Below, piece after piece: positions 1-64,000 of a stretch of DNA of 64,000 nucleotides. The stretch is taken from the sequence record PQ416618.1; one strand, written 5' to 3'. Origin of the DNA: Escherichia phage vB_VIPECOMC06. A model generated the notes under the pieces. The model did not search any database, had not been told where the DNA came from, and saw nothing but the letters and a program-made list of their open reading frames with translations. The position numbers were made by a program, and so were the translations under genes. Position 1 is the stretch's first letter. The number at the start of each line of letters is the position of its first letter.

Positions 1-1
1 T

Positions 2-256
2 CCTGTAATTATTGCACAAATTGGCAAAACTCAAAAATGGTTTTATACTGTAGCTGAGTATGAAGAAGCTAAAGATACACTGCCTAAGCATAGTATTCGA
101 TACATCAAGGGATTGGGCTCCCTTGAAAAGTCAGAATATCGTGAAATGATTCAGAACCCTGTGTACGACGTAGTTAAACTTCCTGAAAATTGGAAAGAAC
201 TCTTTGAAATGTTGTTGGGTGATGATTCAGAACTTCGTAAAGAATGGATGTCCTAA
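2..256 (+). CDS. 39: DNA topoisomerase II large subunit, C-terminal end (5' truncated by window edge)
   Basis: Open frame from window start ending ...IRYIKGLGSLEKSEYREMIQNPVYDVVKLPENWKELFEML..KEWMS*, matching the C-terminus of the T4 topo II large subunit (gp39/gp60) as I recall it. Confidence 0.85.
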   Translation, partial: PVIIAQIGKTQKWFYTVAEYEEAKDTLPKHSIRYIKGLGSLEKSEYREMIQNPVYDVVKLPENWKELFEMLLGDDSELRKEWMS

Positions 257-298
257 GCTCCTTCTGGAGCTTCATTTTAATTTTAATAAGGCTTAATT

Positions 299-1399
299 AT
301 GAAAGTTATGTTTATCCCATCTCGTGCAGTCCCATTTAATCCTGACCGTGTACAAGGTGGTCTTGAAGCAGTACATTTAAATGTGTTGAAATATCTTGTG
401 TCCATCGGTGCTGATATTGATTATATCGGCTTTGATAATGACACGTTTGGTGACTGGAAAGTTACACACCATCCTGTTGGTCATCTGACTAAATTTAGCC
501 TAGGTATGAGTTATACTATGGCTCGTAAGATTGTTGAACTAGCCGGCATTCATGAATACGATTTTGTTGTTACTATGGAACCGACTAAACTAACCGTTCA
601 GGCAATTAAAGACGCAGGTCTCTCTAAAGTTCATAAGAATTTTATGGCAACACCATTTGAACCGGTATCTCGTGGCATTGTTCAAATTTGGGACCAGACT
701 ATTCAAATTCATAAGAATGGCGGCAAGAGTTATGCTCCTACTAAAGCCTTCCGTGAATTTGAACGTAAATATTGTTATATGACTTCAGGTCTGACTGACA
801 AAATTGATTATGATTATTGGCGAGCAAATCCGTTGTTTGAAGCCGAAGATTATCCGGTTATTTGTTTGAATGAGAAACCTGAAGTTCTTCCGGCGACTGA
901 TCTGATTATTAGTGCACAACGTTATGACACTAAAATGCGTCGTACTGATGTTGCTCTTGAAGCGATTAAAGCACTAGGCGAAAATGGTGTAGGATACTGT
1001 CCTAGTAAATGGGCACCACCAGCTAAATATCCTGTTATTATTGATGCTCCACACAGTGAAATCATGGAACGTCTTAAAACAGCTAAAGCGCTTATTAATA
1101 CATGTCCTGACACAGGTACGGTAGAGAATAGTTCTATTGAAGCCATCTCTAAAGGTGTCCCTGTAATCCAGTTAGTTTTTAAGGATTATCCTCATGCGAC
1201 ATTCGAATACGACCCAGATACTGTGCGTGTAGAAATTGATTCCTCTACTCCTAAGAAAGAAGTAGTTGCGCTTTACACAAAAGCTGTATTAGAATTCACT
1301 GACACATACGAAGCTCGAGTTAAACGTGCTGAAGCAGTATGGAAGAAGTATAACCGAGATGCAGTTGTTGCGATGTGGGATAAAATCTTCACAGCGTAA
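299..1399 (+). CDS. GT-B fold glycosyltransferase (GT4-like); candidate DNA sugar-modification enzyme
   Basis: 366 aa; N-terminal MKVMFIPS...GGLEAVHLNVLKYLVSIGADIDYIGF and C-terminal ENSSIEAISKGVPVIQ resemble GT4 donor/acceptor-binding motifs; AT-rich phage-like codon usage; sits between gene 39 and rIIA. Confidence 0.6.
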   Translation: MKVMFIPSRAVPFNPDRVQGGLEAVHLNVLKYLVSIGADIDYIGFDNDTFGDWKVTHHPVGHLTKFSLGMSYTMARKIVELAGIHEYDFVVTMEPTKLTVQAIKDAGLSKVHKNFMATPFEPVSRGIVQIWDQTIQIHKNGGKSYAPTKAFREFERKYCYMTSGLTDKIDYDYWRANPLFEAEDYPVICLNEKPEVLPATDLIISAQRYDTKMRRTDVALEAIKALGENGVGYCPSKWAPPAKYPVIIDAPHSEIMERLKTAKALINTCPDTGTVENSSIEAISKGVPVIQLVFKDYPHATFEYDPDTVRVEIDSSTPKKEVVALYTKAVLEFTDTYEARVKRAEAVWKKYNRDAVVAMWDKIFTA

Positions 1400-1410
1400 A
1401 TCCTGAATTG

Positions 1411-1471
1411 CCTGGGGCACTATTACACATAAGATGATAGATTATATGGTCTTTAGTAATAGTGCCCTAGG
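1411..1471 (+). other. long RNA hairpin (16-bp stem, 29-nt loop) between the glycosyltransferase gene and rIIA.1
   Basis: CCTGGGGCACTATTAC (1411-1426) pairs with GTAATAGTGCCCTAGG (1456-1471), with one G-U pair. Confidence 0.6.
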
Positions 1472-1491
1472 AATCTACTGAAGAGAATATT

Positions 1492-1692
1492 ATGAGAACA
1501 TATAACGTGGACTTGGAACTTTTTGATAAAGCAGTGCTCCGGGAATTCCGGCTTATCCAAAGATTTTTTGATATCGAGTCAGCAGAGTTCTTTAAAGAAC
1601 GCTTTAAAGAAATTCGATATAAAATACAAACCGATACAGCTACTAAAGAAGAACTTCTTGAAGTAGCAGAAATTTTTAAACGTAACTTGTGA
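1492..1692 (+). CDS. small early protein (rIIA.1-like by position)
   Basis: 66-aa ORF directly upstream of rIIA with a purine-rich region upstream of the ATG. Confidence 0.5.
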   Translation: MRTYNVDLELFDKAVLREFRLIQRFFDIESAEFFKERFKEIRYKIQTDTATKEELLEVAEIFKRNL

Positions 1693-1704
1693 TGAGAGAA
1701 AAAT

Positions 1705-3918
1705 ATGATTATTGAAACGGCTAAAGAAACGATTATTGGTTCAGGTGGTAAGAGCACAGCATTTACTATTCAAGGCAATAGCAAAGTTTATAAGATTTTG
1801 TCTAATGACCTTTATACAAACAAAGAATTGGCTTGTGTACGTGAATTAATCACAAACTGTATCGATGGTCAAATTCTTAATGGTTGCACTGATAAGTTTA
1901 TTGTTCAGGCTCCAGGTCGTTTAGACCCACGTTTTGTAGTTCGAGACTTTGGTCCTGGTATGAGTGATTTCACCATTCGAGGTAATGACGAAGAGCCAGG
2001 AATCTATAACTCATATTTTGCTTCAACTAAAACATCGAGTAACGATTTCATTGGTGGATTCGGACTCGGCTCTAAAGCTCCACTAGCATATACCGATACG
2101 TTTAACCTTACGTCTTATCACAATGGTGAAGTTCGTGGTTATGTAATTTATCAAGATGACACAGGTCCACAGATTAAGCCAACCTTCGTAGATAAGATGG
2201 GTCCTGATGATCGGACCGGCGTTGAAGTAGTTGTGCCTGTTAACCCAGAAGATTTTGAAAAGTTCGCATCTGAAATTGCATATGTTATGCGTCCTCTCGG
2301 TGATATTGCAGAAGTTCGTGGTGTTAAAGATATCAAATACTTCCCGGAATTCGATGATGTTTATTTAGCCAAGGAAGCTCCATGGGGTGAACGTGGTAAT
2401 ATCATGGCTGTTTATGGTGGTATTGTATATCCAATCGGAAGTGTTATTAAAGAACAAACATGGATGATGACGCGATGCACTACAGCTTATATTAAATTCC
2501 CTATGGGTGAACTAGATGTAGCCCCGTCTCGTGAAGCATTGTCATTTGATAAACGTACAGTAGCAAATATCCATAAACGCGTTGCAGAAATCGATGCTAA
2601 ATTGTTCGCTGAAGATTCTAAGAAATGGATTGATTGTAAATACCCACGTCATGTGTTCCGTGAAATTGATTCTCTTGGCTATACCGCTCGCAAATACATG
2701 GAAAAGGCTGGGTCTAATATTGAATCACTGAAATACTCTAAAGAACAACTAACTTATTCCGAGTTGTACAAACGTTTTAAAATGGGACCTGAGTGGTGTA
2801 ATCTTGGCGTCGTATACGATATCGTTGAATCCCCTCGTCTTCGTCGTATTCGTGAAAGCGGTAGCTCAACGGCAACCATTTCAATTAACAGTCTGATTGG
2901 CATTAACATTAAAAATGTTGAAATTGTTATTGACGACGTTAAGGGACGCGTTCCATTAATGCGAGCTCTTAATTCAATTGAAATGTCTAAAGACGAGGTT
3001 AAATTAACCGGTAAAGTTCCACGCGGTTTTGGTAAAAGCGTACTATTCGTTGACCCTACAGACGAAGATGCAATGAAACTTCTGGAACGCCTTAAAGTTA
3101 TCTTTGATGGCGACAACATTAACATGTACAAGACTTCAGAGCTTTTACAAATCGTTAAGCCATGGATTGAAGTCAAGAAACGGACTAATGAGCCTCGTCC
3201 TAAATCCCCGAGTGCTCATCGATTCTTTAAGAATGAAAACGATGTTTGGGTATCAGAAGACCTCTTTATTCCGGCAAGTGAAGCAGATGAAATCCAAGGT
3301 TATGCTATAGTTCGTAATCGTTCTAATGCTGAATGTCTTGACGCAGATAAAGGTTGGTTGAACTATGACTCCAATTTCTTGACTCGTATTGCTGATTTGT
3401 CAGGTATTAAAGAGTTCACTGTAGTCCGTCCACAGATTGCTAAGAAAGTTCGTAAACTTGGTGAAGTAGAATGCTTGTTCGAAAAATCAATTAATGACTA
3501 TATTACGCTAATTGATAAAGTGGATTATGATGAGTATGTATCACCAAGTCGTAGAGCACAGCCTTATTTGAATCATATTACTCGTAATGAAGAGCTTAAC
3601 TTCCTTAGTAAATATTTTAGCTCTAAGAACAAAGAAATCAGTAAAGATTTTGCAAAACTTTCAACAGTAAATAATCGTTGGGGTTGGAATCGATTCTCAG
3701 GTGCTACTAACAGAGATCTGAATAAGAAGTTAGAATTGTGTGCTAAAATTTTCGATAAGCTTAAAGATAATGCTTACGATAATGATGATAAAATGGTTAT
3801 TGAATTTGAAACCAATTATCATATTGTGTCAGAATACATGGGACGACGTGGTACTCTTTCTAAAGAACAGGTCGCTCAAATCGTTAAATTCATGAAGGCC
3901 GTGGAAGCGGCCAAATAA
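1705..3918 (+). CDS. rIIA: rIIA membrane-associated protein (rapid lysis / lysis inhibition; GHKL ATPase-like N-terminus)
   Basis: 737 aa; N-terminus MIIETAKETIIGSGGKSTAF...RELITNCIDGQ matches the T4 rIIA pattern. Confidence 0.9.
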   Translation: MIIETAKETIIGSGGKSTAFTIQGNSKVYKILSNDLYTNKELACVRELITNCIDGQILNGCTDKFIVQAPGRLDPRFVVRDFGPGMSDFTIRGNDEEPGIYNSYFASTKTSSNDFIGGFGLGSKAPLAYTDTFNLTSYHNGEVRGYVIYQDDTGPQIKPTFVDKMGPDDRTGVEVVVPVNPEDFEKFASEIAYVMRPLGDIAEVRGVKDIKYFPEFDDVYLAKEAPWGERGNIMAVYGGIVYPIGSVIKEQTWMMTRCTTAYIKFPMGELDVAPSREALSFDKRTVANIHKRVAEIDAKLFAEDSKKWIDCKYPRHVFREIDSLGYTARKYMEKAGSNIESLKYSKEQLTYSELYKRFKMGPEWCNLGVVYDIVESPRLRRIRESGSSTATISINSLIGINIKNVEIVIDDVKGRVPLMRALNSIEMSKDEVKLTGKVPRGFGKSVLFVDPTDEDAMKLLERLKVIFDGDNINMYKTSELLQIVKPWIEVKKRTNEPRPKSPSAHRFFKNENDVWVSEDLFIPASEADEIQGYAIVRNRSNAECLDADKGWLNYDSNFLTRIADLSGIKEFTVVRPQIAKKVRKLGEVECLFEKSINDYITLIDKVDYDEYVSPSRRAQPYLNHITRNEELNFLSKYFSSKNKEISKDFAKLSTVNNRWGWNRFSGATNRDLNKKLELCAKIFDKLKDNAYDNDDKMVIEFETNYHIVSEYMGRRGTLSKEQVAQIVKFMKAVEAAK

Positions 3919-3927
3919 GGAAACATT

Positions 3928-4863
3928 ATGTACAATATCAAATGCTTGTCCCAAGAAGAACAGTTAGAAGCTTACGACCTGGTCAAATCAGGCAAATGGA
4001 CCCGTAAAGAAATTGCCGATTACTTCGACATTTCAACAGATACTCTTCGTAAGATTGTTAAGAATTTTAAAGCTGAAGAGAAAGCAGCTGAATTTGAAGA
4101 CGAAGAACAGGTCCCAGAAAATAATGAACCTATTATTACAGGTCATCGTCCAGAAATCGTATGGAACGCGTCATCTAAATTTATTTCAATCATTGAAGGA
4201 CGCGTAGCATACAATGCGACCCCATCAAGTCATGCAAATTTTGAAGAAATTAAAGCTAATTTGGTCGCAGGAAACCTTAGTAAAGCTGTCGAACTTATTA
4301 ACATCAAGAAAGCTATTAGTAAGTTTGTTGACGGTAATGTTGTTATTGAAGGTGGTAGTTTATTTTATCAAGGTATAGAGATTCGTTCTGGCCTGGTTAA
4401 TCGTATTATTGATTCTATGGAAAAAGGCGAAGACTTTAAATTCTATCTGCCATTCCTTGAAAACCTGTTAGAAAACCCAAGCGAAAAAGCTGTACAACGT
4501 TTATTCGACTTCTTGGTTGCAAATGATATTGAAATCACTGAAGATGGGCATTTCTATGCATGGAAAGTAGTTCGTAAAGACTATTTAGATTGCTATAGCG
4601 GCACATTTGATAACTCGCCTGGTAAAATTGTTTCAATGCCTCGTACTCGTGTTAACGATGATGATACACAAACTTGTTCCCGTGGTCTACATGTTTGTGC
4701 TAAATCATATATTCGTTACTTTGGTTCTAGCTCAGATAAAGTTGTTAAGGTTAAAGTTCATCCACGTGATGTTGTATCTATCCCAGTTGACTATGGTGAT
4801 GCTAAGATGCGTACTTGTCGTTATGAAGTAATTTCAGACGTTACTGAATTATTTGCAGAATAA
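3928..4863 (+). CDS. rIIB: rIIB protein
   Basis: 311 aa; MYNIKCL... start and conserved C-terminal block ...PRTRVNDDDTQTCSRGLHVC.KSYIR.FGSS match T4 rIIB. Confidence 0.92.
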   Translation: MYNIKCLSQEEQLEAYDLVKSGKWTRKEIADYFDISTDTLRKIVKNFKAEEKAAEFEDEEQVPENNEPIITGHRPEIVWNASSKFISIIEGRVAYNATPSSHANFEEIKANLVAGNLSKAVELINIKKAISKFVDGNVVIEGGSLFYQGIEIRSGLVNRIIDSMEKGEDFKFYLPFLENLLENPSEKAVQRLFDFLVANDIEITEDGHFYAWKVVRKDYLDCYSGTFDNSPGKIVSMPRTRVNDDDTQTCSRGLHVCAKSYIRYFGSSSDKVVKVKVHPRDVVSIPVDYGDAKMRTCRYEVISDVTELFAE

Positions 4864-4868
4864 TAATT

Positions 4869-4890
4869 GGGGACTTCGGTCCCCTTTTTT
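4869..4890 (+). terminator. intrinsic terminator after rIIB
   Basis: GGGGACTTCGGTCCCC hairpin with UUCG loop followed by TTTTTT. Confidence 0.8.
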
Positions 4891-4904
4891 CTTTAGGGGT
4901 AATT

Positions 4905-5192
4905 ATGATTCATCCATTTGACGTATCAGAATCCAAAATTGCTAATCTTCGTGGTCATCATAAGTGTAAATCAGTTTATTGTGCTAAATTGGTAAAACAT
5001 CCTGGTGATGCACACTACGGCTGGTTAGAATGCGACGAAGTTGTTATTGAAATTCCGCCTGTAGATGCAGAATATCTTGAAGAAGGTGACCGCATTTATT
5101 TTGGCGAACTACACATTAGAGGTATCTATGGTAAAGACGAACTTGGGACTGTTGAGACTGAAGAATCTTCCGACATTTATCCTGTCGAATGA
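4905..5192 (+). CDS. hypothetical protein (overlaps the denB start in another frame)
   Basis: 95-aa ORF with AGGGG Shine-Dalgarno 6 nt upstream; follows the rIIB terminator. Confidence 0.45.
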   Translation: MIHPFDVSESKIANLRGHHKCKSVYCAKLVKHPGDAHYGWLECDEVVIEIPPVDAEYLEEGDRIYFGELHIRGIYGKDELGTVETEESSDIYPVE

Positions 5193-5685
5193 GTTTTTGA
5201 CTAGTGAAATGAAGGTGAAGATTGCTGACACTGCTCGGTATTCCCTGAGCCAAAATCCTGGCCAAAACAAAGAAGATGTAGTTCGACGTTGTAAGGTTGC
5301 GGTCTTTGCAGAGTATGTAGTAGCAAATTGGCTAGACGGGTATGTTAATAAAGGTATTGAAGACGTAGAAGACCCGTACACGTATGCATGGGACGTGTTA
5401 GCCCATCCCAAGTATTGTGGAATTCGTGTAGAAGTCAAGACGCACCAGATAGATTCTAAATGGATTTCGGTTACCACAGGATACAGTGGTGATTATCCGG
5501 GTGGTAATGGAATCAATATAGGGCCCTTCTTGAACCATCGAGTCGCAGATTGCATTATTATATTAGATGTCAAAGAAACCTCACCTGACGTCTTCTCTTA
5601 TTCTATAAAGTTCGTGGGAGACCATGAAGACCTAAAGAAAATCGTCCGCAAGAGCAACTACAACGGGTGGTATCTTCAACTTTAA
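5128..5685 (+). CDS. denB: endonuclease IV (dC-specific ssDNA endonuclease), DenB-like
   Basis: ATG at 5128 with AGAGG SD gives 185 aa (T4 DenB length from memory) and places a Ser at residue 176, the residue reported as critical in T4 EndoIV; position downstream of rIIB fits. Confidence 0.5.
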   Translation: MVKTNLGLLRLKNLPTFILSNEFLTSEMKVKIADTARYSLSQNPGQNKEDVVRRCKVAVFAEYVVANWLDGYVNKGIEDVEDPYTYAWDVLAHPKYCGIRVEVKTHQIDSKWISVTTGYSGDYPGGNGINIGPFLNHRVADCIIILDVKETSPDVFSYSIKFVGDHEDLKKIVRKSNYNGWYLQL

Positions 5686-5696
5686 TTTCATAAAGT

Positions 5697-5730
5697 GTTT
5701 ACAACTAAGTAGGACTATGATATAGTAGTC
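5697..5730 (+). promoter_or_regulatory. T4-type early promoter with palindrome around -10
   Basis: GTTTACaactaagTAGGACTAtgaTATAGTAGTCCTAtc. Confidence 0.6.
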
Positions 5731-5752
5731 CTATCTAAAAGAGGATAACATC

Positions 5753-6016
5753 ATGAAATTTAAATTTTTCTACGCAAAACATAAAGTAACAGGCGAATTT
5801 GTTTCAATGTACAACACTGCAGATGACGAAGGGATGATTTATACCCATTTGGGACTATCTCATTGGGACTCGGACGTGCCTTATATGTCATCTGAAGCCG
5901 AAATAACTCGTCTGGTTAATGGACATATGAACGACCATTTTGGTGTTATTCTTTCTAAAGACCTTAAAGAGGTTATCAACAAAGGATATATGGAACTCGC
6001 GGAAGTTGAGATATGA
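5753..6016 (+). CDS. hypothetical early protein
   Basis: 87-aa ORF preceded by an early promoter and AGAGGA SD. Confidence 0.55.
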   Translation: MKFKFFYAKHKVTGEFVSMYNTADDEGMIYTHLGLSHWDSDVPYMSSEAEITRLVNGHMNDHFGVILSKDLKEVINKGYMELAEVEI

Positions 6017-6205
6017 GCTCTAAAACGTGGATCGGAATATGGCTGCTTAGTATCCCTATGATTTGTATAATATTTTCAATTGCATTGAGGTACTTATGAA
6101 AAATGCACTTATTGTACTAAGAACAATTTGCGATACAGGTTTTTACATCGCATGTTCGTTCACTGGAACATGGTTGGCTTTAACATATTTTAATGTAATT
6201 TAATT

Positions 6206-6243
6206 GTTTACAACAAGGTAGGATTATGGTATAGTAGTCCTAC
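6206..6243 (+). promoter_or_regulatory. T4-type early promoter with palindrome around -10
   Basis: GTTTACaacaagGTAGGAttatggTATAGTAGTCCTAC. Confidence 0.6.
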
Positions 6244-6263
6244 TGGAACATGAGGAACACAAA

Positions 6264-6464
6264 ATGGCTAAGCTTTTTAAAGATGTTGAAATTGGTGAAA
6301 AATTTGTTCTGAATAATGGTCAGCAGCTTATTCGTGTAGCTTCTATCGCCGGACAAACTCATAACTGTATCGCCCCAACGTGTTGGACTCGATTCTTTAT
6401 TGAAGATGACACTGAATGTTTAACTGTTGAAGAGCTTTTTGAACGTTCTGATATAGCCGAATAA
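6264..6464 (+). CDS. hypothetical early protein
   Basis: 66-aa ORF preceded by an early promoter and GAGGAA SD. Confidence 0.55.
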   Translation: MAKLFKDVEIGEKFVLNNGQQLIRVASIAGQTHNCIAPTCWTRFFIEDDTECLTVEELFERSDIAE

Positions 6465-6466
6465 AA

Positions 6467-6503
6467 TTGTACAAACTCTCGAGAGCAGAGTATAATGCTC
6501 TCA
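6467..6503 (+). promoter_or_regulatory. early promoter upstream of ndd (variant -35) with palindrome flanking TATAAT
   Basis: TTGTACaaactctcGAGAGCAgagTATAATGCTCTC. Confidence 0.55.
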
Positions 6504-6540
6504 TGGATTACAAAAACATTAATCAATTGAGGAAATTAGC

Positions 6541-6987
6541 ATGTCCAAATATTTAACTCGTAAAGACCTTCTGGCAGTTGGCGGTGAAGTTGTTGCAGTA
6601 GTTCGTAATGGCGAATACGGTTCTGAAGTTTCTAAAGAGTTTCGTTCTCGTGAAGGTTTTTACTTCTTTGTTAAAGGTTCATCTGATTGGCGTCAAGTAG
6701 CAGCACGATTCTTTGTAGGACGTCAACGTTCTAAACAAGGGTTGGATGCAATTCTTTCTCACATTCGTCAAGGCCGTTCGCAACTAGCCCGTACTATGGG
6801 CACTAACAATATTGAATATGATGTAATCTTTGTTGCAGCTAAGAACATGAAACCCCTGACTACTGGTTACGGTAAAGGACAATTGGCTCTGGCATTCACT
6901 CGCAATCATACATCAGAATATCAAACACTCACTGAAATGAACCGTCTTCTGGCAGATAATTTCAAATTCATTCTGCAGAGTTACTAA
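6541..6987 (+). CDS. ndd: nucleoid disruption protein Ndd
   Basis: 148 aa; FYVGNQRSKQG...LSHIRQ.RSQLART...[39 protein letters not shown] block matches T4 Ndd. Confidence 0.9.
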
Positions 6988-6994
6988 TTTATAC

Positions 6995-7026
6995 AGGCCT
7001 ATTAAGCTAGGCCTTTAATTTATTTT
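6995..7026 (+). terminator. putative terminator after ndd
   Basis: AGGCCT-attaagct-AGGCCT stem-loop followed by a T-rich run. Confidence 0.5.
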
Positions 7027-7039
7027 TGAGGTAATTAAA

Positions 7040-7189
7040 ATGGTAGCATGGATTATTGCATTGCTGTGTTGGTCGTTTTTATTCGTTAACACTTTAGTTA
7101 CAGGCGAAACAACAGTATTTCAACAGGCTGTGTCACAAGGTACCTTAGCGGTCTTAGCTCTTCTTAACGTATTAAAAGGCGAGCAATGA
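7040..7189 (+). CDS. small hydrophobic membrane peptide (49 aa)
   Basis: MVAWIIALLCWSFLFVNTLVTGETTVFQQAVSQGTLAVLALLNVLKGEQ; GAGGTAA SD upstream; below the 60-aa cutoff of the ORF track. Confidence 0.5.
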   Translation: MVAWIIALLCWSFLFVNTLVTGETTVFQQAVSQGTLAVLALLNVLKGEQ

Positions 7190-7326
7190 TTAAGAAAATC
7201 TTAGCAGGAGCCTTCGGGCTCTTGTTGTTGCTTACTGTTCTGTACTACGGTGTGATGTTTGGGCTAATCCAAGTAGTGCTTTTCATTTCGGATGTTATAA
7301 TGGTTATTCGTTCATTAGTATGGTGA
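7186..7326 (+). CDS. small hydrophobic membrane peptide (46 aa)
   Basis: MIKKILAGAFGLLLLLTVLYYGVMFGLIQVVLFISDVIMVIRSLVW; ATGA start/stop overlap with the previous peptide. Confidence 0.45.
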   Translation: MIKKILAGAFGLLLLLTVLYYGVMFGLIQVVLFISDVIMVIRSLVW

Positions 7327-7330
7327 AAAT

Positions 7331-8656
7331 ATGCAATTGAATTCTCGTAATCTAAAAAGTATTATTGATAACGAAGCCTTAGCATATGCGATGTACACCG
7401 TTGAAAACCGTGCAATCCCAAACATGATTGATGGATTTAAGCCGGTTCAACGTTTTGTGGTTCATCGTGCGTTAGATTTGGCTCGTGGTAATAAAGAAAA
7501 ATTTCATAAACTTGCGTCAATTGCAGGCGGTGTTGCAGATTTAGGTTATCATCATGGCGAATCTTCTGCACAAGATGCAGGTGCATTGATGGCTAACACA
7601 TGGAACAACAACTATCCACTGTTAGATGGCCAAGGCAACTTTGGTTCTCGAACAGTCCAAAAAGCTGCAGCATCTCGTTATATTTTTGCTCGTGTAAGTA
7701 AAAATTTCTATAACGTATATAAAGATACTGAATATGCTCCAGCTCATGAAGATAAAGAACACATTCCACCAAAATTCTATCTTCCTATTATTCCGACAGT
7801 TCTTTTGAATGGTGTCTCTGGTATTGCAACCGGTTACGCAACAAATATTCTGCCTCATAGTTTTAAAACAGTCAAAAAGGCTGTATTACAAGCTCTTCAA
7901 GGTAAAAATGTCACTAAGCCAAAAGTTGAATTCCCGGAATTCCGTGGTGAAGTACATGAAGTTGATGGGCGTTATGAGATTCACGGAACATATAAGTTCA
8001 CATCTCGCACTCAAATGCAGATAACTGAAATCCCATATAAATTCGACCGTGAAACGTATGTGAGTAAGGTTCTTGACCCGTTGGAAGACAAAGGTCTAAT
8101 CTCATGGGAAGATGATTGCGGTGAACACGGCTTTGGGTTTAAGGTGAAGTTCCGTAAAGAGTACTCGCTTCCTGATGATGAAGAGCTACGTCATGAAAAA
8201 ATCATGAAAGATTTTAGTCTCATCGAACGTCGTTCACAAAACATCACAGTGATTAATGAAAAGGGTAAATTAGCGGTCTATGATAACGTAGTGGACTTAA
8301 TCAAAGATTTTGTTGAAGTCCGTAAGACTTACGTTCAAAAACGTATTGACAACAAAATCCTTGAATCTGAAAAAGCATTTAAACTGGCTTTTGCTAAGGC
8401 ACACTTCATCAAAAAAGTTATTACAGGTGAAATTGTGATTCAGGGCAAGACTCGTAAAGCTTTGACTGAAGAGCTAGCACAAATCGAAATGTACAAAGAA
8501 CATGTCGATAAACTGGTAGGCCTTAACATCTTCCATATCACTTCCGACGAAGCACGTAAACTGGCAGAAGAAGCTAAAGCTAAGAAAGAAGAAAATGAGT
8601 ATTGGAAGTCTACCGATGTTGTGACAGAGTACACTAAAGACTTGGAGGCACTTTGA
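7331..8656 (+). CDS. 52: DNA topoisomerase II medium subunit (GyrA-like)
   Basis: 441 aa; MQLN.R.LKSIIDNEALAYAMYTVENRAIPNMIDGFKPVQRF... matches T4 gp52. Confidence 0.95.
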   Translation: MQLNSRNLKSIIDNEALAYAMYTVENRAIPNMIDGFKPVQRFVVHRALDLARGNKEKFHKLASIAGGVADLGYHHGESSAQDAGALMANTWNNNYPLLDGQGNFGSRTVQKAAASRYIFARVSKNFYNVYKDTEYAPAHEDKEHIPPKFYLPIIPTVLLNGVSGIATGYATNILPHSFKTVKKAVLQALQGKNVTKPKVEFPEFRGEVHEVDGRYEIHGTYKFTSRTQMQITEIPYKFDRETYVSKVLDPLEDKGLISWEDDCGEHGFGFKVKFRKEYSLPDDEELRHEKIMKDFSLIERRSQNITVINEKGKLAVYDNVVDLIKDFVEVRKTYVQKRIDNKILESEKAFKLAFAKAHFIKKVITGEIVIQGKTRKALTEELAQIEMYKEHVDKLVGLNIFHITSDEARKLAEEAKAKKEENEYWKSTDVVTEYTKDLEAL

Positions 8657-8732
8657 GTGCCCTAGCCTTAGGATTTCTCGGTGCAATAGCTGCACTAGTG
8701 ATTTGGCTGTATCGGTTGGACAAACATGATTA

Positions 8733-8752
8733 GGGAGCTTCGGCTCCCTTTT
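8733..8752 (+). terminator. intrinsic terminator after gene 52
   Basis: GGGAGCTTCGGCTCCC hairpin followed by TTTT. Confidence 0.8.
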
Positions 8753-8773
8753 GTGCATTTTTCTCACAAAACA

Positions 8774-8802
8774 GTTTACATGTGCTTCAAACATGATATT
8801 AT
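8774..8802 (+). promoter_or_regulatory. T4-type early promoter upstream of motA
   Basis: GTTTAC + 17 nt + TATTAT. Confidence 0.6.
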
Positions 8803-8841
8803 AGACCTATCAAAACAAAACAACCAAATTGGAGAAATAAA

Positions 8842-9474
8842 ATGTCTAAAGTTACTTACATCATCAAAGCTTCTGAAAACGCTCTGAATGAAAAAACTGC
8901 TGCAATAATGGTTTATATCATTAAGAACAACTTCACCACTGCTGCCAATGTCCGTGAAGCTCTGGAAGCGGAATACAATGCATCAGTTGTTAACTCTAAC
9001 ATTGGTGTATTGATTAAGAAAGGTTTAGTCGAAAAATCCGGTGATGGACTTATAGCAACAGGCGAAGCAATGGATATTATCCAAAAAGCTGCAGACCTCT
9101 TTGCCCAAGAAAATGCTCCAGAACTTCTTCAGAAACGTAACACTAGAAAAGCACGTGGAGTTACTCCTGAAATGCATGAATTAGCAAACTTTGTTTTTGA
9201 AAATATTAAAGATAAAGTTGAAGTTAAAGAAATTGGTGAAAACCGTAGTAACTTGGAAGTTCGATTTGCAAAACGAGTTCTAGGTATTCGTCAGATCGAA
9301 ATTCGTCGAGATGGTTGTCTTAGAATATTTGCATACAACATGTCAGAAACTGAATCAAAACTGTTTACTTCTCTTGAAAATGATGTTAAAATTAAGATCG
9401 GTGGTAAATATACTTACATTGACTTCCCTAATGTATCCAAAGAAATCATTACCCTTGTAACTAACGTACTGTGA
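8842..9474 (+). CDS. motA: middle transcription activator MotA
   Basis: 210 aa; MSKVTYIIKAS...NSNIGVLIKKGLVEKSGDGLI.TGEA matches T4 MotA. Confidence 0.9.
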   Translation: MSKVTYIIKASENALNEKTAAIMVYIIKNNFTTAANVREALEAEYNASVVNSNIGVLIKKGLVEKSGDGLIATGEAMDIIQKAADLFAQENAPELLQKRNTRKARGVTPEMHELANFVFENIKDKVEVKEIGENRSNLEVRFAKRVLGIRQIEIRRDGCLRIFAYNMSETESKLFTSLENDVKIKIGGKYTYIDFPNVSKEIITLVTNVL

Positions 9475-9484
9475 GGAATACATA

Positions 9485-9829
9485 ATGAATAAGCTGAATA
9501 TTATTAACGAACTTCGTAAATGTGCAGAACCTACTCAGGAAGGATGGGATATTTGGTACCACGGGGCTTATTTAGGGACAATTGTAAAGATTAAAGCTGG
9601 GTTATATTTAATTATTCGCGAAAATTCTGAATTCCCTAATGGAGTAGCTCCTGGCGGTATACGTAAAAACTACATGGCAGCGATCAGTTCATTTGTTGAT
9701 GCAGCTTACGAAATCTATAAAGAAGATTATAAAGAATATCAGCAGTCACAACCGGTTATTCGTTCGATTGGTGTAAATAAACAAGCACAAAAATCTATTT
9801 GGCAACGTATTAAGGAATGGTTTAAATGA
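9485..9829 (+). CDS. hypothetical early protein
   Basis: 114-aa ORF, tightly packed after motA. Confidence 0.55.
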
Positions 9830-10287
9830 AATCATTTAAAGAACGTTTAGAGCTATTAGATTTGGCCTTGTCTCGTGAGACTCCTGAAAGTCTAGCAGAA
9901 AAATTCCAGTCCTATGGTTATAATTATTCTGCTGATGATATAATGAATGAAGTTCCTGAAATCTGTTGGCAAACGTGTTATTGGAATAATGACCAAAAAG
10001 TTCAACGTGTTATAGTATGTGCAGCTAATAGGTTTAAATTGAAGAGTGGTGGAACTCTGGTTATTCCTGGAGTTCGTCATTACTCTAAAGATATGGCTGA
10101 AGTACTTGATATAGTTGGTCCTCAATTAGTCTCTCAACAAGTTTGTGGTGACGATCAAGGCTTTATCGACCAATACTCTAATTATTGGACTCGTGAAGAA
10201 GCAATGATTATTGCAACGTATGCTGGACAGGTACGTATTGAACGTGGCGGAAGCGAGAAAGAACTTTATTCAGAGGACCTTTATTAA
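9826..10287 (+). CDS. hypothetical early protein
   Basis: 153-aa ORF, ATGA overlap with upstream gene. Confidence 0.55.
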
Positions 10288-10568
10288 TGAATATTAAACA
10301 ACTCCAGAAAGATGCTATTGAATCACGTATCCAAGATATCAAACGTCTTAATCATATGATGGAAGAAAACTATGGTATGTATGCTAATCAGCCTGGTTGG
10401 GACGCTTTAGACCATCCTTATTTGGTCAATTTATGTAAAGGTGATACGTTAGCAATTATTCGTGATGGGCTAAAACCTTTCTTGCGTGATATGTATATTA
10501 AAATGAACGAAGAAATTATTAGCTCGTTGCAATATCAATTAAGGAAATTAGATGATGAGAATAATTGA
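10287..10568 (+). CDS. hypothetical early protein
   Basis: 93-aa ORF, start overlaps upstream stop. Confidence 0.5.
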   Translation: MNIKQLQKDAIESRIQDIKRLNHMMEENYGMYANQPGWDALDHPYLVNLCKGDTLAIIRDGLKPFLRDMYIKMNEEIISSLQYQLRKLDDENN

Positions 10569-10779
10569 TTCTAAAGCAGATTATTTTAATTCTGTTAATG
10601 ATAAGAATAAAGCTTTAATTCGCCACTTTATTACTGAGATGGGATACACTGACTCTAAAGATTTGAAAGAGCACATTATCGAATGTTCTGTGGCTAAAAA
10701 GTTTTCTTTTACCGATAAATGTTTAAACGAGGTTATAAAGCATTATGAACAATCTTGTAGCAAAACACGATTTCAATAA
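10552..10779 (+). CDS. hypothetical early protein
   Basis: 75-aa ORF overlapping the upstream gene. Confidence 0.45.
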   Translation: MMRIIDSKADYFNSVNDKNKALIRHFITEMGYTDSKDLKEHIIECSVAKKFSFTDKCLNEVIKHYEQSCSKTRFQ

Positions 10780-10853
10780 GGCTTCTGTTCATAAGGACAA
10801 GAAGAAATCAGAACTTCAATCTAAACGCAAACAAAAACATAAGGGTAAAGACT

Positions 10854-11153
10854 ATGCTTACTAAAATCAAAGAAAATCCTGCCACTGAACTTGTTATTCG
10901 TTGTGAAGAACTTGCAGAGCTTTATCAGGTTAACCGAGAAGTGTATCGTAGTGTTATCATAGATATGGAAGATGAAGTCTGCTCTCGACTTGAGTTTAGT
11001 GTTGATTTCAGTCATTTTAAACCTGGTGAAATCACTATTGTATTTGGTTCTGACTACACCGAAGAACAGGCTCTTAATGCCCTAGAATATGAAATATCAT
11101 TCTTCGACATACAGGACTACATTGATAGTTATAAGGAACAATATGAGTCATAA
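10854..11153 (+). CDS. strongly acidic small protein, possible DNA mimic (Arn-like anti-restriction candidate)
   Basis: 99 aa with roughly 23 Asp/Glu against 8 Lys/Arg; sits just upstream of asiA where T4 has arn; identity not verified. Confidence 0.4.
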   Translation: MLTKIKENPATELVIRCEELAELYQVNREVYRSVIIDMEDEVCSRLEFSVDFSHFKPGEITIVFGSDYTEEQALNALEYEISFFDIQDYIDSYKEQYES

Positions 11154-11304
11154 TCTTCAGAACGTAGTAGAGGCCGAACGTGAGCGTGAGGCTTTAGTCT
11201 ATAATGAACTATTAGCTCAGTTCTTAGCCTTACACTCGTATGAACAGGAAGACTATACCAATTACGTTAAAAGCGTAGAAAAAGCCGTTTACAATCAACA
11301 CTGA
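11143..11304 (+). CDS. hypothetical small protein (53 aa)
   Basis: ATG at 11143 overlapping the upstream stop; MSHNLQNVVEAERE... Confidence 0.4.
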   Translation: MSHNLQNVVEAEREREALVYNELLAQFLALHSYEQEDYTNYVKSVEKAVYNQH

Positions 11305-11350
11305 TAATGGTACTATATCCATATCAACTAAGTGGAATGAATAAAACGTT

Positions 11351-11623
11351 ATGAATAAAGACATTGAAATCGTACGTGAAATTATTACTATTGCTTCTAT
11401 TTTGATTAAATTCTCTAGGGAAGATATTGTTGAAGACCGAGCAAGTTTCATCGGATTCTTGAATGAGATTGGAATTAAAAAAGATGGTCGGCAGCTAAAT
11501 CAGAATTCGTTCAGAAAACTAATTACAAATTTAACTGCCGAAGAAAAGAAAACACTGATTAGTGAATTCAACGAAGGTTTTGAAAATATTTATCGTCATT
11601 TAGCGATGTATTCTAACAACTAA
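11351..11623 (+). CDS. asiA: anti-sigma70 factor AsiA
   Basis: 90 aa; MNK.I..VREIIT.ASILIKFSREDIVE.RA.FI.FLNEIG...NQNSFRK...L..E.KKTLI.EFNEGFE matches T4 AsiA. Confidence 0.92.
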   Translation: MNKDIEIVREIITIASILIKFSREDIVEDRASFIGFLNEIGIKKDGRQLNQNSFRKLITNLTAEEKKTLISEFNEGFENIYRHLAMYSNN

Positions 11624-12283
11624 TTATTTGGCCCTTCCTAGTATTCGGATCGCTTGGTTGCATATAGCCGCTAAGCGATCTTCCTCAAGTATATTACTCC
11701 CCTTATACCAATACATCGTCACAGTTCCGGCATAGATGTTATCCAAATTAAAGTATGGACAACTATACATATAAGAAAGTTCAGCAGTCTTAGATTTTGT
11801 AGGCAAAAATGCAAATTCTGATTTAGATGAGAAATGACGGCCACTTAAATGAATTATATATTCATTGGCCGTTTTATCCACCGGGAATCCGCCAAGGGAC
11901 TTTTCAGAAATTGTGCTAGGTAGTTTGCCTTCATAAGCTATAAGGTCGACGAAATAATTTAAGTTTTTAGGTCTGAAAGAATACACAGCACTAAAATCTG
12001 CACCAGATGAGATATGAACTATTTGCAGTTGTTCTAGAGCCGCAGATTCAAAACGTAAAGCTCGTTCTTTTTGGATTATTTCAGTATAAGTATCATACTT
12101 AGCTCTTACGTAATAATCCAGCAAAATACTTCCTTTGTACCATATTAGTGCCATTAGGAACAAAAGAATAATTACCGCTACTCGTGACATTAAAACCTTT
12201 CCAGTAGCGTTATCTTTGAAAATACGATCTAGCAACCCAAATAGAATATCACTAGGCGAAGATGATACTTTTGGTGTTGCCAT
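11624..12283 (-). CDS. t: holin (lysis inhibition sensor) T
   Basis: 219 aa; ...SPSDILFG.LDR.FKDNATGKVL.SRVAV...YSFRPKNLNYFVD.IAYEGKLPSTISEKSLGG.PVDKT matches T4 holin. Confidence 0.93.
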   Translation of the reverse strand: MATPKVSSSPSDILFGLLDRIFKDNATGKVLMSRVAVIILLFLMALIWYKGSILLDYYVRAKYDTYTEIIQKERALRFESAALEQLQIVHISSGADFSAVYSFRPKNLNYFVDLIAYEGKLPSTISEKSLGGFPVDKTANEYIIHLSGRHFSSKSEFAFLPTKSKTAELSYMYSCPYFNLDNIYAGTVTMYWYKGSNILEEDRLAAICNQAIRILGRAK

Positions 12284-12292
12284 AATACCTCC

Positions 12293-12844
12293 TTACTTAA
12301 AGATATTTATAATCGCTTTGACAATAGATTTGTTTTCAAGGTCAGGGAATTTGGGGAATTCACCGCCAAGATGTTCATGTTTTTCTAAAAGGGCAAAGAA
12401 TTTTTTGAGCTCTTTAAATTTTCGTTTTTCTTCTCTATTAGCAACCTCTGCGTCAATAAGAGAACTTAAAACACTGAATAATTTATAGAGTTCATGAATT
12501 TTCTTATCACGTTGAACTACGCGTTTATATGCTTCATCTTCCTTCCACCCGTCGTCGGTCCAAATGTCAAATTCGCCAGGTTCTTCTGTAGTAACATTTT
12601 GAAGAGCCCCTGGAGTGTCAATAACAATTTTTTGCTTATCATAAGTCCATACTGTTTTTCCGCGATGGTCTTCAACATAAACCCATTCTTGCTCGCGTTC
12701 GTCAAATATAACAGCATAGCCTTCTTTATGGTCTAAAGGTTTTTTTGGTGTCGAATGAGCCGGAAATCCTACGCCTTTTAATGGTTTATAATTTTCTTCT
12801 TTGTAAAATTCTTTAGTGTCAAAATAATAGTGATAGAGTTTCAT
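12293..12844 (-). CDS. 38: gp38 distal long tail fibre assembly chaperone (T4-type)
   Basis: 183 aa; MK.YHYYFDTKEFYKEENYKP...GEFDIWTDDGWKEDE...FALLEKHEHLGGEFP matches T4 gp38. Confidence 0.9.
   Translation of the reverse strand: MKLYHYYFDTKEFYKEENYKPLKGVGFPAHSTPKKPLDHKEGYAVIFDEREQEWVYVEDHRGKTVWTYDKQKIVIDTPGALQNVTTEEPGEFDIWTDDGWKEDEAYKRVVQRDKKIHELYKLFSVLSSLIDAEVANREEKRKFKELKKFFALLEKHEHLGGEFPKFPDLENKSIVKAIINIFK
12304..12311 (-). promoter_or_regulatory. late promoter for holin t
   Basis: TATAAATA on - strand about 20 nt upstream of the t ATG, inside the 3' end of gene 38. Confidence 0.6.
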
Positions 12845-12849
12845 ATTAT

Positions 12850-12867
12850 AAAAGGGACCGAAGTCCC
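12850..12867 (-). terminator. hairpin between genes 37 and 38
   Basis: GGGACTTCGGTCCC (read on - strand) followed by TTTTAT. Confidence 0.6.
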
Positions 12868-12873
12868 TTCTCC

Positions 12874-15800
12874 TTATGCTAAACGAACGATATAGTTAAA
12901 AGCAACGTTTTTAACTGTGTTTTCTGTATTTCCTGTGGCATTTACAGTTATTGTATGTCCATGGGAACCAATTGCAACAGTATGAGAATGAGCACCAATA
13001 CCTACCGTATGGGTATGAGCACCAATACCAACAGTGTGGGCATGGTTACCCGTAGCGCTAGTAGTACCAGACCAACTATGGGTGTGGGCACCGTCTGAAG
13101 AAGTTTTGGCCATATTCGACGATGCAGTAGCACCGCTCACGGATCCAGTGATTTTAGCGTTACCGTTTGGACCAGCACTATTGTATCCATCATAGAATAT
13201 GCTAGCGGGTACGCCGCCTTGTATCTGAGGGCCTGAACGCGCGTGTTGGTGAGCACCGGCGGAACTAGTATTACCACTCACTGTATGGTTATGGTTGCCA
13301 GTGGTATTACTGGTCTTAGTACCATAATCAAAGCTTGAAGTCGTTTTGCTACCGTAATCAAAACTAGAAGTGGTCTTAGTACCCAAATCTGTGTTTGATG
13401 CACTTGCACTATGGCTATGTGACTTAACACCGTCTGCTTCTGTACTTAATACAGCACGCCCAGATGGTTTACCCTTGATAGTTTGACCACGCATATCAGG
13501 CAGAGAACCGGAAGGATACACAGCGGCTAACTTAGGATACAAGCCAGCATCAAATGTTTGACCTTCCATTATGGCATAACCTTCAGGAGGTGTATCAGTA
13601 GGCCAAGGAATCGGAGCACCAATTGGATAACTTGAGACAATATCCGTCTTAAGGTTATTTATTGTGGTATTCAAGTTAGCAAAGTTACCAGAACCACCAG
13701 TAATATTACCATCAGTTCCTAGTTGGGCATTTCCGACTTTAAAGGGTTTAGTGATTGACACGAAATTATCACTTATAACAAGACCGTGTCCATACGATTG
13801 GCTATAAAGTGATAAATCATTTCCAGAACCACCAAGACCAACATACCAAGATCTAGTTCCAGCTTTAGAACCCTGCAAATAATTAGCAGAAGAAGATGAA
13901 GGAGAATCTAGAGTAAGCGCTGCATTACGTTCATTAATAGTTACTGGACATATCATTTTAATAGTTTTAAGACTATTACTTACTTGTAATAATCCTGTAC
14001 CAGATCCAGAATCTCCTAAATGAACATCGTGCGACATTTTAACTGTGCCAGTGTTCAGTTCTATTGTCAATGGTCTAAGATTACTTATACCGCCTGATTC
14101 TCCAGCATCTTTAGGAGTCGGGATAATATATAATGATGCTTCTGAACGACGGAAAATTGCCCCGTATTCAGCATTCCAAATTCTTAATGCATCAGCTGTT
14201 CCGCCGATTTTAACTTGACCAGTAATAGAAGAACCACCAGTTAAATTAAGCCCATTATTCATGGTCACAGCACCTTCATGTGTACTCAATCCTCCCACAT
14301 AAAGGTTGCCAGTGGCGGTCAATGTTCCTTTTGCATTTAAAGAACCTGAAACTTGCATTAATACAGGGCCTATAGTTTCGTCACCTGTAGGCGCACCACG
14401 TTGAGAATAAAAATGGTATCCTTGTCCGTCACTAACTTCAAATACAGTTTCACGATATTTATCACCAGTGGTGTTAAATGCATTACCCCATGCTTTAACA
14501 GTTACATAACTCTTATTCTGACCTGCTCGAGTACCACCTTCCCACATGATTTGCTTAGTGCCATCAATACCTGAAGCTGCTTTAAAAACTAGAGAAGCAT
14601 TAGTTCCATCACCATTAAAATATAATCCATTATTAAGTTTTAATGTTTGAACAGAAGCGATGGTACCATCAGCACGTAAATTTAATGAATTTGAACCAGT
14701 TTTAAGATCTAAAATTCCTGGTTCAACAAGAAGTCCATCGCCCATGCTAACAGACATACGACCCGTGCCGCGGAAATAGTGATACATTTTAGAATTACTG
14801 CTATAACCAATATGAGTCTGCCCATCGCCGTTATTATTACCATCAACATCGGTGCGTGCGGTAAACATTGCTTGGTTGTTATTTGGAAAATCCCAAGTAG
14901 AACCGGAATCTCGACTATAACCAACCGTCAATTTTTTAGTACTATTAATACCATTATTCAAAATGGTAGCGGTTGAAATACTGTTAGCCATTAAGTCAAT
15001 AACGCCATCACGGACCCATTTAATACCAGTATCGTTATCGCCAATTGCAATACCAATGGAAATGGCAGACTCTAAAGGATAACGCCCATTTGTACCATTA
15101 TCAGGAAGACCTACTGAAATAGATTTACCTGCGGTAATACGCCCGGAAGTATCAAACGCCCATTGGAAATATTGAGCACCAGTCCCTGTCCACCAAGAAA
15201 TTTCGTGTGGTTTACCTGAACGAGCATCAGCAATTTCATGGAAAATAGCAGAAGAAACATGTCCGCGGAATTTACGAAGGTAGTTTATACCATTAGTATC
15301 CAAATCCGTTTCGGTTGGAGTATAGCGCCAAGTCGGTAATGAAACTAAATCATATGCAGTATCAATATTAGTGTCCCAAGATTTAGTGCTCACATTGATA
15401 TTTTTGGTAATAACTTTAGGACCAATTAAAGAACCAGCTTTAGTTTCAATATTACTTTGAGTAACTAAATATCCATTAGCTACTAATAAATTTCCGGAAT
15501 CAACTTGAAAATTACCATTACGGTTAAAGGTCCAATATTTCGAAGTGCCTGTTTCATCAATATAATGCATCTTCATTGAGCCTTCATTAACTAAGGTCCC
15601 TAATGAGAAAGTACCATCTTTATAACGTTGCTTAATTAACGGGTTATATTCTGAAGTAGCGGTTGATGCGGAAATATCCATGAAAATAGGGGCTTTTGCC
15701 GTGTGTTGACCAGCCCAAGAACCAACTCCGGTGGCCTTATAAGCAAATTCGATATATCCACCAGATGCAACATTTTGTGAGCCTATTAAATTAAATGTAC

Positions 15801-16014
15801 CTGTCTGAGTATAGTTACCTACATGAGTTACATTACCGTTAATATCCCCGCCTTTAGCAAAACCCAGATCAATGATATTTCCTAAATCATCTTTAGTAAA
15901 AATTGTTCTATCTTTTAAGTTTATAGCCAATTCACCTTCGGCTAATACTGAAGCAGCAGGGCGTGCACCTGCGGTTTTGCTTCTTTTAAATTGTATTTGT
16001 TTTAAAGTAGCCAT
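12874..16014 (-). CDS. 37: gp37 long tail fibre distal subunit (receptor-binding)
   Basis: 1046 aa; C-terminal His-box repeats [38 protein letters not shown]...[15 protein letters not shown] as in T4 gp37. Confidence 0.93.
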
Positions 16015-16022
16015 AAGTCCTC

Positions 16023-16688
16023 TTAATAATAGCCGAAATCTTGAACAGAATCCTTAATTACGATTTGGTCGAAACGAGGAACATGATTAGCCTCAGACGC
16101 CGGATTCTGTGAGAAAAAGTTTGGTGCTGTTAAAGTACCAGTCATGGTGTCGCCTTTACGCAATACACGGGAATTTGCGTTATCCGTAACAATATTTATT
16201 CGTCCATCAACATAGTCCTTTCTAGTAAGGTCATTCGCTGCTACAGGAGCAGTAGCGTTAGAACGGACAGGACCAGTTGCATAAATACCACCTTTAGTGC
16301 TGATATCACCAGTACGAGTGTTAACAACAACAGTTCTACCTGCAGATCCTTGTGATGATTTAAAACCAATGCCATACCATGAAACAATATCAATATTTGC
16401 TGTATCAAAAGTAGCAGCATCGCCATTGCCAGGATAAATACCACTTTGATTTGTGTTATTTACGGCATAAGGTACTTGCACACCATTATTAAATGTTACT
16501 CGAGCGGCATACGTACCACCATTAGCTTTAGAAACAAAATCGTTATCAGCCGCTTGTGGTTTATTATATTCTGAATAGAGTTTAAACGTTTTATACAGGA
16601 CGTCATCACCTGCTGGCATTAAAGGGAAATTACCTTGATGCCATATAACGGCACCGCCAGTTGTACTACCAGCTTTTAAATCGGCCAT
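16023..16688 (-). CDS. 36: gp36 long tail fibre hinge/distal connector
   Basis: 221 aa, between gp35 and gp37 in the conserved fibre cluster. Confidence 0.85.
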
Positions 16689-16712
16689 AGTTGTCTCCTT
16701 ATATGTATACCA

Positions 16713-16720
16713 TATTTATA
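16713..16720 (-). promoter_or_regulatory. late promoter for gene 36
   Basis: TATAAATA on - strand about 25 nt upstream of the gp36 ATG. Confidence 0.7.
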
Positions 16721-16744
16721 CAAAAATGGGAGACCGAAGTCTCC
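16720..16744 (-). terminator. intrinsic terminator after gene 35
   Basis: GGGAGACTTCGGTCTCCC (read on - strand) followed by ATTTTT; sits just upstream of the gp36 late promoter. Confidence 0.75.
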
Positions 16745-16750
16745 CTAAAT

Positions 16751-17878
16751 TTATTCTGATGCTTCTTTAAATTCTTGTCCAAATACCTTACCAGTATCAG
16801 TTGAAGATTGAGTAGGTAATGTCATTATGTCTGTGGCACTTAAAGATTCTGAAACATAATTTACACGAATACCATTTATACCAAACTCAGCAGGTTTTGA
16901 AACGCTTCCATTATATGATACTTCAGTGAATATAACGTTTCTTAATCCACCTTGCCCGACTGGAGCTGTACGATAACAATAAATCGTGAACCCGTCAGCA
17001 CCAGCAGGAATTTCTATGTAGTCTTCATATATCTTCCATTCACCTGCAGCCCCATCAAAGTTTATATCCTTAAATGAAATAGGTGAAGTAGAAGGAGATT
17101 TAAAGAAACGAATAGAAAGTCGTGTCGTCCCTTGTGCTAACAAATCAGCATCGGCCATTAGTTGGAATTTCATATAAAGGAAATCTCCAGGCTTCAATTT
17201 ATACCCAGCGAGAGGTGTAATAAGGGACGTTGTAGGCATCCTTTTAATTTCATTATTAGTACCTCCAACAGCAGATAAAAATGTGTCTGTCGATTCGTAC
17301 GTACGACTAGGGAAGCCGGTAGCACCAATATCATCGATCGTGTCGTACACAACATCAAGTGGTGTACTATAGTCGGTTGAAGTTTTCTTATTACTATACT
17401 TAATATGTTCTAGTGCTATAGCATTCTTACCAGAAATATAAAATGCAGAATAAGAAATGTCCACTATATTTAAAACTTGTTGAGCTAATGGAATAACAGA
17501 ACTCCCAGCTTTAGTAAACCATGCAAGAACTTCAGGTGGAAAGTTCGTTTTAGCGTTAGTAACAAGAGCAAATATAAAATTTGAAGCATATGTGTCCATG
17601 AAAGTAACAAATGCACTTGACGTGGCGTCGTTTTCAGTAGAGAAATTATATGACTTAGATTCAACTACTGCACCTGTTGTAGGATTTATTACACGAACGT
17701 TTAATCCAACGGAAAAAACCTGGGACCCAAGTGGATTATCTTGGAACTTAATATAAGCAGGAGATGTTGATAGCGGACAAGAGCCCGCTATACTTAATTT
17801 AAATCGTACTGAATTGCTTTCCGATAAAAATGGCGTTTGGACATATCCTTGTCCAAACTTAGCCATAAATTTTTCCAT
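16751..17878 (-). CDS. 35: gp35 long tail fibre hinge connector
   Basis: 375 aa, position between gp34 and gp36. Confidence 0.85.
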   Translation of the reverse strand: MEKFMAKFGQGYVQTPFLSESNSVRFKLSIAGSCPLSTSPAYIKFQDNPLGSQVFSVGLNVRVINPTTGAVVESKSYNFSTENDATSSAFVTFMDTYASNFIFALVTNAKTNFPPEVLAWFTKAGSSVIPLAQQVLNIVDISYSAFYISGKNAIALEHIKYSNKKTSTDYSTPLDVVYDTIDDIGATGFPSRTYESTDTFLSAVGGTNNEIKRMPTTSLITPLAGYKLKPGDFLYMKFQLMADADLLAQGTTRLSIRFFKSPSTSPISFKDINFDGAAGEWKIYEDYIEIPAGADGFTIYCYRTAPVGQGGLRNVIFTEVSYNGSVSKPAEFGINGIRVNYVSESLSATDIMTLPTQSSTDTGKVFGQEFKEASE

Positions 17879-17886
17879 AATACCTC

Positions 17887-20800
17887 TTATTCAACCCATT
17901 CAAATTTAACAGATTTATTCACAGGGTCTGGAATAATGCGGACATTACCAATCCTTAAGAAATCACGAATAGTAAGATTCCCCATTGTAGCATTATCAGA
18001 TGGTAAAGCGCCAATATCAGAAGGTTGAGGAGGGTTTCCACCATCAAATACCTGAACAAAACTCGACCAAGAATTTTTAGTTTTCTGCCATGTACGTGTC
18101 CAACGGGTTGTACGTGCTTCTGGAGTTGTTGGATAAGTAATCCAATCTTGGTAAAGCGAATCAAGTGTGTTACCAAACTGAGTCAATGTACCAGGAGATT
18201 TAACTTCTTCGCCACGTTCTAAGTATGGAAGTCCAGTCACTTCATTAGTTTTTTCAACCATTTTAAAATAACCTGGGAACTGGTTATAAGTGGCTGAATC
18301 GTTAATATCGATTGACCAGAATCCTACAGTATCAGATGTTGGTGCACGTGTATATAAATCAGATGTTTTAGTACCTTGAGAACGAATTCTCGAGTTAACC
18401 GTTAAACCACCTGAATTTATAGTAGCACCTTTAGCAATGATTAAGCTTTCACCAATCGTTACTTGACCAGATGTATTGTTAATAGCTAAAGGACGTAATC
18501 CATTAAATCCACCAGTCTGATCACCTGATGCAGTAAGCATAAAATAGGTATTAACAGCATCATTACGAATAAAGAATCCGTAATTACCACTAATAGCTCT
18601 AAAAGCATTCGATGATTTGCTGATGAATTCACCATTAGCAGTAACTGAACTACCAAATGTTGCAACGCCGTTCGCGTTCAAAGAACCTGAAGCGTTGACA
18701 TTTATCGGCATCACAGTACCATTGATACTAAACGTTATATTCCCAGCTTTATTGCGTTGAGAATAAAAGTGATTAGACGTTTCATCACCAACTTCAAATA
18801 CAGTAGAACGTGTTGTATCTGAACCGCCACCAAACTGATTTCCCCATACACGGATGCTCATTGACTGTGCTGGGTTAGTTCCAGTTTGAGGTCCTTTTTC
18901 AAAAATCAGACGAGTTGCTGTTCCAGCGTTAGAAATAGTTAATGTACTATTTGCCGAAACTGAACCACCAAACGTAGCAGTACTAGATGATACAAGAGGG
19001 GCACTCAGATTCGTTTGTTGGGTTAATGTTAGTGAACCATTAACCGTCTGTGCAATGTCCCTACGAATGAACTGAGATGAATCTAGGCCATCCAATAAAT
19101 TCGTGTCAGCAGCTTTTGCTTTTAATGGCAAGTAATTTGCTAATACACGGTTTAATTCATATGGTGATACTGCATAGCTATTTTTCTCATATAGCTCTAA
19201 GTTCTGTGTAGAACCGACTGTATCATTACCAACGAATGTAATTGAACCGGATGAAGTTTTAACGAATCCACGAATTGCTGTAGTAGCAGCCCATGTTGGT
19301 TCGTTCTGGACAATCCATTTTAAATTCTTAGGAGATACAGCAGTGTTCGCTGACGTTCCAGTCACAGTTTCAGTCTGGGTTGCAACCTTGATTACACCTT
19401 CAGACGTTTCAGTGGACTTAGTCCCTAAAAGCTTTTTAGGAGTAATAAGAACATCATCTAAAGTTCCTGCATTAGATTCTGCCTGGGTCGCTACGCGAAG
19501 TGTACCACGTTGTGTTTCATTTGCTTTAGAAATATCAAGAGTATAATGGTTCCACAAGGTTCCTTCTTCAATAAGTCCGGAATCAGAATTAACACTGGTA
19601 CGGTCAGAAGAATCAAAATGAGTTTTAATTTTCAGTGGAGTCGAGATACGAGTATCATCAGTTCCAGTATCAAATTCAACTTGCGTAGCAATTTCGGCTA
19701 TGCCGGATAATCCTTCCGTCGCTCTCCTATCATTTAACGTCTTAGGCGTTACTGCACGTGTATAATCAGTCCCAGCATTAGTTTCTGCTTGCGTAGCAAT
19801 TTCAATTAAACCAATACGTCCATCAGTAGAAGTTTTCTTATGTAGTGTTTCAGGAGTTACTACAGCATGAGAGTATCCAGACTGAGATTGTCCAGCAATT
19901 ACTTCACTATCAATAGCTAAAATTACTGCACCTTGTTGAGCATACGTTGCTTTATATTGGTCAAGGGCTTTAGGAGAAATAGTTAAATTATTTACGGTTT
20001 TATTATAAACGTTAGTGCCTGCGGCCCCACGAGTTTCGGCAGGAGTAGCAGAAGTAGTCGATACATATTTAACTATACCAGACAGCGTTTCAGAGCCCTG
20101 ACGTGCCTGTAATTTCTTAGGCGTAATAATCGTTGTGTCATCAAGACCAGCATCGGTTTCAGTCTGAGTAGCAATTTCAGCAAGACCGCGACGAGTTTCA
20201 GTTGCTGTACGCTCATTTAGTTTTTTAGGCGTAACAATAGTATCGTCCACAAATGATGCTGTGGAGTTCTGGTTAACTTGTGCTGTTGTAGCAATTTTAG
20301 CGATACCACGTCGAGCTTCAGTTGCTGTACGATTTGCCAACGTTTCAGGAGTAATAGCAACTTCTTTAGCCGGAGTATTCTCTAAATCAACATTTGCTTG
20401 CGCTTGAGTAGCAAGAGCAATAACACCTAAACGAGCTCGTGTAGCATCAGATCCAGCATCAACACGTTCTACCGTAGGGACATTCTGTTGCACAACCCAA
20501 TAATGAGTGTCAGAATCAGTGTCTTCGATATACGCTAATTCTAATACAGGAACATATGAAGTAGTGCCATTGAATTCTAGTTCAGTAACAGAGACCCATT
20601 GAGCATCAGGTGGATATTCAGAACGTTTAGGGAACTGAAGTAATGCGACAGAAGAAGCAATTGTATCACCTTCGGCAGCTTTAATTTTTACTGTTTGGCC
20701 TTTACGCATGTAGTTCATTGAAATTTTAACAGTGTCACCACTCAAAATTCCAGTAGGCAGCGTAAGATTAATAGTTCCGGTTGTAGCGTTATTTGTGCCA

Positions 20801-21762
20801 AAAATAAGAACTTCTTCGTTTGGACGAATATTTGAATCTGCACGGATAATACGAAGACGCGATTTCTGGTCGCCTTCCCATATACGCCATAAACTATTTG
20901 CAGCATCAAAAACAAAAAACGCGTCAGAGTCATTTCTGCCTTCGGCAATATGAGTCCCTACTTCACCAATAGACGTTGTATCATCAAATGTTTTAACAAT
21001 TGTATGATACAGTGGGTTTAATCTATCTAAATCGACTAGGCTGATTATATCACCATTGTTAGCATTACGTGGAAGTGTAATGTTGATTGGTGCTGCACTA
21101 GTAAAACGACGAACTATAAAATCATTTGCTTGTGCTTGATATGGTGTCGCAGGTGTAACAGTGATTGATTCTTTACCGTAATCAATGATATACATCTGCC
21201 ACAAACGATTACTAAACACAAACACTAGTTGTGAACGTGGTCGCGTCATTAAAACTGAACGAACTTGTTCGCCTCTAAAGTTTAAAATACTCTGCACAGA
21301 CGCGTTAATCTGTACTTTAACTGTCCCGGTTCTTCCACCAATATCAGCCAAAACAACAGTATCACCATCAACCGGCGCATTTGGCAATGTGAAAACCATA
21401 TCATTGCCGGCACCGGTGTTAACCGAAATCGAATCACCTGAAGAAAGTTGATAAGTCCCAGAAGCGACAGTTATCCATTGTGCATCTGTACGAACTGCAC
21501 GCCATTGTAAAAGGTTAAATGTCCCGGAAGGAGACACGATATCATTTATTGCTTGATATAAACGGTTGTCATAAAGAACAACAAATCCTTTGTTATATCC
21601 ACGCGTAGAATCATATACTTGAACGGTGTTTTCTTGTACCAGGAAGTCAACGTTTACGCCATCAGTACCTACTGTACGGTCGGCTAATGCTACGTTAACA
21701 ATCTTGTCGCCACCGGCGTCCAGACCGTCTTCGGCTCTGAACTTACGTTTGATGTCGGCCAT
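17887..21762 (-). CDS. 34: gp34 long tail fibre proximal subunit
   Basis: 1291 aa; internal repeats of about 40 aa (...RRGIAKIATQAE...D..ITPKKL...); late promoter TATAAATA about 30 nt upstream. Confidence 0.92.
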   Translation of the reverse strand: MADIKRKFRAEDGLDAGGDKIVNVALADRTVGTDGVNVDFLVQENTVQVYDSTRGYNKGFVVLYDNRLYQAINDIVSPSGTFNLLQWRAVRTDAQWITVASGTYQLSSGDSISVNTGAGNDMVFTLPNAPVDGDTVVLADIGGRTGTVKVQINASVQSILNFRGEQVRSVLMTRPRSQLVFVFSNRLWQMYIIDYGKESITVTPATPYQAQANDFIVRRFTSAAPINITLPRNANNGDIISLVDLDRLNPLYHTIVKTFDDTTSIGEVGTHIAEGRNDSDAFFVFDAANSLWRIWEGDQKSRLRIIRADSNIRPNEEVLIFGTNNATTGTINLTLPTGILSGDTVKISMNYMRKGQTVKIKAAEGDTIASSVALLQFPKRSEYPPDAQWVSVTELEFNGTTSYVPVLELAYIEDTDSDTHYWVVQQNVPTVERVDAGSDATRARLGVIALATQAQANVDLENTPAKEVAITPETLANRTATEARRGIAKIATTAQVNQNSTASFVDDTIVTPKKLNERTATETRRGLAEIATQTETDAGLDDTTIITPKKLQARQGSETLSGIVKYVSTTSATPAETRGAAGTNVYNKTVNNLTISPKALDQYKATYAQQGAVILAIDSEVIAGQSQSGYSHAVVTPETLHKKTSTDGRIGLIEIATQAETNAGTDYTRAVTPKTLNDRRATEGLSGIAEIATQVEFDTGTDDTRISTPLKIKTHFDSSDRTSVNSDSGLIEEGTLWNHYTLDISKANETQRGTLRVATQAESNAGTLDDVLITPKKLLGTKSTETSEGVIKVATQTETVTGTSANTAVSPKNLKWIVQNEPTWAATTAIRGFVKTSSGSITFVGNDTVGSTQNLELYEKNSYAVSPYELNRVLANYLPLKAKAADTNLLDGLDSSQFIRRDIAQTVNGSLTLTQQTNLSAPLVSSSTATFGGSVSANSTLTISNAGTATRLIFEKGPQTGTNPAQSMSIRVWGNQFGGGSDTTRSTVFEVGDETSNHFYSQRNKAGNITFSINGTVMPINVNASGSLNANGVATFGSSVTANGEFISKSSNAFRAISGNYGFFIRNDAVNTYFMLTASGDQTGGFNGLRPLAINNTSGQVTIGESLIIAKGATINSGGLTVNSRIRSQGTKTSDLYTRAPTSDTVGFWSIDINDSATYNQFPGYFKMVEKTNEVTGLPYLERGEEVKSPGTLTQFGNTLDSLYQDWITYPTTPEARTTRWTRTWQKTKNSWSSFVQVFDGGNPPQPSDIGALPSDNATMGNLTIRDFLRIGNVRIIPDPVNKSVKFEWVE

Positions 21763-21792
21763 TCGTTTTTCCTTTATTGTTTCAATAATACT

Positions 21793-21800
21793 TATTTATA
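21793..21800 (-). promoter_or_regulatory. late promoter for gene 34
   Basis: TATAAATA on - strand about 30 nt upstream of the gp34 ATG. Confidence 0.7.
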
Positions 21801-21802
21801 CC

Positions 21803-21832
21803 AGTTTACGCTTTCAAATGAGTATGTTACTA
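21803..21832 (+). promoter_or_regulatory. early promoter upstream of rnh
   Basis: GTTTAC + 18 nt + TACTAT. Confidence 0.5.
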
Positions 21833-21865
21833 TAGACAAGTTGACTAACTGAACAAGAGGTTCAT

Positions 21866-22783
21866 ATGGATTTAGAAATGATGTTGGATGAAGATTACAA
21901 AGAAGGTATTGCACTTGCCGACTTTAGTAACATTGCATTGGCAGCTGCATTAAACAACTTTGAAGACGGCGATAAAATTACTGTTCCGATGGTTCGCCAT
22001 GTAATCTTGAATTCAATTCGTAAAAACGTAGTGATGTTCCGTAAGCAAGGCTATACAAAATTTGTATTGTGTATGGATAATGCTACTTCAGGTTATTGGC
22101 GTCGTGACTTTGCTTACTATTACAAGAAAAATCGTAAAACCGATCGTGAAGCTTCAAAGTGGGATTGGGAAGGATATTTTACTGCACTCCGTCAAGTTGT
22201 TGATGAGATTAAGAAATACATGCCATACGTTGTAATGGATATTGACAAGTATGAAGCGGATGACCATATCGGTGTATTAACTAAATATTTGTCATTAGCT
22301 GGACATAAGGTATGTATTGTTGCATCAGATGGTGACTTTACACAATTACACAAATATCCTAACGTTAAACAGTGGTCGCCACCACAGAAAAAATGGGTTA
22401 AAATTAAGAACGGTTCTGCTGAAATTGATTGCATGACTAAAATTCTTAAAGGTGACCGTAAAGACGGCGTTGCATCTGTTCGAGTTCGTGGCGACTTCTG
22501 GTTTACCAGAGTTGATGGTGAACGAACTCCGAGCATGAAAACAACGATTATTGAAGCAATTGCCAATGACCGTTCTCAAGCTGAAGTATTATTAAGTGCG
22601 GAAGAATATAAACGGTATCAAGAAAATTTGGTTCTCATTGATTTTGATTATATCCCTGATAATATTGCTTCAACCATTATAGAGTATTATAACTCATATA
22701 AACCACAACCTAAAGGCAAGATTTATTCATACTTTGTAAAATCTGGTCTTTCTAAATTAACAAGTGTAATTAATGAATTCTGA
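21866..22783 (+). CDS. rnh: RNase H (5'-3' exonuclease / flap endonuclease)
   Basis: 305 aa; MDLEMMLDEDYKEGI...DIDKYEADDHI...SDGDFTQLHKYPNVKQWSP matches T4 RNase H. Confidence 0.95.
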   Translation: MDLEMMLDEDYKEGIALADFSNIALAAALNNFEDGDKITVPMVRHVILNSIRKNVVMFRKQGYTKFVLCMDNATSGYWRRDFAYYYKKNRKTDREASKWDWEGYFTALRQVVDEIKKYMPYVVMDIDKYEADDHIGVLTKYLSLAGHKVCIVASDGDFTQLHKYPNVKQWSPPQKKWVKIKNGSAEIDCMTKILKGDRKDGVASVRVRGDFWFTRVDGERTPSMKTTIIEAIANDRSQAEVLLSAEEYKRYQENLVLIDFDYIPDNIASTIIEYYNSYKPQPKGKIYSYFVKSGLSKLTSVINEF

Positions 22784-22790
22784 GGTAAAC

Positions 22791-23060
22791 ATGGCTAAGA
22801 AAGAAGCAGTTGAATTTAATCAAGATGTGCATGGTGAAGAACTGGCTAAACTAGTCAAGGAAGCTTCCGATAACAAACTTAAAATTTCTGGTTATAATGA
22901 ACTGATTAAAGACATTCGTACTCGTGCTAAAGAAGAGCTTGGCGTCGATGGAAAAATGTTTAATCGTTTGTTAGCTCTTTATCATAAAGATGCTCGTGAT
23001 CAATTTGAAGCTGAAAACGAAGAGGTAGTCGAGCTTTATGACACAGTTTTCACTAAGTGA
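22791..23060 (+). CDS. dsbA: dsDNA-binding late transcription enhancer DsbA
   Basis: ATG at 22791 (GAGGTAAAC SD) gives MAKKEAVEF...ISGYNELIKDIR.RAK.ELGVDGKMFNRLLALYHKD, matching T4 DsbA. Confidence 0.88.
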   Translation: MAKKEAVEFNQDVHGEELAKLVKEASDNKLKISGYNELIKDIRTRAKEELGVDGKMFNRLLALYHKDARDQFEAENEEVVELYDTVFTK

Positions 23061-23376
23061 TATTAAACCGGTTGATGAGGCCGGTTTATCTGAACAAGAA
23101 TTAGCGGTAAAACACGATAAAGATGATATCGCTAAATTGCTTGACCGACAAGAAAACGGATTCATTATCGAATCCATGGTTGAACAATTTGGTATGTCTT
23201 ATTTAGAAGCAACAACTGCTTTCTTGGAAGAAAATTCTATTCCAGAAACACAATTTGCTAAATTTATTCCTACAGGAATTGTTGAAAAAATTACAAGCGA
23301 AGCAATTGATGAAAACATGCTTCGCCCATCAGTTGCTCGTGGTGAAAAAACTAATACGTTAGATTTCTTATTATGA
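23038..23376 (+). CDS. 33: late transcription co-activator gp33
   Basis: 112 aa; MTQFSL.DI.PVDE.GLSE.EL...LLDRQENGFIIE.MVE.FGMSYLEATTAFLEENSIPETQFAKFIP matches T4 gp33. Confidence 0.93.
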   Translation: MTQFSLSDIKPVDEAGLSEQELAVKHDKDDIAKLLDRQENGFIIESMVEQFGMSYLEATTAFLEENSIPETQFAKFIPTGIVEKITSEAIDENMLRPSVARGEKTNTLDFLL

Positions 23377-24056
23377 AATACGTTGTGTATAAAACTACCA
23401 ATAAAATAAATGGTAAAATTTATATAGGCGTACACAAAAAACATAAAGAGAAAGATTGGTATATTGGGTCTGGCCGCGCTATATTAGCGGCCAAAGCTAA
23501 ATACGGACTAAAAAATTTTTATACTGAAGTTCTTTATGAATATGATAATGACAAGGACGCCTATAAAAAAGAAGCAGAATTGGTTAATGAAGATTTTGTT
23601 TTGCGAACTGATACTTATAACCTGGTTCCAGGTGGTAAAGGTGGCCCTGGTAAAAAACAAAGTGATGAAGCTAAAAGGGCTATTTCACTTTCTAAAATAG
23701 GGAAACCTAGATCTGAAGAGACTAAGGCTAAAGTATCTAAAACCAGATTAGAAAGAAAAATACCATCACCTAATAAGGGTAAGAAACTATCTGAAGCTCA
23801 TAAATTAGCTTTGAGTAAAGTCCGAAAAGGGCGAAAAACGAATAAGCCGATGCCTGATTCAACCAAAGAAGCTCTTAGAATAGCAAATTCAAAGCCGCAT
23901 TCTAAAGAAAGAACTATTAAAAAACAAAAACCTATAATTATTGATGGTATAAAATACTCATCATGTACAGAAGTTTCGGATGTTTTTAATATTTCTGCAT
24001 CTCTAGTTACGTATAGACTTAAATCTTCAAAATGGCCTGGATGGAACTATGATTAA
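23373..24056 (+). CDS. GIY-YIG family homing-endonuclease-like protein (Seg-like), free-standing
   Basis: 227 aa; N-terminal YKTTNKINGKIYIGV (YIG element) plus a Lys/Arg-rich C-terminal DNA-binding-like region; ATGA overlap with gp33 stop. Confidence 0.65.
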   Translation: MKYVVYKTTNKINGKIYIGVHKKHKEKDWYIGSGRAILAAKAKYGLKNFYTEVLYEYDNDKDAYKKEAELVNEDFVLRTDTYNLVPGGKGGPGKKQSDEAKRAISLSKIGKPRSEETKAKVSKTRLERKIPSPNKGKKLSEAHKLALSKVRKGRKTNKPMPDSTKEALRIANSKPHSKERTIKKQKPIIIDGIKYSSCTEVSDVFNISASLVTYRLKSSKWPGWNYD

Positions 24057-24702
24057 AATACGCATGCCTCCTGACGGAGAACGTTATATTAATGGTAAAT
24101 CAGTATATAAACTATACTTGATGTGCAAAAACCACTTTGGTGGTCGGTATGACGTAATCAAATATAACTGGTGCATGCGTGTTTCGGATAATGCGTATCA
24201 AAAACGCCGAGATAAATATTTCTTTGAAAAACTAGCAGAGAAATATAAATTGAAGGAACTCACCTTGATATTTATAAGCAACTTAGTTGCTAACCAAGAC
24301 GCATGGATTGGTGAGATATCAGACGCTGATGCATTAGTTTTCTATAGGGAATATATTGGACGTCTCAAACAAGCCAAGGAGACGTTTGCTGAAGATGTAC
24401 GTAACATCTACTATTTCAGTAAGAAAGTGGAAGTTAGTGCGCTTCAAGAGATATTTGATTATAATAACAACGTTCAGTCGAGCTACATATTCAAATTGCT
24501 ACAAAGCAATATAATTTCATTTGAGACTTTCTTATTGTTGGACTCATTTTTGAATATTATAGATAAGCACGACGAACTTACTGACAATTTGGTCTGGCAA
24601 AATTATTCTACCAAATTAAAGGCATATCGAAAAATACTTCAAATCGATGGAAATGCTGCTAAGAAATTGTTCATAGAAACAATCAAATCATGTAGGTATT
24701 AA
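24049..24702 (+). CDS. 59: gp59 helicase loader
   Basis: 217 aa; MIK.RMP..GERYI.GKSVYKLYLM.K.H..G.YDVIKYNWCMRVSD.AYQKRRDKYFF matches T4 gp59. Confidence 0.93.
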   Translation: MIKIRMPPDGERYINGKSVYKLYLMCKNHFGGRYDVIKYNWCMRVSDNAYQKRRDKYFFEKLAEKYKLKELTLIFISNLVANQDAWIGEISDADALVFYREYIGRLKQAKETFAEDVRNIYYFSKKVEVSALQEIFDYNNNVQSSYIFKLLQSNIISFETFLLLDSFLNIIDKHDELTDNLVWQNYSTKLKAYRKILQIDGNAAKKLFIETIKSCRY

Positions 24703-24731
24703 GCTTTATTTCTTGTGTGTTAAAATTACTT

Positions 24732-24739
24732 TATAAATA
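24732..24739 (+). promoter_or_regulatory. late promoter upstream of gene 32
   Basis: TATAAATA on + strand in the gene 59-32 intergenic region. Confidence 0.5.
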
Positions 24740-24749
24740 AATCATACCA

Positions 24750-24819
24750 GCTACGAGGTATAAGTGTCGTAGCAACCAACTGTAAATAAATTAAATAATC
24801 TAAATAAAGGTAATAATCC
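24750..24819 (+). promoter_or_regulatory. gene 32 translational operator (structured element plus unstructured A/U-rich gp32 binding region)
   Basis: Hairpin AGCTACGaggtataagtgtCGTAGC followed by repeated (U)AAAUAA units up to the ATG (taaataaattaaataatctaaataaagg). Confidence 0.6.
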
Positions 24820-25719
24820 ATGTTTAAACGTAAATCTACTGCTGACCTCGCTGCTCAAATGGCTAAACTGAATGGTAACAAAGGTTTCTCTTCAGAAGAT
24901 AAAGGCGAATGGAAGCTGAAACTCGATGCATCTGGTAATGGTCAAGCGGTAATTCGTTTCTTGCCAGCAAAAACTGATGATGCACTACCATTTGCAATTC
25001 TTGTTAACCACGGTTTCAAGAAAAACGGTAAATGGTATATTGAAAATTGCTCTTCTACACATGGTGATTATGACTCTTGTCCTGTATGTCAGTACATTAG
25101 TAAAAATGACCTGTACAATACTAACAAAACTGAATATTCTCAACTGAAACGTAAAACTTCTTATTGGGCTAATATTCTGGTTGTTAAAGACCCTCAAGCT
25201 CCAGATAACGAAGGTAAAGTATTTAAATATCGTTTCGGTAAAAAGATTTGGGACAAAATTAATGCAATGATTGCAGTTGATACTGAAATGGGTGAAACTC
25301 CAGTTGATGTTACTTGCCCGTTTGAAGGTGCTAACTTCGTTCTTAAAGCTAAGCAGGTTTCTGGTTTTAGCAACTATGACGAATCTAAATTCTTGGGTCA
25401 ATCTGAAATTCCTCGTATTAATGACGAAGCATTCCAGAAAGAACTATATGACCAGATGGTAGACCTTACTACTTTGACGGCTAAAGACCAGTTCAAATCC
25501 TTTGAAAAATTAAATGAATCTTTCGCTAAGGTTCTTGGTACTGCCGCTCTTGGTGGTGCAGCAGCCGCAGCAGCTTCTGTTGCTGATAAAGTTGCTTCTG
25601 ACCTTGACGATTTTGATAAAGACATGGAAGCCTTTAGTTCTGCAAAAACTGAAGATGACTTCATGAGTTCCTCGTCTTCTGACGATGGCGACCTCGATGA
25701 CCTGTTAGCTGGTCTATAA
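24820..25719 (+). CDS. 32: gp32 single-stranded DNA-binding protein
   Basis: 299 aa; [35 protein letters not shown]...[17 protein letters not shown] matches T4 gp32. Confidence 0.96.
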
Positions 25720-25725
25720 TAAATT

Positions 25726-25747
25726 GGGAGACTTCGGTCTCCCTTTT
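25726..25747 (+). terminator. intrinsic terminator after gene 32
   Basis: GGGAGACTTCGGTCTCCC followed by TTTTG. Confidence 0.85.
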
Positions 25748-25774
25748 GAGTATCTGTAAATTGCCGAAAAAGTT

Positions 25775-25803
25775 GTTTACTTTTCCTTTAAACATGATAC
25801 TAT
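25775..25803 (+). promoter_or_regulatory. T4-type early promoter
   Basis: GTTTACttttcctttaaacatgaTACTAT; near-identical to the motA promoter. Confidence 0.6.
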
Positions 25804-25832
25804 AGACTTATCAACAACATGAGGAAATCAAA

Positions 25833-26219
25833 ATGGAAATCGGAAAATCTTATATCATTAACCCTTTATTTAAAGACGACTTTGCTAACGAGTGCCGTTG
25901 CAATGCAATGATGCTAAATTTAATAGAGAAGCACGGACCTAGTTTTGTTGTAGATGAAATGGAAAGTGATGATTGTGCTGGTGACTGTGTGGTACGTGTA
26001 ACTATGGAAGACGGCACTGAATACATGGCCGGTGGCCCACTTGAGACGTATTTTGAGATTTACTCTGAAGAATTCAAATACTTTACTGAGGTAACTTTAG
26101 AAAAGCCTCAACCTACTAACGAAGGTATAACTTTAGGTGTAACAAAAATCCATTGTATCGTAGATGAAACCAACGTCGACGAAATCATCAAACTTTTGCA
26201 AAAAACTTTTAAAAAGTAG
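25833..26219 (+). CDS. hypothetical early protein
   Basis: 128-aa ORF after an early promoter, GAGGAAA SD. Confidence 0.55.
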   Translation: MEIGKSYIINPLFKDDFANECRCNAMMLNLIEKHGPSFVVDEMESDDCAGDCVVRVTMEDGTEYMAGGPLETYFEIYSEEFKYFTEVTLEKPQPTNEGITLGVTKIHCIVDETNVDEIIKLLQKTFKK

Positions 26220-26258
26220 TTTACAACAAGATAGGGCTATGTTATAGTAGCCCTATCA
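26219..26258 (+). promoter_or_regulatory. T4-type early promoter with palindrome around -10
   Basis: GTTTACaacaaGATAGGGCTAtgtTATAGTAGCCCTATC. Confidence 0.6.
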
Positions 26259-26280
26259 AATAAAAGTGAAGGAGAATAAA

Positions 26281-27976
<1,696 letters not shown>

Positions 27977-27977
27977 A

Positions 27978-28232
27978 ATGATTTTACGTTTTATTAATTC
28001 ATATGGCACCACAATTTTTGAAATGAAAAATCCTACCGAACTGGATATCCCTTCACCGAATAGTGAAATCACAGTTAAAGGTGAACGATTCATTTGTTAT
28101 TCACATGAACGAATTTATGAATATCGTGAATTTTGTGGTGGCTACGGCATGGAAAAAGAACCGTTGGTTTATTTCGATATCACGGTCTTGACACCTAAAG
28201 AATACGAAGAAATTATTGCTGAGGATAATTAA
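27978..28232 (+). CDS. hypothetical small protein
   Basis: 84-aa ORF starting 1 nt after td stop. Confidence 0.5.
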   Translation: MILRFINSYGTTIFEMKNPTELDIPSPNSEITVKGERFICYSHERIYEYREFCGGYGMEKEPLVYFDITVLTPKEYEEIIAEDN

Positions 28233-28319
28233 CGCTTCAGTTTAAAAGTGTATAATAAATTAACGGGATAAATACTATCCCGTTTGGAGTAATGTCTATC
28301 AACCTATACTGAGGAATAT

Positions 28320-30575
28320 ATGCAAGTAATTAAGAGCAGTGGGGTATCCCAAAATTTTGATGCACAGAAAATTATTCAAGTCTTAACTTGGCAGTGTGAA
28401 GGAACACAAATCGACCCGTATGAATTGTATGAAGAAATTAAGACCCATCTGGTTGATGGGATGAGCACCAAAGATATCCAGAAGATTTGTATTAAAGTTG
28501 CAGCTAACTCGATTTCTGTCGAAGAACCTGATTATCAGTATGTCGCCGCCAAAGGGCTAATGTTTGCACTCCGTAAAGATGTATACGGACAGTTTGAACC
28601 GCCTGCTTTTATCGACCATATTTCTCACTGTGTTAATGAAGGCAAATACGACCCTGAGTTGTTGTCTCAATATTCAGCAGAAGAAATCATTTATCTCGAT
28701 TCACAGATTAAACATGAACGAGACTTTGACCTGACTTATGCTGGTGCTATGCAGCTTAAAGAAAAATATCTAGTTAAAGATAAAACAACTGGGAAGATTT
28801 ATGAAACTCCACAGTTTGCTATCATGGCTATTGGCATGGCCTTACACCAAGACGAAACTCATGACCGTTTGAAACATATTATTCGTTTTTATGATGCCGT
28901 TTCTACTCATCAAGTTTCATTGCCAACCCCAATTATGGCAGGTGCTCGTACTCCGACTCGCCAGTTCTCTAGTTGTGTAGTTATTGAAGCCGGTGATTCG
29001 TTAAAATCTATTAACAAAACTTCAGCATCAATTATTGAATATATTTCTAAACGAGCTGGTATCGGTATCAACGTTGGTATGCTTCGTGCAGAAGGTTCTA
29101 AGATCGGTACGGGTGAAGTTCGACATACAGGTGTTATTCCATTCTGGAAACATTTCCAAACTGCAGTAAAATCTTGTTCTCAAGGTGGTATTCGTGGTGG
29201 TGCTGCTACAGCGTATTATCCGATGTGGCACTTAGAAGTAGAGAACCTATTAGTTCTGAAAAATAACAAAGGGGTGGATGAAAACCGTATTCGACATATG
29301 GACTACGGAATTCAGATTAATGACCTTATGATGGAACGCCTTGGTAAAAATGATTATATTACTTTATTTAGCCCTCACGAAATGTCAGGCGAACTATACT
29401 ACTCGTTCTTTGAAGATCAAGATAAATTCCGTGAGCTTTATGAGAAAGCTGAAAAAGACCCGACAATCAGAAAGAAAAGAATCAAAGCACTAGAACTCTT
29501 TGAATTGTTCATGACTGAACGTTCTGGCACTGCTCGAATTTATCCACAATTCGTTGATAACACGAATAACTACACTCCGTTTATTCGCGAAAAAGCTCCA
29601 ATTCGTCAGAGTAACTTATGTTGTGAAATCGCTATTCCGACTAATGACGTGAATGGTCCTGATGCTGAAATTGGTTTATGCACATTATCTGCTTTTGTAT
29701 TAGATAAATTTGATTGGCAAGACCAAGATAAAATTAATGAACTTGCTGAAGTACAAGTACGTGCACTCGATAACCTGTTAGACTATCAAGATTATCCGGT
29801 TCCAGAAGCTTTAAAAGCTAAAAAGCGTCGTAACTTGGGTATTGGTGTGACGAACTATGCTGCATGGTTAGCTTCTAACTTTGCTTCATATGAAGACGCT
29901 AACGATTTGACTCATGAATTGTTTGAGAGATTGCAATATGGCCTTATCAAAGCTTCAATCAAACTCGCCAAAGAAAAAGGATGTTGCGAGTATTATTCAG
30001 ACACTAAATGGTCTAGAGGCGAATTACCTATCGACTGGTACAATAAAAAGATTGACCAAATCGCAGCCCCGAACTACGTCTGTGACTGGGAAGAACTTCG
30101 AGCTGAACTCAAAGAACATGGAATTCGTAACTCAACGTTGTCTGCACTCATGCCTTGTGAGTCAAGCAGTCAAGTATCGAACTCTACAAACGGGATTGAG
30201 CCCCCACGCGGTCCAGTAAGTATTAAAGAATCTAAAGAAGGCAACTTCCGACAGGTTGTTCCTAATATAGAACATAACATGAGTCTTTACGACTACGCGT
30301 GGAAACTTGCTAAGAAAGGTAATAAACCTTATTTGACCCAAGTTGCTATCATGTTGAAATGGGTGTGCCAATCTGCTTCTGCTAATACTTACTATGACCC
30401 TGCAGTATTTGAGAAAGGTAAAGTGCCAATGTCAGTAATGCTTGACGATCTACTTTACTTCTGGTACTTTGGTGGAAAAAACCTCTACTATCATAACACT
30501 CGTGATGGGTCAGGTACAGATGACTATGAATTAGAAACACCTAAAGCTGAAGATTGTTCTGCTTGTAAGCTTTAA
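28320..30575 (+). CDS. nrdA: aerobic ribonucleotide reductase large subunit
   Basis: 751 aa; class I RNR alpha subunit features; C-terminal ...CSACKL tail. Confidence 0.93.
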   Translation: MQVIKSSGVSQNFDAQKIIQVLTWQCEGTQIDPYELYEEIKTHLVDGMSTKDIQKICIKVAANSISVEEPDYQYVAAKGLMFALRKDVYGQFEPPAFIDHISHCVNEGKYDPELLSQYSAEEIIYLDSQIKHERDFDLTYAGAMQLKEKYLVKDKTTGKIYETPQFAIMAIGMALHQDETHDRLKHIIRFYDAVSTHQVSLPTPIMAGARTPTRQFSSCVVIEAGDSLKSINKTSASIIEYISKRAGIGINVGMLRAEGSKIGTGEVRHTGVIPFWKHFQTAVKSCSQGGIRGGAATAYYPMWHLEVENLLVLKNNKGVDENRIRHMDYGIQINDLMMERLGKNDYITLFSPHEMSGELYYSFFEDQDKFRELYEKAEKDPTIRKKRIKALELFELFMTERSGTARIYPQFVDNTNNYTPFIREKAPIRQSNLCCEIAIPTNDVNGPDAEIGLCTLSAFVLDKFDWQDQDKINELAEVQVRALDNLLDYQDYPVPEALKAKKRRNLGIGVTNYAAWLASNFASYEDANDLTHELFERLQYGLIKASIKLAKEKGCCEYYSDTKWSRGELPIDWYNKKIDQIAAPNYVCDWEELRAELKEHGIRNSTLSALMPCESSSQVSNSTNGIEPPRGPVSIKESKEGNFRQVVPNIEHNMSLYDYAWKLAKKGNKPYLTQVAIMLKWVCQSASANTYYDPAVFEKGKVPMSVMLDDLLYFWYFGGKNLYYHNTRDGSGTDDYELETPKAEDCSACKL

Positions 30576-30627
30576 GTCTTTTGATTATAATTTACTCATG
30601 GATGAGTTAAACTAAGTGAGAAATATA

Positions 30628-31806
30628 ATGAGTACAGTTTTTAACACACAACAAGTCGATGTTTTGAATGAGCCGATGTTCTTTGGTTCTGGTCTTGGTA
30701 TTGCGCGTTATGATATTCAACGCCATAAAGTTTTTGAAGATTTGACCGAAAAACAATTGTCATTTTTCTGGCGCCCCGAAGAGGTAAACTTGATGTTGGA
30801 CTCTGCGCAGTTCAATAAGCTTCCTCAGTTCCAACAGGACATCTTTACAAACAACCTTAAGTATCAATCATTATTAGATTCTATCCAAGGCAGAGCCCCA
30901 TCTGCGGTACTTATGGCACTGATTTCTGACCCTTCATTAGATACATGGGTTGCAACATGGACATTCAGTGAAACTATTCACTCTCGTTCGTATACTCATA
31001 TTATGCGAAATCTTTATACAGACCCATCTAAGGTATTTGATGAAATTGTATTAGACGAAGCAATCATGAAACGAGCTGAATCAATAGGTAAATATTACGA
31101 TGATGTTCTAGTTAAAACACGTGAATGGGAAAATGCTAAAGAAATTTTTAAATGTTTTTCCGAAAATGAATATGATTTGGATGCATATTCAAATAGTCTT
31201 ATGCATGTGGAAGAATGTAAACGTGCATTAATGAAGTCTCTTTATCTCTGCTTACACGTTATTAACGCCTTAGAAGCTATTCGTTTTTATGTATCTTTTG
31301 CATGTACTTTCAACTTCCATAAGAACATGGAAATCATGGAAGGTAATGCAAAGATTATGAAGTTCATCGCTCGTGACGAACAACTCCACCTTAAAGGCAC
31401 TCAGTACATTATCCGTCAACTTCAATCTGGTACTGATGGTGATGAGTGGGTTCAAATTGCTAAAGAATGTGAACAAGACGCAGTTGACATTTTTATGGAA
31501 GTAAATAGACAAGAGAAGGAATGGGCTGCACACCTCTTTAAAGACGGTACATGCCCGGGTATCAATACGCAGAGTATGTGTGCTTTTGTTGATTACTTGA
31601 CTGTGTCTCGTATGAAACAGTGCGGTTTGCCATGCCCAATAACTGATGCTCCGACCAAGCATCCGTATCCTTGGATTCGTGAATATCTGAACTCTGATTT
31701 AGTTCAATCAGCTCCTCAGGAAGTTGAAATCAGTTCTTATCTTGTCGCACAAATTGATAATGATGTAGACCAAAATGTAATCAATTCATACAAAAAATAT
31801 TTCTAA
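30628..31806 (+). CDS. nrdB: aerobic ribonucleotide reductase small subunit (uninterrupted, no intron)
   Basis: ATG at 30628 (MSTVFNTQQVDVLNEPMFFG...); continuous 392-aa ORF with R2 di-iron ligand helices. Confidence 0.93.
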   Translation: MSTVFNTQQVDVLNEPMFFGSGLGIARYDIQRHKVFEDLTEKQLSFFWRPEEVNLMLDSAQFNKLPQFQQDIFTNNLKYQSLLDSIQGRAPSAVLMALISDPSLDTWVATWTFSETIHSRSYTHIMRNLYTDPSKVFDEIVLDEAIMKRAESIGKYYDDVLVKTREWENAKEIFKCFSENEYDLDAYSNSLMHVEECKRALMKSLYLCLHVINALEAIRFYVSFACTFNFHKNMEIMEGNAKIMKFIARDEQLHLKGTQYIIRQLQSGTDGDEWVQIAKECEQDAVDIFMEVNRQEKEWAAHLFKDGTCPGINTQSMCAFVDYLTVSRMKQCGLPCPITDAPTKHPYPWIREYLNSDLVQSAPQEVEISSYLVAQIDNDVDQNVINSYKKYF

Positions 31807-31810
31807 GGAC

Positions 31811-31830
31811 GGGACTTCGGTCCCACTTTA
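31811..31830 (+). terminator. putative terminator after nrdB
   Basis: GGGACTTCGGTCCC hairpin followed by a U-containing tail. Confidence 0.6.
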
Positions 31831-31832
31831 TT

Positions 31833-32243
31833 ATGAAAGATATTGCCGCCGAATATTCCTTTATTAAATATACAGAATTGGAGCTATTAGAAGATGCAAC
31901 AATTAAAACAGTTGATGTCCCTAATAAGAAAAATGTCATATACGCTATTGCTATAGATGACGAACTTGTGTATATTGGTAAAACCAAGAATTTAAAGAAA
32001 CGCATTAACTATTATCGAACAGCCATAAATCGAAAAGACCAGACTTCAGATTCAAGAAAATCTCTTATGATTTTGGATGCCTTAATGCAAGGCAAAAAGG
32101 TTGAATTCTGGGCCCGCCAATGTTTTGACCTTTCAGTCACCAACGAACTTGGTTCAATGACCATCGCAACAATGGACCTTGAAGAACCGCTTTTTATCAA
32201 AAAGTTCAACCCGCCTTGGAATATCCAACATAAGAAAAAGTAG
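31833..32243 (+). CDS. denA: endonuclease II (GIY-YIG family)
   Basis: 136 aa; MK.IA.EYSFIKYTELEL...NVIYAIAI.DELVYIGKTKNL.KRINYYRTAINRKD...PPWNIQHKKK matches T4 DenA. Confidence 0.92.
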   Translation: MKDIAAEYSFIKYTELELLEDATIKTVDVPNKKNVIYAIAIDDELVYIGKTKNLKKRINYYRTAINRKDQTSDSRKSLMILDALMQGKKVEFWARQCFDLSVTNELGSMTIATMDLEEPLFIKKFNPPWNIQHKKK

Positions 32244-32272
32244 TTTACATGCCACAAGGATTGTGGTACAAT
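32243..32272 (+). promoter_or_regulatory. early promoter upstream of rnlA
   Basis: GTTTACatgCCACAAggaTTGTGGTACAAT. Confidence 0.55.
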
Positions 32273-32290
32273 TTAAAAAAAACTAACTGA

Positions 32291-33424
<1,134 letters not shown>

Positions 33425-33426
33425 TG

Positions 33427-33456
33427 GTTTACAAACACCACGGAAGGTGTTACTAT
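33427..33456 (+). promoter_or_regulatory. early promoter upstream of alc
   Basis: GTTTACaaacaccacggaaggtgtTACTAT. Confidence 0.55.
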
Positions 33457-33486
33457 GGCTTTTATCAACAACACGAGGAGAAAATT

Positions 33487-33987
33487 ATGAATATGCAATT
33501 GATTACTAACGATATGGTTGTGGCAGCATTTGGTGATTCTACAGACGGAATCCGAGTCTTTAAGAAAGGACGTCCAGTTGGTTATCTTACTGACCTACGT
33601 GTTACACTGGCCAAAAATGCTAAAAAGAAGTTAAAGCAAAAAGAATATTCAACACGTTACACCGAAGAGAAACGTGAAGCGATGCCAGAAGCAGTTAATG
33701 CCATGGTAGAATTTCTTCAAAACAATTTGACTAAATATGACGCTAATGTGTTCATTAATATTAGTCAACCAAATGTACATATCGCAGGTATAAAATTCTA
33801 CATTATTTGCGACCCTCTTACCGACAAATTCAACCGCCTCGGAATTTCAAGTCCATATCATACAGCAGAAGAGTTGTGTGTATTGTTTGAATCGTACAAA
33901 ATCCAGTGCGATGGTCCGAAAACCGTTCTTATCAATGGATTATCCCGAGATGAAATCATTGAGATTATTAAAACATGCTTAAAGTAA
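33487..33987 (+). CDS. alc: Alc (blocks host transcription on dC-DNA)
   Basis: ATG at 33487 with GAGGAGAAAA SD; MNMQLITNDM.VAAFGDST.GIRVFKKGR.VGYL.DLRV.LAKN.KKKLK matches T4 Alc; the upstream part of the track ORF contains an early promoter, so the shorter start is used. Confidence 0.85.
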   Translation: MNMQLITNDMVVAAFGDSTDGIRVFKKGRPVGYLTDLRVTLAKNAKKKLKQKEYSTRYTEEKREAMPEAVNAMVEFLQNNLTKYDANVFINISQPNVHIAGIKFYIICDPLTDKFNRLGISSPYHTAEELCVLFESYKIQCDGPKTVLINGLSRDEIIEIIKTCLK

Positions 33988-34331
33988 ATCCGATTTATGC
34001 TATAGTAGCAGCTTTTGCTCTAGTTTCTACGGTAACAATAGTTGTCTTAAACAACAAAGTTGATTCGTTGAATACTGAATTAGCTTCTGTCAAAGAGACC
34101 GCTAAAAACAATGCTAAAGTATTAGACGACTTCAAGGTTCAATATCAGTCAATCGAAGAAATGACTTATAAGAACCGTGTTTTAGTTGACCAACTTAAGG
34201 CCGAAAATGAAAAGCTCCGTAAGGATTCGAAGAAGAAGAACGTGGTGGCGAGTAAGCCAGGATTGGTCGAAAAACAAATCAACAAGTCCTTCGATTCCTT
34301 TGCAGAAGACCTCAGGAAGCTCTCAGAATGA
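33975..34331 (+). CDS. membrane-anchored protein (pseT.3-like by position)
   Basis: 118 aa; N-terminal hydrophobic helix VNPIYAIVAAFALVSTVTIVVL then coiled-coil-like region. Confidence 0.55.
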   Translation: MLKVNPIYAIVAAFALVSTVTIVVLNNKVDSLNTELASVKETAKNNAKVLDDFKVQYQSIEEMTYKNRVLVDQLKAENEKLRKDSKKKNVVASKPGLVEKQINKSFDSFAEDLRKLSE

Positions 34332-34618
34332 TTAAATTAACCGCAGTTGTATTATCTATTGGCATTTTGGCTGGGTGTGCCCAGGATGTGCCCTTAAGCC
34401 CTAAAGAAACTTTACATCCGCCATGGCCTGAATCTATTGTTGAATATAACCAGAAATGGCAAGTAAAGGTTATTGATGGTAATCCGTGGGTTGGAATGCC
34501 GTTTGAAGACTCTCAAGAATTTCGTATCTGGTTAAACGACGTAAAAAGATATGTACATGACCAGAAGACTATGATATGTTATTATCGTAGTGGTTTAAAA
34601 GAGGAAAAATGCCAATGA
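34328..34618 (+). CDS. putative lipoprotein (pseT.2-like by position)
   Basis: 96 aa; signal peptide with lipobox-like LAGC (MIKLTAVVLSIGILAGC). Confidence 0.55.
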   Translation: MIKLTAVVLSIGILAGCAQDVPLSPKETLHPPWPESIVEYNQKWQVKVIDGNPWVGMPFEDSQEFRIWLNDVKRYVHDQKTMICYYRSGLKEEKCQ

Positions 34619-34833
34619 CTAAAGAACAGCACGAATACATTAAAGGGCTTATCTATGAATCTGAAATGGCGGCTATGATTTATGGGCGACAGATTCAACG
34701 ATTAGAATCTTTGCCTCCGACTAACGACCGCTTGTTAGTTCAGTCTCGTGCTAATCTGAAAAATGAATATCAGAATAAGTGGGCAGTAGCGACTAAAGCT
34801 CTTCACGAGTATATTGAATCTTTAGTAAAATAG
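34609..34833 (+). CDS. hypothetical small protein
   Basis: 74-aa ORF overlapping the upstream stop. Confidence 0.5.
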   Translation: MPMTKEQHEYIKGLIYESEMAAMIYGRQIQRLESLPPTNDRLLVQSRANLKNEYQNKWAVATKALHEYIESLVK

Positions 34834-34868
34834 TTTACAAACTCTCGGGAGCAGAGTATAATGCTCCT
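34833..34868 (+). promoter_or_regulatory. early promoter with palindrome flanking TATAAT
   Basis: GTTTACaaactctcgGGAGCAgagTATAATGCTCC. Confidence 0.6.
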
Positions 34869-36102
<1,234 letters not shown>

Positions 36103-36103
<1 letters not shown>

Positions 36104-36294
36104 TGAAACGATTATATGAAGTGATTGAGGCCATCGAACAGCATAAAGAATATTTGTTTGTAGCCTGGCCTTTAGTAAATGGACAGTTCGGTATTGATGT
36201 GCTGGACTATGAGCATGAAGAACGTTTGGACTGCGGTATATTTGATAACGTCGACCAGGCAATTGAATGGTTAAATGAAAACTATGTACGATAA
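36103..36294 (+). CDS. hypothetical small protein
   Basis: 63-aa ORF, ATGA overlap with pseT stop. Confidence 0.5.
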
Positions 36295-36499
36295 ACATCA
36301 CGAAATCGAAGATGAAGCATACAAAATGCTTCGTAAACTAGTGGGACTCAATATGAGTTCTACATTAATCAACAAGCTTACCGAAATTCGTAACGACCTG
36401 AATACTCGTTACAAAGGCGAATATCATGTAGAGTTTGTTCCTGTAGGTGAACCGACCGAGCAATTTGTTGTTCGAGTTAAAGTAAATACTGTACACTGA
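36275..36499 (+). CDS. hypothetical small protein
   Basis: 74-aa ORF. Confidence 0.45.
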   Translation: MKTMYDKHHEIEDEAYKMLRKLVGLNMSSTLINKLTEIRNDLNTRYKGEYHVEFVPVGEPTEQFVVRVKVNTVH

Positions 36500-36506
36500 G
36501 GTAATT

Positions 36507-36782
36507 ATGTTCCCAACTTATTCTGAAATTGTAAAGGTAGTCTTCAGTCAGATTATTGCTAATAATATGTTTGAAGTGTTTGATAATGCAGCCGAACTCA
36601 GAGTTCATGCTCAACTAACTCATGTACTCAATGCTTTGCTCCCAGACCAAGTAGATTCTATTGCTATTACTCTTCTCCCTGGGTCTGCACACGTCATAGT
36701 GGTATTTGATCTTGACGGCGATTTAGTTATCCAATGTGATATCAATTTCGGTACACAAAAAATTGAATGCAAAGCAATTTAA
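36507..36782 (+). CDS. hypothetical small protein
   Basis: 91-aa ORF with GAGG SD. Confidence 0.5.
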   Translation: MFPTYSEIVKVVFSQIIANNMFEVFDNAAELRVHAQLTHVLNALLPDQVDSIAITLLPGSAHVIVVFDLDGDLVIQCDINFGTQKIECKAI

Positions 36783-36784
36783 TG

Positions 36785-36818
36785 GTTTACAACATGGTGG
36801 AGTTGTGATACTATAACT
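36785..36818 (+). promoter_or_regulatory. early promoter driving the operon that includes the DAHP-synthase-like gene
   Basis: GTTTACaacatggtgGAGTTgtgaTACTATAACTC. Confidence 0.55.
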
Positions 36819-36842
36819 CTACCAACAAATGAGGAAATAGAA

Positions 36843-37079
36843 ATGCTAAGTGAAAACCCAATTACAGTACACGAATTTCAGATTAAAGTAAAAGAATTTG
36901 CTCAAGCACTCATCAATAAAGTGTCTGAACGTTTCCAAGATGCAACATTACGAGTTATTCAAGAATCTCCACGTTCTTTTCTCATAATCGTTAATCCTAA
37001 AGATGGTGACCAAATTACTAATCTTAAATTAGGCAGTGATGGTCTTGTTGAAGCAACTCGAGTATATGGAACACTATAA
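36843..37079 (+). CDS. hypothetical small protein
   Basis: 78-aa ORF after an early promoter, GAGGAAA SD. Confidence 0.5.
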   Translation: MLSENPITVHEFQIKVKEFAQALINKVSERFQDATLRVIQESPRSFLIIVNPKDGDQITNLKLGSDGLVEATRVYGTL

Positions 37080-37199
37080 TTAGAGCTATCTCATTACTAT
37101 CGAGAATGGTCATAAATCTGAGCACTACCAACTTAGCCTGTCTAATCCGGTTAAAGGTGTTGTTGAATCAGAATCTGTTTATATCTCCTAAGGATTGTT

Positions 37200-38192
37200 A
37201 TGTTACCTGTCATCAGAAAACTTATTTCTCCAAAAGAACTGGCTGAGATTATTCCTTTGTCGGAAGCTTACGCATCACAAGTGGCTTCTCATCGCGAACA
37301 AGTTAATTCGATTATGAACGGTGAAGACCCACGCAAACTTATTGTTGTAGGTCCTTGTTCAATTCATGACCCTATTGCTGCTGTTGAATACGGCAAACGT
37401 CTGGCTGAACTTCAAACTCGTCTTCCTAATGTTCTGTTAGTGATGCGCGTTTATTTTGAAAAGCCTCGAACTACCGTAGGTTGGAAAGGTCTTGTAAATG
37501 ATCCATATCTTGACGGAAGTTTTGATATGAACCACGGTCTTATAGTTGCACGAACATTGTGTCGTAAACTTCTACGCATGGGACTTCCATTAGCAACTGA
37601 AGTATTAGACCCATTCACGATTAAGTATCTTTCTGGTATTTTCTCATGGGTTGCTATTGGCGCCCGTACGACTGAAAGTCAGACACATCGTGAAATTGCT
37701 TCAGGTCTACCGATGTGCGTAGGCTTCAAGAACGCAACCAATGGTTCTATTAAAGTAGCTACAGACGCGATGTATAGTGCCGCCTGGCCTCATCGGTATA
37801 TGGGTATGGACGTCGATGGTACTGTAGGCATTGTTGAAGCTGAAGGTAATCAGAATACGCATATCGTATTGCGTGGCGGGACTAACGGCCCGAACTATCA
37901 TTCTTCTGATATTCAAGAAGCTTCTAACAAAGCAAGTGCATTAGGTCTGAATCATTATGTAATGGTTGACTGTAGCCATGCAAACGCTGATGGGTATTAT
38001 AGCAATCAAATTGGTATTGGTAAAAATTTAGCAGCTAATGATTTGGTCAAAGGAATTATGATAGAATCATTCCTACATGAAGGAAATCAAAAAATTTCTG
38101 ATAATATGTCCTATGGCGTTTCCGTTACCGATGCGTGCATCAGTTGGGAACAAACTAAAGAGCTGTTAACTTATATTAATAAGGTTCAATAA
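37200..38192 (+). CDS. class I DAHP synthase homologue (3-deoxy-D-arabino-heptulosonate-7-phosphate synthase, AroG/AroF-like)
   Basis: 330 aa; conserved blocks VVGPCSIHD, VMRVYFEKPRTTVGWKGL, AIGARTTESQTHRE, VDCSHANA, MIESFLHEGNQ, VSVTDACISWEQT align with E. coli AroG active-site motifs; AAGGA SD. Confidence 0.85.
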   Translation: MLPVIRKLISPKELAEIIPLSEAYASQVASHREQVNSIMNGEDPRKLIVVGPCSIHDPIAAVEYGKRLAELQTRLPNVLLVMRVYFEKPRTTVGWKGLVNDPYLDGSFDMNHGLIVARTLCRKLLRMGLPLATEVLDPFTIKYLSGIFSWVAIGARTTESQTHREIASGLPMCVGFKNATNGSIKVATDAMYSAAWPHRYMGMDVDGTVGIVEAEGNQNTHIVLRGGTNGPNYHSSDIQEASNKASALGLNHYVMVDCSHANADGYYSNQIGIGKNLAANDLVKGIMIESFLHEGNQKISDNMSYGVSVTDACISWEQTKELLTYINKVQ

Positions 38193-38773
38193 TGAAAGCT
38201 AGCACATATCTTCAAATTGCTTATTTGATTTCTCAAGAATCAAAATGTTGTTCATGGAAAGTTGGTGCCGTCATTGAAAAAGATGGACGCATTATCTCTA
38301 CTGGATATAATGGCTCACCAGCAGGTGGCGTTAACTGTTGTGAACATGCATCCGAAAATGGTTGGTTGAAGAATAAACCAAGCCCGGTCATCGTTGCTGG
38401 ACATAAAGAAGGCACTACGGCATTTGGACGGGCAGATAATTTTGTTTTGGCTAAAGAACATCGGGCCGCTCATAGTGCATGGTCTGCTAATAATGAAATC
38501 CATGCGGAATTGAACGCAATTTTGTTTGCAGCTCGTAAAGGTAATTCTATTGAAGGTGCTACGTTATATACGACGCTTTCTCCGTGTCCTGATTGCACTA
38601 AAGCTATTACGCAGTCAGGTATTAAAAAGGTTGTATACGCAGAATTATATGACAGATCTCCTGAAAATTGGGCAGACATTCTAAAACAAGCCGGTATTGA
38701 AGTAATTCAGTACTCTCGTAATAATCTTCGTTCTCTGAATTGGGAACAAATCCGAAACTTTTGTGGTGAATAA
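38192..38773 (+). CDS. cd: dCMP deaminase
   Basis: 193 aa; MKAST.LQIAYL.SQESKCCSWKVGAVIEK.GRIISTGYNGSPAGGVNCC...HAELNAILFAAR.G.SIEGAT.Y.TLSPCPDC.KAI matches T4 Cd. Confidence 0.95.
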   Translation: MKASTYLQIAYLISQESKCCSWKVGAVIEKDGRIISTGYNGSPAGGVNCCEHASENGWLKNKPSPVIVAGHKEGTTAFGRADNFVLAKEHRAAHSAWSANNEIHAELNAILFAARKGNSIEGATLYTTLSPCPDCTKAITQSGIKKVVYAELYDRSPENWADILKQAGIEVIQYSRNNLRSLNWEQIRNFCGE

Positions 38774-38774
38774 T

Positions 38775-39071
38775 ATGATTTTAACTGAACAAGAAACTAT
38801 GGTTCTTCGTGAACGTATTAAAACTATTCTATCTGTAGGCGTTCATTGTGTTGTATTTGAAAAGGCTAACGGCGAGGTACGCACTATGTTTGCTTCGCGC
38901 GATGAACTTGAAGTCAAATATGAAAATAACAATCCAGCAACAGAAGTTCGTTATGAACCTCGTGAATCAGTTCGAGCATTCGATACCAAGTTAGGCCAGT
39001 GGCGTTCTTTCCGCCTTGATAAAGTAATTTCGGTTGATGGTACTCCGGTGGAACGTTTGCTTCTTATGTAA
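38775..39071 (+). CDS. hypothetical protein
   Basis: ATG at 38775 just after cd stop; about 98 aa. Confidence 0.5.
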   Translation: MILTEQETMVLRERIKTILSVGVHCVVFEKANGEVRTMFASRDELEVKYENNNPATEVRYEPRESVRAFDTKLGQWRSFRLDKVISVDGTPVERLLLM

Positions 39072-39128
39072 TATGCTTTACGAATAGTATGGTATTATTA
39101 ATCTATCGTCAAACAACAAGGAAATAAG

Positions 39129-39461
39129 ATGTCTGAAGTACAACTCCCAATTCGTGCTGTTGGTGAATATGTCATTCTGGTTTCTGAACCCGCTCAAGCA
39201 GGCGATGAAGAAGTTACAGAATCAGGACTTGTGATTGGTAAACGTGTTCAAGGTGAAGTTCCTGAACTATGTGTAGTTCATTCTGTAGGTCCTGATGTTC
39301 CTGAAGGTTTTGTTGAAGTCGGTGATTTGACTCCACTACCAGTTGGACAAATTCGAAATGTTCCGCATCCATTTGTGGCTTTAGGTCTTAAACAACCTAA
39401 AGAAATTAAACAGAAATTCGTAACATGTCACTATAAAGCTATTCCATGTCTTTATAAGTGA
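39129..39461 (+). CDS. 31: gp31 co-chaperonin (GroES-like) for capsid protein folding
   Basis: 110 aa; ...[102 protein letters not shown] matches T4 gp31. Confidence 0.95.
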
Positions 39462-39585
39462 TATAAATAACTATATGAAGAGAACACTCTTCTAAGCGGT
39501 AGCCTACAACTGAGAGACTTGTCGAAAGAAGGTGAAATTCAGAAGAACGTGGCTACTAAATATTATCTCGAATTGAGAATTTAAA

Positions 39586-39834
39586 ATGATTAAACAATTA
39601 CAACACGCTCTTGAACTGCAACGCCATGCATGGAATAATGGCCATGACAATTACGGTGCATCTATTGATGTTGAAGCCGAAGCTCTTGAAATCTTACAGT
39701 ATTTCAAACATCTGAATCCAGCACAAGCCGATCTTCGCGATATCCTGGTCCAGAAAGATGAATTGAAATATGCTAAGCCTCTGGCTTCTGCAGCACGTAA
39801 AGCAGTTCGTCATTTTGTTATTACTTTGAAATAA
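39586..39834 (+). CDS. rIII: rIII lysis inhibition accessory protein
   Basis: 82 aa; MIKQLQHALELQR.AWNNGH.NYGASIDVEAEALEIL.YFKHLNPAQ...KDELKYAKPLASAAR.AVRHFV.TLK matches T4 rIII. Confidence 0.92.
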   Translation: MIKQLQHALELQRHAWNNGHDNYGASIDVEAEALEILQYFKHLNPAQADLRDILVQKDELKYAKPLASAARKAVRHFVITLK

Positions 39835-39997
39835 TTACTACCATGCGTCAGCAAAATGTTAGCTGTGTAAGTCATGGTAGGTATGATGACGGGTTTACGG
39901 TTATCCTGTCGTTAAATATCCAAAACCTATGTTCCCCTTGAGGGCTTGAGCAGGCAATGTCAATAAGTCCTGCATTTTCATTTAAAGAGAATTTATA

Positions 39998-40177
39998 ATG
40001 GCAAAACAAGCTAAAGCAAAGAAAGCAGTCGAAAAGAAAGTTGATGGTACCTCTAAACGCGCTGGATACAAGCGTGGGTCGAACTATCGTATTAATCAAA
40101 CCGTTGAGAAGATCATGCGCAGAGCACGTGCAGTTCTTCGAGATGATGCTTCTCGTTTTGGAAAGGTTGTTGCATAA
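39998..40177 (+). CDS. small basic protein (59 aa)
   Basis: MAKQAKAKKAVEKKVDGTSKRAGYKRGSNYRINQTVEKIMRRARAVLRDDASRFGKVVA; followed directly by a terminator hairpin; below the ORF-track cutoff. Confidence 0.45.
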   Translation: MAKQAKAKKAVEKKVDGTSKRAGYKRGSNYRINQTVEKIMRRARAVLRDDASRFGKVVA

Positions 40178-40182
40178 TTTTA

Positions 40183-40205
40183 GGGAGACTTCGGTCTCCC
40201 TTTTG
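40183..40205 (+). terminator. intrinsic terminator after the rIII-region small gene
   Basis: GGGAGACTTCGGTCTCCC followed by TTTTG. Confidence 0.85.
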
Positions 40206-40236
40206 TGCGTTTAGGGCAGAAAAAGTTTAAAAAAGA

Positions 40237-40266
40237 TGTTTACTCTCCTGTAGGATGTGTTACTAT
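40237..40266 (+). promoter_or_regulatory. T4-type early promoter
   Basis: GTTTACtctcctgtaggatgtgtTACTAT. Confidence 0.55.
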
Positions 40267-40307
40267 AGACTTGTACCACCTAATCAATAAAACAACCGGA
40301 GAATAAA

Positions 40308-40679
40308 ATGAACATTATCAATTTAAATGCTACAATTAAATGCCGTGACCATGATGGATATAAATCTCAAGTTGTTAACGAGTTACAGTGGATGGTTCGT
40401 TCAGTTCAAGGTGATGTGGTTTATTGTACAACTCCTGATGGCCCTTCAGACGATTTTTGTTATCATATCGAAATCGAAAACTTTTTCACTGGTGAAATTT
40501 ACCGTCTGAATTCTACAGTTTATGGTTGTATTCGTTCTAAAACTTACGAAGATGAAGAGACTGGTTACTCTGAAGATGTTGTATGGTACGAAAATGCCAG
40601 AAATCGCGCAGAGGCATTAATCGAGAAGATTAAAGCAAAAGGTGTTATCGATTCAGCTAAGTGGACAAAAATCAAATAA
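40308..40679 (+). CDS. hypothetical early protein
   Basis: 123-aa ORF after an early promoter, GGAGAA SD. Confidence 0.55.
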   Translation: MNIINLNATIKCRDHDGYKSQVVNELQWMVRSVQGDVVYCTTPDGPSDDFCYHIEIENFFTGEIYRLNSTVYGCIRSKTYEDEETGYSEDVVWYENARNRAEALIEKIKAKGVIDSAKWTKIK

Positions 40680-40683
40680 AAAT

Positions 40684-40722
40684 GTTTACTTTGGTACAGG
40701 TTTTGTTATTATAGACCTGTAC
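40684..40722 (+). promoter_or_regulatory. T4-type early promoter with palindrome around -10
   Basis: GTTTACtttGGTACAGGttttgtTATTATagaCCTGTACC. Confidence 0.6.
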
Positions 40723-40753
40723 CAACAAACAACTTAAACATCTGGAGAATAAA

Positions 40754-41119
40754 ATGAACTACATCAACTTCGAACGTAAATATGTTTCTAACGGTATTGC
40801 TGGTTCTATTGATACGATTTGCTTATGGAAACATAATAACGGTTCAGTATGTGAAATTGAGCAGTATATGACTCCTAATTACGTTTATATGCGATTTGAA
40901 AATGGCATCACGGTTTCAATCACGATGGAAGGTTCTACTTTTAAAATCGCTTTAGATGATGATTTCCGTCAACGTGATTTAGGTACCCATCCTTGCTGGA
41001 ACGGCGTTAATCGTAAGCTTCTGGTTAAAACCTGGATTCGTCACATCCTGAGCAACCGAGCTAAACCTGAACATCTCGAAGCAATCTTTGATGTAGTTCT
41101 GAATGAATTCGATATCTAA
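40754..41119 (+). CDS. hypothetical early protein
   Basis: 121-aa ORF after an early promoter, GGAGAA SD. Confidence 0.55.
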   Translation: MNYINFERKYVSNGIAGSIDTICLWKHNNGSVCEIEQYMTPNYVYMRFENGITVSITMEGSTFKIALDDDFRQRDLGTHPCWNGVNRKLLVKTWIRHILSNRAKPEHLEAIFDVVLNEFDI

Positions 41120-41129
41120 TCTTAAAAAT

Positions 41130-41148
41130 GGAGGCTTCGGCCTCCTTT
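41130..41148 (+). terminator. intrinsic terminator
   Basis: GGAGGCTTCGGCCTCC hairpin followed by TTT. Confidence 0.7.
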
Positions 41149-41160
41149 GAGGAAAATATT

Positions 41161-41448
41161 ATGTTTATGACCACTTATTTCGATACTCGTAAAAATTTCT
41201 GTGAAGTTGTTTTCTCTAAAGCTGGTAAAGACGTTCCTGCCGACAAACAACCTACTCGTGAATCTATTAAGGCTTATGCTGATGTTGTATGCCCGGTAGA
41301 ATTCCGTACTGTTAATGGACGTGATACCCTGGCAATCACTAAGCTCAACCGTGACATCAATATCGACCCAAGTGTCGCCCGTGAAGTCAATACCTCTGAC
41401 ATCTATGGTGGTAATGTTAAATCACACGGCTTTCAGATGAGGTTCTAA
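41161..41448 (+). CDS. hypothetical protein
   Basis: ATG at 41161 downstream of the terminator hairpin; the track start at 41128 lies inside the hairpin. Confidence 0.45.
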   Translation: MFMTTYFDTRKNFCEVVFSKAGKDVPADKQPTRESIKAYADVVCPVEFRTVNGRDTLAITKLNRDINIDPSVAREVNTSDIYGGNVKSHGFQMRF

Positions 41449-41642
41449 TGCAACTATTCTTATCACAAACAGTCCAGTTAAAAGGCATAGGTATTCCTGG
41501 AATGATTTCAAAGGTTCTACCTGCTTTTAAATTAGGTAATGTTACTATTAAAAAAGCCTACGCCGTCTTATGGGTCGATGGAACTGAAGACGTTCGCATG
41601 AGTTCTGAATTAGAAGTTATCAAAAACCTTAAAAGACTATGA
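41448..41642 (+). CDS. hypothetical small protein
   Basis: 64-aa ORF. Confidence 0.45.
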   Translation: MQLFLSQTVQLKGIGIPGMISKVLPAFKLGNVTIKKAYAVLWVDGTEDVRMSSELEVIKNLKRL

Positions 41643-42091
41643 TTGAAATCAGAAGCAATTTTCCATGGCCGTCATGTGCATTAAGTAACTTTGCTAAATG
41701 GCCTTTTGTTATGGATGGTATTCAATTCGGAGGTCTTGAAGGATTTCTCCAAGGATGTAAGGTGAAAAATATTGAACAACAAAAACGTATATTTGGGTTG
41801 TCCGGATTGGCTGCACAGCAAGCTGGAAGGTCTTATGCAAGAGCTCAGGACCGTGGGACTCTCTTCTGGTTAGGAGTTCCATTTTCAAGATACTCCGAAG
41901 CGTGGAAAGAATTATACACAAATGCATATTTTGAAGCCGCGATCCAAAACAAGGGGTTTCGTGATGCCTTACAAGCCTCTAAAGGAAAAATTTTGAAGCA
42001 CAGCATGGCTAGCGGTCTAACAAAAGATGATACAATACTAACCGAAGCTGAATTTATTGATGTGTTAAACCTATTAAGAGACTCTTTATGA
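41639..42091 (+). CDS. NADAR/YbiA-like (DUF1768 family) domain protein
   Basis: 150 aa; LSNFAKWPFVMDGIQFGGLEGFLQGCKV resembles the YbiA core FSNFA.WP..VDG...SEHYFQAQKF; C-terminal region follows the same family pattern. Confidence 0.5.
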   Translation: MIEIRSNFPWPSCALSNFAKWPFVMDGIQFGGLEGFLQGCKVKNIEQQKRIFGLSGLAAQQAGRSYARAQDRGTLFWLGVPFSRYSEAWKELYTNAYFEAAIQNKGFRDALQASKGKILKHSMASGLTKDDTILTEAEFIDVLNLLRDSL

Positions 42092-42912
42092 AACCTACTA
42101 TTTTGACCGATATTGATGGTGTATGTTTAAGCTGGCAATCCGGACTTCCTTATTTTGCCCAAAAATATAATCTTCCATTAGAACATATTTTAAAAATGAT
42201 TCAGGACGAAAAATTTATTTCTCCTGGTAAACTATTCAATACCGACGATAACCTTGGTAAACAATTAATAGAAAAATATAATAGCTCTGATTTTATTCGT
42301 TACTTAGCGCCTTATTCAGATGCTCTTCGAGTTATCAATAAACTAAAAGAAGACTATAATTTTGTAGCCGTGACGGCGCTAGGTGATTCAATTGATGCTC
42401 GATTGAATAGACAATTTAATTTGAATGCTTTGTTCCCAGGCGCTTTCTCTGAAGTAATGATGTGTGGTCATGATTCTTCAAAGGAACAATTATTCGAACT
42501 AGCTAAAACAAAATATAACGTGATTTGTTACGTTGACGATTTAGCTCATCACTGTGACCATGCAGCAGAAATTCTTAATGTACCGATTTATTGGTTGGCT
42601 CGAGGTGAACGTGATGCCATTCCTCGTACTGCACAACGTGTACACACGTGGGATGATATTGAATCTCGTTTGGTTCCACCTGAGCATAAGTCAGGTTCAG
42701 ATCGTGAAGACCTTTTAAAACGATTGGCCGATTTGCTTAAAGAATCTGGTGCAACAAGTCCAGGTGCATGGCCTAATCAAATCGGCGGCCCCTCGACAAC
42801 ACGTACTCCATATACCTGGCGAACTCCAGGACCAACTGATATGCAGCCGTGGTGGACGATTCAAAACTTTCCTTTAGATTCGTCTAAATGGACTTGGTCT
42901 ATAAATTGTTAA
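42088..42912 (+). CDS. HAD-superfamily hydrolase-like protein
   Basis: 274 aa; N-terminal ILTDIDGV (HAD motif I, DxDG[TV]); later YVDD acidic motif. Confidence 0.5.
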   Translation: MKPTILTDIDGVCLSWQSGLPYFAQKYNLPLEHILKMIQDEKFISPGKLFNTDDNLGKQLIEKYNSSDFIRYLAPYSDALRVINKLKEDYNFVAVTALGDSIDARLNRQFNLNALFPGAFSEVMMCGHDSSKEQLFELAKTKYNVICYVDDLAHHCDHAAEILNVPIYWLARGERDAIPRTAQRVHTWDDIESRLVPPEHKSGSDREDLLKRLADLLKESGATSPGAWPNQIGGPSTTRTPYTWRTPGPTDMQPWWTIQNFPLDSSKWTWSINC

Positions 42913-42921
42913 GGGTTAATT

Positions 42922-43191
42922 ATGTTTGTAGTTCATGATATTACAGATGGCAAAAACACAACGCGTGACTACGGTCACGTTAACATGTTCTTTCGAGACT
43001 GGCCATTGTTTCGTTCAGTAAAAGACGCAGAAATATTTAAAGAGTGTGTTGAACAAGGGTTCATCTACATTTCAGAATACTATGTTGAAGGACTCGGTAA
43101 ATGGATTACCACTTATCAGAAAACGCTGAAATCGCTTCTAGATGAAGTGGCTTATAATAGAACCGTAACCAAAATCGAGGACATCAAATGA
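42922..43191 (+). CDS. hypothetical small protein
   Basis: 89-aa ORF with AGGG SD. Confidence 0.5.
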   Translation: MFVVHDITDGKNTTRDYGHVNMFFRDWPLFRSVKDAEIFKECVEQGFIYISEYYVEGLGKWITTYQKTLKSLLDEVAYNRTVTKIEDIK

Positions 43192-44681
43192 TTTTAGATA
43201 TTTTAAACCAAATAGCTGCGATCGGTTCTACTAAAACAAAACAAGAAATCCTTAAGAAAAATAAGGACAACAAATTACTTGAACGTGTGTATCGTTTAAC
43301 ATATGCACGTGGTATCCAGTATTATATTAAGAAATGGCCGGGGCCAGGTGAAAGGTCTCAAGCATATGGTCTTCTTGAATTAGATGACATGTTGGATTTT
43401 ATTGAGTTCACATTAGCCACTCGTAAACTCACTGGTAATGCTGCAATTAAAGAGCTCATGGGTTATATCGCTGATGGTAAACCTGATGATGTAGAAGTCC
43501 TTCGACGTGTAATGATGCGCGACCTTGAAGTAGGTGCTTCAGTGTCTATCGCGAATAAGGTGTGGCCTGGACTTATTCAATTGCAACCACAGATGTTAGC
43601 ATCTGCATATGATGAGAAATTGATTACTAAAAATATTAAATGGCCTGCATTTGCCCAATTAAAAGCAGATGGTGCTCGTTGTTTCGCTGAAGTTCGCGAT
43701 GATGGTGTTCAATTCTTTTCTCGTGCCGGTAACGAATATCACGGTCTTACTCTATTAGCGGATGAACTAATGGAAATGACTAAAGAAGCTCGTGAAAGAC
43801 ACCCTAATGGGGTTTTAATCGACGGTGAATTAGTTTATCATTCATTTGATATTAAAAAGGCTGTGAGCTCAGGAAATGACCTGTCGTTCTTATTTGGTGA
43901 TAATGAAGAATCTGAAGAAGTACAAGTTGCAGACCGTAGCACTTCAAATGGTTTAGCAAATAAATCTCTTCAAGGGACTATTTCTCCTAAAGAAGCGGAA
44001 GGTATGGTTCTTCAAGCCTGGGACTATGTTCCTTTAGATGAAGTCTATTCTGATGGCAAAATTAAAGGTCAGAAATACGATGTTCGTTTTGCTGCTCTTG
44101 AAAATATGGCTGAAGGCTTTAAGCGAATTGAGCCAATTGAAAATCAGTTAGTTCGTAATCTTGATGAAGCTAAAGTGGTTTATAAAAAATATGTTGACCA
44201 AGGTCTTGAAGGTATTATCCTTAAAAACCGTGATTCATATTGGGAAAACAAACGCTCTAAGAACCTAATTAAATTTAAAGAAGTTATTGATATCGCTTTA
44301 GAAGTTGTAGGATACTATGAACACTCTAAAGACCCTAACAAATTAGGTGGTGTCGAACTCGTATCACGTTGTCGTCGTATTACAACCGATTGTGGTTCAG
44401 GGTTTAAAGATACAACTCATAAAACAGTTGACGGTGTAAAGGTTCTTATTCCTTTAGACGAGCGTCATGATTTAGACCGTGAACGATTAATGACCGAAGC
44501 TCGTGAAGGTAAATTAATTGGACGTATCGCTGATTGTGAATGTAATGGTTGGGTTCATTCTAAAGGCCGTGAAGGTACTGTAGGTATTTTCCTTCCAATT
44601 ATTAAAGGGTTCCGTTTTGATAAAACAGAAGCGGATTCGTTTGAAGACGTATTTGGACCGTGGTCCCAGACAGGTTTATAA
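43188..44681 (+). CDS. 30: ATP-dependent DNA ligase
   Basis: 497 aa; MILDILNQIAAIGSTK.KQ.IL.KNKDN.LL.RVYRLTY.RG.QYYIKKWP... and adenylation lysine motif FAQLKADGARCFAEV match T4 DNA ligase. Confidence 0.95.
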   Translation: MILDILNQIAAIGSTKTKQEILKKNKDNKLLERVYRLTYARGIQYYIKKWPGPGERSQAYGLLELDDMLDFIEFTLATRKLTGNAAIKELMGYIADGKPDDVEVLRRVMMRDLEVGASVSIANKVWPGLIQLQPQMLASAYDEKLITKNIKWPAFAQLKADGARCFAEVRDDGVQFFSRAGNEYHGLTLLADELMEMTKEARERHPNGVLIDGELVYHSFDIKKAVSSGNDLSFLFGDNEESEEVQVADRSTSNGLANKSLQGTISPKEAEGMVLQAWDYVPLDEVYSDGKIKGQKYDVRFAALENMAEGFKRIEPIENQLVRNLDEAKVVYKKYVDQGLEGIILKNRDSYWENKRSKNLIKFKEVIDIALEVVGYYEHSKDPNKLGGVELVSRCRRITTDCGSGFKDTTHKTVDGVKVLIPLDERHDLDRERLMTEAREGKLIGRIADCECNGWVHSKGREGTVGIFLPIIKGFRFDKTEADSFEDVFGPWSQTGL

Positions 44682-44869
44682 TGAAAGCTTATTTAGAAAC
44701 AGTTGTTGTAGCTAAGAAGGATGGTGGAGATGTTTCCACCTCTTGCTCTCAGATTATATTAGATTTTCCTAATGAAAATTCGTATCGGGTTTTCGTAGAT
44801 AACGTTAATGGGTACGAAAAAGGCCCCAATTTTGAAGTTTATCGCACTTTGCTCCCGATTGTAGATTAA
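44681..44869 (+). CDS. hypothetical small protein
   Basis: ATG overlapping gp30 stop (TAATG); 62 aa; followed by a terminator. Confidence 0.45.
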   Translation: MKAYLETVVVAKKDGGDVSTSCSQIILDFPNENSYRVFVDNVNGYEKGPNFEVYRTLLPIVD

Positions 44870-44888
44870 GAGCCTTCGGGCTCTTTTT
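44868..44888 (+). terminator. intrinsic terminator after gene 30 region
   Basis: AGAGCCTTCGGGCTCT hairpin followed by TTTTT. Confidence 0.8.
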
Positions 44889-44924
44889 GGCATAAATATA
44901 AATTATTACTAAAAGGAAAACACT

Positions 44925-47012
44925 ATGTCTGAACAATTAAATGAAGTGTTTGAATCTGAAGGCAGTCTTCCTGTCGTCAATTTGAACCCTAAAGCTAAAG
45001 TTCCACAAGTCTGGAAAATTGGTGATGTTGATACAAACATTGTAGTTCGCTTATTCTCTTACCTTTCTGAAGGCGATGCTGTAAAACAAGTTAAACTTGG
45101 CGACAAATACGCTCATGTTGTTATTATGAGTCTGTCTGAAAAGGGTAATCTCGCTGAATTGAAAAACGGCCTTGGTCCTGCTCCTATTGATGCAATCAAC
45201 ACCATTTTCAATACAGTATATGAACAAGTTAAAGCTCTTCGTATGGATGCAGTTCTGTTCCGATTCCCTACAAAGAAATTGAAAGGACGCGGACAACAAC
45301 TTCAAACTCTTCTTGCTCGTTTAGTTTCTACTAAAACCGGTGGTCGTTTTAAAGTATTGTCGGCAATGTATCAATTCACAGGTAAACACACCTATGTGAT
45401 GATGGTTCGTAAAAATGCTAACATTGAAGATATTAAAGGCATCCCTAACATTAACACAGAGTTGTACACGAAAGTTGATTCTGACGTTGGAGAAGTTTAT
45501 GTGAGTAAAAAGACTGGTGAAATGGTCACCAAAGAAACGGCTATCGCTGGTTCTATTGCTGCTGTAGAAGAAAAACGTAAAGATAAGCCTGTTATTGCTC
45601 GTACTAAAATTTCTCGTCGTGCTATTGCAGCAAGTCAATCTTTAGAAGCTGACCGCCAAGAAGGTGAGTTATTCCAGAAATACGAAAATTCTGCTAAAGA
45701 AGTTAGTGGCCCAGCTACAGCCGAATTACTTCCTGAAGCATATGAAATCGTACTAGCCCAAGCATCGTCCACAGCAAAAGGCACTTTAGTTGCTGATATC
45801 GAAAATAAGATTTATAATCGTATTGATGAATCCTTTAGATTTGCTGATGAAGTTTCTTATGGTAGTGTTATTAAACCAACTTTAGAAAAGTTTGCTAAGA
45901 AAATTAAAACTGAAAAAACAACATCTGTTAAAGCATTAGCTGCTTTTGTTGAAGCTGCAAATGAAATTGCAGACTCTATTAAAGACGAATGGTTTGAAGA
46001 TTTTAGACGTGATAATTTCCAACTGGCTGACGACGTTTTAGCTGAAGTATCTGAAAAAACTTGGAAACAACGTAAATCAGCGTTCTTGTCTAATGTGATG
46101 TATACTTATGCACGAGAATCGGCTAGAGGCACCTTTAATATAACAATGAATCGGGTCCCTAATCAATACTCTGTTGCTGAAAAACGAGCTATTCGTGAAT
46201 ATGCCTCTTCTGCGTATACTGATATCAATAATATGTTGTTAGGTCGTTATAAACCAGATTTTTACGATGTTGCAGATGAAGATGAAGTTAAACGCGCTAT
46301 TGATGGTCTTGATTCAGCGTTTTTAAATGGAGACCGTTTACCTGAAGGACTAACGTTATATAGAGCTCAGTCTATCAGAATGCCTATTTACGAAGCAATG
46401 GTTAAAAATAAGGTATTCTACTTCAGAAACTATGTTTCCACTTCACTAGCTCCTATTATTTTCGGTGGGTTTAAAGAGAACGTTGCCCTTGGACTTGCTC
46501 CTGAAGAAGTTCGCAAAGAGCTTAACATTGACAATAATGACGAAGGTGTTACTATTTCTCCTAGTCTGGTGCGTACCGCTATGCATGCACCAGACCAAAT
46601 CCGTGTTAACGTTGGATGGGCTATTGATGGCGCCCATAAAGTTAACGTGATTTATCCTGGACAGTTGAGTAATCACCCTAATGAGCAAGAAATTATTTTG
46701 CCTAGAGGTATTCTCTTGCAGATAAATAAAATTACAGATGCGTCATCTGACACCGGTGCAGGTTTAGAATCCAACCTTAAATTTATTCAAGCTGAAGTCA
46801 TGTCCTCAGACCAGTTGGACGAAGCTGTCATTTACGATGGTGATGTTCTCATGGAAACAGGCGAGGTGGTTGCTATGACTGGTGAAATCGAATCGGATGA
46901 GCCGGTATCGTTCTCTTCATTTGTAGAAAAAACTAGTGCTCCTAAAGGATTGAAATTGTTAGCATCTTTAATGGATTTAGAATCAGTTCCGTTTAAATTT
47001 GTCCAAGGATAG
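44925..47012 (+). CDS. alt: Alt ADP-ribosyltransferase (packaged, modifies host RNA polymerase)
   Basis: 695 aa; location after gene 30 and overall match to T4 Alt; ART-like Y..Y.R..S / STS region near residues 480-520. Confidence 0.85.
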   Translation: MSEQLNEVFESEGSLPVVNLNPKAKVPQVWKIGDVDTNIVVRLFSYLSEGDAVKQVKLGDKYAHVVIMSLSEKGNLAELKNGLGPAPIDAINTIFNTVYEQVKALRMDAVLFRFPTKKLKGRGQQLQTLLARLVSTKTGGRFKVLSAMYQFTGKHTYVMMVRKNANIEDIKGIPNINTELYTKVDSDVGEVYVSKKTGEMVTKETAIAGSIAAVEEKRKDKPVIARTKISRRAIAASQSLEADRQEGELFQKYENSAKEVSGPATAELLPEAYEIVLAQASSTAKGTLVADIENKIYNRIDESFRFADEVSYGSVIKPTLEKFAKKIKTEKTTSVKALAAFVEAANEIADSIKDEWFEDFRRDNFQLADDVLAEVSEKTWKQRKSAFLSNVMYTYARESARGTFNITMNRVPNQYSVAEKRAIREYASSAYTDINNMLLGRYKPDFYDVADEDEVKRAIDGLDSAFLNGDRLPEGLTLYRAQSIRMPIYEAMVKNKVFYFRNYVSTSLAPIIFGGFKENVALGLAPEEVRKELNIDNNDEGVTISPSLVRTAMHAPDQIRVNVGWAIDGAHKVNVIYPGQLSNHPNEQEIILPRGILLQINKITDASSDTGAGLESNLKFIQAEVMSSDQLDEAVIYDGDVLMETGEVVAMTGEIESDEPVSFSSFVEKTSAPKGLKLLASLMDLESVPFKFVQG

Positions 47013-47041
47013 TTTACAAACACATGGATGTGTGATACTAT
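47012..47041 (+). promoter_or_regulatory. T4-type early promoter
   Basis: GTTTACaaaCACATGgatGTGtgaTACTAT. Confidence 0.55.
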
Positions 47042-47070
47042 CATCCCATCAACAACATGAGGAAAACGTT

Positions 47071-47364
47071 ATGAAATCTATGCTTCGCTTTAATGGTCAA
47101 GAACTAGTAGTTGAAGATGTTATCCCAGCGGATGATGCTTTTAACGAAGCTGTGATTGACGAATTGAATCGAGTATTCCCAGGTGCATTCCATATTGCTA
47201 TGGAACCTCTTAAAAACTTTCGTGACCCTGAGCACACTGATCAAATTTTTGTCGGTGTAGTGACAGGTCATTTAGAAACAGAGGTACCAATGGTTGTATT
47301 AGTTAAATACTCTAAAGATGATACTCCATTCCGAGCACCAGCATTCCTTTCATTCCGTAAATAA
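47071..47364 (+). CDS. hypothetical protein
   Basis: ATG at 47071 with GAGGAAAA SD; the longer track ORF start overlaps an early promoter. Confidence 0.45.
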   Translation: MKSMLRFNGQELVVEDVIPADDAFNEAVIDELNRVFPGAFHIAMEPLKNFRDPEHTDQIFVGVVTGHLETEVPMVVLVKYSKDDTPFRAPAFLSFRK

Positions 47365-47373
47365 ACCCCTAAA

Positions 47374-47395
47374 GGGAGACGTTGTCTCCCTTTTT
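47374..47395 (+). terminator. terminator between convergent transcripts (alt region + / gp54 -)
   Basis: GGGAGACGTTGTCTCCC hairpin followed by TTTTT on + strand. Confidence 0.75.
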
Positions 47396-47397
47396 CC

Positions 47398-48360
47398 TTA
47401 TAGTCCTAAAACTCTTGACGCAGAATTCACAACACCTGTCAATGTGTTTATATTAGACACACCTCCAGCAGTCCCACCTAATCTAGAAAGTCTTGATACT
47501 GCACTTCCTAGACCAGAATCATTCTGATTATTTCCAAACATTCCTGAAACACTACTAATAAGTCCTGATTCCAGCCATTCTAAAGCAGCCTGTCTATTTA
47601 CAGCACCTGATTGCATAACGCGATAAGCAAATGTTACATCAAAAACTGTTATCTGATTATCACCATCATACGTTAACTCAGGAGAAGAGACACTAACAGG
47701 AATACATCCAGTGAACATGACAGCGGTATGTGGTAAACCATTTCGTGCATGTAAATTAACCTGAATATCTGCTTCGACGTCTTGTGGTAAAGCACGAAGA
47801 CCTGTTACAGGGTCTTGGACTGAGTTTACCCAGTCTTGCATTGCTCTAAAGTTAGATGCTTCTGAATCCATTCTAAAGCTTATTACTAACGGGTCCATTT
47901 CACGGCCGGTAATTCGGATGTTCGGTGAGTTATGGTTGAAATCTGTTTCATAAGATAATCGGTTCTCAGGCATTTTTACAGAATAAATCATTAAACCTGT
48001 ATTATTATATGCCATATTGAAGAAGTCTATCAGATAAGATCCTACTGTGAACTCGCCTAACAAGCTTTGTACCGTACGTTGACTCATTGCTCCAATCAGA
48101 TATTTACTTACACCCGATTTTCGAATTAATTTCTGTGTTCCTGCTGTAATCAGGGTTGTTACGCCCTGATTGATATCACCTTGAGTTAATCCTAACCAAT
48201 CGGAATCCAACCCTAAGTTATTATAAGCAAAACTACCAATTGACGAAATTAGTGAAGACGATTTGGTTGATGGTGTAGTAGCAAATACACAACTAAACAT
48301 ATTGTTTCGTTGGAAATCTGCATTTATAGCTTGGTTATTAAATTCTTCTAAAGAGTACAT
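47398..48360 (-). CDS. 54: gp54 baseplate tail tube initiator
   Basis: 320 aa; position and length in the 51-27-28-29-48-54 late cluster. Confidence 0.88.
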   Translation of the reverse strand: MYSLEEFNNQAINADFQRNNMFSCVFATTPSTKSSSLISSIGSFAYNNLGLDSDWLGLTQGDINQGVTTLITAGTQKLIRKSGVSKYLIGAMSQRTVQSLLGEFTVGSYLIDFFNMAYNNTGLMIYSVKMPENRLSYETDFNHNSPNIRITGREMDPLVISFRMDSEASNFRAMQDWVNSVQDPVTGLRALPQDVEADIQVNLHARNGLPHTAVMFTGCIPVSVSSPELTYDGDNQITVFDVTFAYRVMQSGAVNRQAALEWLESGLISSVSGMFGNNQNDSGLGSAVSRLSRLGGTAGGVSNINTLTGVVNSASRVLGL

Positions 48361-49469
48361 TAGAAAGTCCCCGCATAAAGTGAAGAACGGTTTAATGTAA
48401 TAATTTCTCGCATTGTTATCTCTAACGTAAATGTTGATGGTAAGTTAGGAGCAACAGCGAGACCATTAAATTGTCCATTTGGAGTTTTATCAAAACGTAC
48501 GCTTTGAATTTGGCATGGGCCAAATACGTCAGTTAATCCATCAAATTTAGACGTATAACCAAAGTTTTTAACCATCCAAATTGTAGGGTTGCTTACAACT
48601 AATACATTTGTTAATGACGCAGTAATCTTTTCAAACAATGTCTTATTTTTTACTGCATCATCAGGCGTCATAGGCTCAATAAACGTTGAACGGTACCATT
48701 CGTCTAAATAACTTTTAATCTCTTGGGCGTACTGTGATTTACCGGTCTCACCATATGAGAAATAGTTAAAATACTGGTAAATGTTTATAATAGCCATAAG
48801 GTCTTCAGTTGAACGTGGAGTTAAATCCCATGTAAAGACTTTAGTACGGTTCTCAGCACCGCCATACATACTACGAGAAGTCGTATAAATCTGTTCGTTA
48901 TTATCAGCCATAAGCCCTTGAGTAATAGAATCTAATGCACCAAAAACTGCAGTAGAAGCAATGTTACTTAAAACACCCGTAGCAGTACCTCCACCTTTAG
49001 TAATAAGGCTATCACCGATATCGTTAAAACGATGTGAAGTTGTATCAACGTCAGATTTGGAACGTGGCAAAAGTATATTAGCAACAGGAGTTTTATTTAT
49101 AGTAGGTTTATTAGCTCCGGCAGGAAGCAACCCATTAGAGAATTTAGTCACTGCATCTTTCACATTATCAGTTAAATCTGATATGATACCATTAGATGAA
49201 GTGCCGGCGTATGCCGGACGTAAATTCCTGAGGGATCCTGAATCTCGTGCAGACATATTGTACGCGGTAAATAATAACCCATTCTTATAAAGGTCTGTTA
49301 CCTGGAAGTCTCCTGTGGAGTCATTTCCGGCTGCTCTTCCTGTAGGAAATTGAGCAACATAAGTTTTAGTAGTTGTTTCGGTTTTAGTGCTTTGCCCAGC
49401 ACTTTCTGAGACTGGGATTGCTTTATTTAAATCCTTTGCATCTACTACTATTTCTTTTACACTAATCAT
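48360..49469 (-). CDS. 48: gp48 baseplate tail tube cap
   Basis: 369 aa; position in the conserved baseplate cluster. Confidence 0.88.
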   Translation of the reverse strand: MISVKEIVVDAKDLNKAIPVSESAGQSTKTETTTKTYVAQFPTGRAAGNDSTGDFQVTDLYKNGLLFTAYNMSARDSGSLRNLRPAYAGTSSNGIISDLTDNVKDAVTKFSNGLLPAGANKPTINKTPVANILLPRSKSDVDTTSHRFNDIGDSLITKGGGTATGVLSNIASTAVFGALDSITQGLMADNNEQIYTTSRSMYGGAENRTKVFTWDLTPRSTEDLMAIINIYQYFNYFSYGETGKSQYAQEIKSYLDEWYRSTFIEPMTPDDAVKNKTLFEKITASLTNVLVVSNPTIWMVKNFGYTSKFDGLTDVFGPCQIQSVRFDKTPNGQFNGLAVAPNLPSTFTLEITMREIITLNRSSLYAGTF

Positions 49470-49477
49470 AATAATCC

Positions 49478-51250
49478 TTAATTAACACCGGTGGCATGGA
49501 AAATTCCAGGAGCCGTTGTACTTGTTACAGGGGTCATATTCTGGACTACGGTATTCTTTTTGACGACATTATTTGTGTTACTAATCGCCGCTACCGGTTG
49601 CTGTTGTTTAGATTCAGAAGCACGTCCTTTCTCTATTGACTGAACTTGTTTTGCTTCAGGAGATTTAGTCGAAGATTCAGGCTTAACTGTCGTCTGAGCC
49701 TTTTTGGCTTCAGCCATTTTATTATTTAGCTTTTCAAATCTAGCATCTAATTCCTTTTTAACAACAGGAGTTTTATTAAGTTCAGGGTCTTTAATAAGTT
49801 TACTTAAATCAGCATAAGACTTCTCGACGTTTTTAGCATTTTCTGGATTAGTCATATCGATTTTATCGATATAATCCTCAAATCTAACCAGCGCCGCACG
49901 AGTTTCATTAGCTTTTATATACGCCTCTTTACGCTCCTCTTCAGGTAACTCTTTTAATTTTGCTGATTCCGCAGCACGCTCATCGCTTGTACTAAACTCT
50001 TCTTTATTGTCATTACCACGAACCCAGTTAGTAACGAATGTTTTGCCGCGTTGTAACATATCAAGACCTTTAGAAACGGTTCCTAATTCCCCATCGTCAC
50101 GCTTCATTTGATATTTAGCGACTTTCTCTTGGTCTTCTTTCTTTAATGTGTTCCCAGTAGTTTCTTGGAATCCTTCCAAAGCACGTCCTTCTATTTCGTC
50201 CGCAGTATCACCAAAACCTATAGCACGCAATATAGACGCGGAGAGTTTGGCCATTCCTAATTGAATTAGTTCACCTAAGTTCATTAATGCTGTTCCTACA
50301 CCTTTGACAATAGCAACGGTTAAACCACCCCAGTCTCCAGCTTCCCACAATTGTTTTATAGAGTCGATAGAAGTGAATATATCACTTAAGAATTTACCCC
50401 ACTCTTTAGCTTCATCGGAGAATTTAGTAAAGTTTTCATCAAATAAATCCCAGGCAGAAGTGAACTTGTCTGTCCAATATTTGAAATGGACTATCAATAA
50501 ATCAATACCGATAACAATACCAAGAATAAGTGCGGCCATTTTTGCTGCTTCAATAGCCGCCGTTATAGTGTATTTGAAAAGCATTCCAGCAATTCTGTCT
50601 GAAATTGATATTGATTTATTAAACCCGGCTTGAACTGTTTTGGTGAGCATTGCGATTTTATCGCTCAATTTAAAGCTAATTCCGCCTTTAGAATCGGAAG
50701 TAGAATTAGCACTTTCTTGAACCGGGGCCGGGAAGAAATCTTCGTCTGGCTTATTATCAATCTTTTCAGGTGTAGGTAATGCTTTAAACAGCTCATCATA
50801 AGTTTCATTCTCAACCACTTTAACAGGTATTGCGTTCTCAATTACTTCAAGAGAGGTGCCTCCTGTATTTTGAATAGCGGTAGATGTTTGTAATTTTTGC
50901 TCTAATAATGTAGCTAATCGGTCTAACTTAGAGCTTATTGCACTAGAAACTTCGTTTATACTTTTAGTGACTTCAGTTTGTTTTTCAATAACTTCTGCGA
51001 TAAGCTCTGTGCCTTCAGCAGTATTATCTGTCGAATTCTTTAAGTCTCCAATTGATTCAATAATTCCATTGCCTTTATCTTCTACACTTTGTGATGTGAG
51101 TTCAGACGCGGCTTGGACATCGTCTAGTTTTGATGAAATGTCATTCAATGCTTCTAATGAATCGGTAGCTGCTGTTGCAGCTACTTTTTGTGGTTTATTA
51201 TCGGCAATGACCTTATTTCTACGCATGGATTTCATTTCTTCAGGTTTCAT
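49478..51250 (-). CDS. 29: gp29 baseplate hub / tail length tape measure
   Basis: 590 aa; extended alpha-helical, Ala/Lys/Glu-rich protein at the T4 gp29 position. Confidence 0.88.
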   Translation of the reverse strand: MKPEEMKSMRRNKVIADNKPQKVAATAATDSLEALNDISSKLDDVQAASELTSQSVEDKGNGIIESIGDLKNSTDNTAEGTELIAEVIEKQTEVTKSINEVSSAISSKLDRLATLLEQKLQTSTAIQNTGGTSLEVIENAIPVKVVENETYDELFKALPTPEKIDNKPDEDFFPAPVQESANSTSDSKGGISFKLSDKIAMLTKTVQAGFNKSISISDRIAGMLFKYTITAAIEAAKMAALILGIVIGIDLLIVHFKYWTDKFTSAWDLFDENFTKFSDEAKEWGKFLSDIFTSIDSIKQLWEAGDWGGLTVAIVKGVGTALMNLGELIQLGMAKLSASILRAIGFGDTADEIEGRALEGFQETTGNTLKKEDQEKVAKYQMKRDDGELGTVSKGLDMLQRGKTFVTNWVRGNDNKEEFSTSDERAAESAKLKELPEEERKEAYIKANETRAALVRFEDYIDKIDMTNPENAKNVEKSYADLSKLIKDPELNKTPVVKKELDARFEKLNNKMAEAKKAQTTVKPESSTKSPEAKQVQSIEKGRASESKQQQPVAAISNTNNVVKKNTVVQNMTPVTSTTAPGIFHATGVN

Positions 51251-51780
51251 TCAAGCAATCCAATAATTTCTGCTATACCCTTAATAGGGCCATTAGGGCC
51301 TGGAATAGCAATAGTTGTCGAAAGGTCTTCTGCCCATTTGATTACAAAAGCAGGCATCTCAAGGAAAGAAATTTCTTTCTCTTCGTCATTAACTTTTATT
51401 AAGCAATTTGATAGCATTTCACTGATTGTAGCGAATTGTTCAAATTTGCCTGGAGGTCTAAAATAAAAAGTATTACCTTGAAATTGGAATTCTGTTCGTT
51501 GGCATACATAGACGTCATCTAGTTTATAAGTGAATCCATCTTTTTCAACTTCAGACTTAAGTTTGTTATTAAATTCCAATATGTGTAGACATGCAAAATC
51601 AAAATCTGCGGGACTCATATTTTTACAAATAGAATCAGCTAAGATTTTCATGTTTTCGTCAGGACCTTTAACGTCCTTTAAAAGATTATAATGTTTGAGC
51701 CCTAATTTAGGAATCATTACCTTTTTATTAGACTGTGGTAGAATTATTTTCTTTAGAGGTAGAATCAGATTTAAGTTCAT
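51247..51780 (-). CDS. 28: gp28 baseplate hub distal subunit
   Basis: 177 aa; position; the 5' end overlaps gp27 3' end by about 50 nt, so the true start may be internal. Confidence 0.8.
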
Positions 51781-52900
51781 TTTTAACCTTAACCGGGTTA
51801 ACAGGTTCTAACACCATTGAGTTGGTAAACATATACAGATGAGTTTGTGAGTTGTTATTTGATAACTCATGAATAACTTCATCCACGTAAAATTCGGATT
51901 TGAATTGGTTCTTTTGGTCAACAAATATAATTTTAGTAGCAGGCGTTATGTTAAAATTACCTGTAGTAGTGCATTTAGCATATCCGTCATATTGAGCCAT
52001 TGTCTGAAGACGACTTGCTTCTTCAAATCCATTACGATAGGTCATTTCAGAATATCCACCAGATCTTGACACAAGAATAGCGTTATCACCGTCGCCTGTA
52101 ACAATAACCGGAATAGATGTATCTAAAAATGAATGAGCGAATATCGTGGCGTTTTTAATAGGGTCTCTTGTAAATTGGTTAGCTTTAGTCATCCAGGTGA
52201 AATCCCATACTAATGGATACTCAAGCTCTTGAATATACTGACCTACAGTATTTGGCTCGCCTACAATCATCTTAATGCCTTCCTGACCAATAAGAGTATC
52301 ATAGTCAATCATGTTTACGCCTAAAATATCTTGCCATACGAATACGAACTTATCACTCGCTGTAGCAAGTCCTAATTCTCTGACATATGCCAAATAATCA
52401 TCAAATGTGCTTGTCCAAGGAATATCAGGAACATAAGCATTAATAGTGTTTATTGGCGGAGTAATTAACGTACGGTCTTTATATATGACACCTAACATTT
52501 CACGTATAGATTCTCCTGCATCTGAGAAGAATGGACGCCCAAATTTAAGGTTCTCTATAGAATGTATTGTTCCAAGCTCAATTGCAATAATATTGTCACC
52601 TTTTGAGTCCACAGACACAGAATAATGTCTACATCCATAAATTCGAGTTCTAACTTGGAGAGGTGTGTTTGAATTTGAAACAGAGATTTGGACTATCTGT
52701 CTACCATCCATTTTAGTGTGGATGTTTTTAGTGTCATAAAATTGAAGAATCCCTTCATTTCTTCCATATAGCGAATCTCGCATTGTTAAAGTTGTTATTG
52801 TTGCTGCGAGTTCAACGTATCTATTTTCTTGCCAAGCCGAATAATCTTGATATAATTTAACGCTTAAGTTAGGATATCCTGGACGTTGGAATACTGTCAT
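51728..52900 (-). CDS. 27: gp27 baseplate hub subunit
   Basis: 390 aa; position and length. Confidence 0.88.
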
Positions 52901-53649
52901 TTTTTATGGTCCTTTTCTACTAATGTTAAAGCAATACCACGTTCAACAGGAATCATTTGCATAATAGAATCCAATGTGTATTGACTCTTTACTAGTGAAT
53001 GGTTTATCTGATAGAATGTAAAAATCTCATCAGGGTTAACTAACAATTTAAAAACCTCTAAGATATCAGTATATGTTTTAACATGACGTTCACAACAACC
53101 TAATCTAAGGGTCAAATTAATAGGGTTCATAGAAGCAATAACCTTCTCGAGCGAGTCAATGTCTATTGCTTCTATTACTTGGATTTGGTTCTCTTCAGTC
53201 AAATCATTCCATGGGTACCATTCATCATTATAATATATTTCCTTTATGTTTTCACTTATCATTAATGCTTTATTGTCATAAAACTTTTCAGGGAAAGAAA
53301 AACGTATTTTTATACCAGCAACATCAAGTTCAGGTTCGACTAGTTCTTTTTGATATATCTCAAATGGTGCAGTTTTTTCTTTAGAGCATTTAGGGCAAGT
53401 GAAAATAACGGGAACTTTTGTTTTGCCTATAGAGCCTGCAAAAACTTGCAGGAATATAAATGGTTGCCATGTTTTAGGGTACTCGCCAAAATAATCATCA
53501 ATCAGATCGGCAATTATTTCTTTTTGTTCTTGCGGCGAACGATGTTCGATATCATTTCTAACTAGTAAAAAGTCTCTATAATCCGCCACAGTGAACGGCT
53601 TAAAACGATGAACACCATCCGGTAATTTACAACGAATTATATTAGCCAT
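52897..53649 (-). CDS. 51: gp51 baseplate hub assembly catalyst
   Basis: 250 aa; divergent from gp26 with shared late promoter region. Confidence 0.85.
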
Positions 53650-53665
53650 AATTACTCCTTTTCTA

Positions 53666-53677
53666 TTATTTATAAAT
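53666..53677. promoter_or_regulatory. overlapping divergent late promoters (gene 51 on -, gene 26 on +)
   Basis: TATTTATAAATA contains TATAAATA on both strands. Confidence 0.65.
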
Positions 53678-53696
53678 ACACAATAAAGGAGTTAAC

Positions 53697-54323
53697 ATGT
53701 ACAAATATACGTTTACCGTACGTTTAGGCGATAAAGAAGTGAATTGTAGAGCCTTTACTTTAAAAGAATATTTAGGACTCATTGGTGCGCGGGCTACCGG
53801 TACTATTGAATCAGCAGTGAACAATATTATCACTAATTGCTCTAACGCTAAAAACTTGACTAAACAAGAAGCCGAGTTATTGTTGGTAAATCTGTGGGCA
53901 CATTCATTAGGTGAAGTGAATCAAGAACACACCTGGAATTGTTCCTGTGGGCATTCATTTCAAGTCTATATGAATTTATTGCACACTCAATTAGATGAAC
54001 AGGCCGATCCCTGGTATTCGTTCAGTGGTATTAAAATTAAGTTCCGTCAACCTAAATTATTTGACGATAAAAATATCGCATTAATGATTGCTTCATGTAT
54101 TGAGGCCGTTTTTGTCAATGGAGAGTCCATCCCTGTTGAAGATTTAACTGAAGCAGAAATAAACGACCTTTACGGCCTTATAACAGAAGATGACATGATC
54201 AATATTAAAAATCTTTTAGTATCGCCATCAATTTATCTGGCAACCCCTATTAAATGTCCCAAATGTGGGGCGTCACACGTTCACACAATACGAGGCCTCA
54301 AAGAATTCTTTGAGTTACTATAA
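53697..54323 (+). CDS. 26: gp26 baseplate hub subunit
   Basis: 208 aa; late promoter TATAAATA upstream. Confidence 0.85.
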   Translation: MYKYTFTVRLGDKEVNCRAFTLKEYLGLIGARATGTIESAVNNIITNCSNAKNLTKQEAELLLVNLWAHSLGEVNQEHTWNCSCGHSFQVYMNLLHTQLDEQADPWYSFSGIKIKFRQPKLFDDKNIALMIASCIEAVFVNGESIPVEDLTEAEINDLYGLITEDDMINIKNLLVSPSIYLATPIKCPKCGASHVHTIRGLKEFFELL

Positions 54324-54721
54324 TGTCTAATATCAATAAACTTTATTCAGATATCGACCCAGAAATGCGTATGGATTGGAACAAGGACGTTGCTCGTTCT
54401 GTAGGACTTCGTTCTATTAAAAATAGTCTTCTTGGCATAGTGACAACTAGAAAAGGCTCACGCCCCTTCGACCCTGAATTTGGATGCGATTTGGTCGACG
54501 AACTTTTCGAGAACATGACACCACTTACAGCCGATACGATTGAGCGTAATATCCAGGCAGCTGTTCGTAACTATGAGCCGCGCATCGACAAACTTTCTGT
54601 AAGTGTAACGCCAGTATATGATGACTATACAGTTATAGTAGAGATTAGATTTTCGGTCGTAGACAACCCTGACGATATTGAACAAATTAAACTTCAGTTA
54701 GCGTCAAGCAATAGAGTGTAA
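54323..54721 (+). CDS. 25: gp25 baseplate wedge subunit (gpW/lysozyme-fold)
   Basis: 132 aa; M.NINKLYSDIDPEM.MDWNKDV.RS.GLRSIKNSLLGI.TTRKGSRPFDPEFGCDL...IEQIKLQLASSNRV matches T4 gp25. Confidence 0.95.
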   Translation: MSNINKLYSDIDPEMRMDWNKDVARSVGLRSIKNSLLGIVTTRKGSRPFDPEFGCDLVDELFENMTPLTADTIERNIQAAVRNYEPRIDKLSVSVTPVYDDYTVIVEIRFSVVDNPDDIEQIKLQLASSNRV

Positions 54722-54746
54722 TGCTTCAAGGCAACCTATGTATAAT
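54720..54746 (+). promoter_or_regulatory. MotA-dependent middle promoter upstream of uvsY
   Basis: MotA box aaTGCTTcA about 12 nt upstream of TATAAT. Confidence 0.6.
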
Positions 54747-54801
54747 GGTTTTAGGTCCTTCCGATACAGCCGGGAGATTATTAGTTAAAAGAGAGAACAT
54801 T

Positions 54802-55215
54802 ATGAAGCTGGAAGATTTACAGGAAGAGTTGGACGCAGACTTAGCTATTGATATGTCAAAGTTGCAATATGAGACGGCGAATAATGTTAAGTTATACAGC
54901 AAATGGCTACGTAAGCACTCATTTATTCGTAAAGAAATGTTGCGTATAGAGACTCAGAAGAAAACTGCTTTAAAAGCAAGATTAGACTACTACTCGGGAC
55001 GAGGTGACGGTGATGAATTCAGTATGGACCGATACGAGAAATCTGAAATGAAAACTGTCCTGGCTGCAGATAAAGATGTGCTTAAAATAGAGACTACTTT
55101 ACAATACTGGGGAATTTTACTTGAGTTCTGTAGTGGTGCACTTGACGCAGTTAAGTCTCGTAGTTTTGCACTTAAACATATCCAGGATATGCGAGAATTT
55201 GAAGCGGGGCAATAA
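54802..55215 (+). CDS. uvsY: UvsY recombination mediator
   Basis: ATG at 54802; M.LEDLQEEL...KLQYE.ANNV.LYSKWL.KHS.I.KEMLRIE.QKK.ALKARLDYYSGRGDGDEFSMDRYEKSEMKTVL matches T4 UvsY (137 aa). Confidence 0.93.
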   Translation: MKLEDLQEELDADLAIDMSKLQYETANNVKLYSKWLRKHSFIRKEMLRIETQKKTALKARLDYYSGRGDGDEFSMDRYEKSEMKTVLAADKDVLKIETTLQYWGILLEFCSGALDAVKSRSFALKHIQDMREFEAGQ

Positions 55216-55439
55216 TGCGTTATTCAATTGAAGATGCCTTTAATAATGATGAAGAATTTGAAACTGAAATTAAATTCTTAATGGGAAAGTATCGTCTACG
55301 TCGTCAGGATATTCGTATTCTGGCAGACCACCCTTGTGGCGAAGACGTCCTTTATATTAAAGGAAAGTTTGCTGGGTACATCGACGAGTATTTTTATACA
55401 AAAGATATGGGTATCGATATGTGTATGCGAGTGATATAA
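55215..55439 (+). CDS. hypothetical protein (uvsY.-1 position)
   Basis: 74-aa ORF, ATGA overlap with uvsY stop. Confidence 0.55.
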   Translation: MRYSIEDAFNNDEEFETEIKFLMGKYRLRRQDIRILADHPCGEDVLYIKGKFAGYIDEYFYTKDMGIDMCMRVI

Positions 55440-55471
55440 ATAGATATGTAATTTCAACTTAGGAGGCAATC

Positions 55472-55639
55472 ATGTCAGATAAGATTTGTGTTGTCTGTAA
55501 AACTCCAATCGATTCTGCATTGGTTGTTGAAACAGACAAAGGACCAGCACATCCTGGACCTTGTTATAATTATGTCCAACAAATGCCGGTTTCAGAAAGT
55601 TCAGAAGAGCAATTGAACGAAACCCAACTTTTACTATAG
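55472..55639 (+). CDS. small Cys-containing protein (55 aa; possible zinc-ribbon)
   Basis: MSDKICVVCKTPIDS...GPAHPGPCYNY; AGGAGG SD 6 nt upstream; below the ORF-track cutoff. Confidence 0.5.
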   Translation: MSDKICVVCKTPIDSALVVETDKGPAHPGPCYNYVQQMPVSESSEEQLNETQLLL

Positions 55640-55659
55640 TGTTACCTTTTTTGCCTATG

Positions 55660-55693
55660 GTTTTGGCCCTTCCAAAAAGGTCGGGCCTTTTTT
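55660..55693. terminator. putative bidirectional terminator between convergent uvsY-region and uvsW.1
   Basis: A-run / GC stem / T-run arrangement (aaaaaGGtcgggCCtttttt) in a convergent intergenic gap. Confidence 0.4.
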
Positions 55694-55695
55694 AA

Positions 55696-55929
55696 TTAGA
55701 AGTCTTCTTCCTCATCCTCATCATCATCGCCTTCAAGTTCGGCACGCTTACCTGCTAAGGCATCCCTGACAGAAATATCATCTGTATCTTTTAATTCCGT
55801 TTCTTTTATACGTTTCTTATAATAAGCTTCCAATTCTTCAAGCCCTTCTAGGGTATGACAACTAGCAATTTTACCCATGAATTCGTCAATAGATGCTTCG
55901 TATAAAAATTGTTTAAATTCAAGTACCAT
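55696..55929 (-). CDS. UvsW.1-like small acidic protein
   Basis: 77 aa directly downstream of uvsW on the same strand; acidic C-terminus GDDDEDEEEDF. Confidence 0.6.
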   Translation of the reverse strand: MVLEFKQFLYEASIDEFMGKIASCHTLEGLEELEAYYKKRIKETELKDTDDISVRDALAGKRAELEGDDDEDEEEDF

Positions 55930-55954
55930 TTTTATCTCCTAAGGGCCGAAGCCC

Positions 55955-57469
55955 TTATAAATTAATTGTTTTCATTACATAGTTAAATTTCTCATCAGCG
56001 TAACGTTGGATACGATCAATACCGTGTTTTAACAAGTAATTAAGATGAGTATACTTCTTTTTAGTATTTAATGATTTAGGTTTTACACCTGCGTCATCGA
56101 TGAGATCCCAAACTGTAGCAACAGCTTTAGAACCATGCTTACGAAGCACACGACCTACGGTTTGAAGTACGATAATTTTTGATTTAACACCATGGGCAAA
56201 AATAACATGATGAAGATTCTTGACTGAAATACCAGTAGAGAATACTCCATATGATGCGACAATAATAATGCCTTTACCATTTTCTGCCATGACTTTAAGC
56301 GCGTTACGTGTTTCAGTATCAACTTCACCTGATACGTAATAAACTTTTTCGTATCCAAGCTCTTTAATAGCTTCAAATATTTCTTTACCGTGTGTAACGT
56401 GTTTAAACATTACAAAGGCGTTCTCGTCTTTCTTAGCCAATTTGACTGAAAGTTGAGCAATCCACTTTGTACGACGTTTTAGCCCGGTAATAATTTTAAC
56501 TTCTTCTTGGTATGTTTTACCTTTTAATTTAACAGTGAATTCGTCCGGATAACGAAGGAAAATACTATTAATCTTAAGCTCAGTTACTTGTCCGTCTTCC
56601 ATTAATTTAGACGTGCTAACAGGACGGAAGATTTCGCCGAACATACCTACATACTGCATTACATTGGCTTTTCCGTCTCTTAATGAGCCAGATAAACCGA
56701 ATTTAAACATGCAATTATTTAATCCTGAGATGATTGAAGAAATACTTTTGCCTGTTGCTAAGTGGCATTCATCGTTCATCATCATACCGAATTGAGAGAA
56801 CCATTCTTTAGGCTGCTTAACTACCGTTTGCCATGTGCCAACAATAATTGGAGCGTCGTTTTTAGATTTGTCTGCTTTATCAGCACCACCGCCAATTTTC
56901 TTAATCATCGAATGACTAAACAAGCGGTAATCAACAAAATCATTAGCCATCTGGGTTGTCAATGCTGTTGTAGGGACGATAATGAGAATTTTACCTTCAT
57001 AGTTCTCTAGATAATATCGAGCTAAAAGTGCTTGGATTAGTGATTTACCTGCTGATGTCGGAAGGTTTAAAATTCGACGACGATTAACTAGTCCTTCGTA
57101 TACTGCATCTTTTTGATACCAATGTGGTTCGATTTTAGAGTTGCCCGAATAAATTTCTTGTTTAGAAAGCCATTCGTCAAAATCTTCCCTGGTAAGGTCT
57201 TCGGTTTCAAAGATTTTAGGGTCAATCCATACAGAATAACTCATATTGTTACAGAACTTTTTTATTTGTCCTACAAGTCCATATGGTAACAAACGGTTGT
57301 AATCTAAAAGTCGAATTCTACCATCCCATTGCCCATAGCGATATTTTGGGTTAAATTTATACCCGTCAGCTTCAAAGCTAAAAAAGTCACGAAGTTCGTA
57401 AAACGTACTTTCGTCGCATTCAATGCGCACGTGACTAAAATCATAAAAATGTACTTTAATGTCAGTCAT
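55955..57469 (-). CDS. uvsW: UvsW DNA/RNA helicase (SF2)
   Basis: 504 aa; Walker A LPTSAGKS, DEAH-like box MMMNDECH, helicase C-terminal motifs. Confidence 0.92.
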   Translation of the reverse strand: MTDIKVHFYDFSHVRIECDESTFYELRDFFSFEADGYKFNPKYRYGQWDGRIRLLDYNRLLPYGLVGQIKKFCNNMSYSVWIDPKIFETEDLTREDFDEWLSKQEIYSGNSKIEPHWYQKDAVYEGLVNRRRILNLPTSAGKSLIQALLARYYLENYEGKILIIVPTTALTTQMANDFVDYRLFSHSMIKKIGGGADKADKSKNDAPIIVGTWQTVVKQPKEWFSQFGMMMNDECHLATGKSISSIISGLNNCMFKFGLSGSLRDGKANVMQYVGMFGEIFRPVSTSKLMEDGQVTELKINSIFLRYPDEFTVKLKGKTYQEEVKIITGLKRRTKWIAQLSVKLAKKDENAFVMFKHVTHGKEIFEAIKELGYEKVYYVSGEVDTETRNALKVMAENGKGIIIVASYGVFSTGISVKNLHHVIFAHGVKSKIIVLQTVGRVLRKHGSKAVATVWDLIDDAGVKPKSLNTKKKYTHLNYLLKHGIDRIQRYADEKFNYVMKTINL

Positions 57470-57498
57470 GTCAAATTACCATGTAATAAATATAGTTA

Positions 57499-57506
57499 TA
57501 TTTATA
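57499..57506 (-). promoter_or_regulatory. late promoter for uvsW
   Basis: TATAAATA on - strand about 30 nt upstream of the uvsW ATG. Confidence 0.5.
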
Positions 57507-57519
57507 ATGAGGAAATACC

Positions 57520-58188
57520 ATGATCGATAAAGACTATATTGAAGAGTTACGTGCTCTTTCTGATAAAAAGGAAGCCAAAGCTAAACTGTTTGAATATGCG
57601 GAACAATTTGGCATTAGTGTTAAGAAAACAAAATCATTTGATAATATTGTTATTGATATCGAAGAAGCTCTTAACGCACTGGCTGATGAACCATTACCTG
57701 AAACTGATGGATTATCTATCACCGATTTAATTACTGCCGCAGATGATGTGGACGGTGTTAATTTCACCAACGAAGAAGTTAAAGAAGAAGCTATTCTGTT
57801 GTTTGATTCTCCAACAGAACAAGTTGAAGTATTAGAAGTTGTCGAACAAGAAAAAGAATTCGACCATGATAAATTCAAAGAAGCAATTACTCAGGTTGTT
57901 GAATCTGAAAAAGAGCCTGAGGCAGAGGTAAATAAAGAAGTAAAATTTGTTCTGCCTGAAAATTTTAGTCCTACACTCATTAAATTAGGCAAAAGCCCAG
58001 GATATGTTACTGTTCCTTGGTGGATTTATCAATGGATAGCCGAAACCCCAGATTGGAAATCTCGCCCAACTAGTTTTGTGCATGCTTCTGCTCACCAAAC
58101 ATTATTTAGCTTAATTTATTATATTAATCGCGATGGATCAGTTCTAATTCGTGAATCTCGTAATTCTTCTTTCGTAACATTAAAATAA
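57520..58188 (+). CDS. acidic protein at the inh (prohead protease inhibitor) position
   Basis: 222 aa, acidic; located immediately upstream of hoc; identity with T4 Inh not verified. Confidence 0.4.
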   Translation: MIDKDYIEELRALSDKKEAKAKLFEYAEQFGISVKKTKSFDNIVIDIEEALNALADEPLPETDGLSITDLITAADDVDGVNFTNEEVKEEAILLFDSPTEQVEVLEVVEQEKEFDHDKFKEAITQVVESEKEPEAEVNKEVKFVLPENFSPTLIKLGKSPGYVTVPWWIYQWIAETPDWKSRPTSFVHASAHQTLFSLIYYINRDGSVLIRESRNSSFVTLK

Positions 58189-58197
58189 GGATAACTT

Positions 58198-59328
58198 ATG
58201 GCTTTTACAGTTGATATAACTCCTAAAACACCTACTGGAGTTATAGATGAGACTAAGCAGTTTACTGCTACTCCCAGTGGTGAAACTGGAGGTGGAACTA
58301 TTACCTATGCATGGAGTGTAGACGATGCTCCTCAAGTAGGATCGGCAGAAACTTTTGATTATGTGTTAAAAGGACCTGCTGGAACAAAAACAATTAAAGT
58401 TGTTGCAACAAATACTATTCCTGACTCTGAAGCTGAAACAGCTGAAATTAGTACAACTATTACAGTTCAAAACAAAACACAGACAACTACGTTGGCAGTA
58501 ACTCCTAATAGTCCTCCAGCAGGAGTAATTGGAACCCCAGTTCAATTTACTGCTGCCTTAGCTTCTCAACCGGCTGGAGCGTCTGCTACGTATCAGTGGT
58601 ATGTAGATGATTCACAGGTTGGTGGAGAAACTAACTCTACATTTAGCTATACTCCAACTACAAGTGGAGTTAAAAAAATCAAGTGTGTAGCTCAAGTAAC
58701 CGCAACAGATTATGATGCACTGAGCGTTACTTCTAATGAAGTATCATTGACAGTTAATAAGAAGACAATGAATCCACAGGTTACATTGACTCCTCCTTCT
58801 ATTAACGTTCAGCAAGATGCTTCGGCTACATTTACTGCTAATGTAACTGATGCTCCTGAAGAAGCGCAAATTGCGTATTCATGGAAGAAAGATTCTTCTC
58901 CTGTAGAAGGGTCAACTAACGTATACACCGTTGATACATCATCTATTGGAAGTCAAACTATTGAAGTTACTGCAACTATTACTGCAACTGATTACGATAG
59001 CAAAACTATTACAGCAGAAGGTCAAGTTCAAGTGACTGATAAAGTTGCTCCAGAACCAGAAGGTGAATTACCTTATGTTCATCCTCTTCCACATCGTACT
59101 TCAGCTTATATCTGGTGCGGTTGGTGGGTTATGGATGAAATCCAAAAAATGACTGAAGAAGGTAAAGATTGGAAAACTGACGACCCGGATAGTAAATACT
59201 ACCTGCATCGTTACACTCTTCAGAAGATGTTGAAAGACTATCCGGAAGTTGATGTTCAAGAATCACGTAATGGATACATCATTCATAAAACTGCTTTGGA
59301 AACTGGTATCATCTATACATATCCATAA
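58198..59328 (+). CDS. hoc: Hoc highly immunogenic outer capsid protein (Ig-like domains)
   Basis: 376 aa; M.FTVDITPKTPTGVIDETKQFTATPSG.TGGGTITYAWSVD... and C-terminal ...YVHPLPHR.SAYIWCGWWVMDEIQKMTEEGKDWKTDDPDSKYYLHRYTLQKM.KDYPEVDVQESRNGYIIHKTALETGIIYTYP match T4 Hoc. Confidence 0.95.
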   Translation: MAFTVDITPKTPTGVIDETKQFTATPSGETGGGTITYAWSVDDAPQVGSAETFDYVLKGPAGTKTIKVVATNTIPDSEAETAEISTTITVQNKTQTTTLAVTPNSPPAGVIGTPVQFTAALASQPAGASATYQWYVDDSQVGGETNSTFSYTPTTSGVKKIKCVAQVTATDYDALSVTSNEVSLTVNKKTMNPQVTLTPPSINVQQDASATFTANVTDAPEEAQIAYSWKKDSSPVEGSTNVYTVDTSSIGSQTIEVTATITATDYDSKTITAEGQVQVTDKVAPEPEGELPYVHPLPHRTSAYIWCGWWVMDEIQKMTEEGKDWKTDDPDSKYYLHRYTLQKMLKDYPEVDVQESRNGYIIHKTALETGIIYTYP

Positions 59329-59332
59329 TCGT

Positions 59333-59360
59333 AAGGGGCTTCGGCCCCTTTCTTCGTTTT
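59333..59360 (+). terminator. intrinsic terminator after hoc
   Basis: AAGGGGCTTCGGCCCCTT hairpin followed by T-rich stretch. Confidence 0.8.
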
Positions 59361-59427
59361 TAAAGCATACAAAACACATCTTGAGATTGATGTATAATGG
59401 CACAAACCAAATGATACGGGATTGATT

Positions 59428-59622
59428 ATGAGAGTTGAAGTTGAAGTTTATACATTACATGAGGCGGGATTTTCATTCGTAGAAATTGCTCAAAAAATCG
59501 GTTTACAACCTAAAGAAGTTGGATTACTATGGACTAAAGCCGAGACAGCTCGGTCAAAGTTTAAAGCAAAAGAAAAAGTTGTATACCGTAAACGTTTGAT
59601 TAACAAAAAGGTGAAGAAATGA
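59428..59622 (+). CDS. small basic protein with HTH-like segment
   Basis: ATG at 59428 (the track ORF starts at an upstream TTG); FSFVEIAQKIGLQPKEV resembles a helix-turn-helix. Confidence 0.45.
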   Translation: MRVEVEVYTLHEAGFSFVEIAQKIGLQPKEVGLLWTKAETARSKFKAKEKVVYRKRLINKKVKK

Positions 59623-59870
59623 GTTTTGCACAGGAATTAAGAGAAAGGGCGCTGGCCACTAAAGCCAATTTGTTGAAAGATTTTATTACTAACTTCTCTG
59701 TGATGGCAGAGAAAGCCGCTGACAAAGGCCAGACACAATTTACATACTATCCGTCAAAGAATGATTTAACTATCACCGAGCAAATCGGGGAATGGTTCCG
59801 TGATAATGGCTTTCAGTACAAAATTAATCATGACCAGCGTGATGGGCACTGGATAGAAATCAAGTTCTAG
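59619..59870 (+). CDS. hypothetical small protein
   Basis: 83-aa ORF, ATGA overlap with upstream stop. Confidence 0.5.
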   Translation: MSFAQELRERALATKANLLKDFITNFSVMAEKAADKGQTQFTYYPSKNDLTITEQIGEWFRDNGFQYKINHDQRDGHWIEIKF

Positions 59871-59871
59871 T

Positions 59872-59900
59872 ATGCTTTACATTTTTTGATGGTATAATGA
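59872..59900 (+). promoter_or_regulatory. putative middle promoter upstream of rnlB
   Basis: aTGCTTtAca + about 12 nt + TATAAT. Confidence 0.45.
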
Positions 59901-59989
59901 ATCTAGGTTCTATCCATTCAAATTAAACATTGGGCCAGAGATAGAGTCTCTGCTAATTATTTTGATATTATTATTTATAATGGTGATTT

Positions 59990-60988
59990 ATGTTTAAGAA
60001 ATACAGCAGTCTTGAAAACCACTACAACTCTAAGTTTATTGAAAAACTCTACACTAATGGTTTGACTACTGGTGTTTGGGTAGCACGTGAGAAAATCCAT
60101 GGGACCAACTTCTCGTTAATAATTGAACGTGACAACGTCACATGCGCCAAGCGCACAGGCCCTATTCTTCCAGCAGAAGATTTTTACGGCTATGAAATCG
60201 TACTCAAGAAGTATGATAAAGCTATTAAAGCCGTTCAGGAATTAATGCACGCAGATCGAGCAGTATCATATCAAGTATTCGGTGAATTCGCTGGTGGTGG
60301 AATCCAGAAAGGTGTTGACTACGGTGAAAAAGATTTTTATGTGTTCGATATCATTATCAATACAGAAAGTGGTGATAATACGTATTTGACCGATTACGAA
60401 ATGCAAGATTTCTGTAATGAATTCGGTTTTAAAATGGCACCAATGCTTGGTCGTGGCACATTTGATTCTCTTATCATGATTCCAAACGACCTTGATTCCG
60501 TCTTAGCCGCTTATAATGCTACTGCGTCAGAAGACCTTGTAGAAGCAAATAATTGTGTATTTGATGCTAATGTTATTGGCGATAATACAGCAGAAGGTTA
60601 TGTTCTGAAGCCTTGTTTCCCTAAATGGCTGCCAAACGGTACTCGTGTAGCTATTAAGTGCAAGAACTCTAAATTCAGTGAAAAGAAAAAGTCTGATAAG
60701 CCTATTAAAACTCAGGTTCCATTAACCGAAATTGACAAAAACTTGCTTGATGTTCTAGCTTGTTATGTTACATTAAACCGTGTTAATAATGTGATTTCTA
60801 AGATTGGGACTGTAACGCCAAAAGATTTTGGCAAAGTGATGGGATTAACTGTTCAAGATATTCTGGAAGAAACTTCTCGTGAAGGTATTGTATTAACATC
60901 ATCTGATAATCCGAATCTTGTTAAGAAAGAATTAGTCCGAATGGTGCAAGATGTTCTGCGTCCTGCATGGATTGAATTAGTATCATAA
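59990..60988 (+). CDS. rnlB: RNA ligase 2
   Basis: 332 aa; [60 protein letters not shown] (ligase lysine KIHG) matches T4 Rnl2. Confidence 0.95.
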
Positions 60989-60990
60989 CG

Positions 60991-61016
60991 AAAAAGGGAC
61001 CTTACGGTCCCTTTTT
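60991..61016. terminator. bidirectional terminator between convergent rnlB (+) and gene 24 (-)
   Basis: AAAAAGGGACCTTACGGTCCCTTTTT: hairpin flanked by A-run and T-run. Confidence 0.8.
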
Positions 61017-61017
61017 A

Positions 61018-62298
61018 TTAATCAATAATAATTTTAGGCAATTTAACACCGAGTAAAACAGACAAGTCTGAACGTCCTGCCATTTTATCCATGTCCCCAC
61101 CATCAATTATTCTCGCTTCTTTTTCATCTTTTGCTACTGTGTAAGGATTTGCTGATAAAGCATATCTAACCAATAATCCGATAGATGGTTGCAAGCTTTC
61201 TGGATCAACTACGACTTTAAATGCACCGACATGTTCCGGGTCATCTAAATCTACTCCTTCAGTGTATGGAGCATAAAAGACGGACCCTACAATTTCTTTT
61301 TCGCCGATATTTTCTACAACACCCACAATAACATAATCTAACGGACTGTTGGTATCGCAGTAAAGAGGTAATCCATTTGCCAAGAATCCATAAGCATTTT
61401 GTGAAAGATACTTGTCATCTTCTGGCTTATGTTTTAACCAACCGGAAGCAGCAAGAATAGCAGCTGCACGAGCTGAGGCTACACAAAACGTTGCAGTATA
61501 AGTTGTCTCTTTTTGAATGTGTGATACCATTTCACACACCATTCGATATAACGAACGACCTGCTTCTGGAGCGGATGCATAGCTCAAGTCAATAAATCCG
61601 GTGTCAGTAATTCCAGTAACTTTATAACGTTTCGATACAGTAATTAAAGACTGAAGAATATCTTTATTAATTTCATCAGCCATTTCAGTGGCAAGCAAAT
61701 CTTCTAAGAAGTTAGGGGCATCAAATCCATTCGCTTCCAAATCTTGCGCTAATTCAACCGTGAGGCCAGTTTTAAGTTTACGAGATTTGACTGAAGTTTG
61801 CCATTTATTAATCTGGAATCTTGCATCAGCAATTTCGCTACCAGAACTTTCAAATTTGCTTGTTACCGCTGCATCTGAAAATAACCGTACCTTTAAATGA
61901 ACGACTGCAATCTGAAGAGCTAATTCTAGATCACTTTCTTGAATATCTGCAAATGGTGTATCTTCTAACACTTTATAGACGATATTATTATATTTGAAAA
62001 AATCGCCTTTATTTAGTGTGTCTTTTGATTCTTCTGTGAGCTCAGTAATTTTTTCTCGGTCTACATATCCAACTTCGCCTGCATAAGTAGCACCAGTTTT
62101 AAATGTGAATTCGTTATCTGGGTTAAGATATTTGATACCATAAAAAGCAGCAACAGGTTGATTAGTTCTTTGTGTTGCTACAATGTCAGAATATATTAAT
62201 TTAGTCGTAGCGCGAGTCAAAGCAACGAGATTTGGGCGACCGATTGAGTTGCTAGTAGACGTTGTAGATTCACGCAATAATTTTTGGATTTTACTCAT
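61018..62298 (-). CDS. 24: gp24 capsid vertex protein
   Basis: 426 aa; capsid-fold protein paralogous to gp23, late promoter TATAAATA about 28 nt upstream. Confidence 0.9.
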   Translation of the reverse strand: MSKIQKLLRESTTSTSNSIGRPNLVALTRATTKLIYSDIVATQRTNQPVAAFYGIKYLNPDNEFTFKTGATYAGEVGYVDREKITELTEESKDTLNKGDFFKYNNIVYKVLEDTPFADIQESDLELALQIAVVHLKVRLFSDAAVTSKFESSGSEIADARFQINKWQTSVKSRKLKTGLTVELAQDLEANGFDAPNFLEDLLATEMADEINKDILQSLITVSKRYKVTGITDTGFIDLSYASAPEAGRSLYRMVCEMVSHIQKETTYTATFCVASARAAAILAASGWLKHKPEDDKYLSQNAYGFLANGLPLYCDTNSPLDYVIVGVVENIGEKEIVGSVFYAPYTEGVDLDDPEHVGAFKVVVDPESLQPSIGLLVRYALSANPYTVAKDEKEARIIDGGDMDKMAGRSDLSVLLGVKLPKIIID

Positions 62299-62325
62299 TG
62301 CATTTTTTCCTTATGTGATATAGAT

Positions 62326-62333
62326 TATTTATA
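62326..62333 (-). promoter_or_regulatory. late promoter for gene 24
   Basis: TATAAATA on - strand about 28 nt upstream of the gp24 ATG. Confidence 0.7.
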
Positions 62334-62339
62334 AAGATT

Positions 62340-62370
62340 GTTTACAACGTATTTGGTATGTGATACTATA
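62340..62370 (+). promoter_or_regulatory. T4-type early promoter
   Basis: GTTTACaacgtatttggtatgtgaTACTAT. Confidence 0.55.
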
Positions 62371-62399
62371 GACTTATCAACTACAGAGGAGTAAACAAA

Positions 62400-62669
62400 A
62401 TGACTAAAGCACGTTTCTTACGAGATACTTTAAAAGTTCTGGAAGCTGAAGCAGTTAAGTTAGTAGAAAAATATGGTGCAAAAGTTAATGGTAATGCCTT
62501 CAACAAAGTATGGATGAAAGTTGATTCTGAAGCTCGAGCTAAAGGTTATTGGGCCACTGATAAACTTGCATCATTCAAAAACAAAGATGGTTCTCCAGCA
62601 TATGTCCAAGAAGGTATGCCTAATTGGCAAAATATTTTGAAAACTTACATCGAAATTGCACAGAAATAA
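62400..62669 (+). CDS. hypothetical protein
   Basis: 89-aa ORF between gp24 and gp23 after an early promoter; GAGGAG SD. Confidence 0.5.
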   Translation: MTKARFLRDTLKVLEAEAVKLVEKYGAKVNGNAFNKVWMKVDSEARAKGYWATDKLASFKNKDGSPAYVQEGMPNWQNILKTYIEIAQK

Positions 62670-62674
62670 AACCA

Positions 62675-62700
62675 AAAATGGGAGACCGAAGTCTCCCAAA
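62675..62700 (-). terminator. terminator downstream of gene 23 (- strand)
   Basis: GGGAGACTTCGGTCTCCC on - strand followed by ATTTTTGGTTTT. Confidence 0.75.
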
Positions 62701-62721
62701 ATAAGATTTAATCAATTAAGA

Positions 62722-63996
62722 TTAGATGCCTTTTACATATACACGGCGGAAGTAAGCGTTCTTACCAAGGCTGTTCAGGATAGACGGCATACCGGACTGG
62801 ATGCGAGCACCTGGAGCCTGCAGGGAACTTTCAGCAAACGGGTTAACACCGATACCGTAACGAGTTTTAAAGCCCATTACCGGCTGGAAGTTCTTAGGAT
62901 CGGAACCACGCAGTGGGGTAAGTGCAACGTAAGGAGCATAGTAAATACCTGCATCCATTTCGTTAGCGCCTTTGTAACCAACGGTAAAGTAATCCTGTTT
63001 AGCATACTGGTCGATGTATACGCGGTACTTACCACCAAGTACACCGGCAAATACAGACTTAGTAGTGTCGGTATTAAAACCAGAAGCCAGACCCTGTGCA
63101 GCGTAAGAAATACCAGTATCAACTGAAGCCAGTACGTTAACTACGTTACGGGAAGCGATAATGAAGTTACCTTCACCACGACCGGTTTGACGAGCAATTT
63201 CAACTGCTTCTTTATCAATCTGGAACAACAGAGCTTTAAAGCTTTCACCGGCCCAACGAGCACCACGGATATCAATCGGGTCCTGGAAGTCAAATACACC
63301 AGCTTTAGAACCAACGATATTAGTCATACCAGATTTACCAACCTGAGCGGAGTAGTTAATCCAGTCAACAACTTCACGGTTGATTTCCAGCATAATTTCA
63401 GTAGCAAGAATACCACTCAGTTCAGCATCAGCATCCATACCGTGTACTGCACGGAGGTCTTGTGCCAATTCGATGGAGTAAGCTGCTTTCAGCTGACGAG
63501 ATTTAGCTTCAATAACTTGTTTGTCGATACGGAAGCCCATTTCGTTCCATGGGTTATCGGTAGAACCGTTGAAACCTTCCTGAAGCTCGGCGATAGAAGT
63601 AGCCATACCTTCAGCGATTTCTACCAGTACACCAGCTTCCATTTGTTTCTTAATTTCAGCATCCAGTTTAGTTGCATCGGTAGCACTAGCATCGATTGTT
63701 ACTACAGCAGAAGCTTGTAGATACACAGTACCAGTGTCCTGGAAGAAGTGAGTATAGATATCACCTACAACGGTTTGTGTGCTAGCAGCCAGAGCTGGGA
63801 ATTTCTTAGCAGCACCCTGACCAGAGAACATCGCGTCTGGAGCATACATCGGATGGAAAGCTTCTTTAGCGTCAGCAGCGATAGGGTCTTTACCATATAC
63901 TGCACGGAGAGCAAATACCTGACCGGTAGGGCTGTTCATAGGCTGAACACCACAAATATCGAAAGCGATCAGATTAGGAATAGCACGACGAACCAT
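62722..63996 (-). CDS. 23: gp23 major capsid protein, C-terminal part (5' end beyond window)
   Basis: Open frame running to the window end; C-terminal ...FRRVYVKGI and HK97-like capsid sequence; adjacent to gp24. Confidence 0.9.
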   Translation of the reverse strand: MVRRAIPNLIAFDICGVQPMNSPTGQVFALRAVYGKDPIAADAKEAFHPMYAPDAMFSGQGAAKKFPALAASTQTVVGDIYTHFFQDTGTVYLQASAVVTIDASATDATKLDAEIKKQMEAGVLVEIAEGMATSIAELQEGFNGSTDNPWNEMGFRIDKQVIEAKSRQLKAAYSIELAQDLRAVHGMDADAELSGILATEIMLEINREVVDWINYSAQVGKSGMTNIVGSKAGVFDFQDPIDIRGARWAGESFKALLFQIDKEAVEIARQTGRGEGNFIIASRNVVNVLASVDTGISYAAQGLASGFNTDTTKSVFAGVLGGKYRVYIDQYAKQDYFTVGYKGANEMDAGIYYAPYVALTPLRGSDPKNFQPVMGFKTRYGIGVNPFAESSLQAPGARIQSGMPSILNSLGKNAYFRRVYVKGI

Positions 63997-64000
63997 ACCC

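Follow-up and report, generated by a model that had tools for sequence, protein, structure and literature searches.

The putative glycosyltransferase gene occupies positions 299..1399 (+) of the window, a stretch of 64,000 nucleotides from Escherichia phage vB_VIPECOMC06 (PQ416618.1), where it begins with an ATG and encodes 366 amino acids followed by a stop codon, as read from the ORF table and the sequence. A Shine-Dalgarno-like TAAGG (287..291, +), read directly from the sequence, lies 7 nt 5' of the ATG. The window opens inside gene 39, for the large subunit of topoisomerase II; the 3' end of gene 39 (stop at 254-256) is the 5' neighbor of the transferase gene, while rIIA.1 (1492..1692), rIIA (1705..3918), and rIIB follow on the 3' side. 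The order gene 39, transferase, rIIA.1, rIIA is common to the window, HX01, and RB69. An initial annotation of this DNA had placed a 366-residue ORF between gene 39 and rIIA and had remarked that the T4 locus holds only small ORFs; both statements hold, the T4 interval from gene 39 to rIIA containing only rIIA.1, gene 60, 60.1, and a mobA remnant.

A terminator-like hairpin (255..272, +) overlaps the gene 39 stop codon, directly 5' of the transferase gene. It can be called only terminator-like, because such sites, like promoter-like ones, are no more numerous in this region than chance would give. A promoter scan revealed no sigma-70-like promoter between this hairpin and the ATG at 299, so transcripts that start farther upstream probably cover the transferase gene. 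An Rfam search of positions 1..2000 gave no match.

The 5' 4 kb of the window shares 97-98% identity with numerous genomes of Mosigvirus (RB69-like) phages, and the window as a whole represents the rIIA-to-baseplate side of the genome, without the gene 43/gene 42 region, where the arabinose cluster or T4-type glucosyltransferase genes would be looked for. Among genes typical of phages with modified cytosine, the initial annotation had listed alc, denB, denA, and cd. Three of these are present: alc (33424..33987; PF17527), cd (38192..38773), and denB (5065..5685), the last as annotated in HX01, where the locus is near-identical. For the fourth, the denA position (31833..32243) holds a GIY-YIG endonuclease, whose HX01 counterpart is annotated only as 'endonuclease'. 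The arabinose-pathway genes, the 5hodCMP synthase, and the dCTPase would lie outside the window, and the arabinose pathway of vB_VIPECOMC06 is presumed from its relatives.

Family and fold of the encoded protein

The ORF at 299..1399 is a real gene and not a chance reading frame, judging by its full-length match to PHROG 8302, its 43% identity to Acinetobacter phage proteins, and its 99% identity to a crystallized protein. PHROG 8302 ('unknown function') was matched end to end (1-366/366, E 1e-222). Orthologs in phages HX01, pEK20, and F2 are 100% identical to the window ORF, and RB69p003 (RB69 ORF003c or gp3, NP_861693.1), which is likewise 366 amino acids in length and encoded between gene 39 and rIIA.1, is identical at 363 of 366 positions. 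The three differences (T56N, V231A, T327I) all fall outside the family-invariant columns. The presence of a glycosyltransferase ORF at this position in RB69-type phages, which the initial annotation had mentioned, is thereby borne out. The protein of PDB entries 9IQZ and 9IR0 is 99% identical to the window ORF over its full length, with the substitutions Y160H, G164A, and S315F. By sequence, the window ORF is a member of the Mosigvirus gp3 orthologous group, which comprises RB69 ORF003c, the HY126 glycosyltransferase, and PHROG 8302.

More distant members of the same family are DLP3 gp77 and gp76 (XEO41443.1, XEO41444.1), which are 43% and 41% identical to the window ORF end to end and conserve all of the motif residues, and their DLP1 equivalents (E 4e-109, with 43% identity over the full length, and E 3e-98, respectively). 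The family is very small: among 1.84 billion cluster representatives, a profile search retrieved just 11 relatives, and a six-member profile run against all PDB sequences retrieved the ortholog alone. The window ORF itself had no match in Pfam at E<=10, NCBIfam, or PADLOC, and in distant relatives the Pfam scans yielded no more than sub-threshold resemblance to GT4 profiles. In many records the ortholog is currently called 'hypothetical protein', 'DNA alpha-glucosyltransferase' (HX01 RefSeq and several Acinetobacter phage records), or 'phosphatidylinositol mannosyltransferase' (phage 308Ecol101PP). The latter two names are misleading fold-level transfers.

The sequence motifs quoted in the initial annotation are all found in the ORF: MKVMFIPS at residues 1-8, GGLE at residues 20-23, and ENSSIEAISKGVPVI at residues 276-290. 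Family alignments identify codons G20-G21-L22-E23 (356..367, +) as a glycine-rich N-terminal loop and the codons for residues 276-290 (1124..1168, +) as a donor-binding-type motif of the C-terminal Rossmann domain. In one respect the motif had been misread, as the alignment places the acidic pair, E276 and E281, at a spacing of E-x4-E and not at the canonical GT4 spacing of E-x7-E. Residues that are invariant throughout the family, down to 35% identity, include G20, G21, L22, R208, R214, E276, E281, and G286-x-P288-V289; within the C-terminal motif, they are E276, S279, E281, A282, I283, G286, P288, and V289. By position, they would correspond to the glycine loop, the basic residues that bind phosphate, and the acidic residues that bind the donor in GT4 enzymes.

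The two crystal structures, released on 2025-07-16, are described as 'phage HY126 glycosyltransferase' (9IQZ, the apo form) and the same protein 'with UDP' (9IR0), and their source is probably the study of phage HY126 by He et al. (2026, Nat Chem Biol, doi 10.1038/s41589-026-02150-z). The 99% identity to this solved protein argues that the window ORF shares the fold and the UDP-binding site of the HY126 enzyme, and binding of a nucleotide-sugar donor would be expected from its identity to the UDP complex. An AlphaFold model of the window ORF had a mean pLDDT of 58.7, with residues 116-187 below 50, because a family with only 11 relatives allows no deeper alignment to be built; the model was used solely to ask which solved structures resemble the ORF. 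Foldseek searches with this low-confidence model retrieved 9IQZ/9IR0 at a TM score of 0.72 among 268 matches at E<=0.001, of which the top ones besides the ortholog were GT-B enzymes. The next matches were GT4-type GT-B enzymes (BshA, PimA, MshA, and others), with E values of 1e-8 to 1e-7 and 11-14% identity. HHpred analysis of RB69 ORF003c had earlier matched GT-B structures with E values of 1e-24 to 1e-27 (Thomas et al., 2018, PMC6024577 Table 3).

The window ORF thus has a GT-B fold, with two Rossmann-like domains and a cleft between them, and the initial assignment to the GT-B glycosyltransferases stands. Its relationship to GT4 appears to be one of fold, as the sequence criteria for CAZy family GT4 (Pfam Glycos_transf_1) are another matter: neither a Glycos_transf_1 or Glyco_trans_1_4 profile match nor an E-x7-E motif was found in the window ORF.

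Arabinosylated DNA and the distribution of the gene family

Analysis of RB69 DNA revealed arabinose, not glucose, and ORF003c was proposed as the arabinosyltransferase (Thomas et al., 2018, PMC6024577). Tandem mass spectrometry and NMR subsequently identified the modified base as 5-hydroxycytosine (5hoC), not hydroxymethylcytosine (hmC) (Lee et al., 2026, PMC13326640). The arabinose is ether-linked straight to C5 of 5hoC, and the earlier ara-hmC assignment has been called erroneous (PMC13326640, PMC13390438). RB69 DNA contains a mono-arabinosylated nucleoside, alpha-D-Araf-5hodC, along with a di-arabinosylated form established by NMR, beta-D-Araf-3-alpha-D-Araf-5hodC (PMC13326640), and the same two nucleosides occur in Mosigvirus phage NP (PMC13390438). 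These findings agree with the initial proposal that the window ORF is a non-glucosyl DNA sugar transferase, in that its ortholog belongs to a lineage with arabinose and not glucose (PMC6024577, PMC13326640, PMC13390438), and contradict the proposal of hmC as its acceptor.

The precursor 5hodCMP is made by a flavin-dependent thymidylate-synthase homolog, and UDP-arabinose by a phage gene cluster adjoining the DNA polymerase gene (PMC13326640). In that study, RB69 gp46:47 was named arabinosyltransferase 1 and RB69p003 'beta-arabinosyltransferase 2', both as proposals, neither being marked as experimentally confirmed. DLP3 gp76 and gp77 together added a third arabinose onto RB69 DNA from UDP-Araf in vitro, either protein singly was inactive, and 5hoC DNA gave no activity. 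Reported chain lengths are one for Thanatos, two for RB69, and three for DLP3, and Thanatos is stated to encode a single arabinosyltransferase, of the gp46:47 type (PMC13326640). Many restriction enzymes are blocked by arabinosylated 5-hydroxycytosine (PMC13326640), and according to citing papers, DNA arabinosylation protects from CRISPR-Cas and from a DNA glycosylase. Mahler et al. (2025), as cited in PMC13216743, named the arabinosyltransferases 'Aat' and found that Aat deletion in Bas46 led to sensitivity to a defense system.

The distribution of the window ORF family differs from that of the proposed first transferase (HX01 gp146, equivalent to RB69 gp46:47). By tblastn, the window ORF family was found in 211 phage records, consisting of Mosigvirus-type phages, Acinetobacter phages, and one Tegunavirus record, with no match in Klebsiella, Serratia, Enterobacter, or Proteus phages and none in a Shewanella record. 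The first transferase was found in 348 phage records, including phages of Klebsiella, Serratia, Enterobacter, Proteus, Yersinia, and Kosakonia; Serratia phage 92A1, for example, carries the core cluster with a single transferase. Among Mosigvirus-type records, ~155 contain the window ORF family and ~153 contain the first transferase at >=95% identity. These patterns suggest that the window ORF family is a narrow accessory to a universal arabinosylation core.

The arabinosylation cluster, comprising the 5hodCMP synthase, the first transferase, and the UDP-arabinose genes, is present in RB69, HX01, DLP1, and DLP3. In the Acinetobacter phages its order is A5P isomerase, kinase/pyrophosphorylase, HAD phosphatase, ThyA homolog, first transferase, Tmk-like gene, gp77, and gp76, so that both paralogs of the window ORF family in DLP1 and DLP3 lie within it. 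Mosigvirus phages have a single gene of the family, ~21 kb away from the cluster in RB69 and HX01; in RB69, the cluster is found 21-27 kb beyond the gene 39 end of the region equivalent to the window. The number of places matched per record was correspondingly one in Mosigvirus-type phages and two in each listed Acinetobacter phage. Copy numbers of zero, one, and two in Thanatos, RB69, and DLP3 (the zero being the statement of PMC13326640) parallel the reported chain lengths of one, two, and three.

Assignment of the transfer step

Most probably, the window ORF adds the second arabinose, in beta-(1->3) linkage, to alpha-D-Araf-5hoC in phage DNA, using a UDP-sugar as donor. The enzyme would be a soluble GT-B protein acting on phage DNA after replication, with UDP-D-arabinofuranose from the phage's own pathway as the most likely donor. 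It would join arabinofuranose beta-(1->3) to the alpha-D-arabinofuranose already present on 5-hydroxycytosine, the first, alpha-linked sugar having presumably been added by the unrelated transferase gp46:47, and would thereby convert mono-arabinosyl-5hoC to the di-arabinosyl form of RB69-type virions. By making the sugar coat bulkier, the second arabinose presumably broadens the protection of the DNA from restriction, CRISPR, and glycosylase defenses. We infer the second transfer by the window ortholog itself, its regio- and stereochemistry, and the first transfer by gp46:47.

Several lines of evidence point to the second step. The window ORF is orthologous and syntenic to RB69 gp3, which has been assigned this role; the 99%-identical HY126 protein has a GT-B fold and a UDP complex; DNA of RB69 and of Mosigvirus phage NP carries both the mono- and the di-arabinosylated nucleoside; the 43% and 41% identical homologs, DLP3 gp77 and gp76, together extend arabinosyl chains in vitro; in Acinetobacter phages, the arabinosylation cluster contains both paralogs in the vicinity of its 5hodCMP synthase, first transferase, and UDP-Ara genes; and the phyletic pattern is that of an accessory to the more widespread first transferase. 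The parallel between copy number and chain length offers circumstantial support. A picture of one enzyme for one step may nevertheless be too simple, as neither DLP3 homolog works without the other and the pair added only the third sugar.

Some observations sit uneasily with transfer of the second sugar. PimA, BshA, and MshA, the closest structural neighbors, are retaining GT4 enzymes acting on lipids or small molecules, yet the proposed product is beta-linked; the window ORF has neither the canonical E-x7-E motif nor a glycosyltransferase match in Pfam or NCBIfam; and the gp3 assignment in PMC13326640 is itself a proposal. If both transfers draw on a common UDP-D-Araf pool, as presumed, one of the two GT-B enzymes must retain configuration and the other invert it, since the first sugar is alpha-linked but the second beta-linked. 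An inverting window enzyme would be unusual, given that the nearest folds are retaining GT4 enzymes and that its acidic motif is shortened. It is conceivable that the enzyme acts only in certain sequence contexts, as virions hold a mixture of mono- and di-arabinosyl cytosines, and in that case a second patterned layer would be written onto the DNA. That the window enzyme is either such an inverting, mechanistically unusual variant of a GT4-like scaffold or context-limited in its action is put forward here only tentatively, as more doubtful than not.

The proposal of 2018 (PMC6024577), shared by the initial annotation, was that this protein is 'the' arabinosyltransferase, decorating the modified cytosine itself with its first sugar. 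It is a genuine GT-B enzyme to judge from the UDP complex of the 99%-identical protein, and the experiments of PMC13326640 fixed neither the enzyme of the first transfer nor its nucleotide or DNA stage. Nevertheless, a role in the first transfer is improbable. The window ORF family is missing in well over 100 phage records that have the 5hodCMP-synthase/arabinose cluster together with a gp46:47-type transferase, Thanatos, which carries one pentose, reportedly has an enzyme of the gp46:47 type and no other, and the DLP3 homologs act on already arabinosylated DNA while being inactive on 5hoC DNA (PMC13326640). The published model, which gives the first arabinose to gp46:47 and the second to gp3, agrees with the phyletic comparison in this respect.

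Action on an acceptor other than DNA, such as a host lipid, a lipopolysaccharide precursor, or a small molecule, for instance in superinfection exclusion, has a certain appeal in that the nearest folds beyond the ortholog are those of PimA, a lipid mannosyltransferase, and of BshA and MshA, which have small-molecule acceptors, and in that one GenBank record carries the mannosyltransferase name. This is very improbable, as likeness at 11-14% identity shows fold only, neither a signal peptide nor a membrane segment is evident on direct reading of the sequence, the only phage lineages from which the family is reported also have the DNA arabinosylation cluster (within which it lies in Acinetobacter phages), and the homologs modify DNA in vitro (PMC13326640). 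A DNA alpha-glucosyltransferase acting on hmC, as named in the HX01 and Acinetobacter phage records and compatible with the GT-B fold common to T4 a-gt and the ortholog (PMC6024577 Table 3), can be set aside as scarcely credible, since RB69 DNA contains arabinose in place of glucose (PMC6024577), its base is 5hoC and not hmC (PMC13326640, PMC13390438), and alignment of the family profile with T4 a-gt and b-gt by hhalign gave a probability of 0.2% each, a weak test with single-sequence templates and shallow profiles that nevertheless accords with the initial view of the T4 glucosyltransferases as unrelated in sequence.

Transfer of the second arabinose remains the preferred assignment. The idea of a non-glucosyl DNA sugar transferase encoded here is not new, having been published in 2018 and refined in 2025-2026, with a crystal structure of a near-identical copy. 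Its value for the window is one of correct annotation, placing the gene in the recently resolved arabinosylated 5-hydroxycytosine hypermodification pathway, and a better label for the ortholog would be putative DNA (arabinosyl-5-hydroxycytosine) beta-arabinofuranosyltransferase. The gene also marks the phage as a Mosigvirus, in which di-arabinosylated cytosine would be expected rather than glucosyl-hmC, an expectation that affects sequencing, cloning, restriction analysis, and the choice of therapy phages.

Comparison with known enzymes

DLP3 gp76 and gp77 jointly use UDP-Araf to modify arabinosylated 5hoC DNA (PMC13326640). These differ from the window ORF in being two paralogs within the cluster, both of which are needed for the third, beta-(1->5)-linked arabinose, whereas the Mosigvirus gene is single and distant from the cluster, in a lineage that stops at two sugars. 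The first transferase (RB69 gp46:47, HX01 gp146, DLP3 gp79) shares with the window ORF the pathway, the predicted donor, and a GT-B-like fold (PMC13326640 Table 1). It is shorter (~300 versus 366 amino acids), is found in more phage records (348 versus 211), and its gene always adjoins that of the 5hodCMP synthase; in the one pair compared, the window ORF and the DLP1 equivalent of DLP3 gp79 had no detectable sequence similarity.

PimA, BshA, and MshA resemble the window ORF in their two-Rossmann GT-B architecture and in a C-terminal E...E/G-x-PV donor motif. They differ in their acceptors, in sequence (11-14% identity), and in having the canonical E-x7-E in place of E-x4-E, and the window ORF, for its part, is without a Pfam Glycos_transf_1 match even at E<=10. 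Finally, T4 a-gt and b-gt resemble the proposed enzyme in being GT-B proteins that transfer a sugar from a UDP-sugar, after replication, to a hydroxyl on modified cytosine (PMC6024577). The T4 enzymes transfer glucose to the hydroxymethyl group of hmC and are encoded at another genomic position, whereas the window ORF would transfer arabinofuranose to the sugar already carried by 5hoC.

Homologues and database names of the proposed arabinosyltransferases

Apart from Mosigvirus-type and Acinetobacter phages, the only match to the transferase family in a tblastn survey of the phage collection was a single Tegunavirus record, whose homologue shares less than 60% identity. The record of Shigella phage JK45 (MK962757) is filed under Tequatrovirus, yet it contains a Mosigvirus-type transferase locus. 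This locus (L011 801-2404) carries a full-length transferase gene and, immediately after it, a second annotated ORF of 136 aa that duplicates the C-terminal part of the transferase; the extra ORF reflects either a tandem duplication of ~0.5 kb or an assembly artefact.

Both proposed arabinosyltransferases of phage HX01 carry misleading names in RefSeq. The identical orthologue of the transferase described here (L001 3298-4398) is named ‘DNA alpha-glucosyltransferase’, and gp146 (L007 8879-9778), the proposed first arabinosyltransferase and counterpart of RB69 gp46:47, is named ‘RNA polymerase binding protein’. In the RB69 annotation, the gp46:47 gene is given as two ORFs, a split that has been ascribed to sequencing error (PMC13326640).

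Hairpins flanking the transferase gene

Positions 1411-1471, in the spacer that separates the transferase gene from rIIA.1, form a strong hairpin whose outer stem comprises 16 bp. RNA folding gave a free energy of -35.1 kcal/mol and a z-score of -5.6 relative to shuffled sequences, and near-identical copies of the hairpin are present in RB69 and HX01. No U-tract lies 3' of the hairpin, and an Rfam search of positions 1-2000 returned no match. This element could function in transcript processing or stabilization. A second hairpin, at 255-272, resembles a terminator, with a T-rich tail after a stem of seven pairs. It overlaps the gene 39 stop codon just upstream of the transferase gene, in a region where such sites occur at a chance-level count.

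A DAHP synthase gene upstream of dCMP deaminase

Directly 5' of the dCMP deaminase gene lies a gene for an AroF/G/H-type 3-deoxy-7-phosphoheptulonate (DAHP) synthase (37200-38192, + strand; TIGR00034, E 6e-128; Pfam DAHP_synth_1, E 2e-74). T4 is not known to have a DAHP synthase gene at this position. One might speculate that the enzyme is tied to a phage re-routing of sugar-phosphate metabolism toward arabinose synthesis.

The gene 39-rIIA.1 interval in comparison with T4

From the portion compared (113-256), gene 39 appears to encode an unsplit topoisomerase large subunit, as in RB69. The interval lacks T4 gene 60, with its translational bypass, as well as 60.1 and the mobA remnant, and holds the transferase gene (299-1399) in their place.

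Follow-up and report, generated by a model that had tools for sequence, protein, structure and literature searches.

A long, genus-conserved hairpin between a putative DNA arabinosyltransferase gene and rIIA.1 in Mosigvirus phages, a possible mRNA decay barrier or segment boundary

Decay barriers and segment boundaries in polycistronic mRNA classically take the form of a very stable intercistronic hairpin that lacks a U-tract, and the decay-terminator stem-loop between pufBA and pufLMX of Rhodobacter capsulatus and the REP between malE and malF of E. coli are intercistronic elements of this kind. Long irregular intergenic hairpins also occur at the RNase III sites of T7 early mRNA (R0.3-R1.3) and at lambda sib, in transcripts made in E. 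coli. Among T4-type phages, PeSL cassettes are multi-copy and have beside the stem an early promoter, which in the T4 group reads TTTACW-N17-TAYWAT, and then a Shine-Dalgarno sequence (PMC2839356, PMC4122927), and hairpins on T4 early read-through transcripts hide the ribosome site of genes e, soc, 49 and I-TevI (PMC3014915).

The locus analysed here is a 92-nt untranslated spacer between a glycosyltransferase gene and rIIA.1, near the start of the window (by which the whole 64,000-nt stretch of DNA is meant); a hairpin takes up 61 of these 92 nucleotides. The window is from a Mosigvirus, that is, an RB69/HX01-like T4-type phage with E. coli or Shigella as host, and its first 4 kb are 97-98% identical to PNJ-6, HX01, RB69 and about 140 other records. 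The features of the locus, by position in the window, are as follows:

to 256, + strand: end of the fused topoisomerase gene 60plus39
255-272: small terminator-like tetraloop hairpin (AAGCTCC-TTCT-GGAGCTT and a T-rich tail), 3' of the topoisomerase gene
299-1399, + strand: GT-B glycosyltransferase gene, a 366-codon ORF with TAA at 1397-1399, homologue of RB69 ORF003c/gp3
1400-1410, + strand: 5' spacer of 11 nt, from stop codon to stem
1411-1426, + strand: left arm of the stem, CCTGGGGCACTATTAC
1427-1455, + strand: loop, 29 nt, AU-rich
1431-1435 with 1449-1453: predicted inner helix of the loop, 5 bp
1437-1439 with 1445-1447: predicted apical helix of the loop, weak, 3 bp
1456-1471, + strand: right arm of the stem, GTAATAGTGCCCTAGG
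1472-1491, + strand: 3' spacer of 20 nt, with the rIIA.1 Shine-Dalgarno sequence (GAAGAG, 1481-1486)
1492-1692, + strand: rIIA.1 (66 aa, ATG at 1492; PF24210 T4_RIIA1, E = 6.7e-30)
1705-3918, + strand: rIIA
3928-4863, + strand: rIIB
4869-4884: strong terminator-like tetraloop hairpin (GGGGAC-TTCG-GTCCCC+TTTTTT), 3' of rIIB

The transferase is 95-100% identical to Mosigvirus proteins, RB69ORF003c included; it matches phrog_8302, a PHROG of unknown function, and had no Pfam-A match. The RB69 ORF003c/gp3 protein has been proposed as the DNA arabinosyltransferase (PMC6024577) and, more recently, listed as a putative beta-arabinosyltransferase 2 acting on arabinosylated 5-hydroxycytosine (PMC13326640). 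GenBank names for the transferase are inconsistent, with 'hypothetical' or 'DNA alpha-glucosyltransferase' in many records versus beta-arabinosyltransferase in the recent literature. The tetraloop hairpins at 255-272 and 4869-4884 bracket the transferase-rII gene string and represent the ordinary terminator design of this phage. Within the string the hairpin sits in an intercistronic spacer of co-directional genes. Motif scans for sigma-70, T4-early, MotA and late promoters gave none near the hairpin or within about 1.3 kb upstream; the loop likewise held no early, middle or late promoter motif, and no promoter of their own was found for rIIA.1 and rIIA downstream of the hairpin. With no promoter between the transferase gene and rIIA.1, transcription of the hairpin is expected to occur within a polycistronic prereplicative mRNA that reads through from the transferase gene into rIIA.1, rIIA and rIIB. 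At the 3' end of rIIA (3768-3794), the arrangement AATGCTTAC-N11-TAAAAT is a possible MotA-type middle promoter for rIIB, with an imperfect match to the MotA box and similar to the rIIB middle promoter of T4.

A sequence-only reading of this DNA had placed a 16-bp stem with one G-U pair and a 29-nt loop between the stop at 1399 and the rIIA.1 start at 1492, and these coordinates proved exact. In the stem, 1411-1426 pairs with 1456-1471; the base is GC-rich, G1414-U1468 is the one wobble pair and the other 15 pairs are Watson-Crick. The hairpin measures 61 bases in total. Its minimum free energy as RNA is -35.1 kcal/mol (z = -5.75), which none of 200 shuffles equalled, and all 16 stem pairs had a probability of at least 0.99 when positions 1250-1650 were folded (400-nt context). 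Including the loop, the hairpin amounts to about 24 bp, 16 of them uninterrupted and the other 5+3 lying across a 4x2 internal loop. The apical 3-bp helix is probably not meaningful, since T1447C breaks it in phages moha and MM02. The description of the stem as unusually long was borne out as well: it is the longest in 64 kb, the second-longest having 13 bp, and stems of at least 16 bp were absent from 100 dinucleotide shuffles of the whole window. Of the 25,570 folds obtained by sliding an 80-nt frame along both strands (mean -12.4, sd 4.2), the hairpin was the most stable. It is thus real, statistically exceptional and, from the comparisons given below, conserved in the genus. In RB69 (AY303349), a fold as stable as the hairpin of the present phage was seen inside the nrdD coding sequence (47085-47164; -34.8 kcal/mol), where ACGGGACC...GGUCCCGU encloses a second helix.

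By its position and form the hairpin appears to belong to a familiar class, the intercistronic mRNA stem-loops. Like the decay terminators and REPs, it is a stable stem-loop without a U-tract in an untranslated polycistronic gap, 3' of a gene that it possibly protects; unlike them, it is single-copy (REPs number hundreds per genome), has no sequence relation to them and has a decay role that is putative. With the RNase III sites of T7 and lambda sib it shares a long irregular intergenic hairpin on one transcript in an E. coli host. The T7 sites, however, have an asymmetric internal loop at the cut site, as opposed to 16 uninterrupted pairs and a large loop here, and the T7 and sib sites show no homology to the hairpin, which has no Rfam match: the covariance models of Rfam 15 gave 0 matches at E <= 1 over positions 1-6000 on both strands. 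No tRNA or tmRNA genes were found. As in PeSL cassettes, an intergenic stem-loop borders a variable, genus-specific gene in a T4-type genome (PMC2839356, PMC4122927), but the present hairpin is single-copy, has no such promoter and leaves only 20 nt between stem and ATG. The GC-rich stem just after a stop codon recalls the intrinsic terminators and CUUCGG-type tetraloop hairpins of T4-like phages, whose stems are of 6-10 bp, with 4-nt loops and often a T tail. The T4 read-through hairpins are likewise large, stand ahead of a T4-type gene and occur only on transcripts begun upstream; they differ in having the Shine-Dalgarno sequence or AUG in the right arm and a late or middle promoter inside, neither of which is present here. 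The hairpin was not described in the literature and annotations searched, nor was RNA-end mapping for a Mosigvirus.

The 121 nt around the hairpin were found in 154 phage records at 95-99% identity, all of them Mosigvirus or unclassified close relatives, in a single place per genome in 152 of the 154 and with no case of hairpin loss or internal indel. The search gave no match in other phage genera, in a plasmid collection or among 5,426 E. coli genomes; the arm pattern was not found elsewhere in the 64-kb window, and in IMG/VR it occurred in two contigs only, both Mosigvirus. A metagenome scan added only four further copies, near-identical. Among 185,579 species genomes (GTDB) the arms had a single match, in a Prevotella contig (MAG contig CALGRN010000206.1, 2441-2502), where two convergent ORFs flank a hairpin with a perfect stem of 17 bp and a loop of 28 nt; the 11-nt arm sequence GGCACTATTAC is in common, but loop and flanks are unrelated and the match was judged to be chance. 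The hairpin belongs to the Mosigvirus-specific gene order topoisomerase - transferase - rIIA.1, because other genera differ at the locus. In some other T4-like genera a different ORF overlaps the rIIA.1 start and leaves no spacer. Tegunavirus has a classic terminator and then a MotA-type promoter ahead of rIIA, and at this locus the transferase gene is missing from the Tegunavirus phiR1-RT. The transferase homologues in Acinetobacter phages (42% identical) are neighbours of genes 40/41, and the hairpins 3' of them are ordinary UUCG tetraloops unrelated to this one. Shigella phage JK45 (MK962757), filed as Tequatrovirus with a Mosigvirus-like locus, has at 1200-2310 a 503-bp tandem duplication that spans the hairpin, running from ~410 nt before the end of the transferase gene through the complete 92-nt spacer to nucleotide 16 of rIIA.1, and making a second, truncated in-frame ORF; the duplication may be real or an assembly artefact.

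Variation was followed by reading 26 relatives, by counting alleles with exact-variant queries and by an alignment of 18 sequences. Conservation of the pairing in relatives, which had been proposed as a check on the hairpin, was found in all 26, each of which folds the same hairpin or carries only compatible changes. Energies of the variants read, all of which still fold, ranged from -24.6 to -35.3 kcal/mol. In the commonest allele, carried by most of the 154 related records, A1415 faces C1467, so that a mismatch divides the stem into 4 bp and 11 bp (-25 to -28.5 kcal/mol); the full 16-bp stem is a minority allele. The pair 1415/1467 was closed twice by separate routes: from the left arm by A to G (G1415, in this phage and in Shf125875), and from the right arm by C to U in five Danish phages (AV109, 114, 115, 116 and 118), in which U1467 comes together with C1468, so that the G-U pair 1414/1468 becomes G-C and the fold reaches -35.3 kcal/mol. 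Three further changes keep G-U pairing on the + (mRNA) strand only, namely C1418U (SQ17), C1465U (ESCO47 and EP32B) and A1439G in the inner helix. U1463C in RB69 breaks a pair, a one-sided change that favours the minus strand, and the RB69 stem has two mismatches (-24.6 kcal/mol); in five records the terminal pair is lost through G1471C, and ESCO47 has A1467 and is still mismatched there. Maximal stability is not required, because the commonest allele has the A-C mismatch and RB69 has two. In the AV phages the right arm reads CCTCAGG versus CCCTAGG (AV114 locus 383-613, equivalent to window 1462-1692), which removes a TAG in frame with rIIA.1; the annotated rIIA.1 is 10 codons longer there and begins at a GTG within the stem, and this extension is probably an annotation artefact.

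In the 18-sequence alignment, variable columns numbered 7 of 32 in the stem, 3 of 29 in the loop and 1 of 31 in the flanking spacer; four more variable loop positions in further relatives bring those of the loop to seven. None of the 20 columns of the 3' spacer (1472-1491) varied, and 1472-1480, as far as the further relatives covered it, was also unchanged. Position 1409, two bases 5' of the stem, is the sole variable base among the 31 non-hairpin spacer bases of the 18 aligned relatives, and it is tri-allelic, with T here and A or C, about equally common, in relatives. Haplotypes were mosaic across the whole 721 nt compared, and a recombination breakpoint at the hairpin was rejected, there being no special break in that place.

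Comparison of rates gave modest evidence of constraint. Compared with ESCO47, the relative furthest removed, 5 of 61 hairpin positions differ as against 41 of 204 third codon positions (Fisher p = 0.034); for the whole spacer the count is 6 of 92 against the same 41 of 204 (p = 0.003). In a subset not picked for hairpin variation, pi was 0.019 for the hairpin versus 0.040 for third positions, a difference short of significance (p = 0.22). Part of this signal may come from the adjacent ribosome site or from background conservation. Folding and covariation had both been suggested as checks. The fold held; pair counting in the 18 sequences (95.6% of cells paired, one pair changed on both sides) gave covariation measures equal to those of shuffle controls, the relatives being too alike (95-99% identical) to give the test power. 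Conservation of the hairpin is accordingly by sequence identity, with no covariation above shuffles.

The reading that we tentatively prefer, at somewhat less than even confidence, is that the stem-loop acts within a polycistronic early mRNA, either blocking RNA decay or marking a processing boundary; we infer that it affects RNA decay from its likeness to the decay barriers. With 11 nt separating it from the stop codon and 20 nt from the AUG, the stem could stay folded while both genes are translated. It may persist on translated mRNA because there would be room between the terminating and the initiating ribosome: by ribosome geometry, the 11-nt spacer puts the stem just beyond the footprint of a ribosome terminating at 1397-1399. 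An endonucleolytic cut in the AU-rich single-stranded flanks, or further downstream, would then leave a stable stem that could halt 3'-to-5' exonucleases (PNPase, RNase II) and so protect the arabinosyltransferase message. A cut in the 5' spacer would instead produce a 5'-terminal hairpin, which may shield the rII message from 5'-end-dependent RNase E. By either route the two halves of the transcript would acquire different lifetimes. An RNase III processing site or a translational or stability element between transferase and rII expression had been suggested from the sequence-only reading, an interpretation that was reasonable and is partly supported by the present results.

A serious alternative, though on the whole unlikely, is that the hairpin has no selected function and is a quasi-palindrome that remained when recombination brought the arabinosyltransferase gene to its place between the topoisomerase gene and rIIA.1. 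On this account it persists only since the genus is young and near-identical, and the changes that perfect the stem reflect template-switching between its arms. The hairpin does occur only in Mosigvirus and exactly at the gene insertion, while the corresponding place in other T4-like genera is taken either by a different ORF that directly adjoins rIIA.1, without a spacer, or by an ordinary terminator and a MotA promoter; the covariation result, the imperfect majority allele and a stem about as variable as the loop, both being more variable than the flanking spacer, point the same way. Quasipalindrome-templated mutation is known from T4 rIIB genetics, where its signature is a two-base change that copies the exact complement of the opposite arm. 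In precisely this manner, a pair of neighbouring bases changed together in the AV phages, so the perfecting changes could be templated mutations rather than the product of selection; the two closures of 1415/1467 could also be compensatory selection. Against an absence of function, the hairpin and the whole spacer are 2- to 3-fold less diverged than third codon positions, neither loss nor indel was seen among the 154 records, and a stem of 16 bp, found in 0 of 100 whole-window shuffles, still needs a cause for its origin.

Cleavage of the stem by host RNase III, parting the arabinosyltransferase message from the rII message, is decidedly unlikely, and here the earlier proposal agrees with the geometry but gained no positive support from the results. 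An RNase III substrate is expected to have about two turns of mostly continuous double-stranded RNA; in this phage the 16 uninterrupted pairs and the 5+3 across the 4x2 internal loop come to ~24 bp, which is in the size range of such substrates, and the phage has E. coli or Shigella as host. In most relatives, however, the stem is 11 bp, an A-C mismatch and 4 bp, with two interruptions in RB69; a review of T4 post-transcriptional control names RNase E, RNase G, RNase LS, RegB and exonucleases and never RNase III, and the hairpin has no Rfam match. Were RNase III to act, a double cut would more likely remove the protective stem and destabilise the upstream message, as in retroregulation of the lambda sib type, than stabilise it. 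A related proposal, to which we would give quite a small chance, is a dedicated post-transcriptional switch peculiar to Mosigvirus, such as an RNase III retroregulator of the sib kind or a phage-protein operator, that would govern how much of the second-step DNA arabinosyltransferase is made, or when, relative to rII.

The statement that the hairpin is unlikely to be a simple intrinsic terminator was borne out. The 8 nt 3' of the stem on the + strand are AAUCUACU (3 U of 8) and the 8 nt beyond it on the minus strand CAAUUCAG (2 U of 8), so that neither strand has a U-tract; the loop is 29 nt versus the ~3-8 nt expected of an intrinsic terminator, and a terminator scan reported no site at the hairpin. 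Real terminator-like sites in the window are short tetraloops with T tails, a quite different design. The same observations make it very improbable that the hairpin is a transcriptional pause site or weak factor-independent attenuator that keeps rII transcription below that of the arabinosyltransferase gene, despite a very stable stem with a GC-rich base at a gene end and, in a related genus, a true terminator at the corresponding point ahead of rIIA. Efficient termination would, moreover, silence rIIA.1 and rIIA, because neither has its own promoter downstream.

An element acting as DNA or linked to a promoter (a promoter in the loop, a PeSL- or attC-like recombination or cassette site, a miniature transposable element or a protein-binding palindrome) is extremely unlikely. 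Early promoters in this phage have the form GTTTACA-N17-TATAGT and several are set, around the -10 box, in inverted repeats of 8-12 bp, with an RB69 example of 13 bp; the loop contains TGATAGATT, which resembles an extended -10, and the hairpin stands at the edge of a genus-specific gene insertion. There is, on the other hand, no -35 box of the GTTTAC or TTGACA type, and by our estimate chance alone would supply about 240 copies of TGNTANNNT in 64 kb. A by-eye promoter match, TTGCCT-N16-TAAGAT, scored 8 of 12 and was rejected, its TTG (1408-1410), the sole one available, being TCG or TAG in relatives. A repeat family or mobile element of the REP or MITE type was likewise rejected: the hairpin is essentially single-copy wherever it occurs and had no match in other phages, plasmids or E. 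coli genomes, and the flanking direct repeat AATC(TA)CTGAA, considered as a target-site duplication, was matched by 438 of 5000 shuffles and 661 of 9128 natural pairs and is not significant. The integron attC core motifs RYYYAAC and GTTRRRY are absent from the two arms, and a replication origin was dismissed, T4 oriA being near soc and not rII.

The promoter-in-hairpin arrangement was recorded in its own right. Early promoters of the form GTTTAC(A/T)-N16/17-TAT(A/T)(A/G)T lie within 8-13-bp inverted repeats, the left arm in the promoter spacer and the right arm after the -10 box, at 5698-5733, 6207-6242, 26220-26255, 34834-34870 and 40685-40725 on the + strand of the window. In RB69 (AY303349) a site of this type at 7375-7454 carries the downstream Shine-Dalgarno sequence in its right arm. 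This looks like a recurrent design, similar to PeSLs or to T4 gene e, in which read-through transcripts would fold and promoter-initiated ones would not.

Translational control of rIIA.1, by a repressor operator or by an insulator that keeps the ribosome site unpaired, is barely probable: the stem ends at -21 from the AUG, by inference the edge of the 30S footprint, the 20 nt 3' of the stem are invariant and T4-type phages do use hairpin operators (for example at gene 43), but the Shine-Dalgarno sequence and AUG are outside the stem, the ribosome site itself explains the invariant 20 nt, and by-eye comparison found no motif in common with known RegA or gp43 operators. Occlusion in particular, as had been implied by the suggestion of a translational element, is unlikely with a stem that ends 9 nt before the Shine-Dalgarno sequence (1481-1486) and 20 nt before the AUG at 1492, and a hairpin hiding the ribosome site was rejected for this placement and for want of an internal promoter. 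A stimulator of readthrough or frameshifting was also rejected, there being no slippery heptamer 5' of the stem and readthrough adding only 10 codons. A small ORF of 15 codons (1434-1481, MIDYMVFSNSALGIY) starts with an ATG in the loop and has its TGA directly before the rIIA.1 Shine-Dalgarno sequence; as a gene it was discarded, since at least 9 of 11 observed substitutions alter the amino acid.

Arabinosyltransferases of the RB69 gp3 type help to make the arabinosylated cytosines that shield the phage from host nucleases (PMC6024577, PMC13326640). Whichever reading holds, the hairpin is a small local feature and not a new kind of system. If it is functionless, it would be a clean natural case of a quasi-palindrome 'perfected' in two lineages, and if the switch reading were true, control of DNA hypermodification would be tied to host RNase status. 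If, as in the preferred reading, the hairpin sets the lifetime of the arabinosyltransferase message or uncouples rII from it, it would be a simple handle on the amount of a DNA modification enzyme, and may offer a compact, portable insulator for the engineering of T4-type therapeutic phages.

Follow-up and report, generated by a model that had tools for sequence, protein, structure and literature searches.

Two genuine co-oriented genes of the early region, a 95-aa DUF7418 gene and denB, very probably overlap out of frame by 65 nt downstream of rIIB in the window (the entire 64,000-nt stretch of Escherichia phage vB_VIPECOMC06 DNA analysed here), with denB initiating at its own Shine-Dalgarno (SD) sequence and ATG, the tail of the DUF7418 protein overprinted on denB and both frames constrained. 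Comparison of the sequences points to a real, conserved dual-coding overlap between two genes that were already catalogued, that is, to a new example of a known phenomenon.

The window comes from a Mosigvirus (an RB69/JS09-like T4-type phage), and 851 bases around the locus match 154 phage records at 90-99% identity. The genes are arranged in the order rIIA, rIIB, a GC hairpin with a T-run, the 95-aa ORF, the denB-frame ORF, small ORFs, ndd and gene 52, and the features on which the analysis turns are the following (window coordinates):

1705-3918: rIIA
3928-4863, + strand: rIIB, 311 aa, the upstream neighbour (phrog_609 RIIB, E=3e-106; named rIIB in relatives)
4869-4894, + strand: GC-rich hairpin GGGGACTTCGGTCCCC with a T-run, terminator-like, between rIIB and the DUF7418 gene
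4895-4899, + strand: SD of the DUF7418 gene, AGGGG (direct sequence reading)
4905-5192, + strand: DUF7418 gene, 95 aa, homologue of RB69ORF272c (PF24193, phrog_2237)
5065-5067, + strand: upstream in-frame ATG that opens the 206-aa ORF; not a start
5065-5685, + strand: denB-frame ORF, 206 aa
5118-5122, + strand: denB SD, AGAGG, within the Ile-Arg-Gly codons of the DUF7418 motif GELHIRGIYG
5128-5685, + strand: denB, endonuclease IV, 185 aa, the true extent as judged from full-length alignment to T4 DenB and ~60 homologues
5128-5192, + strand: 65-nt dual-coding overlap, denB codons 1-22 and DUF7418 codons 75-95 plus stop
5133-5189, + strand: acidic C-terminal tail of DUF7418, KDELGTVETEESSDIYPVE, predicted to be disordered, over denB codons 2-21
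5209-5211, + strand: internal ATG, Met28 of DenB; the denB start annotated in Mosigvirus, not a conserved start

The hairpin between rIIB and the DUF7418 gene is labelled as a putative terminator in phage ATK47, and T4 and CC31 each have a counterpart of it. Separately, the region's best sigma-70-like promoter match (TTTACA, 17-nt spacer, TATAGT, upstream TG) lies at 5698-5733, where it overlaps an 8-bp inverted repeat (TAGGACTA...TAGTCCTA) just upstream of an 87-aa ORF at 5753-6016 (phrog_2390, RB69ORF270c).

Identity and start of denB

The denB-frame ORF matches phrog_1360 ('DenB-like DNA endonuclease IV') with E=2.4e-88, the profile beginning exactly at ATG 5128 (residue 22 of the 206-aa ORF). 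The product read from this ATG is 72% identical to T4 DenB (185 aa, NP_049887) over residues 1-185, and its database homologues carry Pfam PF26887. DenB alignments numbered from ATG 5128 show no variation at S176, G71 and G180 and almost none at W88, and the 185-aa translation contains Ser176, Gly180 and Trp181. Ser176 and Trp88 are experimentally important in T4/T2 DenB (PMC2175332), the T2 escape mutations G71R, G180E and W181* are numbered as from 5128 (PMC12916289), and the 185-aa form of T4 DenB is the one that was purified and found to be active in vitro (PMC1635256). These comparisons identify the downstream gene as a bona fide member of the DenB (T4 endonuclease IV) family, in which dC-specific cleavage of single-stranded DNA has been demonstrated for two enzymes only, those of T4 and T2. 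A search of the PDB with the predicted DenB fold returned no significant match, PD-(D/E)XK-type nucleases appearing only at E>1.

The first-pass annotation had preferred the start at 5128 for its AGAGG SD and for the 185-aa product with Ser176, a choice that is borne out by the conservation of the ATG, the SD and the 27 N-terminal residues. DenB loci were gathered from annotated phage genomes and IMG/VR (12, then ~60, at 35-100% protein identity), and an ATG was found at the site homologous to 5128 in all DenB loci examined; in T4 a stop codon directly precedes this conserved ATG. The stretch 5128-5208 encodes residues that can be aligned gap-free with T4 DenB (MQKTNPGLQRLFQIPTFTLSNSDLTCE vs MVKTNLGLLRLKNLPTFILSNEFLTSE), and the window product, which begins (M)VKTNLGLLR, belongs to a series in which the N-terminal motif M.KTNPG..RL..LP.F.L...DL..E recurs in every DenB lineage (12, then 61 homologues). 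This motif is also found in STML-198, Proteus phage PM2, the Acinetobacter phages 133 (Acj133) and AB-Navy4, and a Tegunavirus, none of which has an upstream ORF overlapping denB, so that N-terminal conservation in these lineages is no by-product of another frame. The gene directly before denB in STML-198 (L006 19-801; L-numbers are our locus labels) is neither rIIB nor DUF7418, being a 260-aa ORF with a DPPY motif that resembles Dam-type DNA methyltransferases, and denB there has the conserved long ATG 16 nt past the stop of this ORF.

Initiation at 5209, with a 158-aa DenB, no overlap and 5128-5208 untranslated in the denB frame, is what the databases imply, since DenB is annotated as 477 nt / 158 aa in 13/13 Mosigvirus GenBank/RefSeq records sampled (L001, L067-L078), RB69 included, and an ATG is present at this site in Mosig-, Tequatro- and Dhakavirus. 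However, these are the only genera in which DenB codon 28 is ATG, with D, A, T, S or N in its place elsewhere (most genera), whereas the upstream 27 residues, the ATG and the SD are kept in all DenB loci, even those without an upstream ORF. The predicted anti-SD duplex before the conserved ATG has an energy of -4.4 to -7.4 kcal/mol in 21/21 lineages tested and of -7.1 kcal/mol at 5128 (background mean -1.8, with 5% of positions at or below -6), compared to -0.2 to -2.5 kcal/mol among lineages for the +81 ATG and -2.2 kcal/mol for 5209 in the window. Moreover, the AF2 model of the 185-aa protein is confident over residues 11-30 (pLDDT 92-96) and places a helix at 6-12, a strand at 17-20 and a helix at 26-42, such that a start at Met28 would, according to the model, begin inside the last of these and remove a strand; the phrog_1360 profile likewise opens at the longer start. 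On this evidence the 5209 start, which the first-pass annotation had kept as its alternative, is a very improbable reading, and denB very probably extends from 5128 to 5685 with its main start at 5128. If so, it follows that the 65-nt overlap (5128-5192), reported in the first pass as lying in a different frame, is real. Minor internal initiation at 5209 may occur in the three genera that have this ATG. The ATG at 5065, which would give 206 aa, was also considered as a denB start and was rejected, as it is absent outside the Mosigvirus/Karamvirus group. A literature search for ribosome-profiling or N-terminal proteomic data from T4-type phages found none.

The short DenB of Mosigvirus is thus apparently an annotation artefact, carried over from RB69 or arising from gene callers in which overlaps are penalised, and the alignments indicate that DenB has been deposited 27 residues too short in RB69-type genomes. 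The long form is annotated in T4, AnYang, KpV477, P545 and STML-198; an intermediate-length DenB is annotated in CC31, in which the frame extends to the same conserved ATG; and the phage 55 record carries a 3-nt 'RBS' for the short start. DenB predictions in protein databases are between 158 and 200 aa long. The correction has practical reach, as DenB now attracts interest as the phage protein that triggers retron Eco2 and for its influence on the handling of host DNA, and constructs or alignments made from the truncated protein would miss a conserved structural element.

The DUF7418 gene and its neighbourhood

The 95-aa ORF at 4905-5192 indeed has the good SD noted in the first pass (AGGGG before ATG 4905), and its product matches Pfam DUF7418 (PF24193) with E=1.2e-37 and 128.8 bits, against a gathering cut-off of 27, over the whole domain (profile positions 1-99 of 101, residues 1-94 of the window ORF); it also matches phrog_2237 with E=1e-35. 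Compared with DUF7418, phrog_2237 and RB69ORF272c, it is a typical member that differs in nothing. The gene is labelled 'hypothetical protein' in more than 150 Mosigvirus relatives and bears the name RB69ORF272c in RB69, and homologues are found at the same position in Mosig-, Karam-, Dhaka-, Jiaoda-, Marfa- and Tequatrovirus relatives. Outside the overlap, 5%, 1.4% and 27% of sites vary within Mosigvirus at codon positions 1, 2 and 3, respectively, a substitution pattern of the coding type. Thus, of the suggestion that a novel gene is overprinted on the denB start, the genuine gene and the overprinting of its 3' end on the denB 5' end stand, but the novelty does not: the homology and the substitution pattern argue for a genuine gene that is neither a chance ORF nor new to the catalogues.

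The AF2 model of the DUF7418 protein (mean pLDDT 77.5) comprises a small beta domain (residues 1-76) followed by an acidic tail (77-95), of which residues 78-95 are predicted to be disordered, with pLDDT below 50 in the tail. GELHIRGIYG, the motif that closes the core domain, is encoded by codons that include the denB SD and ATG, and the C-terminal peptide reads ...DELGTVETEESSDIYPVE. The family is tiny, with 9 clusters at 90% identity and 11 representatives at 50% among 1.84 billion proteins, and it was found solely in T4-like phages. No structural relatives were found in the PDB, in BFVD the predicted fold has no match beyond other DUF7418 proteins, and a literature search found no paper naming DUF7418. 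An exhaustive search also returned a 5745-aa metagenomic YD-repeat protein (P0035) with a DUF7418-profile E of 5e-20; this match is spurious because it sums ~35 sub-threshold matches of a 90-aa repeat to profile positions 26-55. T4 denB.1 was rejected as a homologue of the 95-aa ORF, as it belongs to another family (phrog_774).

Conservation of both frames in relatives had been proposed in the first pass as a check, and both are open and encode homologous products in diverged lineages. In a survey of 62 loci, at least 10 distinct lineages proved to have a DUF7418-type ORF that extends, in the -1 frame, 65-68 nt past the denB start (equivalently, denB lies in the +1 frame relative to the DUF7418 ORF), while the overlap in other lineages is 53, 77 or 80 nt, and 17 nt in one group. 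Adjacency of the two genes is near-universal, and where they are adjacent the overlap is never zero. L064/L065 have a DUF7418 homologue two genes from denB, which is 86 aa long and ends shortly after the core domain.

T4 DenB resembles window DenB in its place downstream of rIIB and in the conservation of the 27 N-terminal residues (MQKTNPGLQRL...) and of S176, W88, G71 and G180, but the T4 locus differs in that DUF7418 is reduced to a remnant and the unrelated denB.1 is inserted after rIIB. The remnant is an unannotated 37-aa ORF with an in-frame internal deletion (MIYMNIGDSDIKE joined to SLNAENESWVTETISDSDIYPIEQ), located at L002 1074-1187 (OZ209057; the equivalent in NC_000866 lies between denB.1 and denB), and it still overlaps denB by 68 nt. 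Among T4 relatives, L017 has an intact 109-aa DUF7418 gene, and L019-L021 carry a 1-nt change in an A-run through which the remnant is read in the +1 frame as a basic peptide of 41 aa with a 73-nt denB overlap. The decay of DUF7418 in the reference phage T4 is probably why the gene has gone unstudied; as a conserved denB neighbour that is degraded in T4, it is worth study. As for denB.1 itself (64 aa, phrog_774; L002 842-1036), it has a copy of the GGGCTTCGGCCC hairpin on either side, as though it had arrived together with a duplicated terminator; denB.1-homologous ORFs are found upstream of DUF7418 in L017 and L052, and a literature search for 'denB.1' returned nothing relevant.

The overlap also marks a point of exchange between lineages, at which two strongly divergent types of DUF7418 allele are swapped. 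Three pairs (L005/L031, L023/L030 and L004/L025) have denB bodies that are 90-95% identical and DUF7418 alleles that are only ~35-45% identical (protein), with nucleotide identity falling from >0.9 to ~0.3 within ~30 nt of the denB ATG. The window and L023, by comparison, are 73-93% identical through the DUF7418 end and the overlap and 50-70% identical in the denB body. Since identity breaks at or in the overlap, the overlap is a module boundary.

Constraint on the two reading frames

Synonymous-site constraint in the overlap, another check proposed in the first pass, was assessed within the genus on 17 distinct, indel-free Mosigvirus sequences of 781 nt, with a positive outcome. Third positions of denB are variable at 2/21 sites in the overlap vs 58/165 outside (p=0.023) and those of DUF7418 at 1/22 vs 20/74 (p=0.037); when these wobble sites are pooled, 3/43 are variable in the overlap vs 78/239 outside (p=3.7e-4). 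Variability at non-wobble positions does not differ between the overlap and the rest. Comparisons between genera gave p-distance and synonymous-difference values in the expected direction that were not significant (synonymous differences at conserved residues of 0.43 in the overlap vs 0.52 in the denB body, with 22% of equal-length body windows as low), and mosaicism confounds these tests, as the overlap itself contains recombination breakpoints.

Base composition bears the mark of the second frame as well. In denB codons 2-21 of lineages with a 53-80 nt overlap, 47% of third positions are G and 14% are T, compared to 17% and 33% in the body, with Fisher p=3e-19 (G3) and 9e-9 (T3) for the lineages with a 65-68-nt overlap, which are not independent of each other; the same codons in 11 lineages without an overlapping ORF have 19.5% G and 30% T. 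Codons 15-18 of denB read CCG ACA TTT ACC, from which the Karamvirus-type, Jiaodavirus and Mosigvirus lineages each differ by 1-2 bases, and yield D-[IF]-Y-P in the DUF7418 frame. We then simulated the -1 frame by holding the DenB protein of each lineage fixed and drawing synonymous codons from a single codon-usage table (from the window) for all lineages. The simulated chance that this frame stays open for 21 codons is 0.05-0.31 per lineage (0.11 for the window), whereas it is open in 10/10, and the tail contains 5-8 Asp and Glu in 20 codons vs ~2 expected (P<=0.002 in each of the 10 lineages), figures to be read knowing that the compared lineages are not phylogenetically independent and that the overlap comprises 65 sites only. 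Of the 11 more distant lineages without the ORF, 10 have a -1 frame that closes early, L064 being the exception; closure comes after 11-50 nt except in L064 (71 nt) and STML-198 (68 nt), and the net charge of the tail is -5.9 vs +1.5 in the no-overlap lineages.

Could the last 19 DUF7418 codons nevertheless be a functionless run-on to the first stop, in a real overlap that only denB constrains? Such a run-on would fit with the predicted disorder of the tail, with its acceptance of amino-acid changes that leave DenB unaltered (5 tail residues differ between L007 and L039 with no change in DenB, and DUF7418 residue 84 is T, A, I or V within Mosigvirus), with an overlap that ranges from 17 to 80 nt among lineages, with the short tail of the non-adjacent 86-aa L064 member and with the lack of significance of the between-genus synonymous test. 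Yet a run-on does not account for a frame that is open against expectation in every one of the simulated lineages, for a G3 excess and T3 deficit that are strong only where the ORF overlaps, for Asp and Glu at three to four times expectation, for the maintenance of D-[IF]-Y-P by near-invariant rare codons, or for the suppression of denB wobble variation within Mosigvirus. We consider it unlikely. Polymorphism, composition and simulation are three independent tests, and their agreement indicates that the second frame is constrained. As the tail is predicted to be disordered and is tolerant of changes, the constraint would be on an open, acidic tail of ~20 residues with D-[IF]-Y-P and not on a folded element; tail length varies between lineages, and composition and length are constrained more than sequence.

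Proposed mechanism and comparison with known overlaps

In the dual-coding arrangement that we favour, denB would initiate independently, on a transcript presumably shared with DUF7418, from the strong SD and ATG that lie within the H-I-R-G-I-Y-G codons of the upstream gene. Ribosomes translating DUF7418 would read through this initiation site and stop 65 nt inside denB, and in doing so would add an acidic, disordered tail of 19 residues to the 76-residue beta domain. The DenB N-terminus would be the older reading, onto which the DUF7418 tail was written, because this N-terminus is conserved where DUF7418 is missing, the alternative frame is there neither open nor acidic, and the non-adjacent DUF7418 protein is short-tailed. 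The third codon positions of denB (G-rich, T-poor) would serve as first positions of the tail codons. Both frames are now under purifying selection, and the acidic tail is presumably needed for function.

A different use of the same arrangement would be a programmed +1 frameshift or tight coupling, in which DenB depends on DUF7418 translation, as a fusion or by termination-reinitiation. The denB SD and ATG do lie inside the upstream coding sequence, where upstream ribosomes must cross them, the genes are almost always adjacent, and DenB is toxic and presumably under tight control (PMC1635256). Nonetheless, denB still has a dedicated ATG and strong SD where the upstream ORF is missing and in T4, where only the remnant is left; an unsystematic look for slippery sites gave no hit; and neither a stop beside the start nor a structure hiding the ribosome-binding site (RBS) was found: the DUF7418 stop lies 65 nt past the denB start, so that coupling of the ATGA type, or reinitiation at the start, is not applicable, and RNA folding of 5080-5200 predicts no more stability than for shuffled controls (z=+1.1). 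A hairpin at 5171-5187 from a terminator scan was dismissed as weak and not conserved in other lineages. DenB synthesis by frameshifting or coupling is therefore hard to credit, and independent initiation of denB remains the preferred reading. It is conceivable, albeit improbable, that DUF7418 is a dedicated DenB partner whose tail, as a single-stranded DNA mimic or tether, holds back the toxic endonuclease or sets its timing, or else dampens recognition of DenB by the host (through retron Eco2, for instance); the overlap would then keep the pair linked in inheritance and expression, and the repeated exchange of divergent alleles exactly at the overlap would reflect an arms race.

Out-of-frame overlaps on the same strand are well known in phages, the overlapping genes of phiX174 and the lysis gene of MS2 being examples of overprinting. 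As in these cases, one DNA stretch is read in two frames at the DUF7418-denB junction, both are conserved and wobble variation is suppressed. Unlike them, the overlap is short and terminal, with the tail of one gene lying over the head of the next for 65 nt instead of a gene embedded in another, and the overprinted part is a (predicted) disordered acidic tail and not a folded or membrane domain. T4-like phages also use stop/start overlaps of 1-4 nt (ATGA type) for translational coupling. The DUF7418-denB pair resembles these in that the genes are co-oriented neighbours, probably on one transcript, with the downstream RBS within the upstream coding sequence, but differs in that the upstream stop lies 65 nt beyond the start and no RBS-sequestering structure was found. 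The locus offers a clean, well-controlled, small example of overprinting, with an acidic tail placed in the wobble positions of the 5' end of an older gene and with lineages that naturally have no overlap as controls. The DUF7418-denB overlap is of an ordinary kind among phage gene overlaps.

Follow-up and report, generated by a model that had tools for sequence, protein, structure and literature searches.

Inverted repeats around the -10 element of early promoters in an RB69-like phage belong to the published PeSL cassette

Hairpin promoters in the window

Early promoters in the 64,000-nt stretch of phage DNA analyzed here (the window) repeatedly carry an inverted repeat at the -10 element, which raises the question of what structure is maintained there and in which molecule it forms. 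The window is from a Mosigvirus (an RB69/JS09-like T4-type phage), and the hairpin-forming repeats around the -10 element in many of its early promoters are real but not new: they are the published PeSL ("promoter-early stem-loop") cassette of T4-type phages, here in another genus. The original prediction listed eight such promoters, with perfect palindromes and GTTTAC as the shared -35 element. The repeat, 7 to 13 bp long and bracketing the -10 hexamer, was found in seven of them (5697, 6206, 6467, 26219, 34833, 36785, and 40684) and not at 47012; the -35 element at 6467 is TTGTAC instead, and several stems (6206, 34833, and 36785) are not perfect, as they contain G·T pairs. Both repeats quoted as examples are exact (GAGAGCA-gagtataa-TGCTCTC at 6481-6502 and GATAGGGCTA...TAGCCCTATC at 26230-26257), and the hairpin-bearing promoters do form a subclass, the two named exceptions, 8774 and 25775, indeed having no hairpin. 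Folding was performed on a 36-nt unit reaching from the end of the -35 element to 12 nt past the -10 element, with z scores calculated against dinucleotide shuffles. The promoters with embedded or spacer repeats are as follows (RNA MFE in kcal/mol).

5697-5734, + strand: early promoter with hairpin, upstream of ORF 5753-6016; -35 GTTTAC 5697-5702, -10 TATAGT 5721-5726; arms 5709-5718 and 5725-5734; MFE -13.2, z -3.5
6206-6244, + strand: early promoter with hairpin, upstream of ORF 6264-6464; -35 6206-6211, -10 TATAGT 6230-6235; arms 6217-6227 and 6234-6244, one U·G pair; MFE -13.6, z -4.0
6467-6502, + strand: ndd promoter with hairpin; -35 TTGTAC 6467-6472, -10 TATAAT 6491-6496; arms GAGAGCA 6481-6487 and TGCTCTC 6496-6502; MFE -12.0
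26219-26257, + strand: frd.1-type promoter with hairpin; -10 TATAGT 26243-26248; arms 26230-26240 and 26247-26257; MFE -18.7, z -6.6
32243-32272, + strand: rnlA promoter with weaker hairpin wholly in the spacer, CCACAA-gga-TTGTGG 32250-32268; MFE -8.3, z -2.5
33427-33456, + strand: alc promoter with weak spacer hairpin, ACACC-acggaa-GGTGT 33434-33451; MFE -7.3, z -1.8
34833-34868, + strand: early promoter with hairpin; -10 TATAAT 34857-34862; arms GGGAGCA 34847-34853 and TGCTCCT 34862-34868; MFE -12.2
36785-36824, + strand: cd.2-type promoter with hairpin; -10 TACTAT 36809-36814; arms 36795-36807 and 36812-36824, 13 pairs including 3 G·U; MFE -16.9, z -5.8
40684-40724, + strand: gene 30.7-type promoter with hairpin; 17-bp spacer, -10 TATTAT 40707-40712; arms 40692-40703 and 40713-40724; MFE -16.9, z -5.2
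47012-47041, + strand: early promoter with insignificant 6-bp repeat in the spacer, ACACAT-gg-ATGTGT 47020-47033; fold no better than shuffles (z of 0.09 as RNA and 0.21 as DNA)

Seven stems in the window thus overlap the -10 element and two lie in the spacer, and three further promoters have a stem-loop just upstream. The promoters follow the form GTTTAC/TTTACA-N17-TAnnnT, with 67 to 83% AT over the 30 nt upstream, and were the best-scoring matches in a generic sigma-70 scan. Stop codons of upstream genes lie 0 to 12 nt from the -35 element at 5697, 6467, 26219, 32243, 33427, 34833, 36785, 40684, and 47012, and a Shine-Dalgarno (SD) sequence and ATG follow 20 to 45 nt past the -10 element. 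The PeSL-like cassettes occur in at least 10 copies in 42 kb as conserved sequence blocks, with near-identical subfamilies of approximately 40 bp (5697/6206/26219 and 6467/34833). The 6206 cassette is a paralogue of those at 5697 and 26219.

Selection on the structure of a single sense strand

The seven embedded hairpins had RNA MFEs of -12.0 to -18.7 kcal/mol (z of -2.8 to -6.6), while only 0.84% of all 36-nt windows in the 64 kb reached -12. As 7 of 17 candidate promoters reached this value in one fixed register, the repeats are not due to chance, an explanation ruled out by the shuffles, the genome-wide background, and controls with swapped arms and slid registers. Native arms paired better than swapped ones, with at least 9 of 11 pairs formed in 14.4% versus 2.1%. 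Two tests named in the original prediction bore out the repeats: embedded hairpins exceeded dinucleotide shuffles as well as the genome background, and compensatory substitutions were present in the arms of homologous promoters.

Across 78 promoters that were not chosen for having a stem, but whose sequences are mutually related, 60.6% of cells were paired, compared with 52.3 ± 1.2% after shuffling (0 of 500 shuffles as high) and 34 to 45% in slid registers, and the covariation score was 0.341 versus 0.227. The possibility that complementarity comes purely from a palindromic consensus was rejected, although it is partly true, as column shuffles paired 52% against the 34 to 45% of slid registers.

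Orthologues were gathered by pattern scanning and from annotated phage genomes; a search with the Ndd protein for related loci returned only three near-identical loci. The ndd promoter has the arms GAGAGCA/TGCTCTC in the window, GGGGTCA/TGACCCC in VR7, and CGAGAATCA/TGGTTCTCG in JS98, and the arms of the frd.1 promoter covary (GGCTAT/ATAGCC versus GGTTAT/ATAACC). Between paralogues, an A-T pair is changed to G-C in 5697 versus 26219, and 34833 differs from 6467 by one compensatory A-T to G-C change. The T4 orthologue of the cd.2 promoter has the arms GGTAGAGTT/AGCTCTACC, and the rnlA promoter hairpin is CCACAT..GTGTGG in T4 and CCACAC..GTGTGG in L008. The gene 30.7-type stem is kept in T4, JS98, VR7, and ST0, with an unrelated stem in its place in L030 and L098. 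In Krischvirus JK32 the classic form GGGAGTA-gtaata-TACTCCC occupies the same register, and a scan of IMG/VR with all arm positions left free recovered T4-like promoters with unrelated yet complementary arms. Only two embedded cases were found in T4 within the homologous 47 kb, and at the ndd junction of T4, L070, and L011 the hairpin is present and the promoter absent. As complementarity is kept while the arms differ and change in a compensatory manner, selection acts on a structure, as had been proposed from the varied arms and constant geometry.

That geometry was shared by stems from several genera. The dyad axis lies at -12/-11 in approximately 35 of 60 stems, and the loop, 4 to 13 nt long, reads TGnTATAn and contains the -10 recognition bases. 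The left arm spans approximately -26 to -16, the right arm ends at approximately -1 to +4, and T(-7) is paired at the base of the stem. Internal mismatches were strongly asymmetric between strands, with 19 G·T against one A·C (background, 180:122; P = 5e-4), and the sense fold was more stable than the antisense fold in 43 stems versus 16 (Wilcoxon, 3.7e-6), compared with 69 versus 73 among stemless promoters. The G·T bias and the better folding of the sense strand show that selection acts on the hairpin as a structure of a single sense strand, and this strand is most likely RNA. The G·T asymmetry is equally compatible with a hairpin in the nontemplate DNA strand.

These results bear on the three structures first suggested for the repeat. 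A DNA cruciform is made unlikely by the same strand asymmetry and by the hairpins being worth only -3.4 to -9.1 kcal/mol as single-stranded DNA with 8- to 13-nt loops, compared with -12 to -19 kcal/mol as RNA. A site for a common protein, such as an operator for a dimeric phage or host regulator of the early promoters, would be in keeping with a dyad overlapping the -10 element, the classic repressor position. We nevertheless regard it as extremely improbable, as there is no common half-site, promoters within a genome have unrelated arms, which undergo compensatory changes between orthologues, mismatches are strand asymmetric, and loop length varies. Finally, a 5' hairpin controlling the stability or processing of the promoter's own transcript would suit the RNA-like structure and its tolerance of G·U pairs, but is hardly conceivable: with the -10 element at -12 to -7, the 5' arm is untranscribed, and the transcript can hold only the last 0 to 4 nt of the 3' arm. 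The embedded hairpin therefore cannot belong to the promoter's own transcript and, its 5' arm being upstream of the start site, can form only in transcripts reading through from upstream promoters.

Junction context and a proposed role

Five promoters without a strong embedded hairpin differ in what lies upstream.

8732-8808, + strand: motA promoter (-35 at 8774) without embedded hairpin; terminator GGGAGCUUCGGCUCCC-UUUU at 8732-8753 upstream
21804-21839, + strand: rnh promoter without hairpin, first of a + strand block; divergent junction with gene 34
25726-25809, + strand: promoter 25775 without embedded hairpin; terminator GGGAGACUUCGGUCUCCC-UUUU at 25726-25747 upstream
40183-40272, + strand: promoter 40238 without strong embedded hairpin; terminator GGGAGACUUCGGUCUCCC-UUUU at 40183-40204 upstream
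62340-62375, + strand: promoter without hairpin; divergent junction, the upstream gene 61018-62298 being on the - strand

The embedded hairpin occurs where a co-directional gene ends a few bases from the -35 element. Where the intergenic space is longer, a separate UUCG terminator of the form GGGAG(A)CUUCGG(U)CUCCC-UUUU replaces it, and it is missing where no transcription in the same direction comes from upstream. Among 77 promoters from six phages, collected with a simple pattern finder, embedded and stand-alone upstream hairpins were anticorrelated (counts of 4/27/21/25; odds ratio, 0.18; P = 0.003), although the coding sequence upstream of embedded cases lowers the chance of a hairpin there regardless of function.

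This context also weighs on the idea that the repeat tunes the promoter at the DNA level, with an extruded repeat or a folded nontemplate strand presenting the -10 element single stranded and thereby making initiation sensitive to supercoiling or open-complex formation faster. The dyad at -12/-11 does mark the upstream edge of the transcription bubble, TGnTATA sits in the loop, and G·T asymmetry on the nontemplate strand would fit a DNA hairpin too. However, the DNA folds are weak, and a cruciform from 7- to 11-bp arms is energetically implausible; the left arm remains duplex in the open complex; T(-7) is paired; some hairpins are confined to the spacer (32243 and the GGGGATC type of JK32); and the repeat is missing from the equally strong-looking promoters 8774, 25775, and 62340, its presence following upstream transcription context and not promoter type. 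DNA-level tuning is thus quite unlikely.

The reading that we favor, and consider probable, is that the embedded hairpin is a structure of read-through RNA and sets off the 3' end of the cistron before it, the task of stand-alone terminators at other junctions. The hairpin would form in RNA arriving from upstream promoters, would delimit the upstream cistron, and may attenuate read-through, block 3' exonucleases, or both, like the stand-alone terminator hairpins elsewhere. Its fixed geometry could simply reflect constraint, since only the spacer and discriminator would be free to pair while the loop keeps the sigma-70 bases. The repeated, conserved 40- to 60-bp cassettes may also provide homology for the shuffling of gene cassettes between close relatives.

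The hairpin is not a canonical intrinsic terminator, a candidate rejected on the lack of a U-tract, the AT-rich stems, and the 6- to 13-nt loops. No U-tract follows the embedded hairpins, whose 3' flanks are A/C rich (ATCAACAAC...; individual flanks, ATCTAAAAG, ATCAAATAA, AACAAATGA, and AACAAACAA), and a terminator scan called no embedded hairpin on the + strand and that at 26230-26257 only on the - strand. An antisense terminator was also rejected: one hairpin has a T-rich stretch on the - strand, but antisense folds are weaker and the G·U pairs turn into C·A. A translational insulator that keeps the SD sequence open in read-through RNA was dismissed after a partition-function test, as the unpaired probability of the SD/AUG was 0.40 to 0.64 in the wild type and 0.33 to 0.60 once the 5' arm was shuffled, and the change had no uniform direction. 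Across the entire window, no Rfam covariance model was matched at its gathering threshold.

A purely recombinational or mutational origin is an unlikely alternative that nonetheless has several observations behind it. Under this explanation, which follows the PeSL mini-circle model, the repeats persist because they serve cassette shuffling as homology or target sites, and what keeps the arms complementary is quasi-palindrome template switching at replication, not selection on RNA. Paralogous cassettes are near identical over approximately 40 bp, as noted above; an ORF difference between the window and ST0 is flanked by a duplicated promoter, the motA promoter segment 8773-8850 being repeated around the extra ORF in ST0; and a gene replacement relative to ST0 begins at 34877, 9 bp past and just 3' of the hairpin at 34833. 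In the T4 RefSeq record, the 14 bp exactly between the cd.2 hairpin arms are noted as inverted in an earlier sequence, and PeSL-mediated exchange has been shown experimentally in RB49/phi1 (PMC2839356). Only two of approximately six breakpoints between the window and ST0 fall at promoters, however, a small number of events, the rest being in tail-fiber genes or a mobile-looking ORF. Template switching would yield perfect Watson-Crick repeats and not mismatches in which G·T outnumbers A·C by 19:1, homology needs no inverted repeat, and neither the greater stability of the sense fold nor the anticorrelation with terminators and absence at divergent junctions is explained.

Comparison with known systems

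As described by Arbiol et al. (2010, PMC2839356) and Comeau et al. (2014, PMC4122927), the stem-loop of a PeSL is most often placed in the spacer from the -35 to the -10 element or extends over the -10 element, and its definition marks G-T pairs (PMC2839356). Published reporter and PCR data on PeSLs come from RB49/phi1, where one stem-loop brought lacZ down as the rrnB T1 terminator does (PMC2839356), and Comeau et al. (2014, PMC4122927) later added T4/PST and KVP40/nt-1 to the phages with the element. The cassettes in the window share with PeSLs the AT-rich upstream sequence, the sigma-70-type -35 and -10 elements, and the stem-loop, followed by the SD sequence and ATG of an early gene, usually a small one; they also share the position of the stem-loop, its G-T pairs, and the many copies per genome. 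PeSLs lie next to indel or replacement breakpoints between close relatives, and of the approximately six breakpoints between the window and ST0, a small number, two fall at promoters. The cassettes in the window differ in belonging to a Mosigvirus, a genus not analyzed in PMC2839356 or PMC4122927, and in having AT-richer arms (TAGGnCTA/TAGnCCTA and GAGAGCA/TGCTCTC) than the GGGG/CCCC type of RB49. In T4/PST, stem-loops lie just upstream of the promoter according to the published legend, whereas the embedded form dominates in the window. A list of 57 RB69 early promoters makes no mention of hairpins (Nolan et al. 2006), and a literature search for maps of T4/RB69 transcript 3' ends or for RB69 promoter dyads turned up the PeSL papers alone. 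The G·U bias of the sense strand, the fixed dyad, and the either/or relationship with stand-alone terminators sharpen the PeSL concept and lead to concrete predictions for transcript-end mapping, while the nature of the element is unchanged.

Intrinsic terminators, including the T4-type UUCG form, likewise close a cistron at its 3' end with a stable hairpin in the RNA, in the same junction position, and the two kinds are mutually exclusive at junctions in the anticorrelated sense described above (odds ratio, 0.18); the embedded hairpins differ in their lack of a U-tract, loops of 6 to 13 nt, and AT-rich stems. In T4 genes e, soc, and 49, a promoter lies inside a hairpin that serves translational control (Uzan and Miller 2010, PMC3014915). 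There too, read-through RNA can fold while the promoter's own transcript is without the 5' arm, but the internal promoter is a late one and the SD/AUG is masked by the 3' arm (PMC3014915), whereas in the window the 3' arm ends 15 to 30 nt before the SD sequence. Signals are tightly packed in T4-type phages, and a single 40-bp cassette would end or protect one message, start the next, and give a recombination handle for swapping small early genes. In annotation, such promoter hairpins should not be taken for operators or 5' untranslated region structures.

The fixed dyad, the -10 element held in the loop, and wobble pairs on one strand might also be taken as functional coupling, in the form of a read-through-sensing or hairpin-assisted sigma-70 promoter, which we consider very unlikely. 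In the former, a transient hairpin in the nontemplate strand or nascent RNA could switch the embedded promoter on or off; the latter could be analogous in principle to the hairpin promoters of phage N4. Early promoters of N4 resemble those in the window in that the promoter core contains an inverted repeat whose loop carries the recognition bases. The N4 hairpins, which the virion RNA polymerase reads, form in the DNA of the template strand and have short stems and 3-nt loops, whereas the promoters in the window are ordinary sigma-70 promoters with 8- to 13-nt loops and weak DNA folding energy.

Hairpins embedded in the early promoters

Window positions 5000 to 9000 share 98% identity with Escherichia phage ST0, HX01 and other Mosigvirus genomes (RB69/JS09-like, T4 family). 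A tail-fibre block on the minus strand breaks up the early and middle genes of the window, which are as follows:

Plus strand, early and middle genes: rIIA/B, denB, ndd, 52, motA, 32, frd, td, nrdAB, rnlA, alc, pseT, cd, 31, rIII, 30 and alt

The original prediction was that at least eight early promoters, named here by the window position at which the -35 element starts, share GTTTAC at -35 and a palindrome at the -10. An inverted repeat of 7 to 13 pairs brackets the -10 at seven of the eight cited (5697, 6206, 6467, 26219, 34833, 36785 and 40684), and both palindromes quoted as examples match the window sequence exactly. At 47012 there is only ACACAT-gg-ATGTGT, which folds no better than shuffles, and the -35 of 6467 is TTGTAC. 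Folded as 36-nt segments that begin where the -35 ends and run 12 nt beyond the -10, the seven hairpins had minimum free energies of -12.0 to -18.7 kcal/mol and z-scores of -2.8 to -6.6, ruling against chance palindromes; only 0.84% of all 36-nt windows across the 64 kb reach -12 kcal/mol. Folding identified no hairpin at the motA promoter (8774) or 25775, as had been predicted, nor at 21804, 40238 or 62340, and Rfam gave no family match anywhere in the window. Weaker hairpins were found by folding at two promoters:

32243: hairpin wholly within the spacer
33427: hairpin wholly within the spacer

Dyad centres concentrate sharply at one point, between bases 1 and 2 of the -10 hexamer, where 21 stems have their centre; another 13 are centred no more than one base away, and a second group of stems sits entirely in the spacer. 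When the -10 hexamer is placed at -12 to -7, the arms fall at roughly -26 to -16 (5' arm) and -7 to +1/+4 (3' arm). As this 5' arm is upstream of its start, the promoter's own transcript is unable to form the hairpin, excluding the proposed 5' hairpin on that transcript; the structure can form only in RNA from an upstream promoter. The usual loop is 8 nt, TGnTATAn, the bases needed by sigma-70; read most simply, the hairpin takes up what positions a compressed junction leaves free.

Covariation of the arms and the strand that folds

IMG/VR was scanned with the pattern GTTTACAA-N13-TGNTATAGT, leaving all arm positions free, and T4-like promoters were found with fully complementary arms unrelated in sequence to those of the window (e.g., GGTGTAGGAGTAT/GTACTCTTACACC, GGTAGGAAGG/CTTCCTACC and GCTAACGAGACTAT/GTAGTCTTGTTGGT). 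When promoters in the homologous 40 to 47 kb of T4, VR7, JS98, Melville and one Krischvirus were matched by downstream gene, compensatory arm changes were present at orthologous promoters, the test that the original prediction had proposed. The ndd promoter arms are GAGAGCA/TGCTCTC in the window, GGGGTCA/TGACCCC in VR7 and CGAGAATCA/TGGTTCTCG in JS98; the VR7 arms differ from those of the window by three double changes, with the flanks identical. At the frd.1 promoter GGTTAT/ATAACC alternates with GGCTAT/ATAGCC, and the 30.7 stem GGTACAGG/CCTGTACC is conserved in five phages, with an unrelated stem substituting in a more distant one. In a gap-free alignment of 78 T4-like early promoters with 18-bp spacers, chosen without regard to stems, 60.6% of cells were paired in the register centred on -12/-11, against 52.3 +/- 1.2% in column shuffles (0/500) and 34 to 45% in registers slid by 1 to 3 nt. 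The covariation score was likewise above its control (0.341 versus 0.227 +/- 0.015), and at least 9 of 11 pairs formed in 14.4% of cases with a promoter's own arms versus 2.1% with arms swapped between promoters.

The consensus of this alignment is partly palindromic (T.GG..TAT G.TAT.ATA..CC.A). RB69-type early promoters prefer C at -3 to -1, and given that consensus the preference may reflect the hairpin 3' arm rather than a polymerase contact.

Stems were defined by a strand-symmetric score with equal penalties for G·T and A·C. The 292 unique promoters yielded 60 strong stems, whose internal mismatches comprised 19 G·T and 1 A·C, compared with 180:122 in chance stems from the same genomes (p = 5e-4; about 14:1 and p = 5e-3 with orthologues collapsed). 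Of 59 stems, 43 had the stronger fold on the sense strand (Wilcoxon 3.7e-6), and stemless promoters divided 69 against 73. Folded as single-stranded DNA, the window hairpins reached only -3.4 to -9.1 kcal/mol. Thus the constraint acts on the sense strand, and RNA is a much more plausible substrate than the cruciform or symmetric protein site suggested originally; strand asymmetry disfavours both, and the weak DNA folds disfavour the cruciform. A hairpin in the non-template DNA strand is an alternative that predicts the identical strand bias as the RNA hairpin. The terminator scan calls the hairpin at 26230-26257 on the minus strand, where TTGTTGTAAA and the UP element's T-rich complement come after it; it may be a weak antisense terminator, but the minus strand loses the G·U pairs.

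Junction context and proposed role

Hairpin-bearing promoters closely follow a co-directional gene, whose stop codon lies 0 to 12 nt before the promoter start. Promoters 8774, 25775 and 40238 also follow a co-directional gene, lack an embedded hairpin and have a canonical stand-alone GGGAG(A)CUUCGG(U)CUCCC-UUUU terminator 30 to 50 nt upstream; the divergent-junction promoters 21804 and 62340 have neither. In a set of 77 predicted promoters from six phages, embedded hairpins were anticorrelated with stand-alone hairpins upstream (odds ratio, 0.18; p = 0.003; counts 4/27/21/25). At the ndd junction of T4 and two IMG/VR relatives, the hairpin occurs without a promoter. Together these observations indicate that the hairpin behaves as an end-of-upstream-message feature, fused with the promoter where space is short.

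We consider it probable that read-through RNA initiated upstream would fold at the promoter junction, marking the end of the upstream cistron, where the hairpin would attenuate transcription and/or block 3' exonucleases; recombination homology would be a side effect of the cassettes. In the window, no U-tract follows the embedded hairpins, and canonical termination would therefore not be expected at them. A translational-insulator role was unsupported by modelling.

The UUCG-tetraloop terminators are a repeat family in their own right:

25726-25743 and 40183-40200: identical copies of GGGAGACTTCGGTCTCCC, 14 kb apart
8732, 4869, 16728, 41130, 44868, 47371 and 62679: related copies

Relation to PeSL cassettes and their shuffling

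The window element is a PeSL, the promoter-early stem-loop cassette of T4-type phages. One PeSL stem-loop cut lacZ as rrnB T1 did, and exchange between cassettes produced indels and mini-circles (Arbiol et al., PMC2839356); PeSLs were extended to T4/PST and KVP40/nt-1 by Comeau et al. 2014 (PMC4122927). In the Krischvirus region the classic form, GGGAGTA-gtaata-TACTCCC, stands in the register seen in the window. Nolan et al. 2006, who surveyed RB69 promoters, do not mention hairpins, and the Mosigvirus case adds to a known kind of element. The T4 rnlA promoter, which resembles a MotA-box middle promoter (TGCTT), has the spacer hairpin CCACAT-gga-GTGTGG (CCACAA-gga-TTGTGG in the window orthologue, 32250-32268); stem-loops are thus found in middle promoters too, like the "PmSL" of Comeau 2014.

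Two differences between the window and ST0 are consistent with PeSL shuffling: an extra ORF with one copy of a duplicated motA promoter segment on each side, and a gene replacement starting 9 bp after the 34833 hairpin. The extra ORF is the small gp121 of ST0, upstream of motA; the stretch from the motA promoter to the ATG is present on either side of it, making it a cassette insertion with promoter repeats at its borders:

Window 8773-8850: motA promoter segment
ST0 8808-9206: the corresponding region, with the extra ORF

In Salmonella phage Melville, two promoters at 20603 and 21294 of the segment compared, separated by 700 bp, share an identical core of 36 nt that contains the hairpin GGGTTATGGT/ACTATAACCC, which looks like a recent cassette duplication. 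A T4 RefSeq misc_feature at NC_000866 133300-133313 (11301-11314 of the T4 segment) reads [quoted passage not shown] The 14 nt concerned (TTGTGATATTATAG, gene strand) exactly fill the space between arms GGTAGAG and CTCTACC of the T4 cd.2 promoter, the orthologue of 36785; either the earlier sequencing produced an artefact at the hairpin, or the loop truly inverted between the inverted repeats. Separately, a 227-amino-acid ORF at 23373-24056, between genes 33 and 59 and missing in ST0, occupies the place of the SegG-type homing endonuclease in T4 and, from this position, is probably a mobile endonuclease gene.

Follow-up and report, generated by a model that had tools for sequence, protein, structure and literature searches.

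Small early proteins between denB and gene 52

In phage T4, the block between denB and gene 52 carries several very small genes, and the transcripts of 52.1, ac and ndd.2-ndd.6 belong to the early class (PMC9697503 supplementary table). This block is dispensable, as the T4 sa-delta-9 deletion, which runs from 52.1 to denB, is viable and loses the stimulation of phospholipid and phosphatidylglycerol synthesis (PMC6071114), and a deletion from gp52.1 to rIIB is viable as well (PMC9712115). At least one gene in the block controls the switch in host phospholipid synthesis that the phage induces. In the T4 omics table, the column taken as proteome class is blank for the T4 counterparts of the peptides discussed below (PMC9697503), and a literature search found no detection of these T4 peptides by Ribo-seq or proteomics. 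Missing proteome entries are common among tiny hydrophobic proteins.

Of the four peptides considered here, only Ac has a phenotype in T4, in that infected cells or cells expressing it accumulate acridines. T4 lacking ac is resistant to acriflavine, as is T4 with a G38R change in Ac, and expression of Ac sensitises E. coli to acriflavine (by 3 log) and to ampicillin (10.1101/2025.06.30.662393). From indirect phenotypes, the AcrAB-TolC efflux pump was proposed as the Ac target in that preprint (10.1101/2025.06.30.662393), a proposal repeated elsewhere (PMC13250531), while an older model from the work of Silver in the 1960s invoked increased uptake (as cited in 10.1101/2025.06.30.662393).

A Mosigvirus version of the block

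The DNA analysed here, referred to as the window, is a 64,000-nucleotide stretch of Escherichia phage vB_VIPECOMC06 (PQ416618.1). It is 98-99% identical to Mosigvirus genomes (megablast), and its source is a Mosigvirus, an RB69/HX01/ST0-like T-even phage. Four small hydrophobic ORFs lie on its + strand within the denB-to-gene 52 early block, and all four are already CDSs in the annotation of HX01 (RefSeq) and of further relatives. By sequence comparison, the ORFs of 28, 49 and 46 aa are orthologs of T4 ndd.6, ac and 52.1, respectively, and the 35-aa ORF is specific to the genus. The four ORFs are very probably genuine Mosigvirus early genes that encode very small proteins of the cytoplasmic membrane within a dispensable block.

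All four genes were already known, being either named in T4 (ndd.6, ac, 52.1) or catalogued (phrog_18561), which the preliminary description did not notice, so their value as a discovery is limited; they are a reminder that conserved tiny membrane proteins of T-even phages still lack mechanisms. Homologs were found in 272 phage records for ac, 715 for 52.1, 735 for the ndd.6-like ORF (E <= 1) and 152 for the 35-aa ORF. Against T4, pS/pN values are 0.63/0.29 for ndd.6, 0.63/0.45 for ac and 0.76/0.17 for 52.1, a pattern that indicates purifying selection at the protein level, across genera, on these three orthologs. The preliminary description, which had been made from the letters of the window, proposed conservation in related phages as a check, and the frames are indeed kept and annotated as CDSs in RefSeq relatives. 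At the level of sequence, this conservation is the decisive evidence that the four ORFs are genes.

Reading frames, translational coupling and promoters

Three of the four frames, 6096-6203 (35 aa), 7040-7189 (49 aa) and 7186-7326 (46 aa), were found to be intact + strand ORFs as first described, and the remaining one, which had been given as 6013-6096 and 27 aa, extends over 6013-6099 with the stop codon counted, giving a product of 28 aa. Translational coupling through ATGA had been claimed for the last two ORFs only; it is present there, and in fact each of the four takes part in such an overlap (87-aa/28-aa, 28-aa/35-aa and 49-aa/46-aa ORFs, the 87-aa ORF being the upstream neighbor described below), with gp52 starting 4 nt past the stop of the 46-aa ORF. 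Likewise, the Shine-Dalgarno sequences reported before the last two ORFs (GAGG at 7040, AAGG/GAG at 7186) have counterparts before the other two, namely an SD-like GAGG 5' of 6096 and a weaker GGAAG/GAG 5' of 6013.

The four peptides are hydrophobic, with GRAVY values of 1.44 (28 aa), 0.99 (35 aa), 1.11 (49 aa) and 1.86 (46 aa), but the wording 'almost purely' hydrophobic does not suit the 35-aa peptide, which has R9 and D13 inside its segment. Their description as single helices holds for the 46-aa peptide and fails for the 49-aa peptide, in which AlphaFold2 models two helices. When the window was filtered for ATG-initiated ORFs of 25-55 aa with GRAVY >= 0.95, the overall density was 0.19 per kb per strand, and the + strand of 5600-7400 held 5 such ORFs versus 0.27 +/- 0.5 in shuffles. 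Inspection of upstream sequence and position indicated that the ORFs passing this filter elsewhere in the window are not gene-like.

The unit formed by the 87-aa, 28-aa and 35-aa ORFs is headed by a strong early-type promoter cassette on the + strand (5693..5733; TTTACA-17-TGnTATAGT, hexamers within 5698-5726) that matches at 10/12 positions and has the TG element. A second copy of this cassette (6202-6242) lies 5' of ndd.1, the two forming a 41-nt direct repeat that is 88% identical. No sigma-70-type promoter for ac was found in the interval between ndd and ac, where a terminator-like hairpin is found instead, so transcription of ac presumably continues from the ndd promoter (6468-6496).

The ndd.6 and ndd.5 positions

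The first gene of the unit is the 87-aa ORF (5753..6016, + strand), a member of the RB69ORF270c family (phrog_2390) whose TGA overlaps the ATG of the 28-aa ORF. The same 4-nt overlap with an ndd.6-like ORF occurs in VR26 and IME08. Coupling of an 87-aa ORF to ndd.6 is shared by this phage with Gaprivervirus and Dhakavirus, whereas T4 lacks the 87-aa ORF. An IMG/VR search anchored on this ORF returned only 3 near-identical loci, which added no diversity.

The 28-aa ORF (6013..6099, + strand) encodes a single-pass hydrophobic peptide that is 50% identical to T4 Ndd.6 over 28/28 aa (E 3.5e-10, blastp against 13 T4 block proteins) and matches phrog_8851 (1.2e-10). T4 Ndd.6 is also 28 aa long, and in both phages its gene is the first small ORF past denB and has an ATGA overlap with the next small ORF. 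The motif MSSKxW...W..SIPxIC..FS is kept in five genera. The label 'outer membrane protein' that databases attach to Ndd.6 is an old prediction, and was set aside as implausible for a single helix of 28 aa.

The next ORF (6096..6203, + strand) encodes a moderately hydrophobic peptide of 35 aa that matches phrog_18561 (5.9e-27) and occupies the position of T4 ndd.5. T4 Ndd.5 (32 aa, phrog_5011) resembles it in lying right after ndd.6, in its ATGA coupling, and in its size and hydrophobic character. Homology to ndd.5 was looked for and not detected: blastp gave no match between the 35-aa peptide and the T4 ndd.x proteins, a local alignment with Ndd.5 scored 23 where shuffles averaged 19 +/- 4 (p = 0.16), and the two proteins fall in different families (phrog_18561 versus phrog_5011). 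On these comparisons, the 35-aa ORF and T4 Ndd.5 are analogues by position alone.

The restriction of this family to Mosigvirus-type records, which holds for all 152 without exception, and its lack of likeness to T4 ndd.x proteins raise the question of whether the 35-aa ORF is a gene. It could be an open frame that arose by chance in AT-rich DNA and has stayed intact only through the 95-99% identity among Mosigvirus genomes and through other DNA signals, such as a hairpin at 6151-6172 or the approach to the ndd.1 promoter (6202-6242). An inverted repeat does lie inside the ORF, its product, with R9 and D13 within the segment, has the lowest hydrophobicity of the set, and hydrophobic out-of-frame ORFs arise by chance elsewhere in this DNA, one example being 6608-6700 inside ndd. 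Non-synonymous variable sites (8) outnumber synonymous ones (6), and the frame is shifted in 2/152 relatives (F2, PECP20). We nevertheless regard a chance frame as quite unlikely. The frame is open in about 150/152 relatives at amino acid identities down to 89%, and both frameshifts fall in homopolymer runs, which are typical spots for sequencing errors. The window copy differs from the usual 36-aa form by an in-frame deletion of exactly 3 nt. Variable sites are distributed 5/1/8 over the codon positions, so that 8/14 are at position 3, although this third-position excess is weak. In addition, the ORF has a well-spaced GAGG and an ATGA overlap with ndd.6 in the arrangement of T4 ndd.6/ndd.5, and it is both a PHROG family and a RefSeq annotation.

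The ac gene and the missing stp

The preliminary description placed the small ORFs where T4 encodes proteins of the ac/stp type. This is broadly correct for ac (the 49-aa ORF), for 52.1 (the 46-aa ORF) and, with respect to the ndd.6/ndd.5 slot, for the first pair, but it does not extend to stp. T4 Stp is a small early peptide of 26 aa that is encoded between ndd and ac and activates the host PrrC anticodon nuclease; it is hydrophilic and cytoplasmic, and so is not a membrane peptide. In the window, the gap between ndd and ac is 52 nt and holds no 26-aa Stp-like ORF, and tblastn with T4 Stp against all 64 kb returned only noise (best E 0.1, away from this gap). The place that stp takes 5' of ac in T4 is occupied by a terminator-like hairpin (6995..7014, + strand; AGGCCT...AGGCCT with a T-rich tail); in the annotation of phage G2285 its counterpart is called a terminator. 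Homologs of stp, ndd.2, ndd.2a, ndd.3, ndd.4, ndd.5 and motA.1 were found nowhere in the window.

The 49-aa ORF (7040..7189, + strand) encodes a membrane peptide orthologous by similarity to T4 Ac, the determinant of acridine sensitivity. Over 38 aa, blastp aligns it with T4 Ac at 34% identity (E 2.5e-7), and phrog_2501 is matched by both the window peptide (2.9e-22) and T4 Ac (2.2e-25). As in T4, the gene lies downstream of ndd and upstream of gene 52, with its stop overlapping the 52.1 start. A single-sequence AlphaFold2 model has helices at 2-21 and 25-46 with a break at TGE (pLDDT 78.5). T4 Ac (51 aa) is similar in size, is also predicted to form two helices, and shares the motif S/T-V-x-x-Q-A-x-x-Q-G, in which G34 of the window peptide (in SQG) aligns with G38 of T4 Ac. 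The two differ at the C-terminus, where the window peptide ends in KGEQ and meets 52.1 at an ATGA junction, whereas T4 Ac ends in LSND and overlaps it by 8 nt. No structural relative of Ac or 52.1 was found in the PDB.

With its two predicted helices and this polar loop/helix motif, Ac would most likely lower drug efflux, AcrAB-TolC being the proposed target. In such a role, it may be a functional analogue of small proteins that modulate pumps, for which AcrZ is an example; this E. coli inner-membrane protein of 49 aa binds AcrB and tunes efflux, and it resembles Ac in size and location. Should the model of the preprint be right, both small proteins would have AcrB as their point of action. 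There are also differences: AcrZ, a single helix, helps to export some drugs, and Ac, for which two helices are predicted, would inhibit such export. An approximate AcrZ query gave only noise by tblastn against the window (E >= 0.9).

A somewhat unlikely alternative is that Ac would raise acridine influx by changing membrane permeability or energisation, as a small pore-forming or depolarising peptide does, and would not bind a pump. Type I toxins resemble small hydrophobic two-helix peptides in composition, which counts for such an activity, as does the lack of AcrZ similarity in Ac. Uptake was moreover how the effect was classically read (Silver 1964-67, summarised in 10.1101/2025.06.30.662393), and the ampicillin sensitivity of Ac-expressing cells fits a general envelope defect (10.1101/2025.06.30.662393). 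However, E. coli exports acriflavine chiefly through AcrAB-TolC, so that loss of efflux would suffice, and the conserved polar motif and the loss of function caused by a single G-to-R change point to a specific interaction, not to generic insertion. The two models overlap, since proton-driven efflux would fail as well under a depolarising peptide. If lowered efflux is correct and Ac inhibits AcrAB-TolC, the protein would have practical relevance to phage-antibiotic synergy.

The 52.1 gene and promoter P52

The 46-aa ORF (7186..7326, + strand) encodes the most hydrophobic of the four peptides and is the ortholog, by similarity, of T4 52.1 (DUF7396, phrog_3595). It is 74% identical to T4 gp52.1 (E 6e-22, blastp), matches Pfam DUF7396 over residues 1-46/46 with 78.7 bits (cut-off 27), and is modelled by AlphaFold2 as one helix of 44 residues (pLDDT 96). 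In both phages the protein has 46 aa, its gene lies directly 5' of gene 52, and the middle promoter P52 is contained in its 3' end; the N-terminal third differs between the window and T4 (AGAFGLLLLLTV versus GYSLALAALLVA).

P52 (7274..7301, + strand) consists of a MotA box, tagTGCTTtt (7274-7283), a 12-bp spacer, TGn (7293-7295) and the -10 element TATAAT (7296-7301). The spacer fits the rule of 12 +/- 1 that accompanies the MotA-promoter consensus (PMC2988021), and transcription is predicted to start about 23 nt before the gp52 ATG. In T4, the P52 start maps to 165227, inside 52.1 (Table 1, PMC2988021).

Conservation of 52.1 is partly due to this embedded promoter, and it could be argued that P52 and the gp52 translation start account for it without a functional 52.1 protein. 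The MotA box, TGn and -10 element are conserved to the nucleotide, third codon positions included, in five genera, pS falls to about 0.4 over codons 30-39, and T4, in which P52 likewise starts within 52.1, tolerates deletion of the gene. Such an explanation is very unlikely. Codons 1-29, outside the promoter, still have pS of 0.74-0.97 versus pN of 0.23-0.32 (0.93 and 0.23, respectively, against T4), and the segment LYYGVMFGLIQ is kept while synonymous sites vary freely. Tequatro-, Mosig-, Dhaka- and Gaprivervirus and Klebsiella phage Roth20 all preserve the frame, its length of 46 aa and the terminal W, and Gelderlandvirus STML-198 has a weaker 44-aa homolog in the same place (30% identity, E 0.013).

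Linkage to gene 52

Gene 52 (7331..8656, + strand), which encodes the medium subunit of topoisomerase II, is the downstream anchor of the ac-52.1-52 unit. The linkage of these genes is tight and translationally coupled in six genera, and mutations in T4 genes 39 and 60 also lead to acridine resistance (Miller 2003, as cited in 10.1101/2025.06.30.662393). These observations would be expected if ac and 52.1 acted on the phage topoisomerase II, for example as a membrane tether, with acridine sensitivity arising by topoisomerase poisoning. We consider this scarcely credible, as Ac by itself sensitises uninfected E. coli to acriflavine (10.1101/2025.06.30.662393). Other genera carry an unrelated peptide family in the ac slot, and in Morganella MP1, Aeromonas phiAS4 and Vibrio VH1 gene 52 is found without 52.1 or ac upstream of it. 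Topoisomerase mutants have a DNA-delay phenotype, whereas deletion of the block is viable, which also counts against a role with the topoisomerase. An obligate linkage of 52.1 to gene 52 is ruled out by MP1, phiAS4 and VH1, and 52.1 and ac are accessory genes because they are not beside gene 52 in these more distant T4-like phages.

Possible roles in the host membrane

It is proposed that the four peptides would be made by coupled translation in the first minutes of infection, would insert into the host inner membrane, and may there alter membrane properties or host membrane complexes. Acridine sensitivity could then be a side effect of another, natural role of Ac. The peptides of 28, 35 and 46 aa are candidates for the stimulation of phosphatidylglycerol synthesis that was mapped to this block in T4. 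The remark in the preliminary description that such peptides often target host membrane transporters or proteases, or modulate defence systems, is a generic one; a transporter target has been proposed for Ac (10.1101/2025.06.30.662393), whereas the present analysis gave no link between the other three and proteases or defence systems. Neither the question of Ac and the pump nor that of phospholipid synthesis is advanced by the present window.

The content of the slots differs among phages. In some genera the peptide encoded in the ac slot belongs to phrog_2501, and Gaprivervirus, Dhakavirus and one recombinant Mosigvirus have the unrelated phrog_9347 there; in the ndd.5 slot, T4 has phrog_5011 and the present phage the Mosigvirus-only phrog_18561. 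Both replacements fit a more speculative and rather improbable proposal, that the small-peptide slots near ndd and gene 52 are exchangeable cassettes of host-specific membrane effectors. If so, each peptide would put a different complex of the host inner membrane out of action (an efflux pump, a transporter or a defence sensor bound to the membrane, for example), and among these effectors the 35-aa Mosigvirus peptide would be an uncharacterised one.

The place of T4 motA.1 is taken in the window by a fifth small hydrophobic ORF, unrelated to motA.1. This ORF of 26 aa (8653..8733, + strand) begins with a TTG over the gp52 stop, is preceded by a GGAGG Shine-Dalgarno sequence and is annotated in HX01 as gp206.

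The ndd-52 early gene block

Three of the four short hydrophobic ORFs in this region are named T4 orthologs (ndd.6, ac and 52.1), and the fourth is a catalogued Mosigvirus ORFan, so all of them were already known. They lie on the plus strand of a densely packed block of early genes (window 5600-8800), in which denB (ending at 5685) is followed by an 87-aa ORF (5753-6016), the 28-aa ndd.6 ortholog (6013-6099, stop included; GRAVY 1.44), a 35-aa ORF (6096-6203; GRAVY 0.99), ndd.1 (6264-6464), ndd (6541-6987), the 49-aa ac (7040-7189; GRAVY 1.11), the 46-aa 52.1 (7186-7326; GRAVY 1.86) and gene 52, which encodes the topoisomerase II medium subunit (7331-8656). The open frames, their hydrophobicity and three of the four sets of coordinates agree with the preliminary description, which had given the first peptide 27 aa instead of 28. 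The translational coupling it noted for the last pair was also found, as ATGA overlaps join the 87-aa/28-aa, 28-aa/35-aa and 49-aa/46-aa ORFs, and an SD-like sequence precedes each of the four.

Taken over the whole window, small ORFs with an ATG start, 25-55 aa and a GRAVY of at least 0.95 have a density of 0.19 per kb per strand, and the 1.8-kb stretch around the four ORFs contains 5 on the plus strand, versus 0.27 +/- 0.5 in shuffled sequence. Inspection of upstream sequence and position found none elsewhere in the window to be gene-like. At the edge of the block, denB has more than one candidate start: its longest frame, from 5065, encodes 206 aa, as in the HX01 RefSeq annotation, and the records of RB69 and most relatives give DenB 158 aa and place a distinct 95-aa ORF ahead of it (window 4905-5192), with which the longer version would overlap.

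By megablast, the region is 98-99% identical to Mosigvirus genomes such as ST0, HX01, JS09 and RB69. All four ORFs are CDSs in the HX01 RefSeq record (gp199, 28 aa, 'outer membrane protein'; gp200, 35 aa, hypothetical; gp203, 49 aa, 'Ac acridine resistance protein'; gp204, 46 aa, hypothetical) and likewise in other records; of the four, the RB69 record annotates only ac and 52.1.

Relationship to T4 and coding constraint

The T4 record has the gene order denB, ndd.6, ndd.5, ndd.4, ndd.3, ndd.2a, ndd.2, ndd.1, ndd, stp, ac, 52.1, 52. Compared with T4 proteins, the entire 28-aa peptide aligns with Ndd.6 (50% identity, E 3.5e-10; phrog_8851), the 49-aa peptide matches Ac (34%, E 2.5e-7; phrog_2501, which also holds T4 Ac) and the 46-aa peptide matches gp52.1 (74%, E 6e-22; phrog_3595); Pfam recognizes only the last of the four, as DUF7396 (78.7 bits, cut-off 27). 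The 35-aa peptide (phrog_18561) had no match among the T4 proteins compared and belongs to a different family from T4 Ndd.5 (phrog_5011). Kinship of this peptide, or its 36-aa form, with a T4 ndd.x product was rejected, as shuffle-calibrated alignments gave no signal (ndd.5, p = 0.16). The preliminary description had correctly likened the ORFs by position to T4 small proteins and was generic on their function, but its inclusion of stp was mistaken: counterparts of T4 stp, ndd.2 to ndd.5 and motA.1 are absent from the whole 64-kb window.

Conservation in related phages was confirmed by tblastn against 50,697 phage records, which found ac in 272 (Mosigvirus, Tequatrovirus, and Klebsiella and Salmonella T-even relatives), 52.1 in 715, an ndd.6-like peptide in 735 (at E <= 1) and the 35-aa peptide in 152, all Mosigvirus-type. 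Aligned loci from six genera keep the motifs MSSKxW...W..SIPxIC..FS (ndd.6), TGE(T/S)(T/S)V..QA..QGTL (Ac) and LYYGVMFGLIQVVLFISDVIM...SLxW (52.1). These three genes are under purifying selection at the protein level, as pS exceeds pN against T4 (Nei-Gojobori counts: ndd.6, 0.63/0.29; ac, 0.63/0.45; 52.1, 0.76/0.17).

Gene status is weakest for the 35-aa ORF, for which the coding test was confined to a single genus. Among ten relatives its 14 variable sites fall 5/1/8 by codon position (6 synonymous, 8 non-synonymous), and, relative to the common 36-aa form, the copy in the window has lost exactly 3 nt; both observations argue for coding. Against coding, the 36-aa frame is disrupted in 2 of 152 relatives by a single-base indel within a homopolymer run: phage F2 (A6 in place of A5, about position 1798 of locus L011) and phage PECP20 (one base fewer in GGGTTTTT, about position 400 of locus L026); these are either sequencing errors or true inactivation. 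On balance, the ORF is very probably a gene.

Transcription units and the embedded P52 promoter

Early-type promoters (TTTACA/TGTACA, a 17-nt spacer and TATAGT/TATAAT, most with TG) precede the 87-aa ORF (5698-5726), ndd.1 (6207-6235) and ndd (6468-6496), and their positions therefore define three units: 87 aa/ndd.6/35 aa; ndd.1; and ndd, a terminator-like hairpin (6995-7014), then ac-52.1-52. The first two promoters are copies of a 41-nt cassette (5693-5733 and 6202-6242, 88% identity). Both copies carry a palindrome, TAGGACTA...TAGTCCTA, across the -10 region; on the minus strand it also scores as terminator-like in the scan. The hairpin is the sole content of the 52-nt ndd-ac spacer (window 6987-7040); no stp is found there, and the phage is therefore missing the T4 peptide activator of the host PrrC anticodon nuclease.

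A P52 middle promoter (7274-7301) lies inside the 3' end of 52.1, with a MotA box, tagTGCTTtt (7274-7283), a 12-bp spacer and TGtTATAAT (7293-7301), matching the MotA-promoter consensus and its 12 +/- 1 spacing rule (PMC2988021). Its inferred start lies about 23 nt upstream of the gp52 ATG, and the T4 P52 start, 165227, has the same 23-nt distance to gene 52 (Table 1, PMC2988021). Because this element is identical to the nucleotide in five genera, third codon positions included, and pS in 52.1, about 0.9 over codons 1-29, is only about 0.4 over codons 30-39, part of the striking conservation of 52.1 reflects DNA-level constraint; the embedded promoter puts the gene under coding and regulatory constraint at once. 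Protein constraint persists, since codons 1-29 have a pS of 0.93 versus a pN of 0.23.

Predicted structure and function

Single-sequence AlphaFold2 models predict two helices for Ac (2-21 and 25-46, with a break at T-G-E; pLDDT 78.5), consistent with an ESMFold prediction for T4 Ac (10.1101/2025.06.30.662393), and a single 44-residue helix for 52.1 (pLDDT 96), which is longer than one membrane crossing and may form a hairpin at YYG in the membrane. No relative of Ac or 52.1 was found among solved structures. The 28-aa peptide has one hydrophobic core of roughly 20 residues, K4 to R26; the 'outer membrane protein' label carried by HX01, other records and phrog_8851 is an inherited T4 prediction, implausible for a single-helix peptide of 28 residues.

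According to a 2025 preprint, T4 without ac plates on acriflavine and wild type does not; in E. coli, expression of Ac alone raises acriflavine sensitivity by about 3 log and also confers sensitivity to ampicillin; and the G38R protein is inactive (10.1101/2025.06.30.662393). This residue is conserved as G34 in the window Ac. The same authors propose that Ac blocks AcrAB-TolC from the inner membrane, the older model being increased dye uptake (10.1101/2025.06.30.662393); the efflux assumption is repeated in a 2026 PNAS paper (PMC13250531). The T4 sa-delta-9 deletion extends over 52.1, ac, stp, ndd, ndd.1 to ndd.6 and denB. Phage carrying it are viable with about half the burst and no longer stimulate phospholipid synthesis, phosphatidylglycerol in particular (Kutter et al., PMC6071114); a gp52.1-rIIB deletion is viable too (PMC9712115). 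In T4 dual RNA-seq, 52.1, ac, stp and ndd.2 to ndd.6 are of the early class, and their presumed proteome-class entry is empty (PMC9697503 supplementary table). By analogy with T4, the window peptides are most likely made early and located in the inner membrane, where they would alter functions of the host membrane, Ac by reducing drug efflux.

Exchange of small genes around gene 52

Ac (phrog_2501) occupies the slot just before 52.1 in Tequatrovirus, Mosigvirus, Klebsiella phage Roth20 and Gelderlandvirus; in Gaprivervirus VR26 (locus L013, 2840-3004), Dhakavirus IME08 (locus L014, 2996-3157) and Mosigvirus RPN187 (locus L005, 2599-2908) the occupant is an unrelated two-segment peptide of 53-54 aa (phrog_9347). 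RPN187 combines this Dhakavirus-type cassette with a Dhakavirus-type 52.1, and evidently gained the cassette by exchange between genera. Other hydrophobic ORFs precede gene 52 in Abraxas (Acinetobacter), TG1 (Yersinia) and Makalu (Krischvirus), and none was found upstream of it in Morganella MP1, Aeromonas phiAS4 or Vibrio VH1. Because the contents of the slot differ or are missing among phages, the small peptides are accessory, exchangeable genes, and a role as obligate topoisomerase partners was rejected.

A fifth small hydrophobic ORF (window 8653-8733; 26 aa, LSALALGFLGAIAALVIWLYRLDKHD), equivalent to HX01 gp206, has a GGAGG SD and a TTG start that overlaps the gp52 stop. In T4 this slot is filled by motA.1, which is unrelated to it, and VR26 has at this place an ORF of 29 aa with an ATG start.
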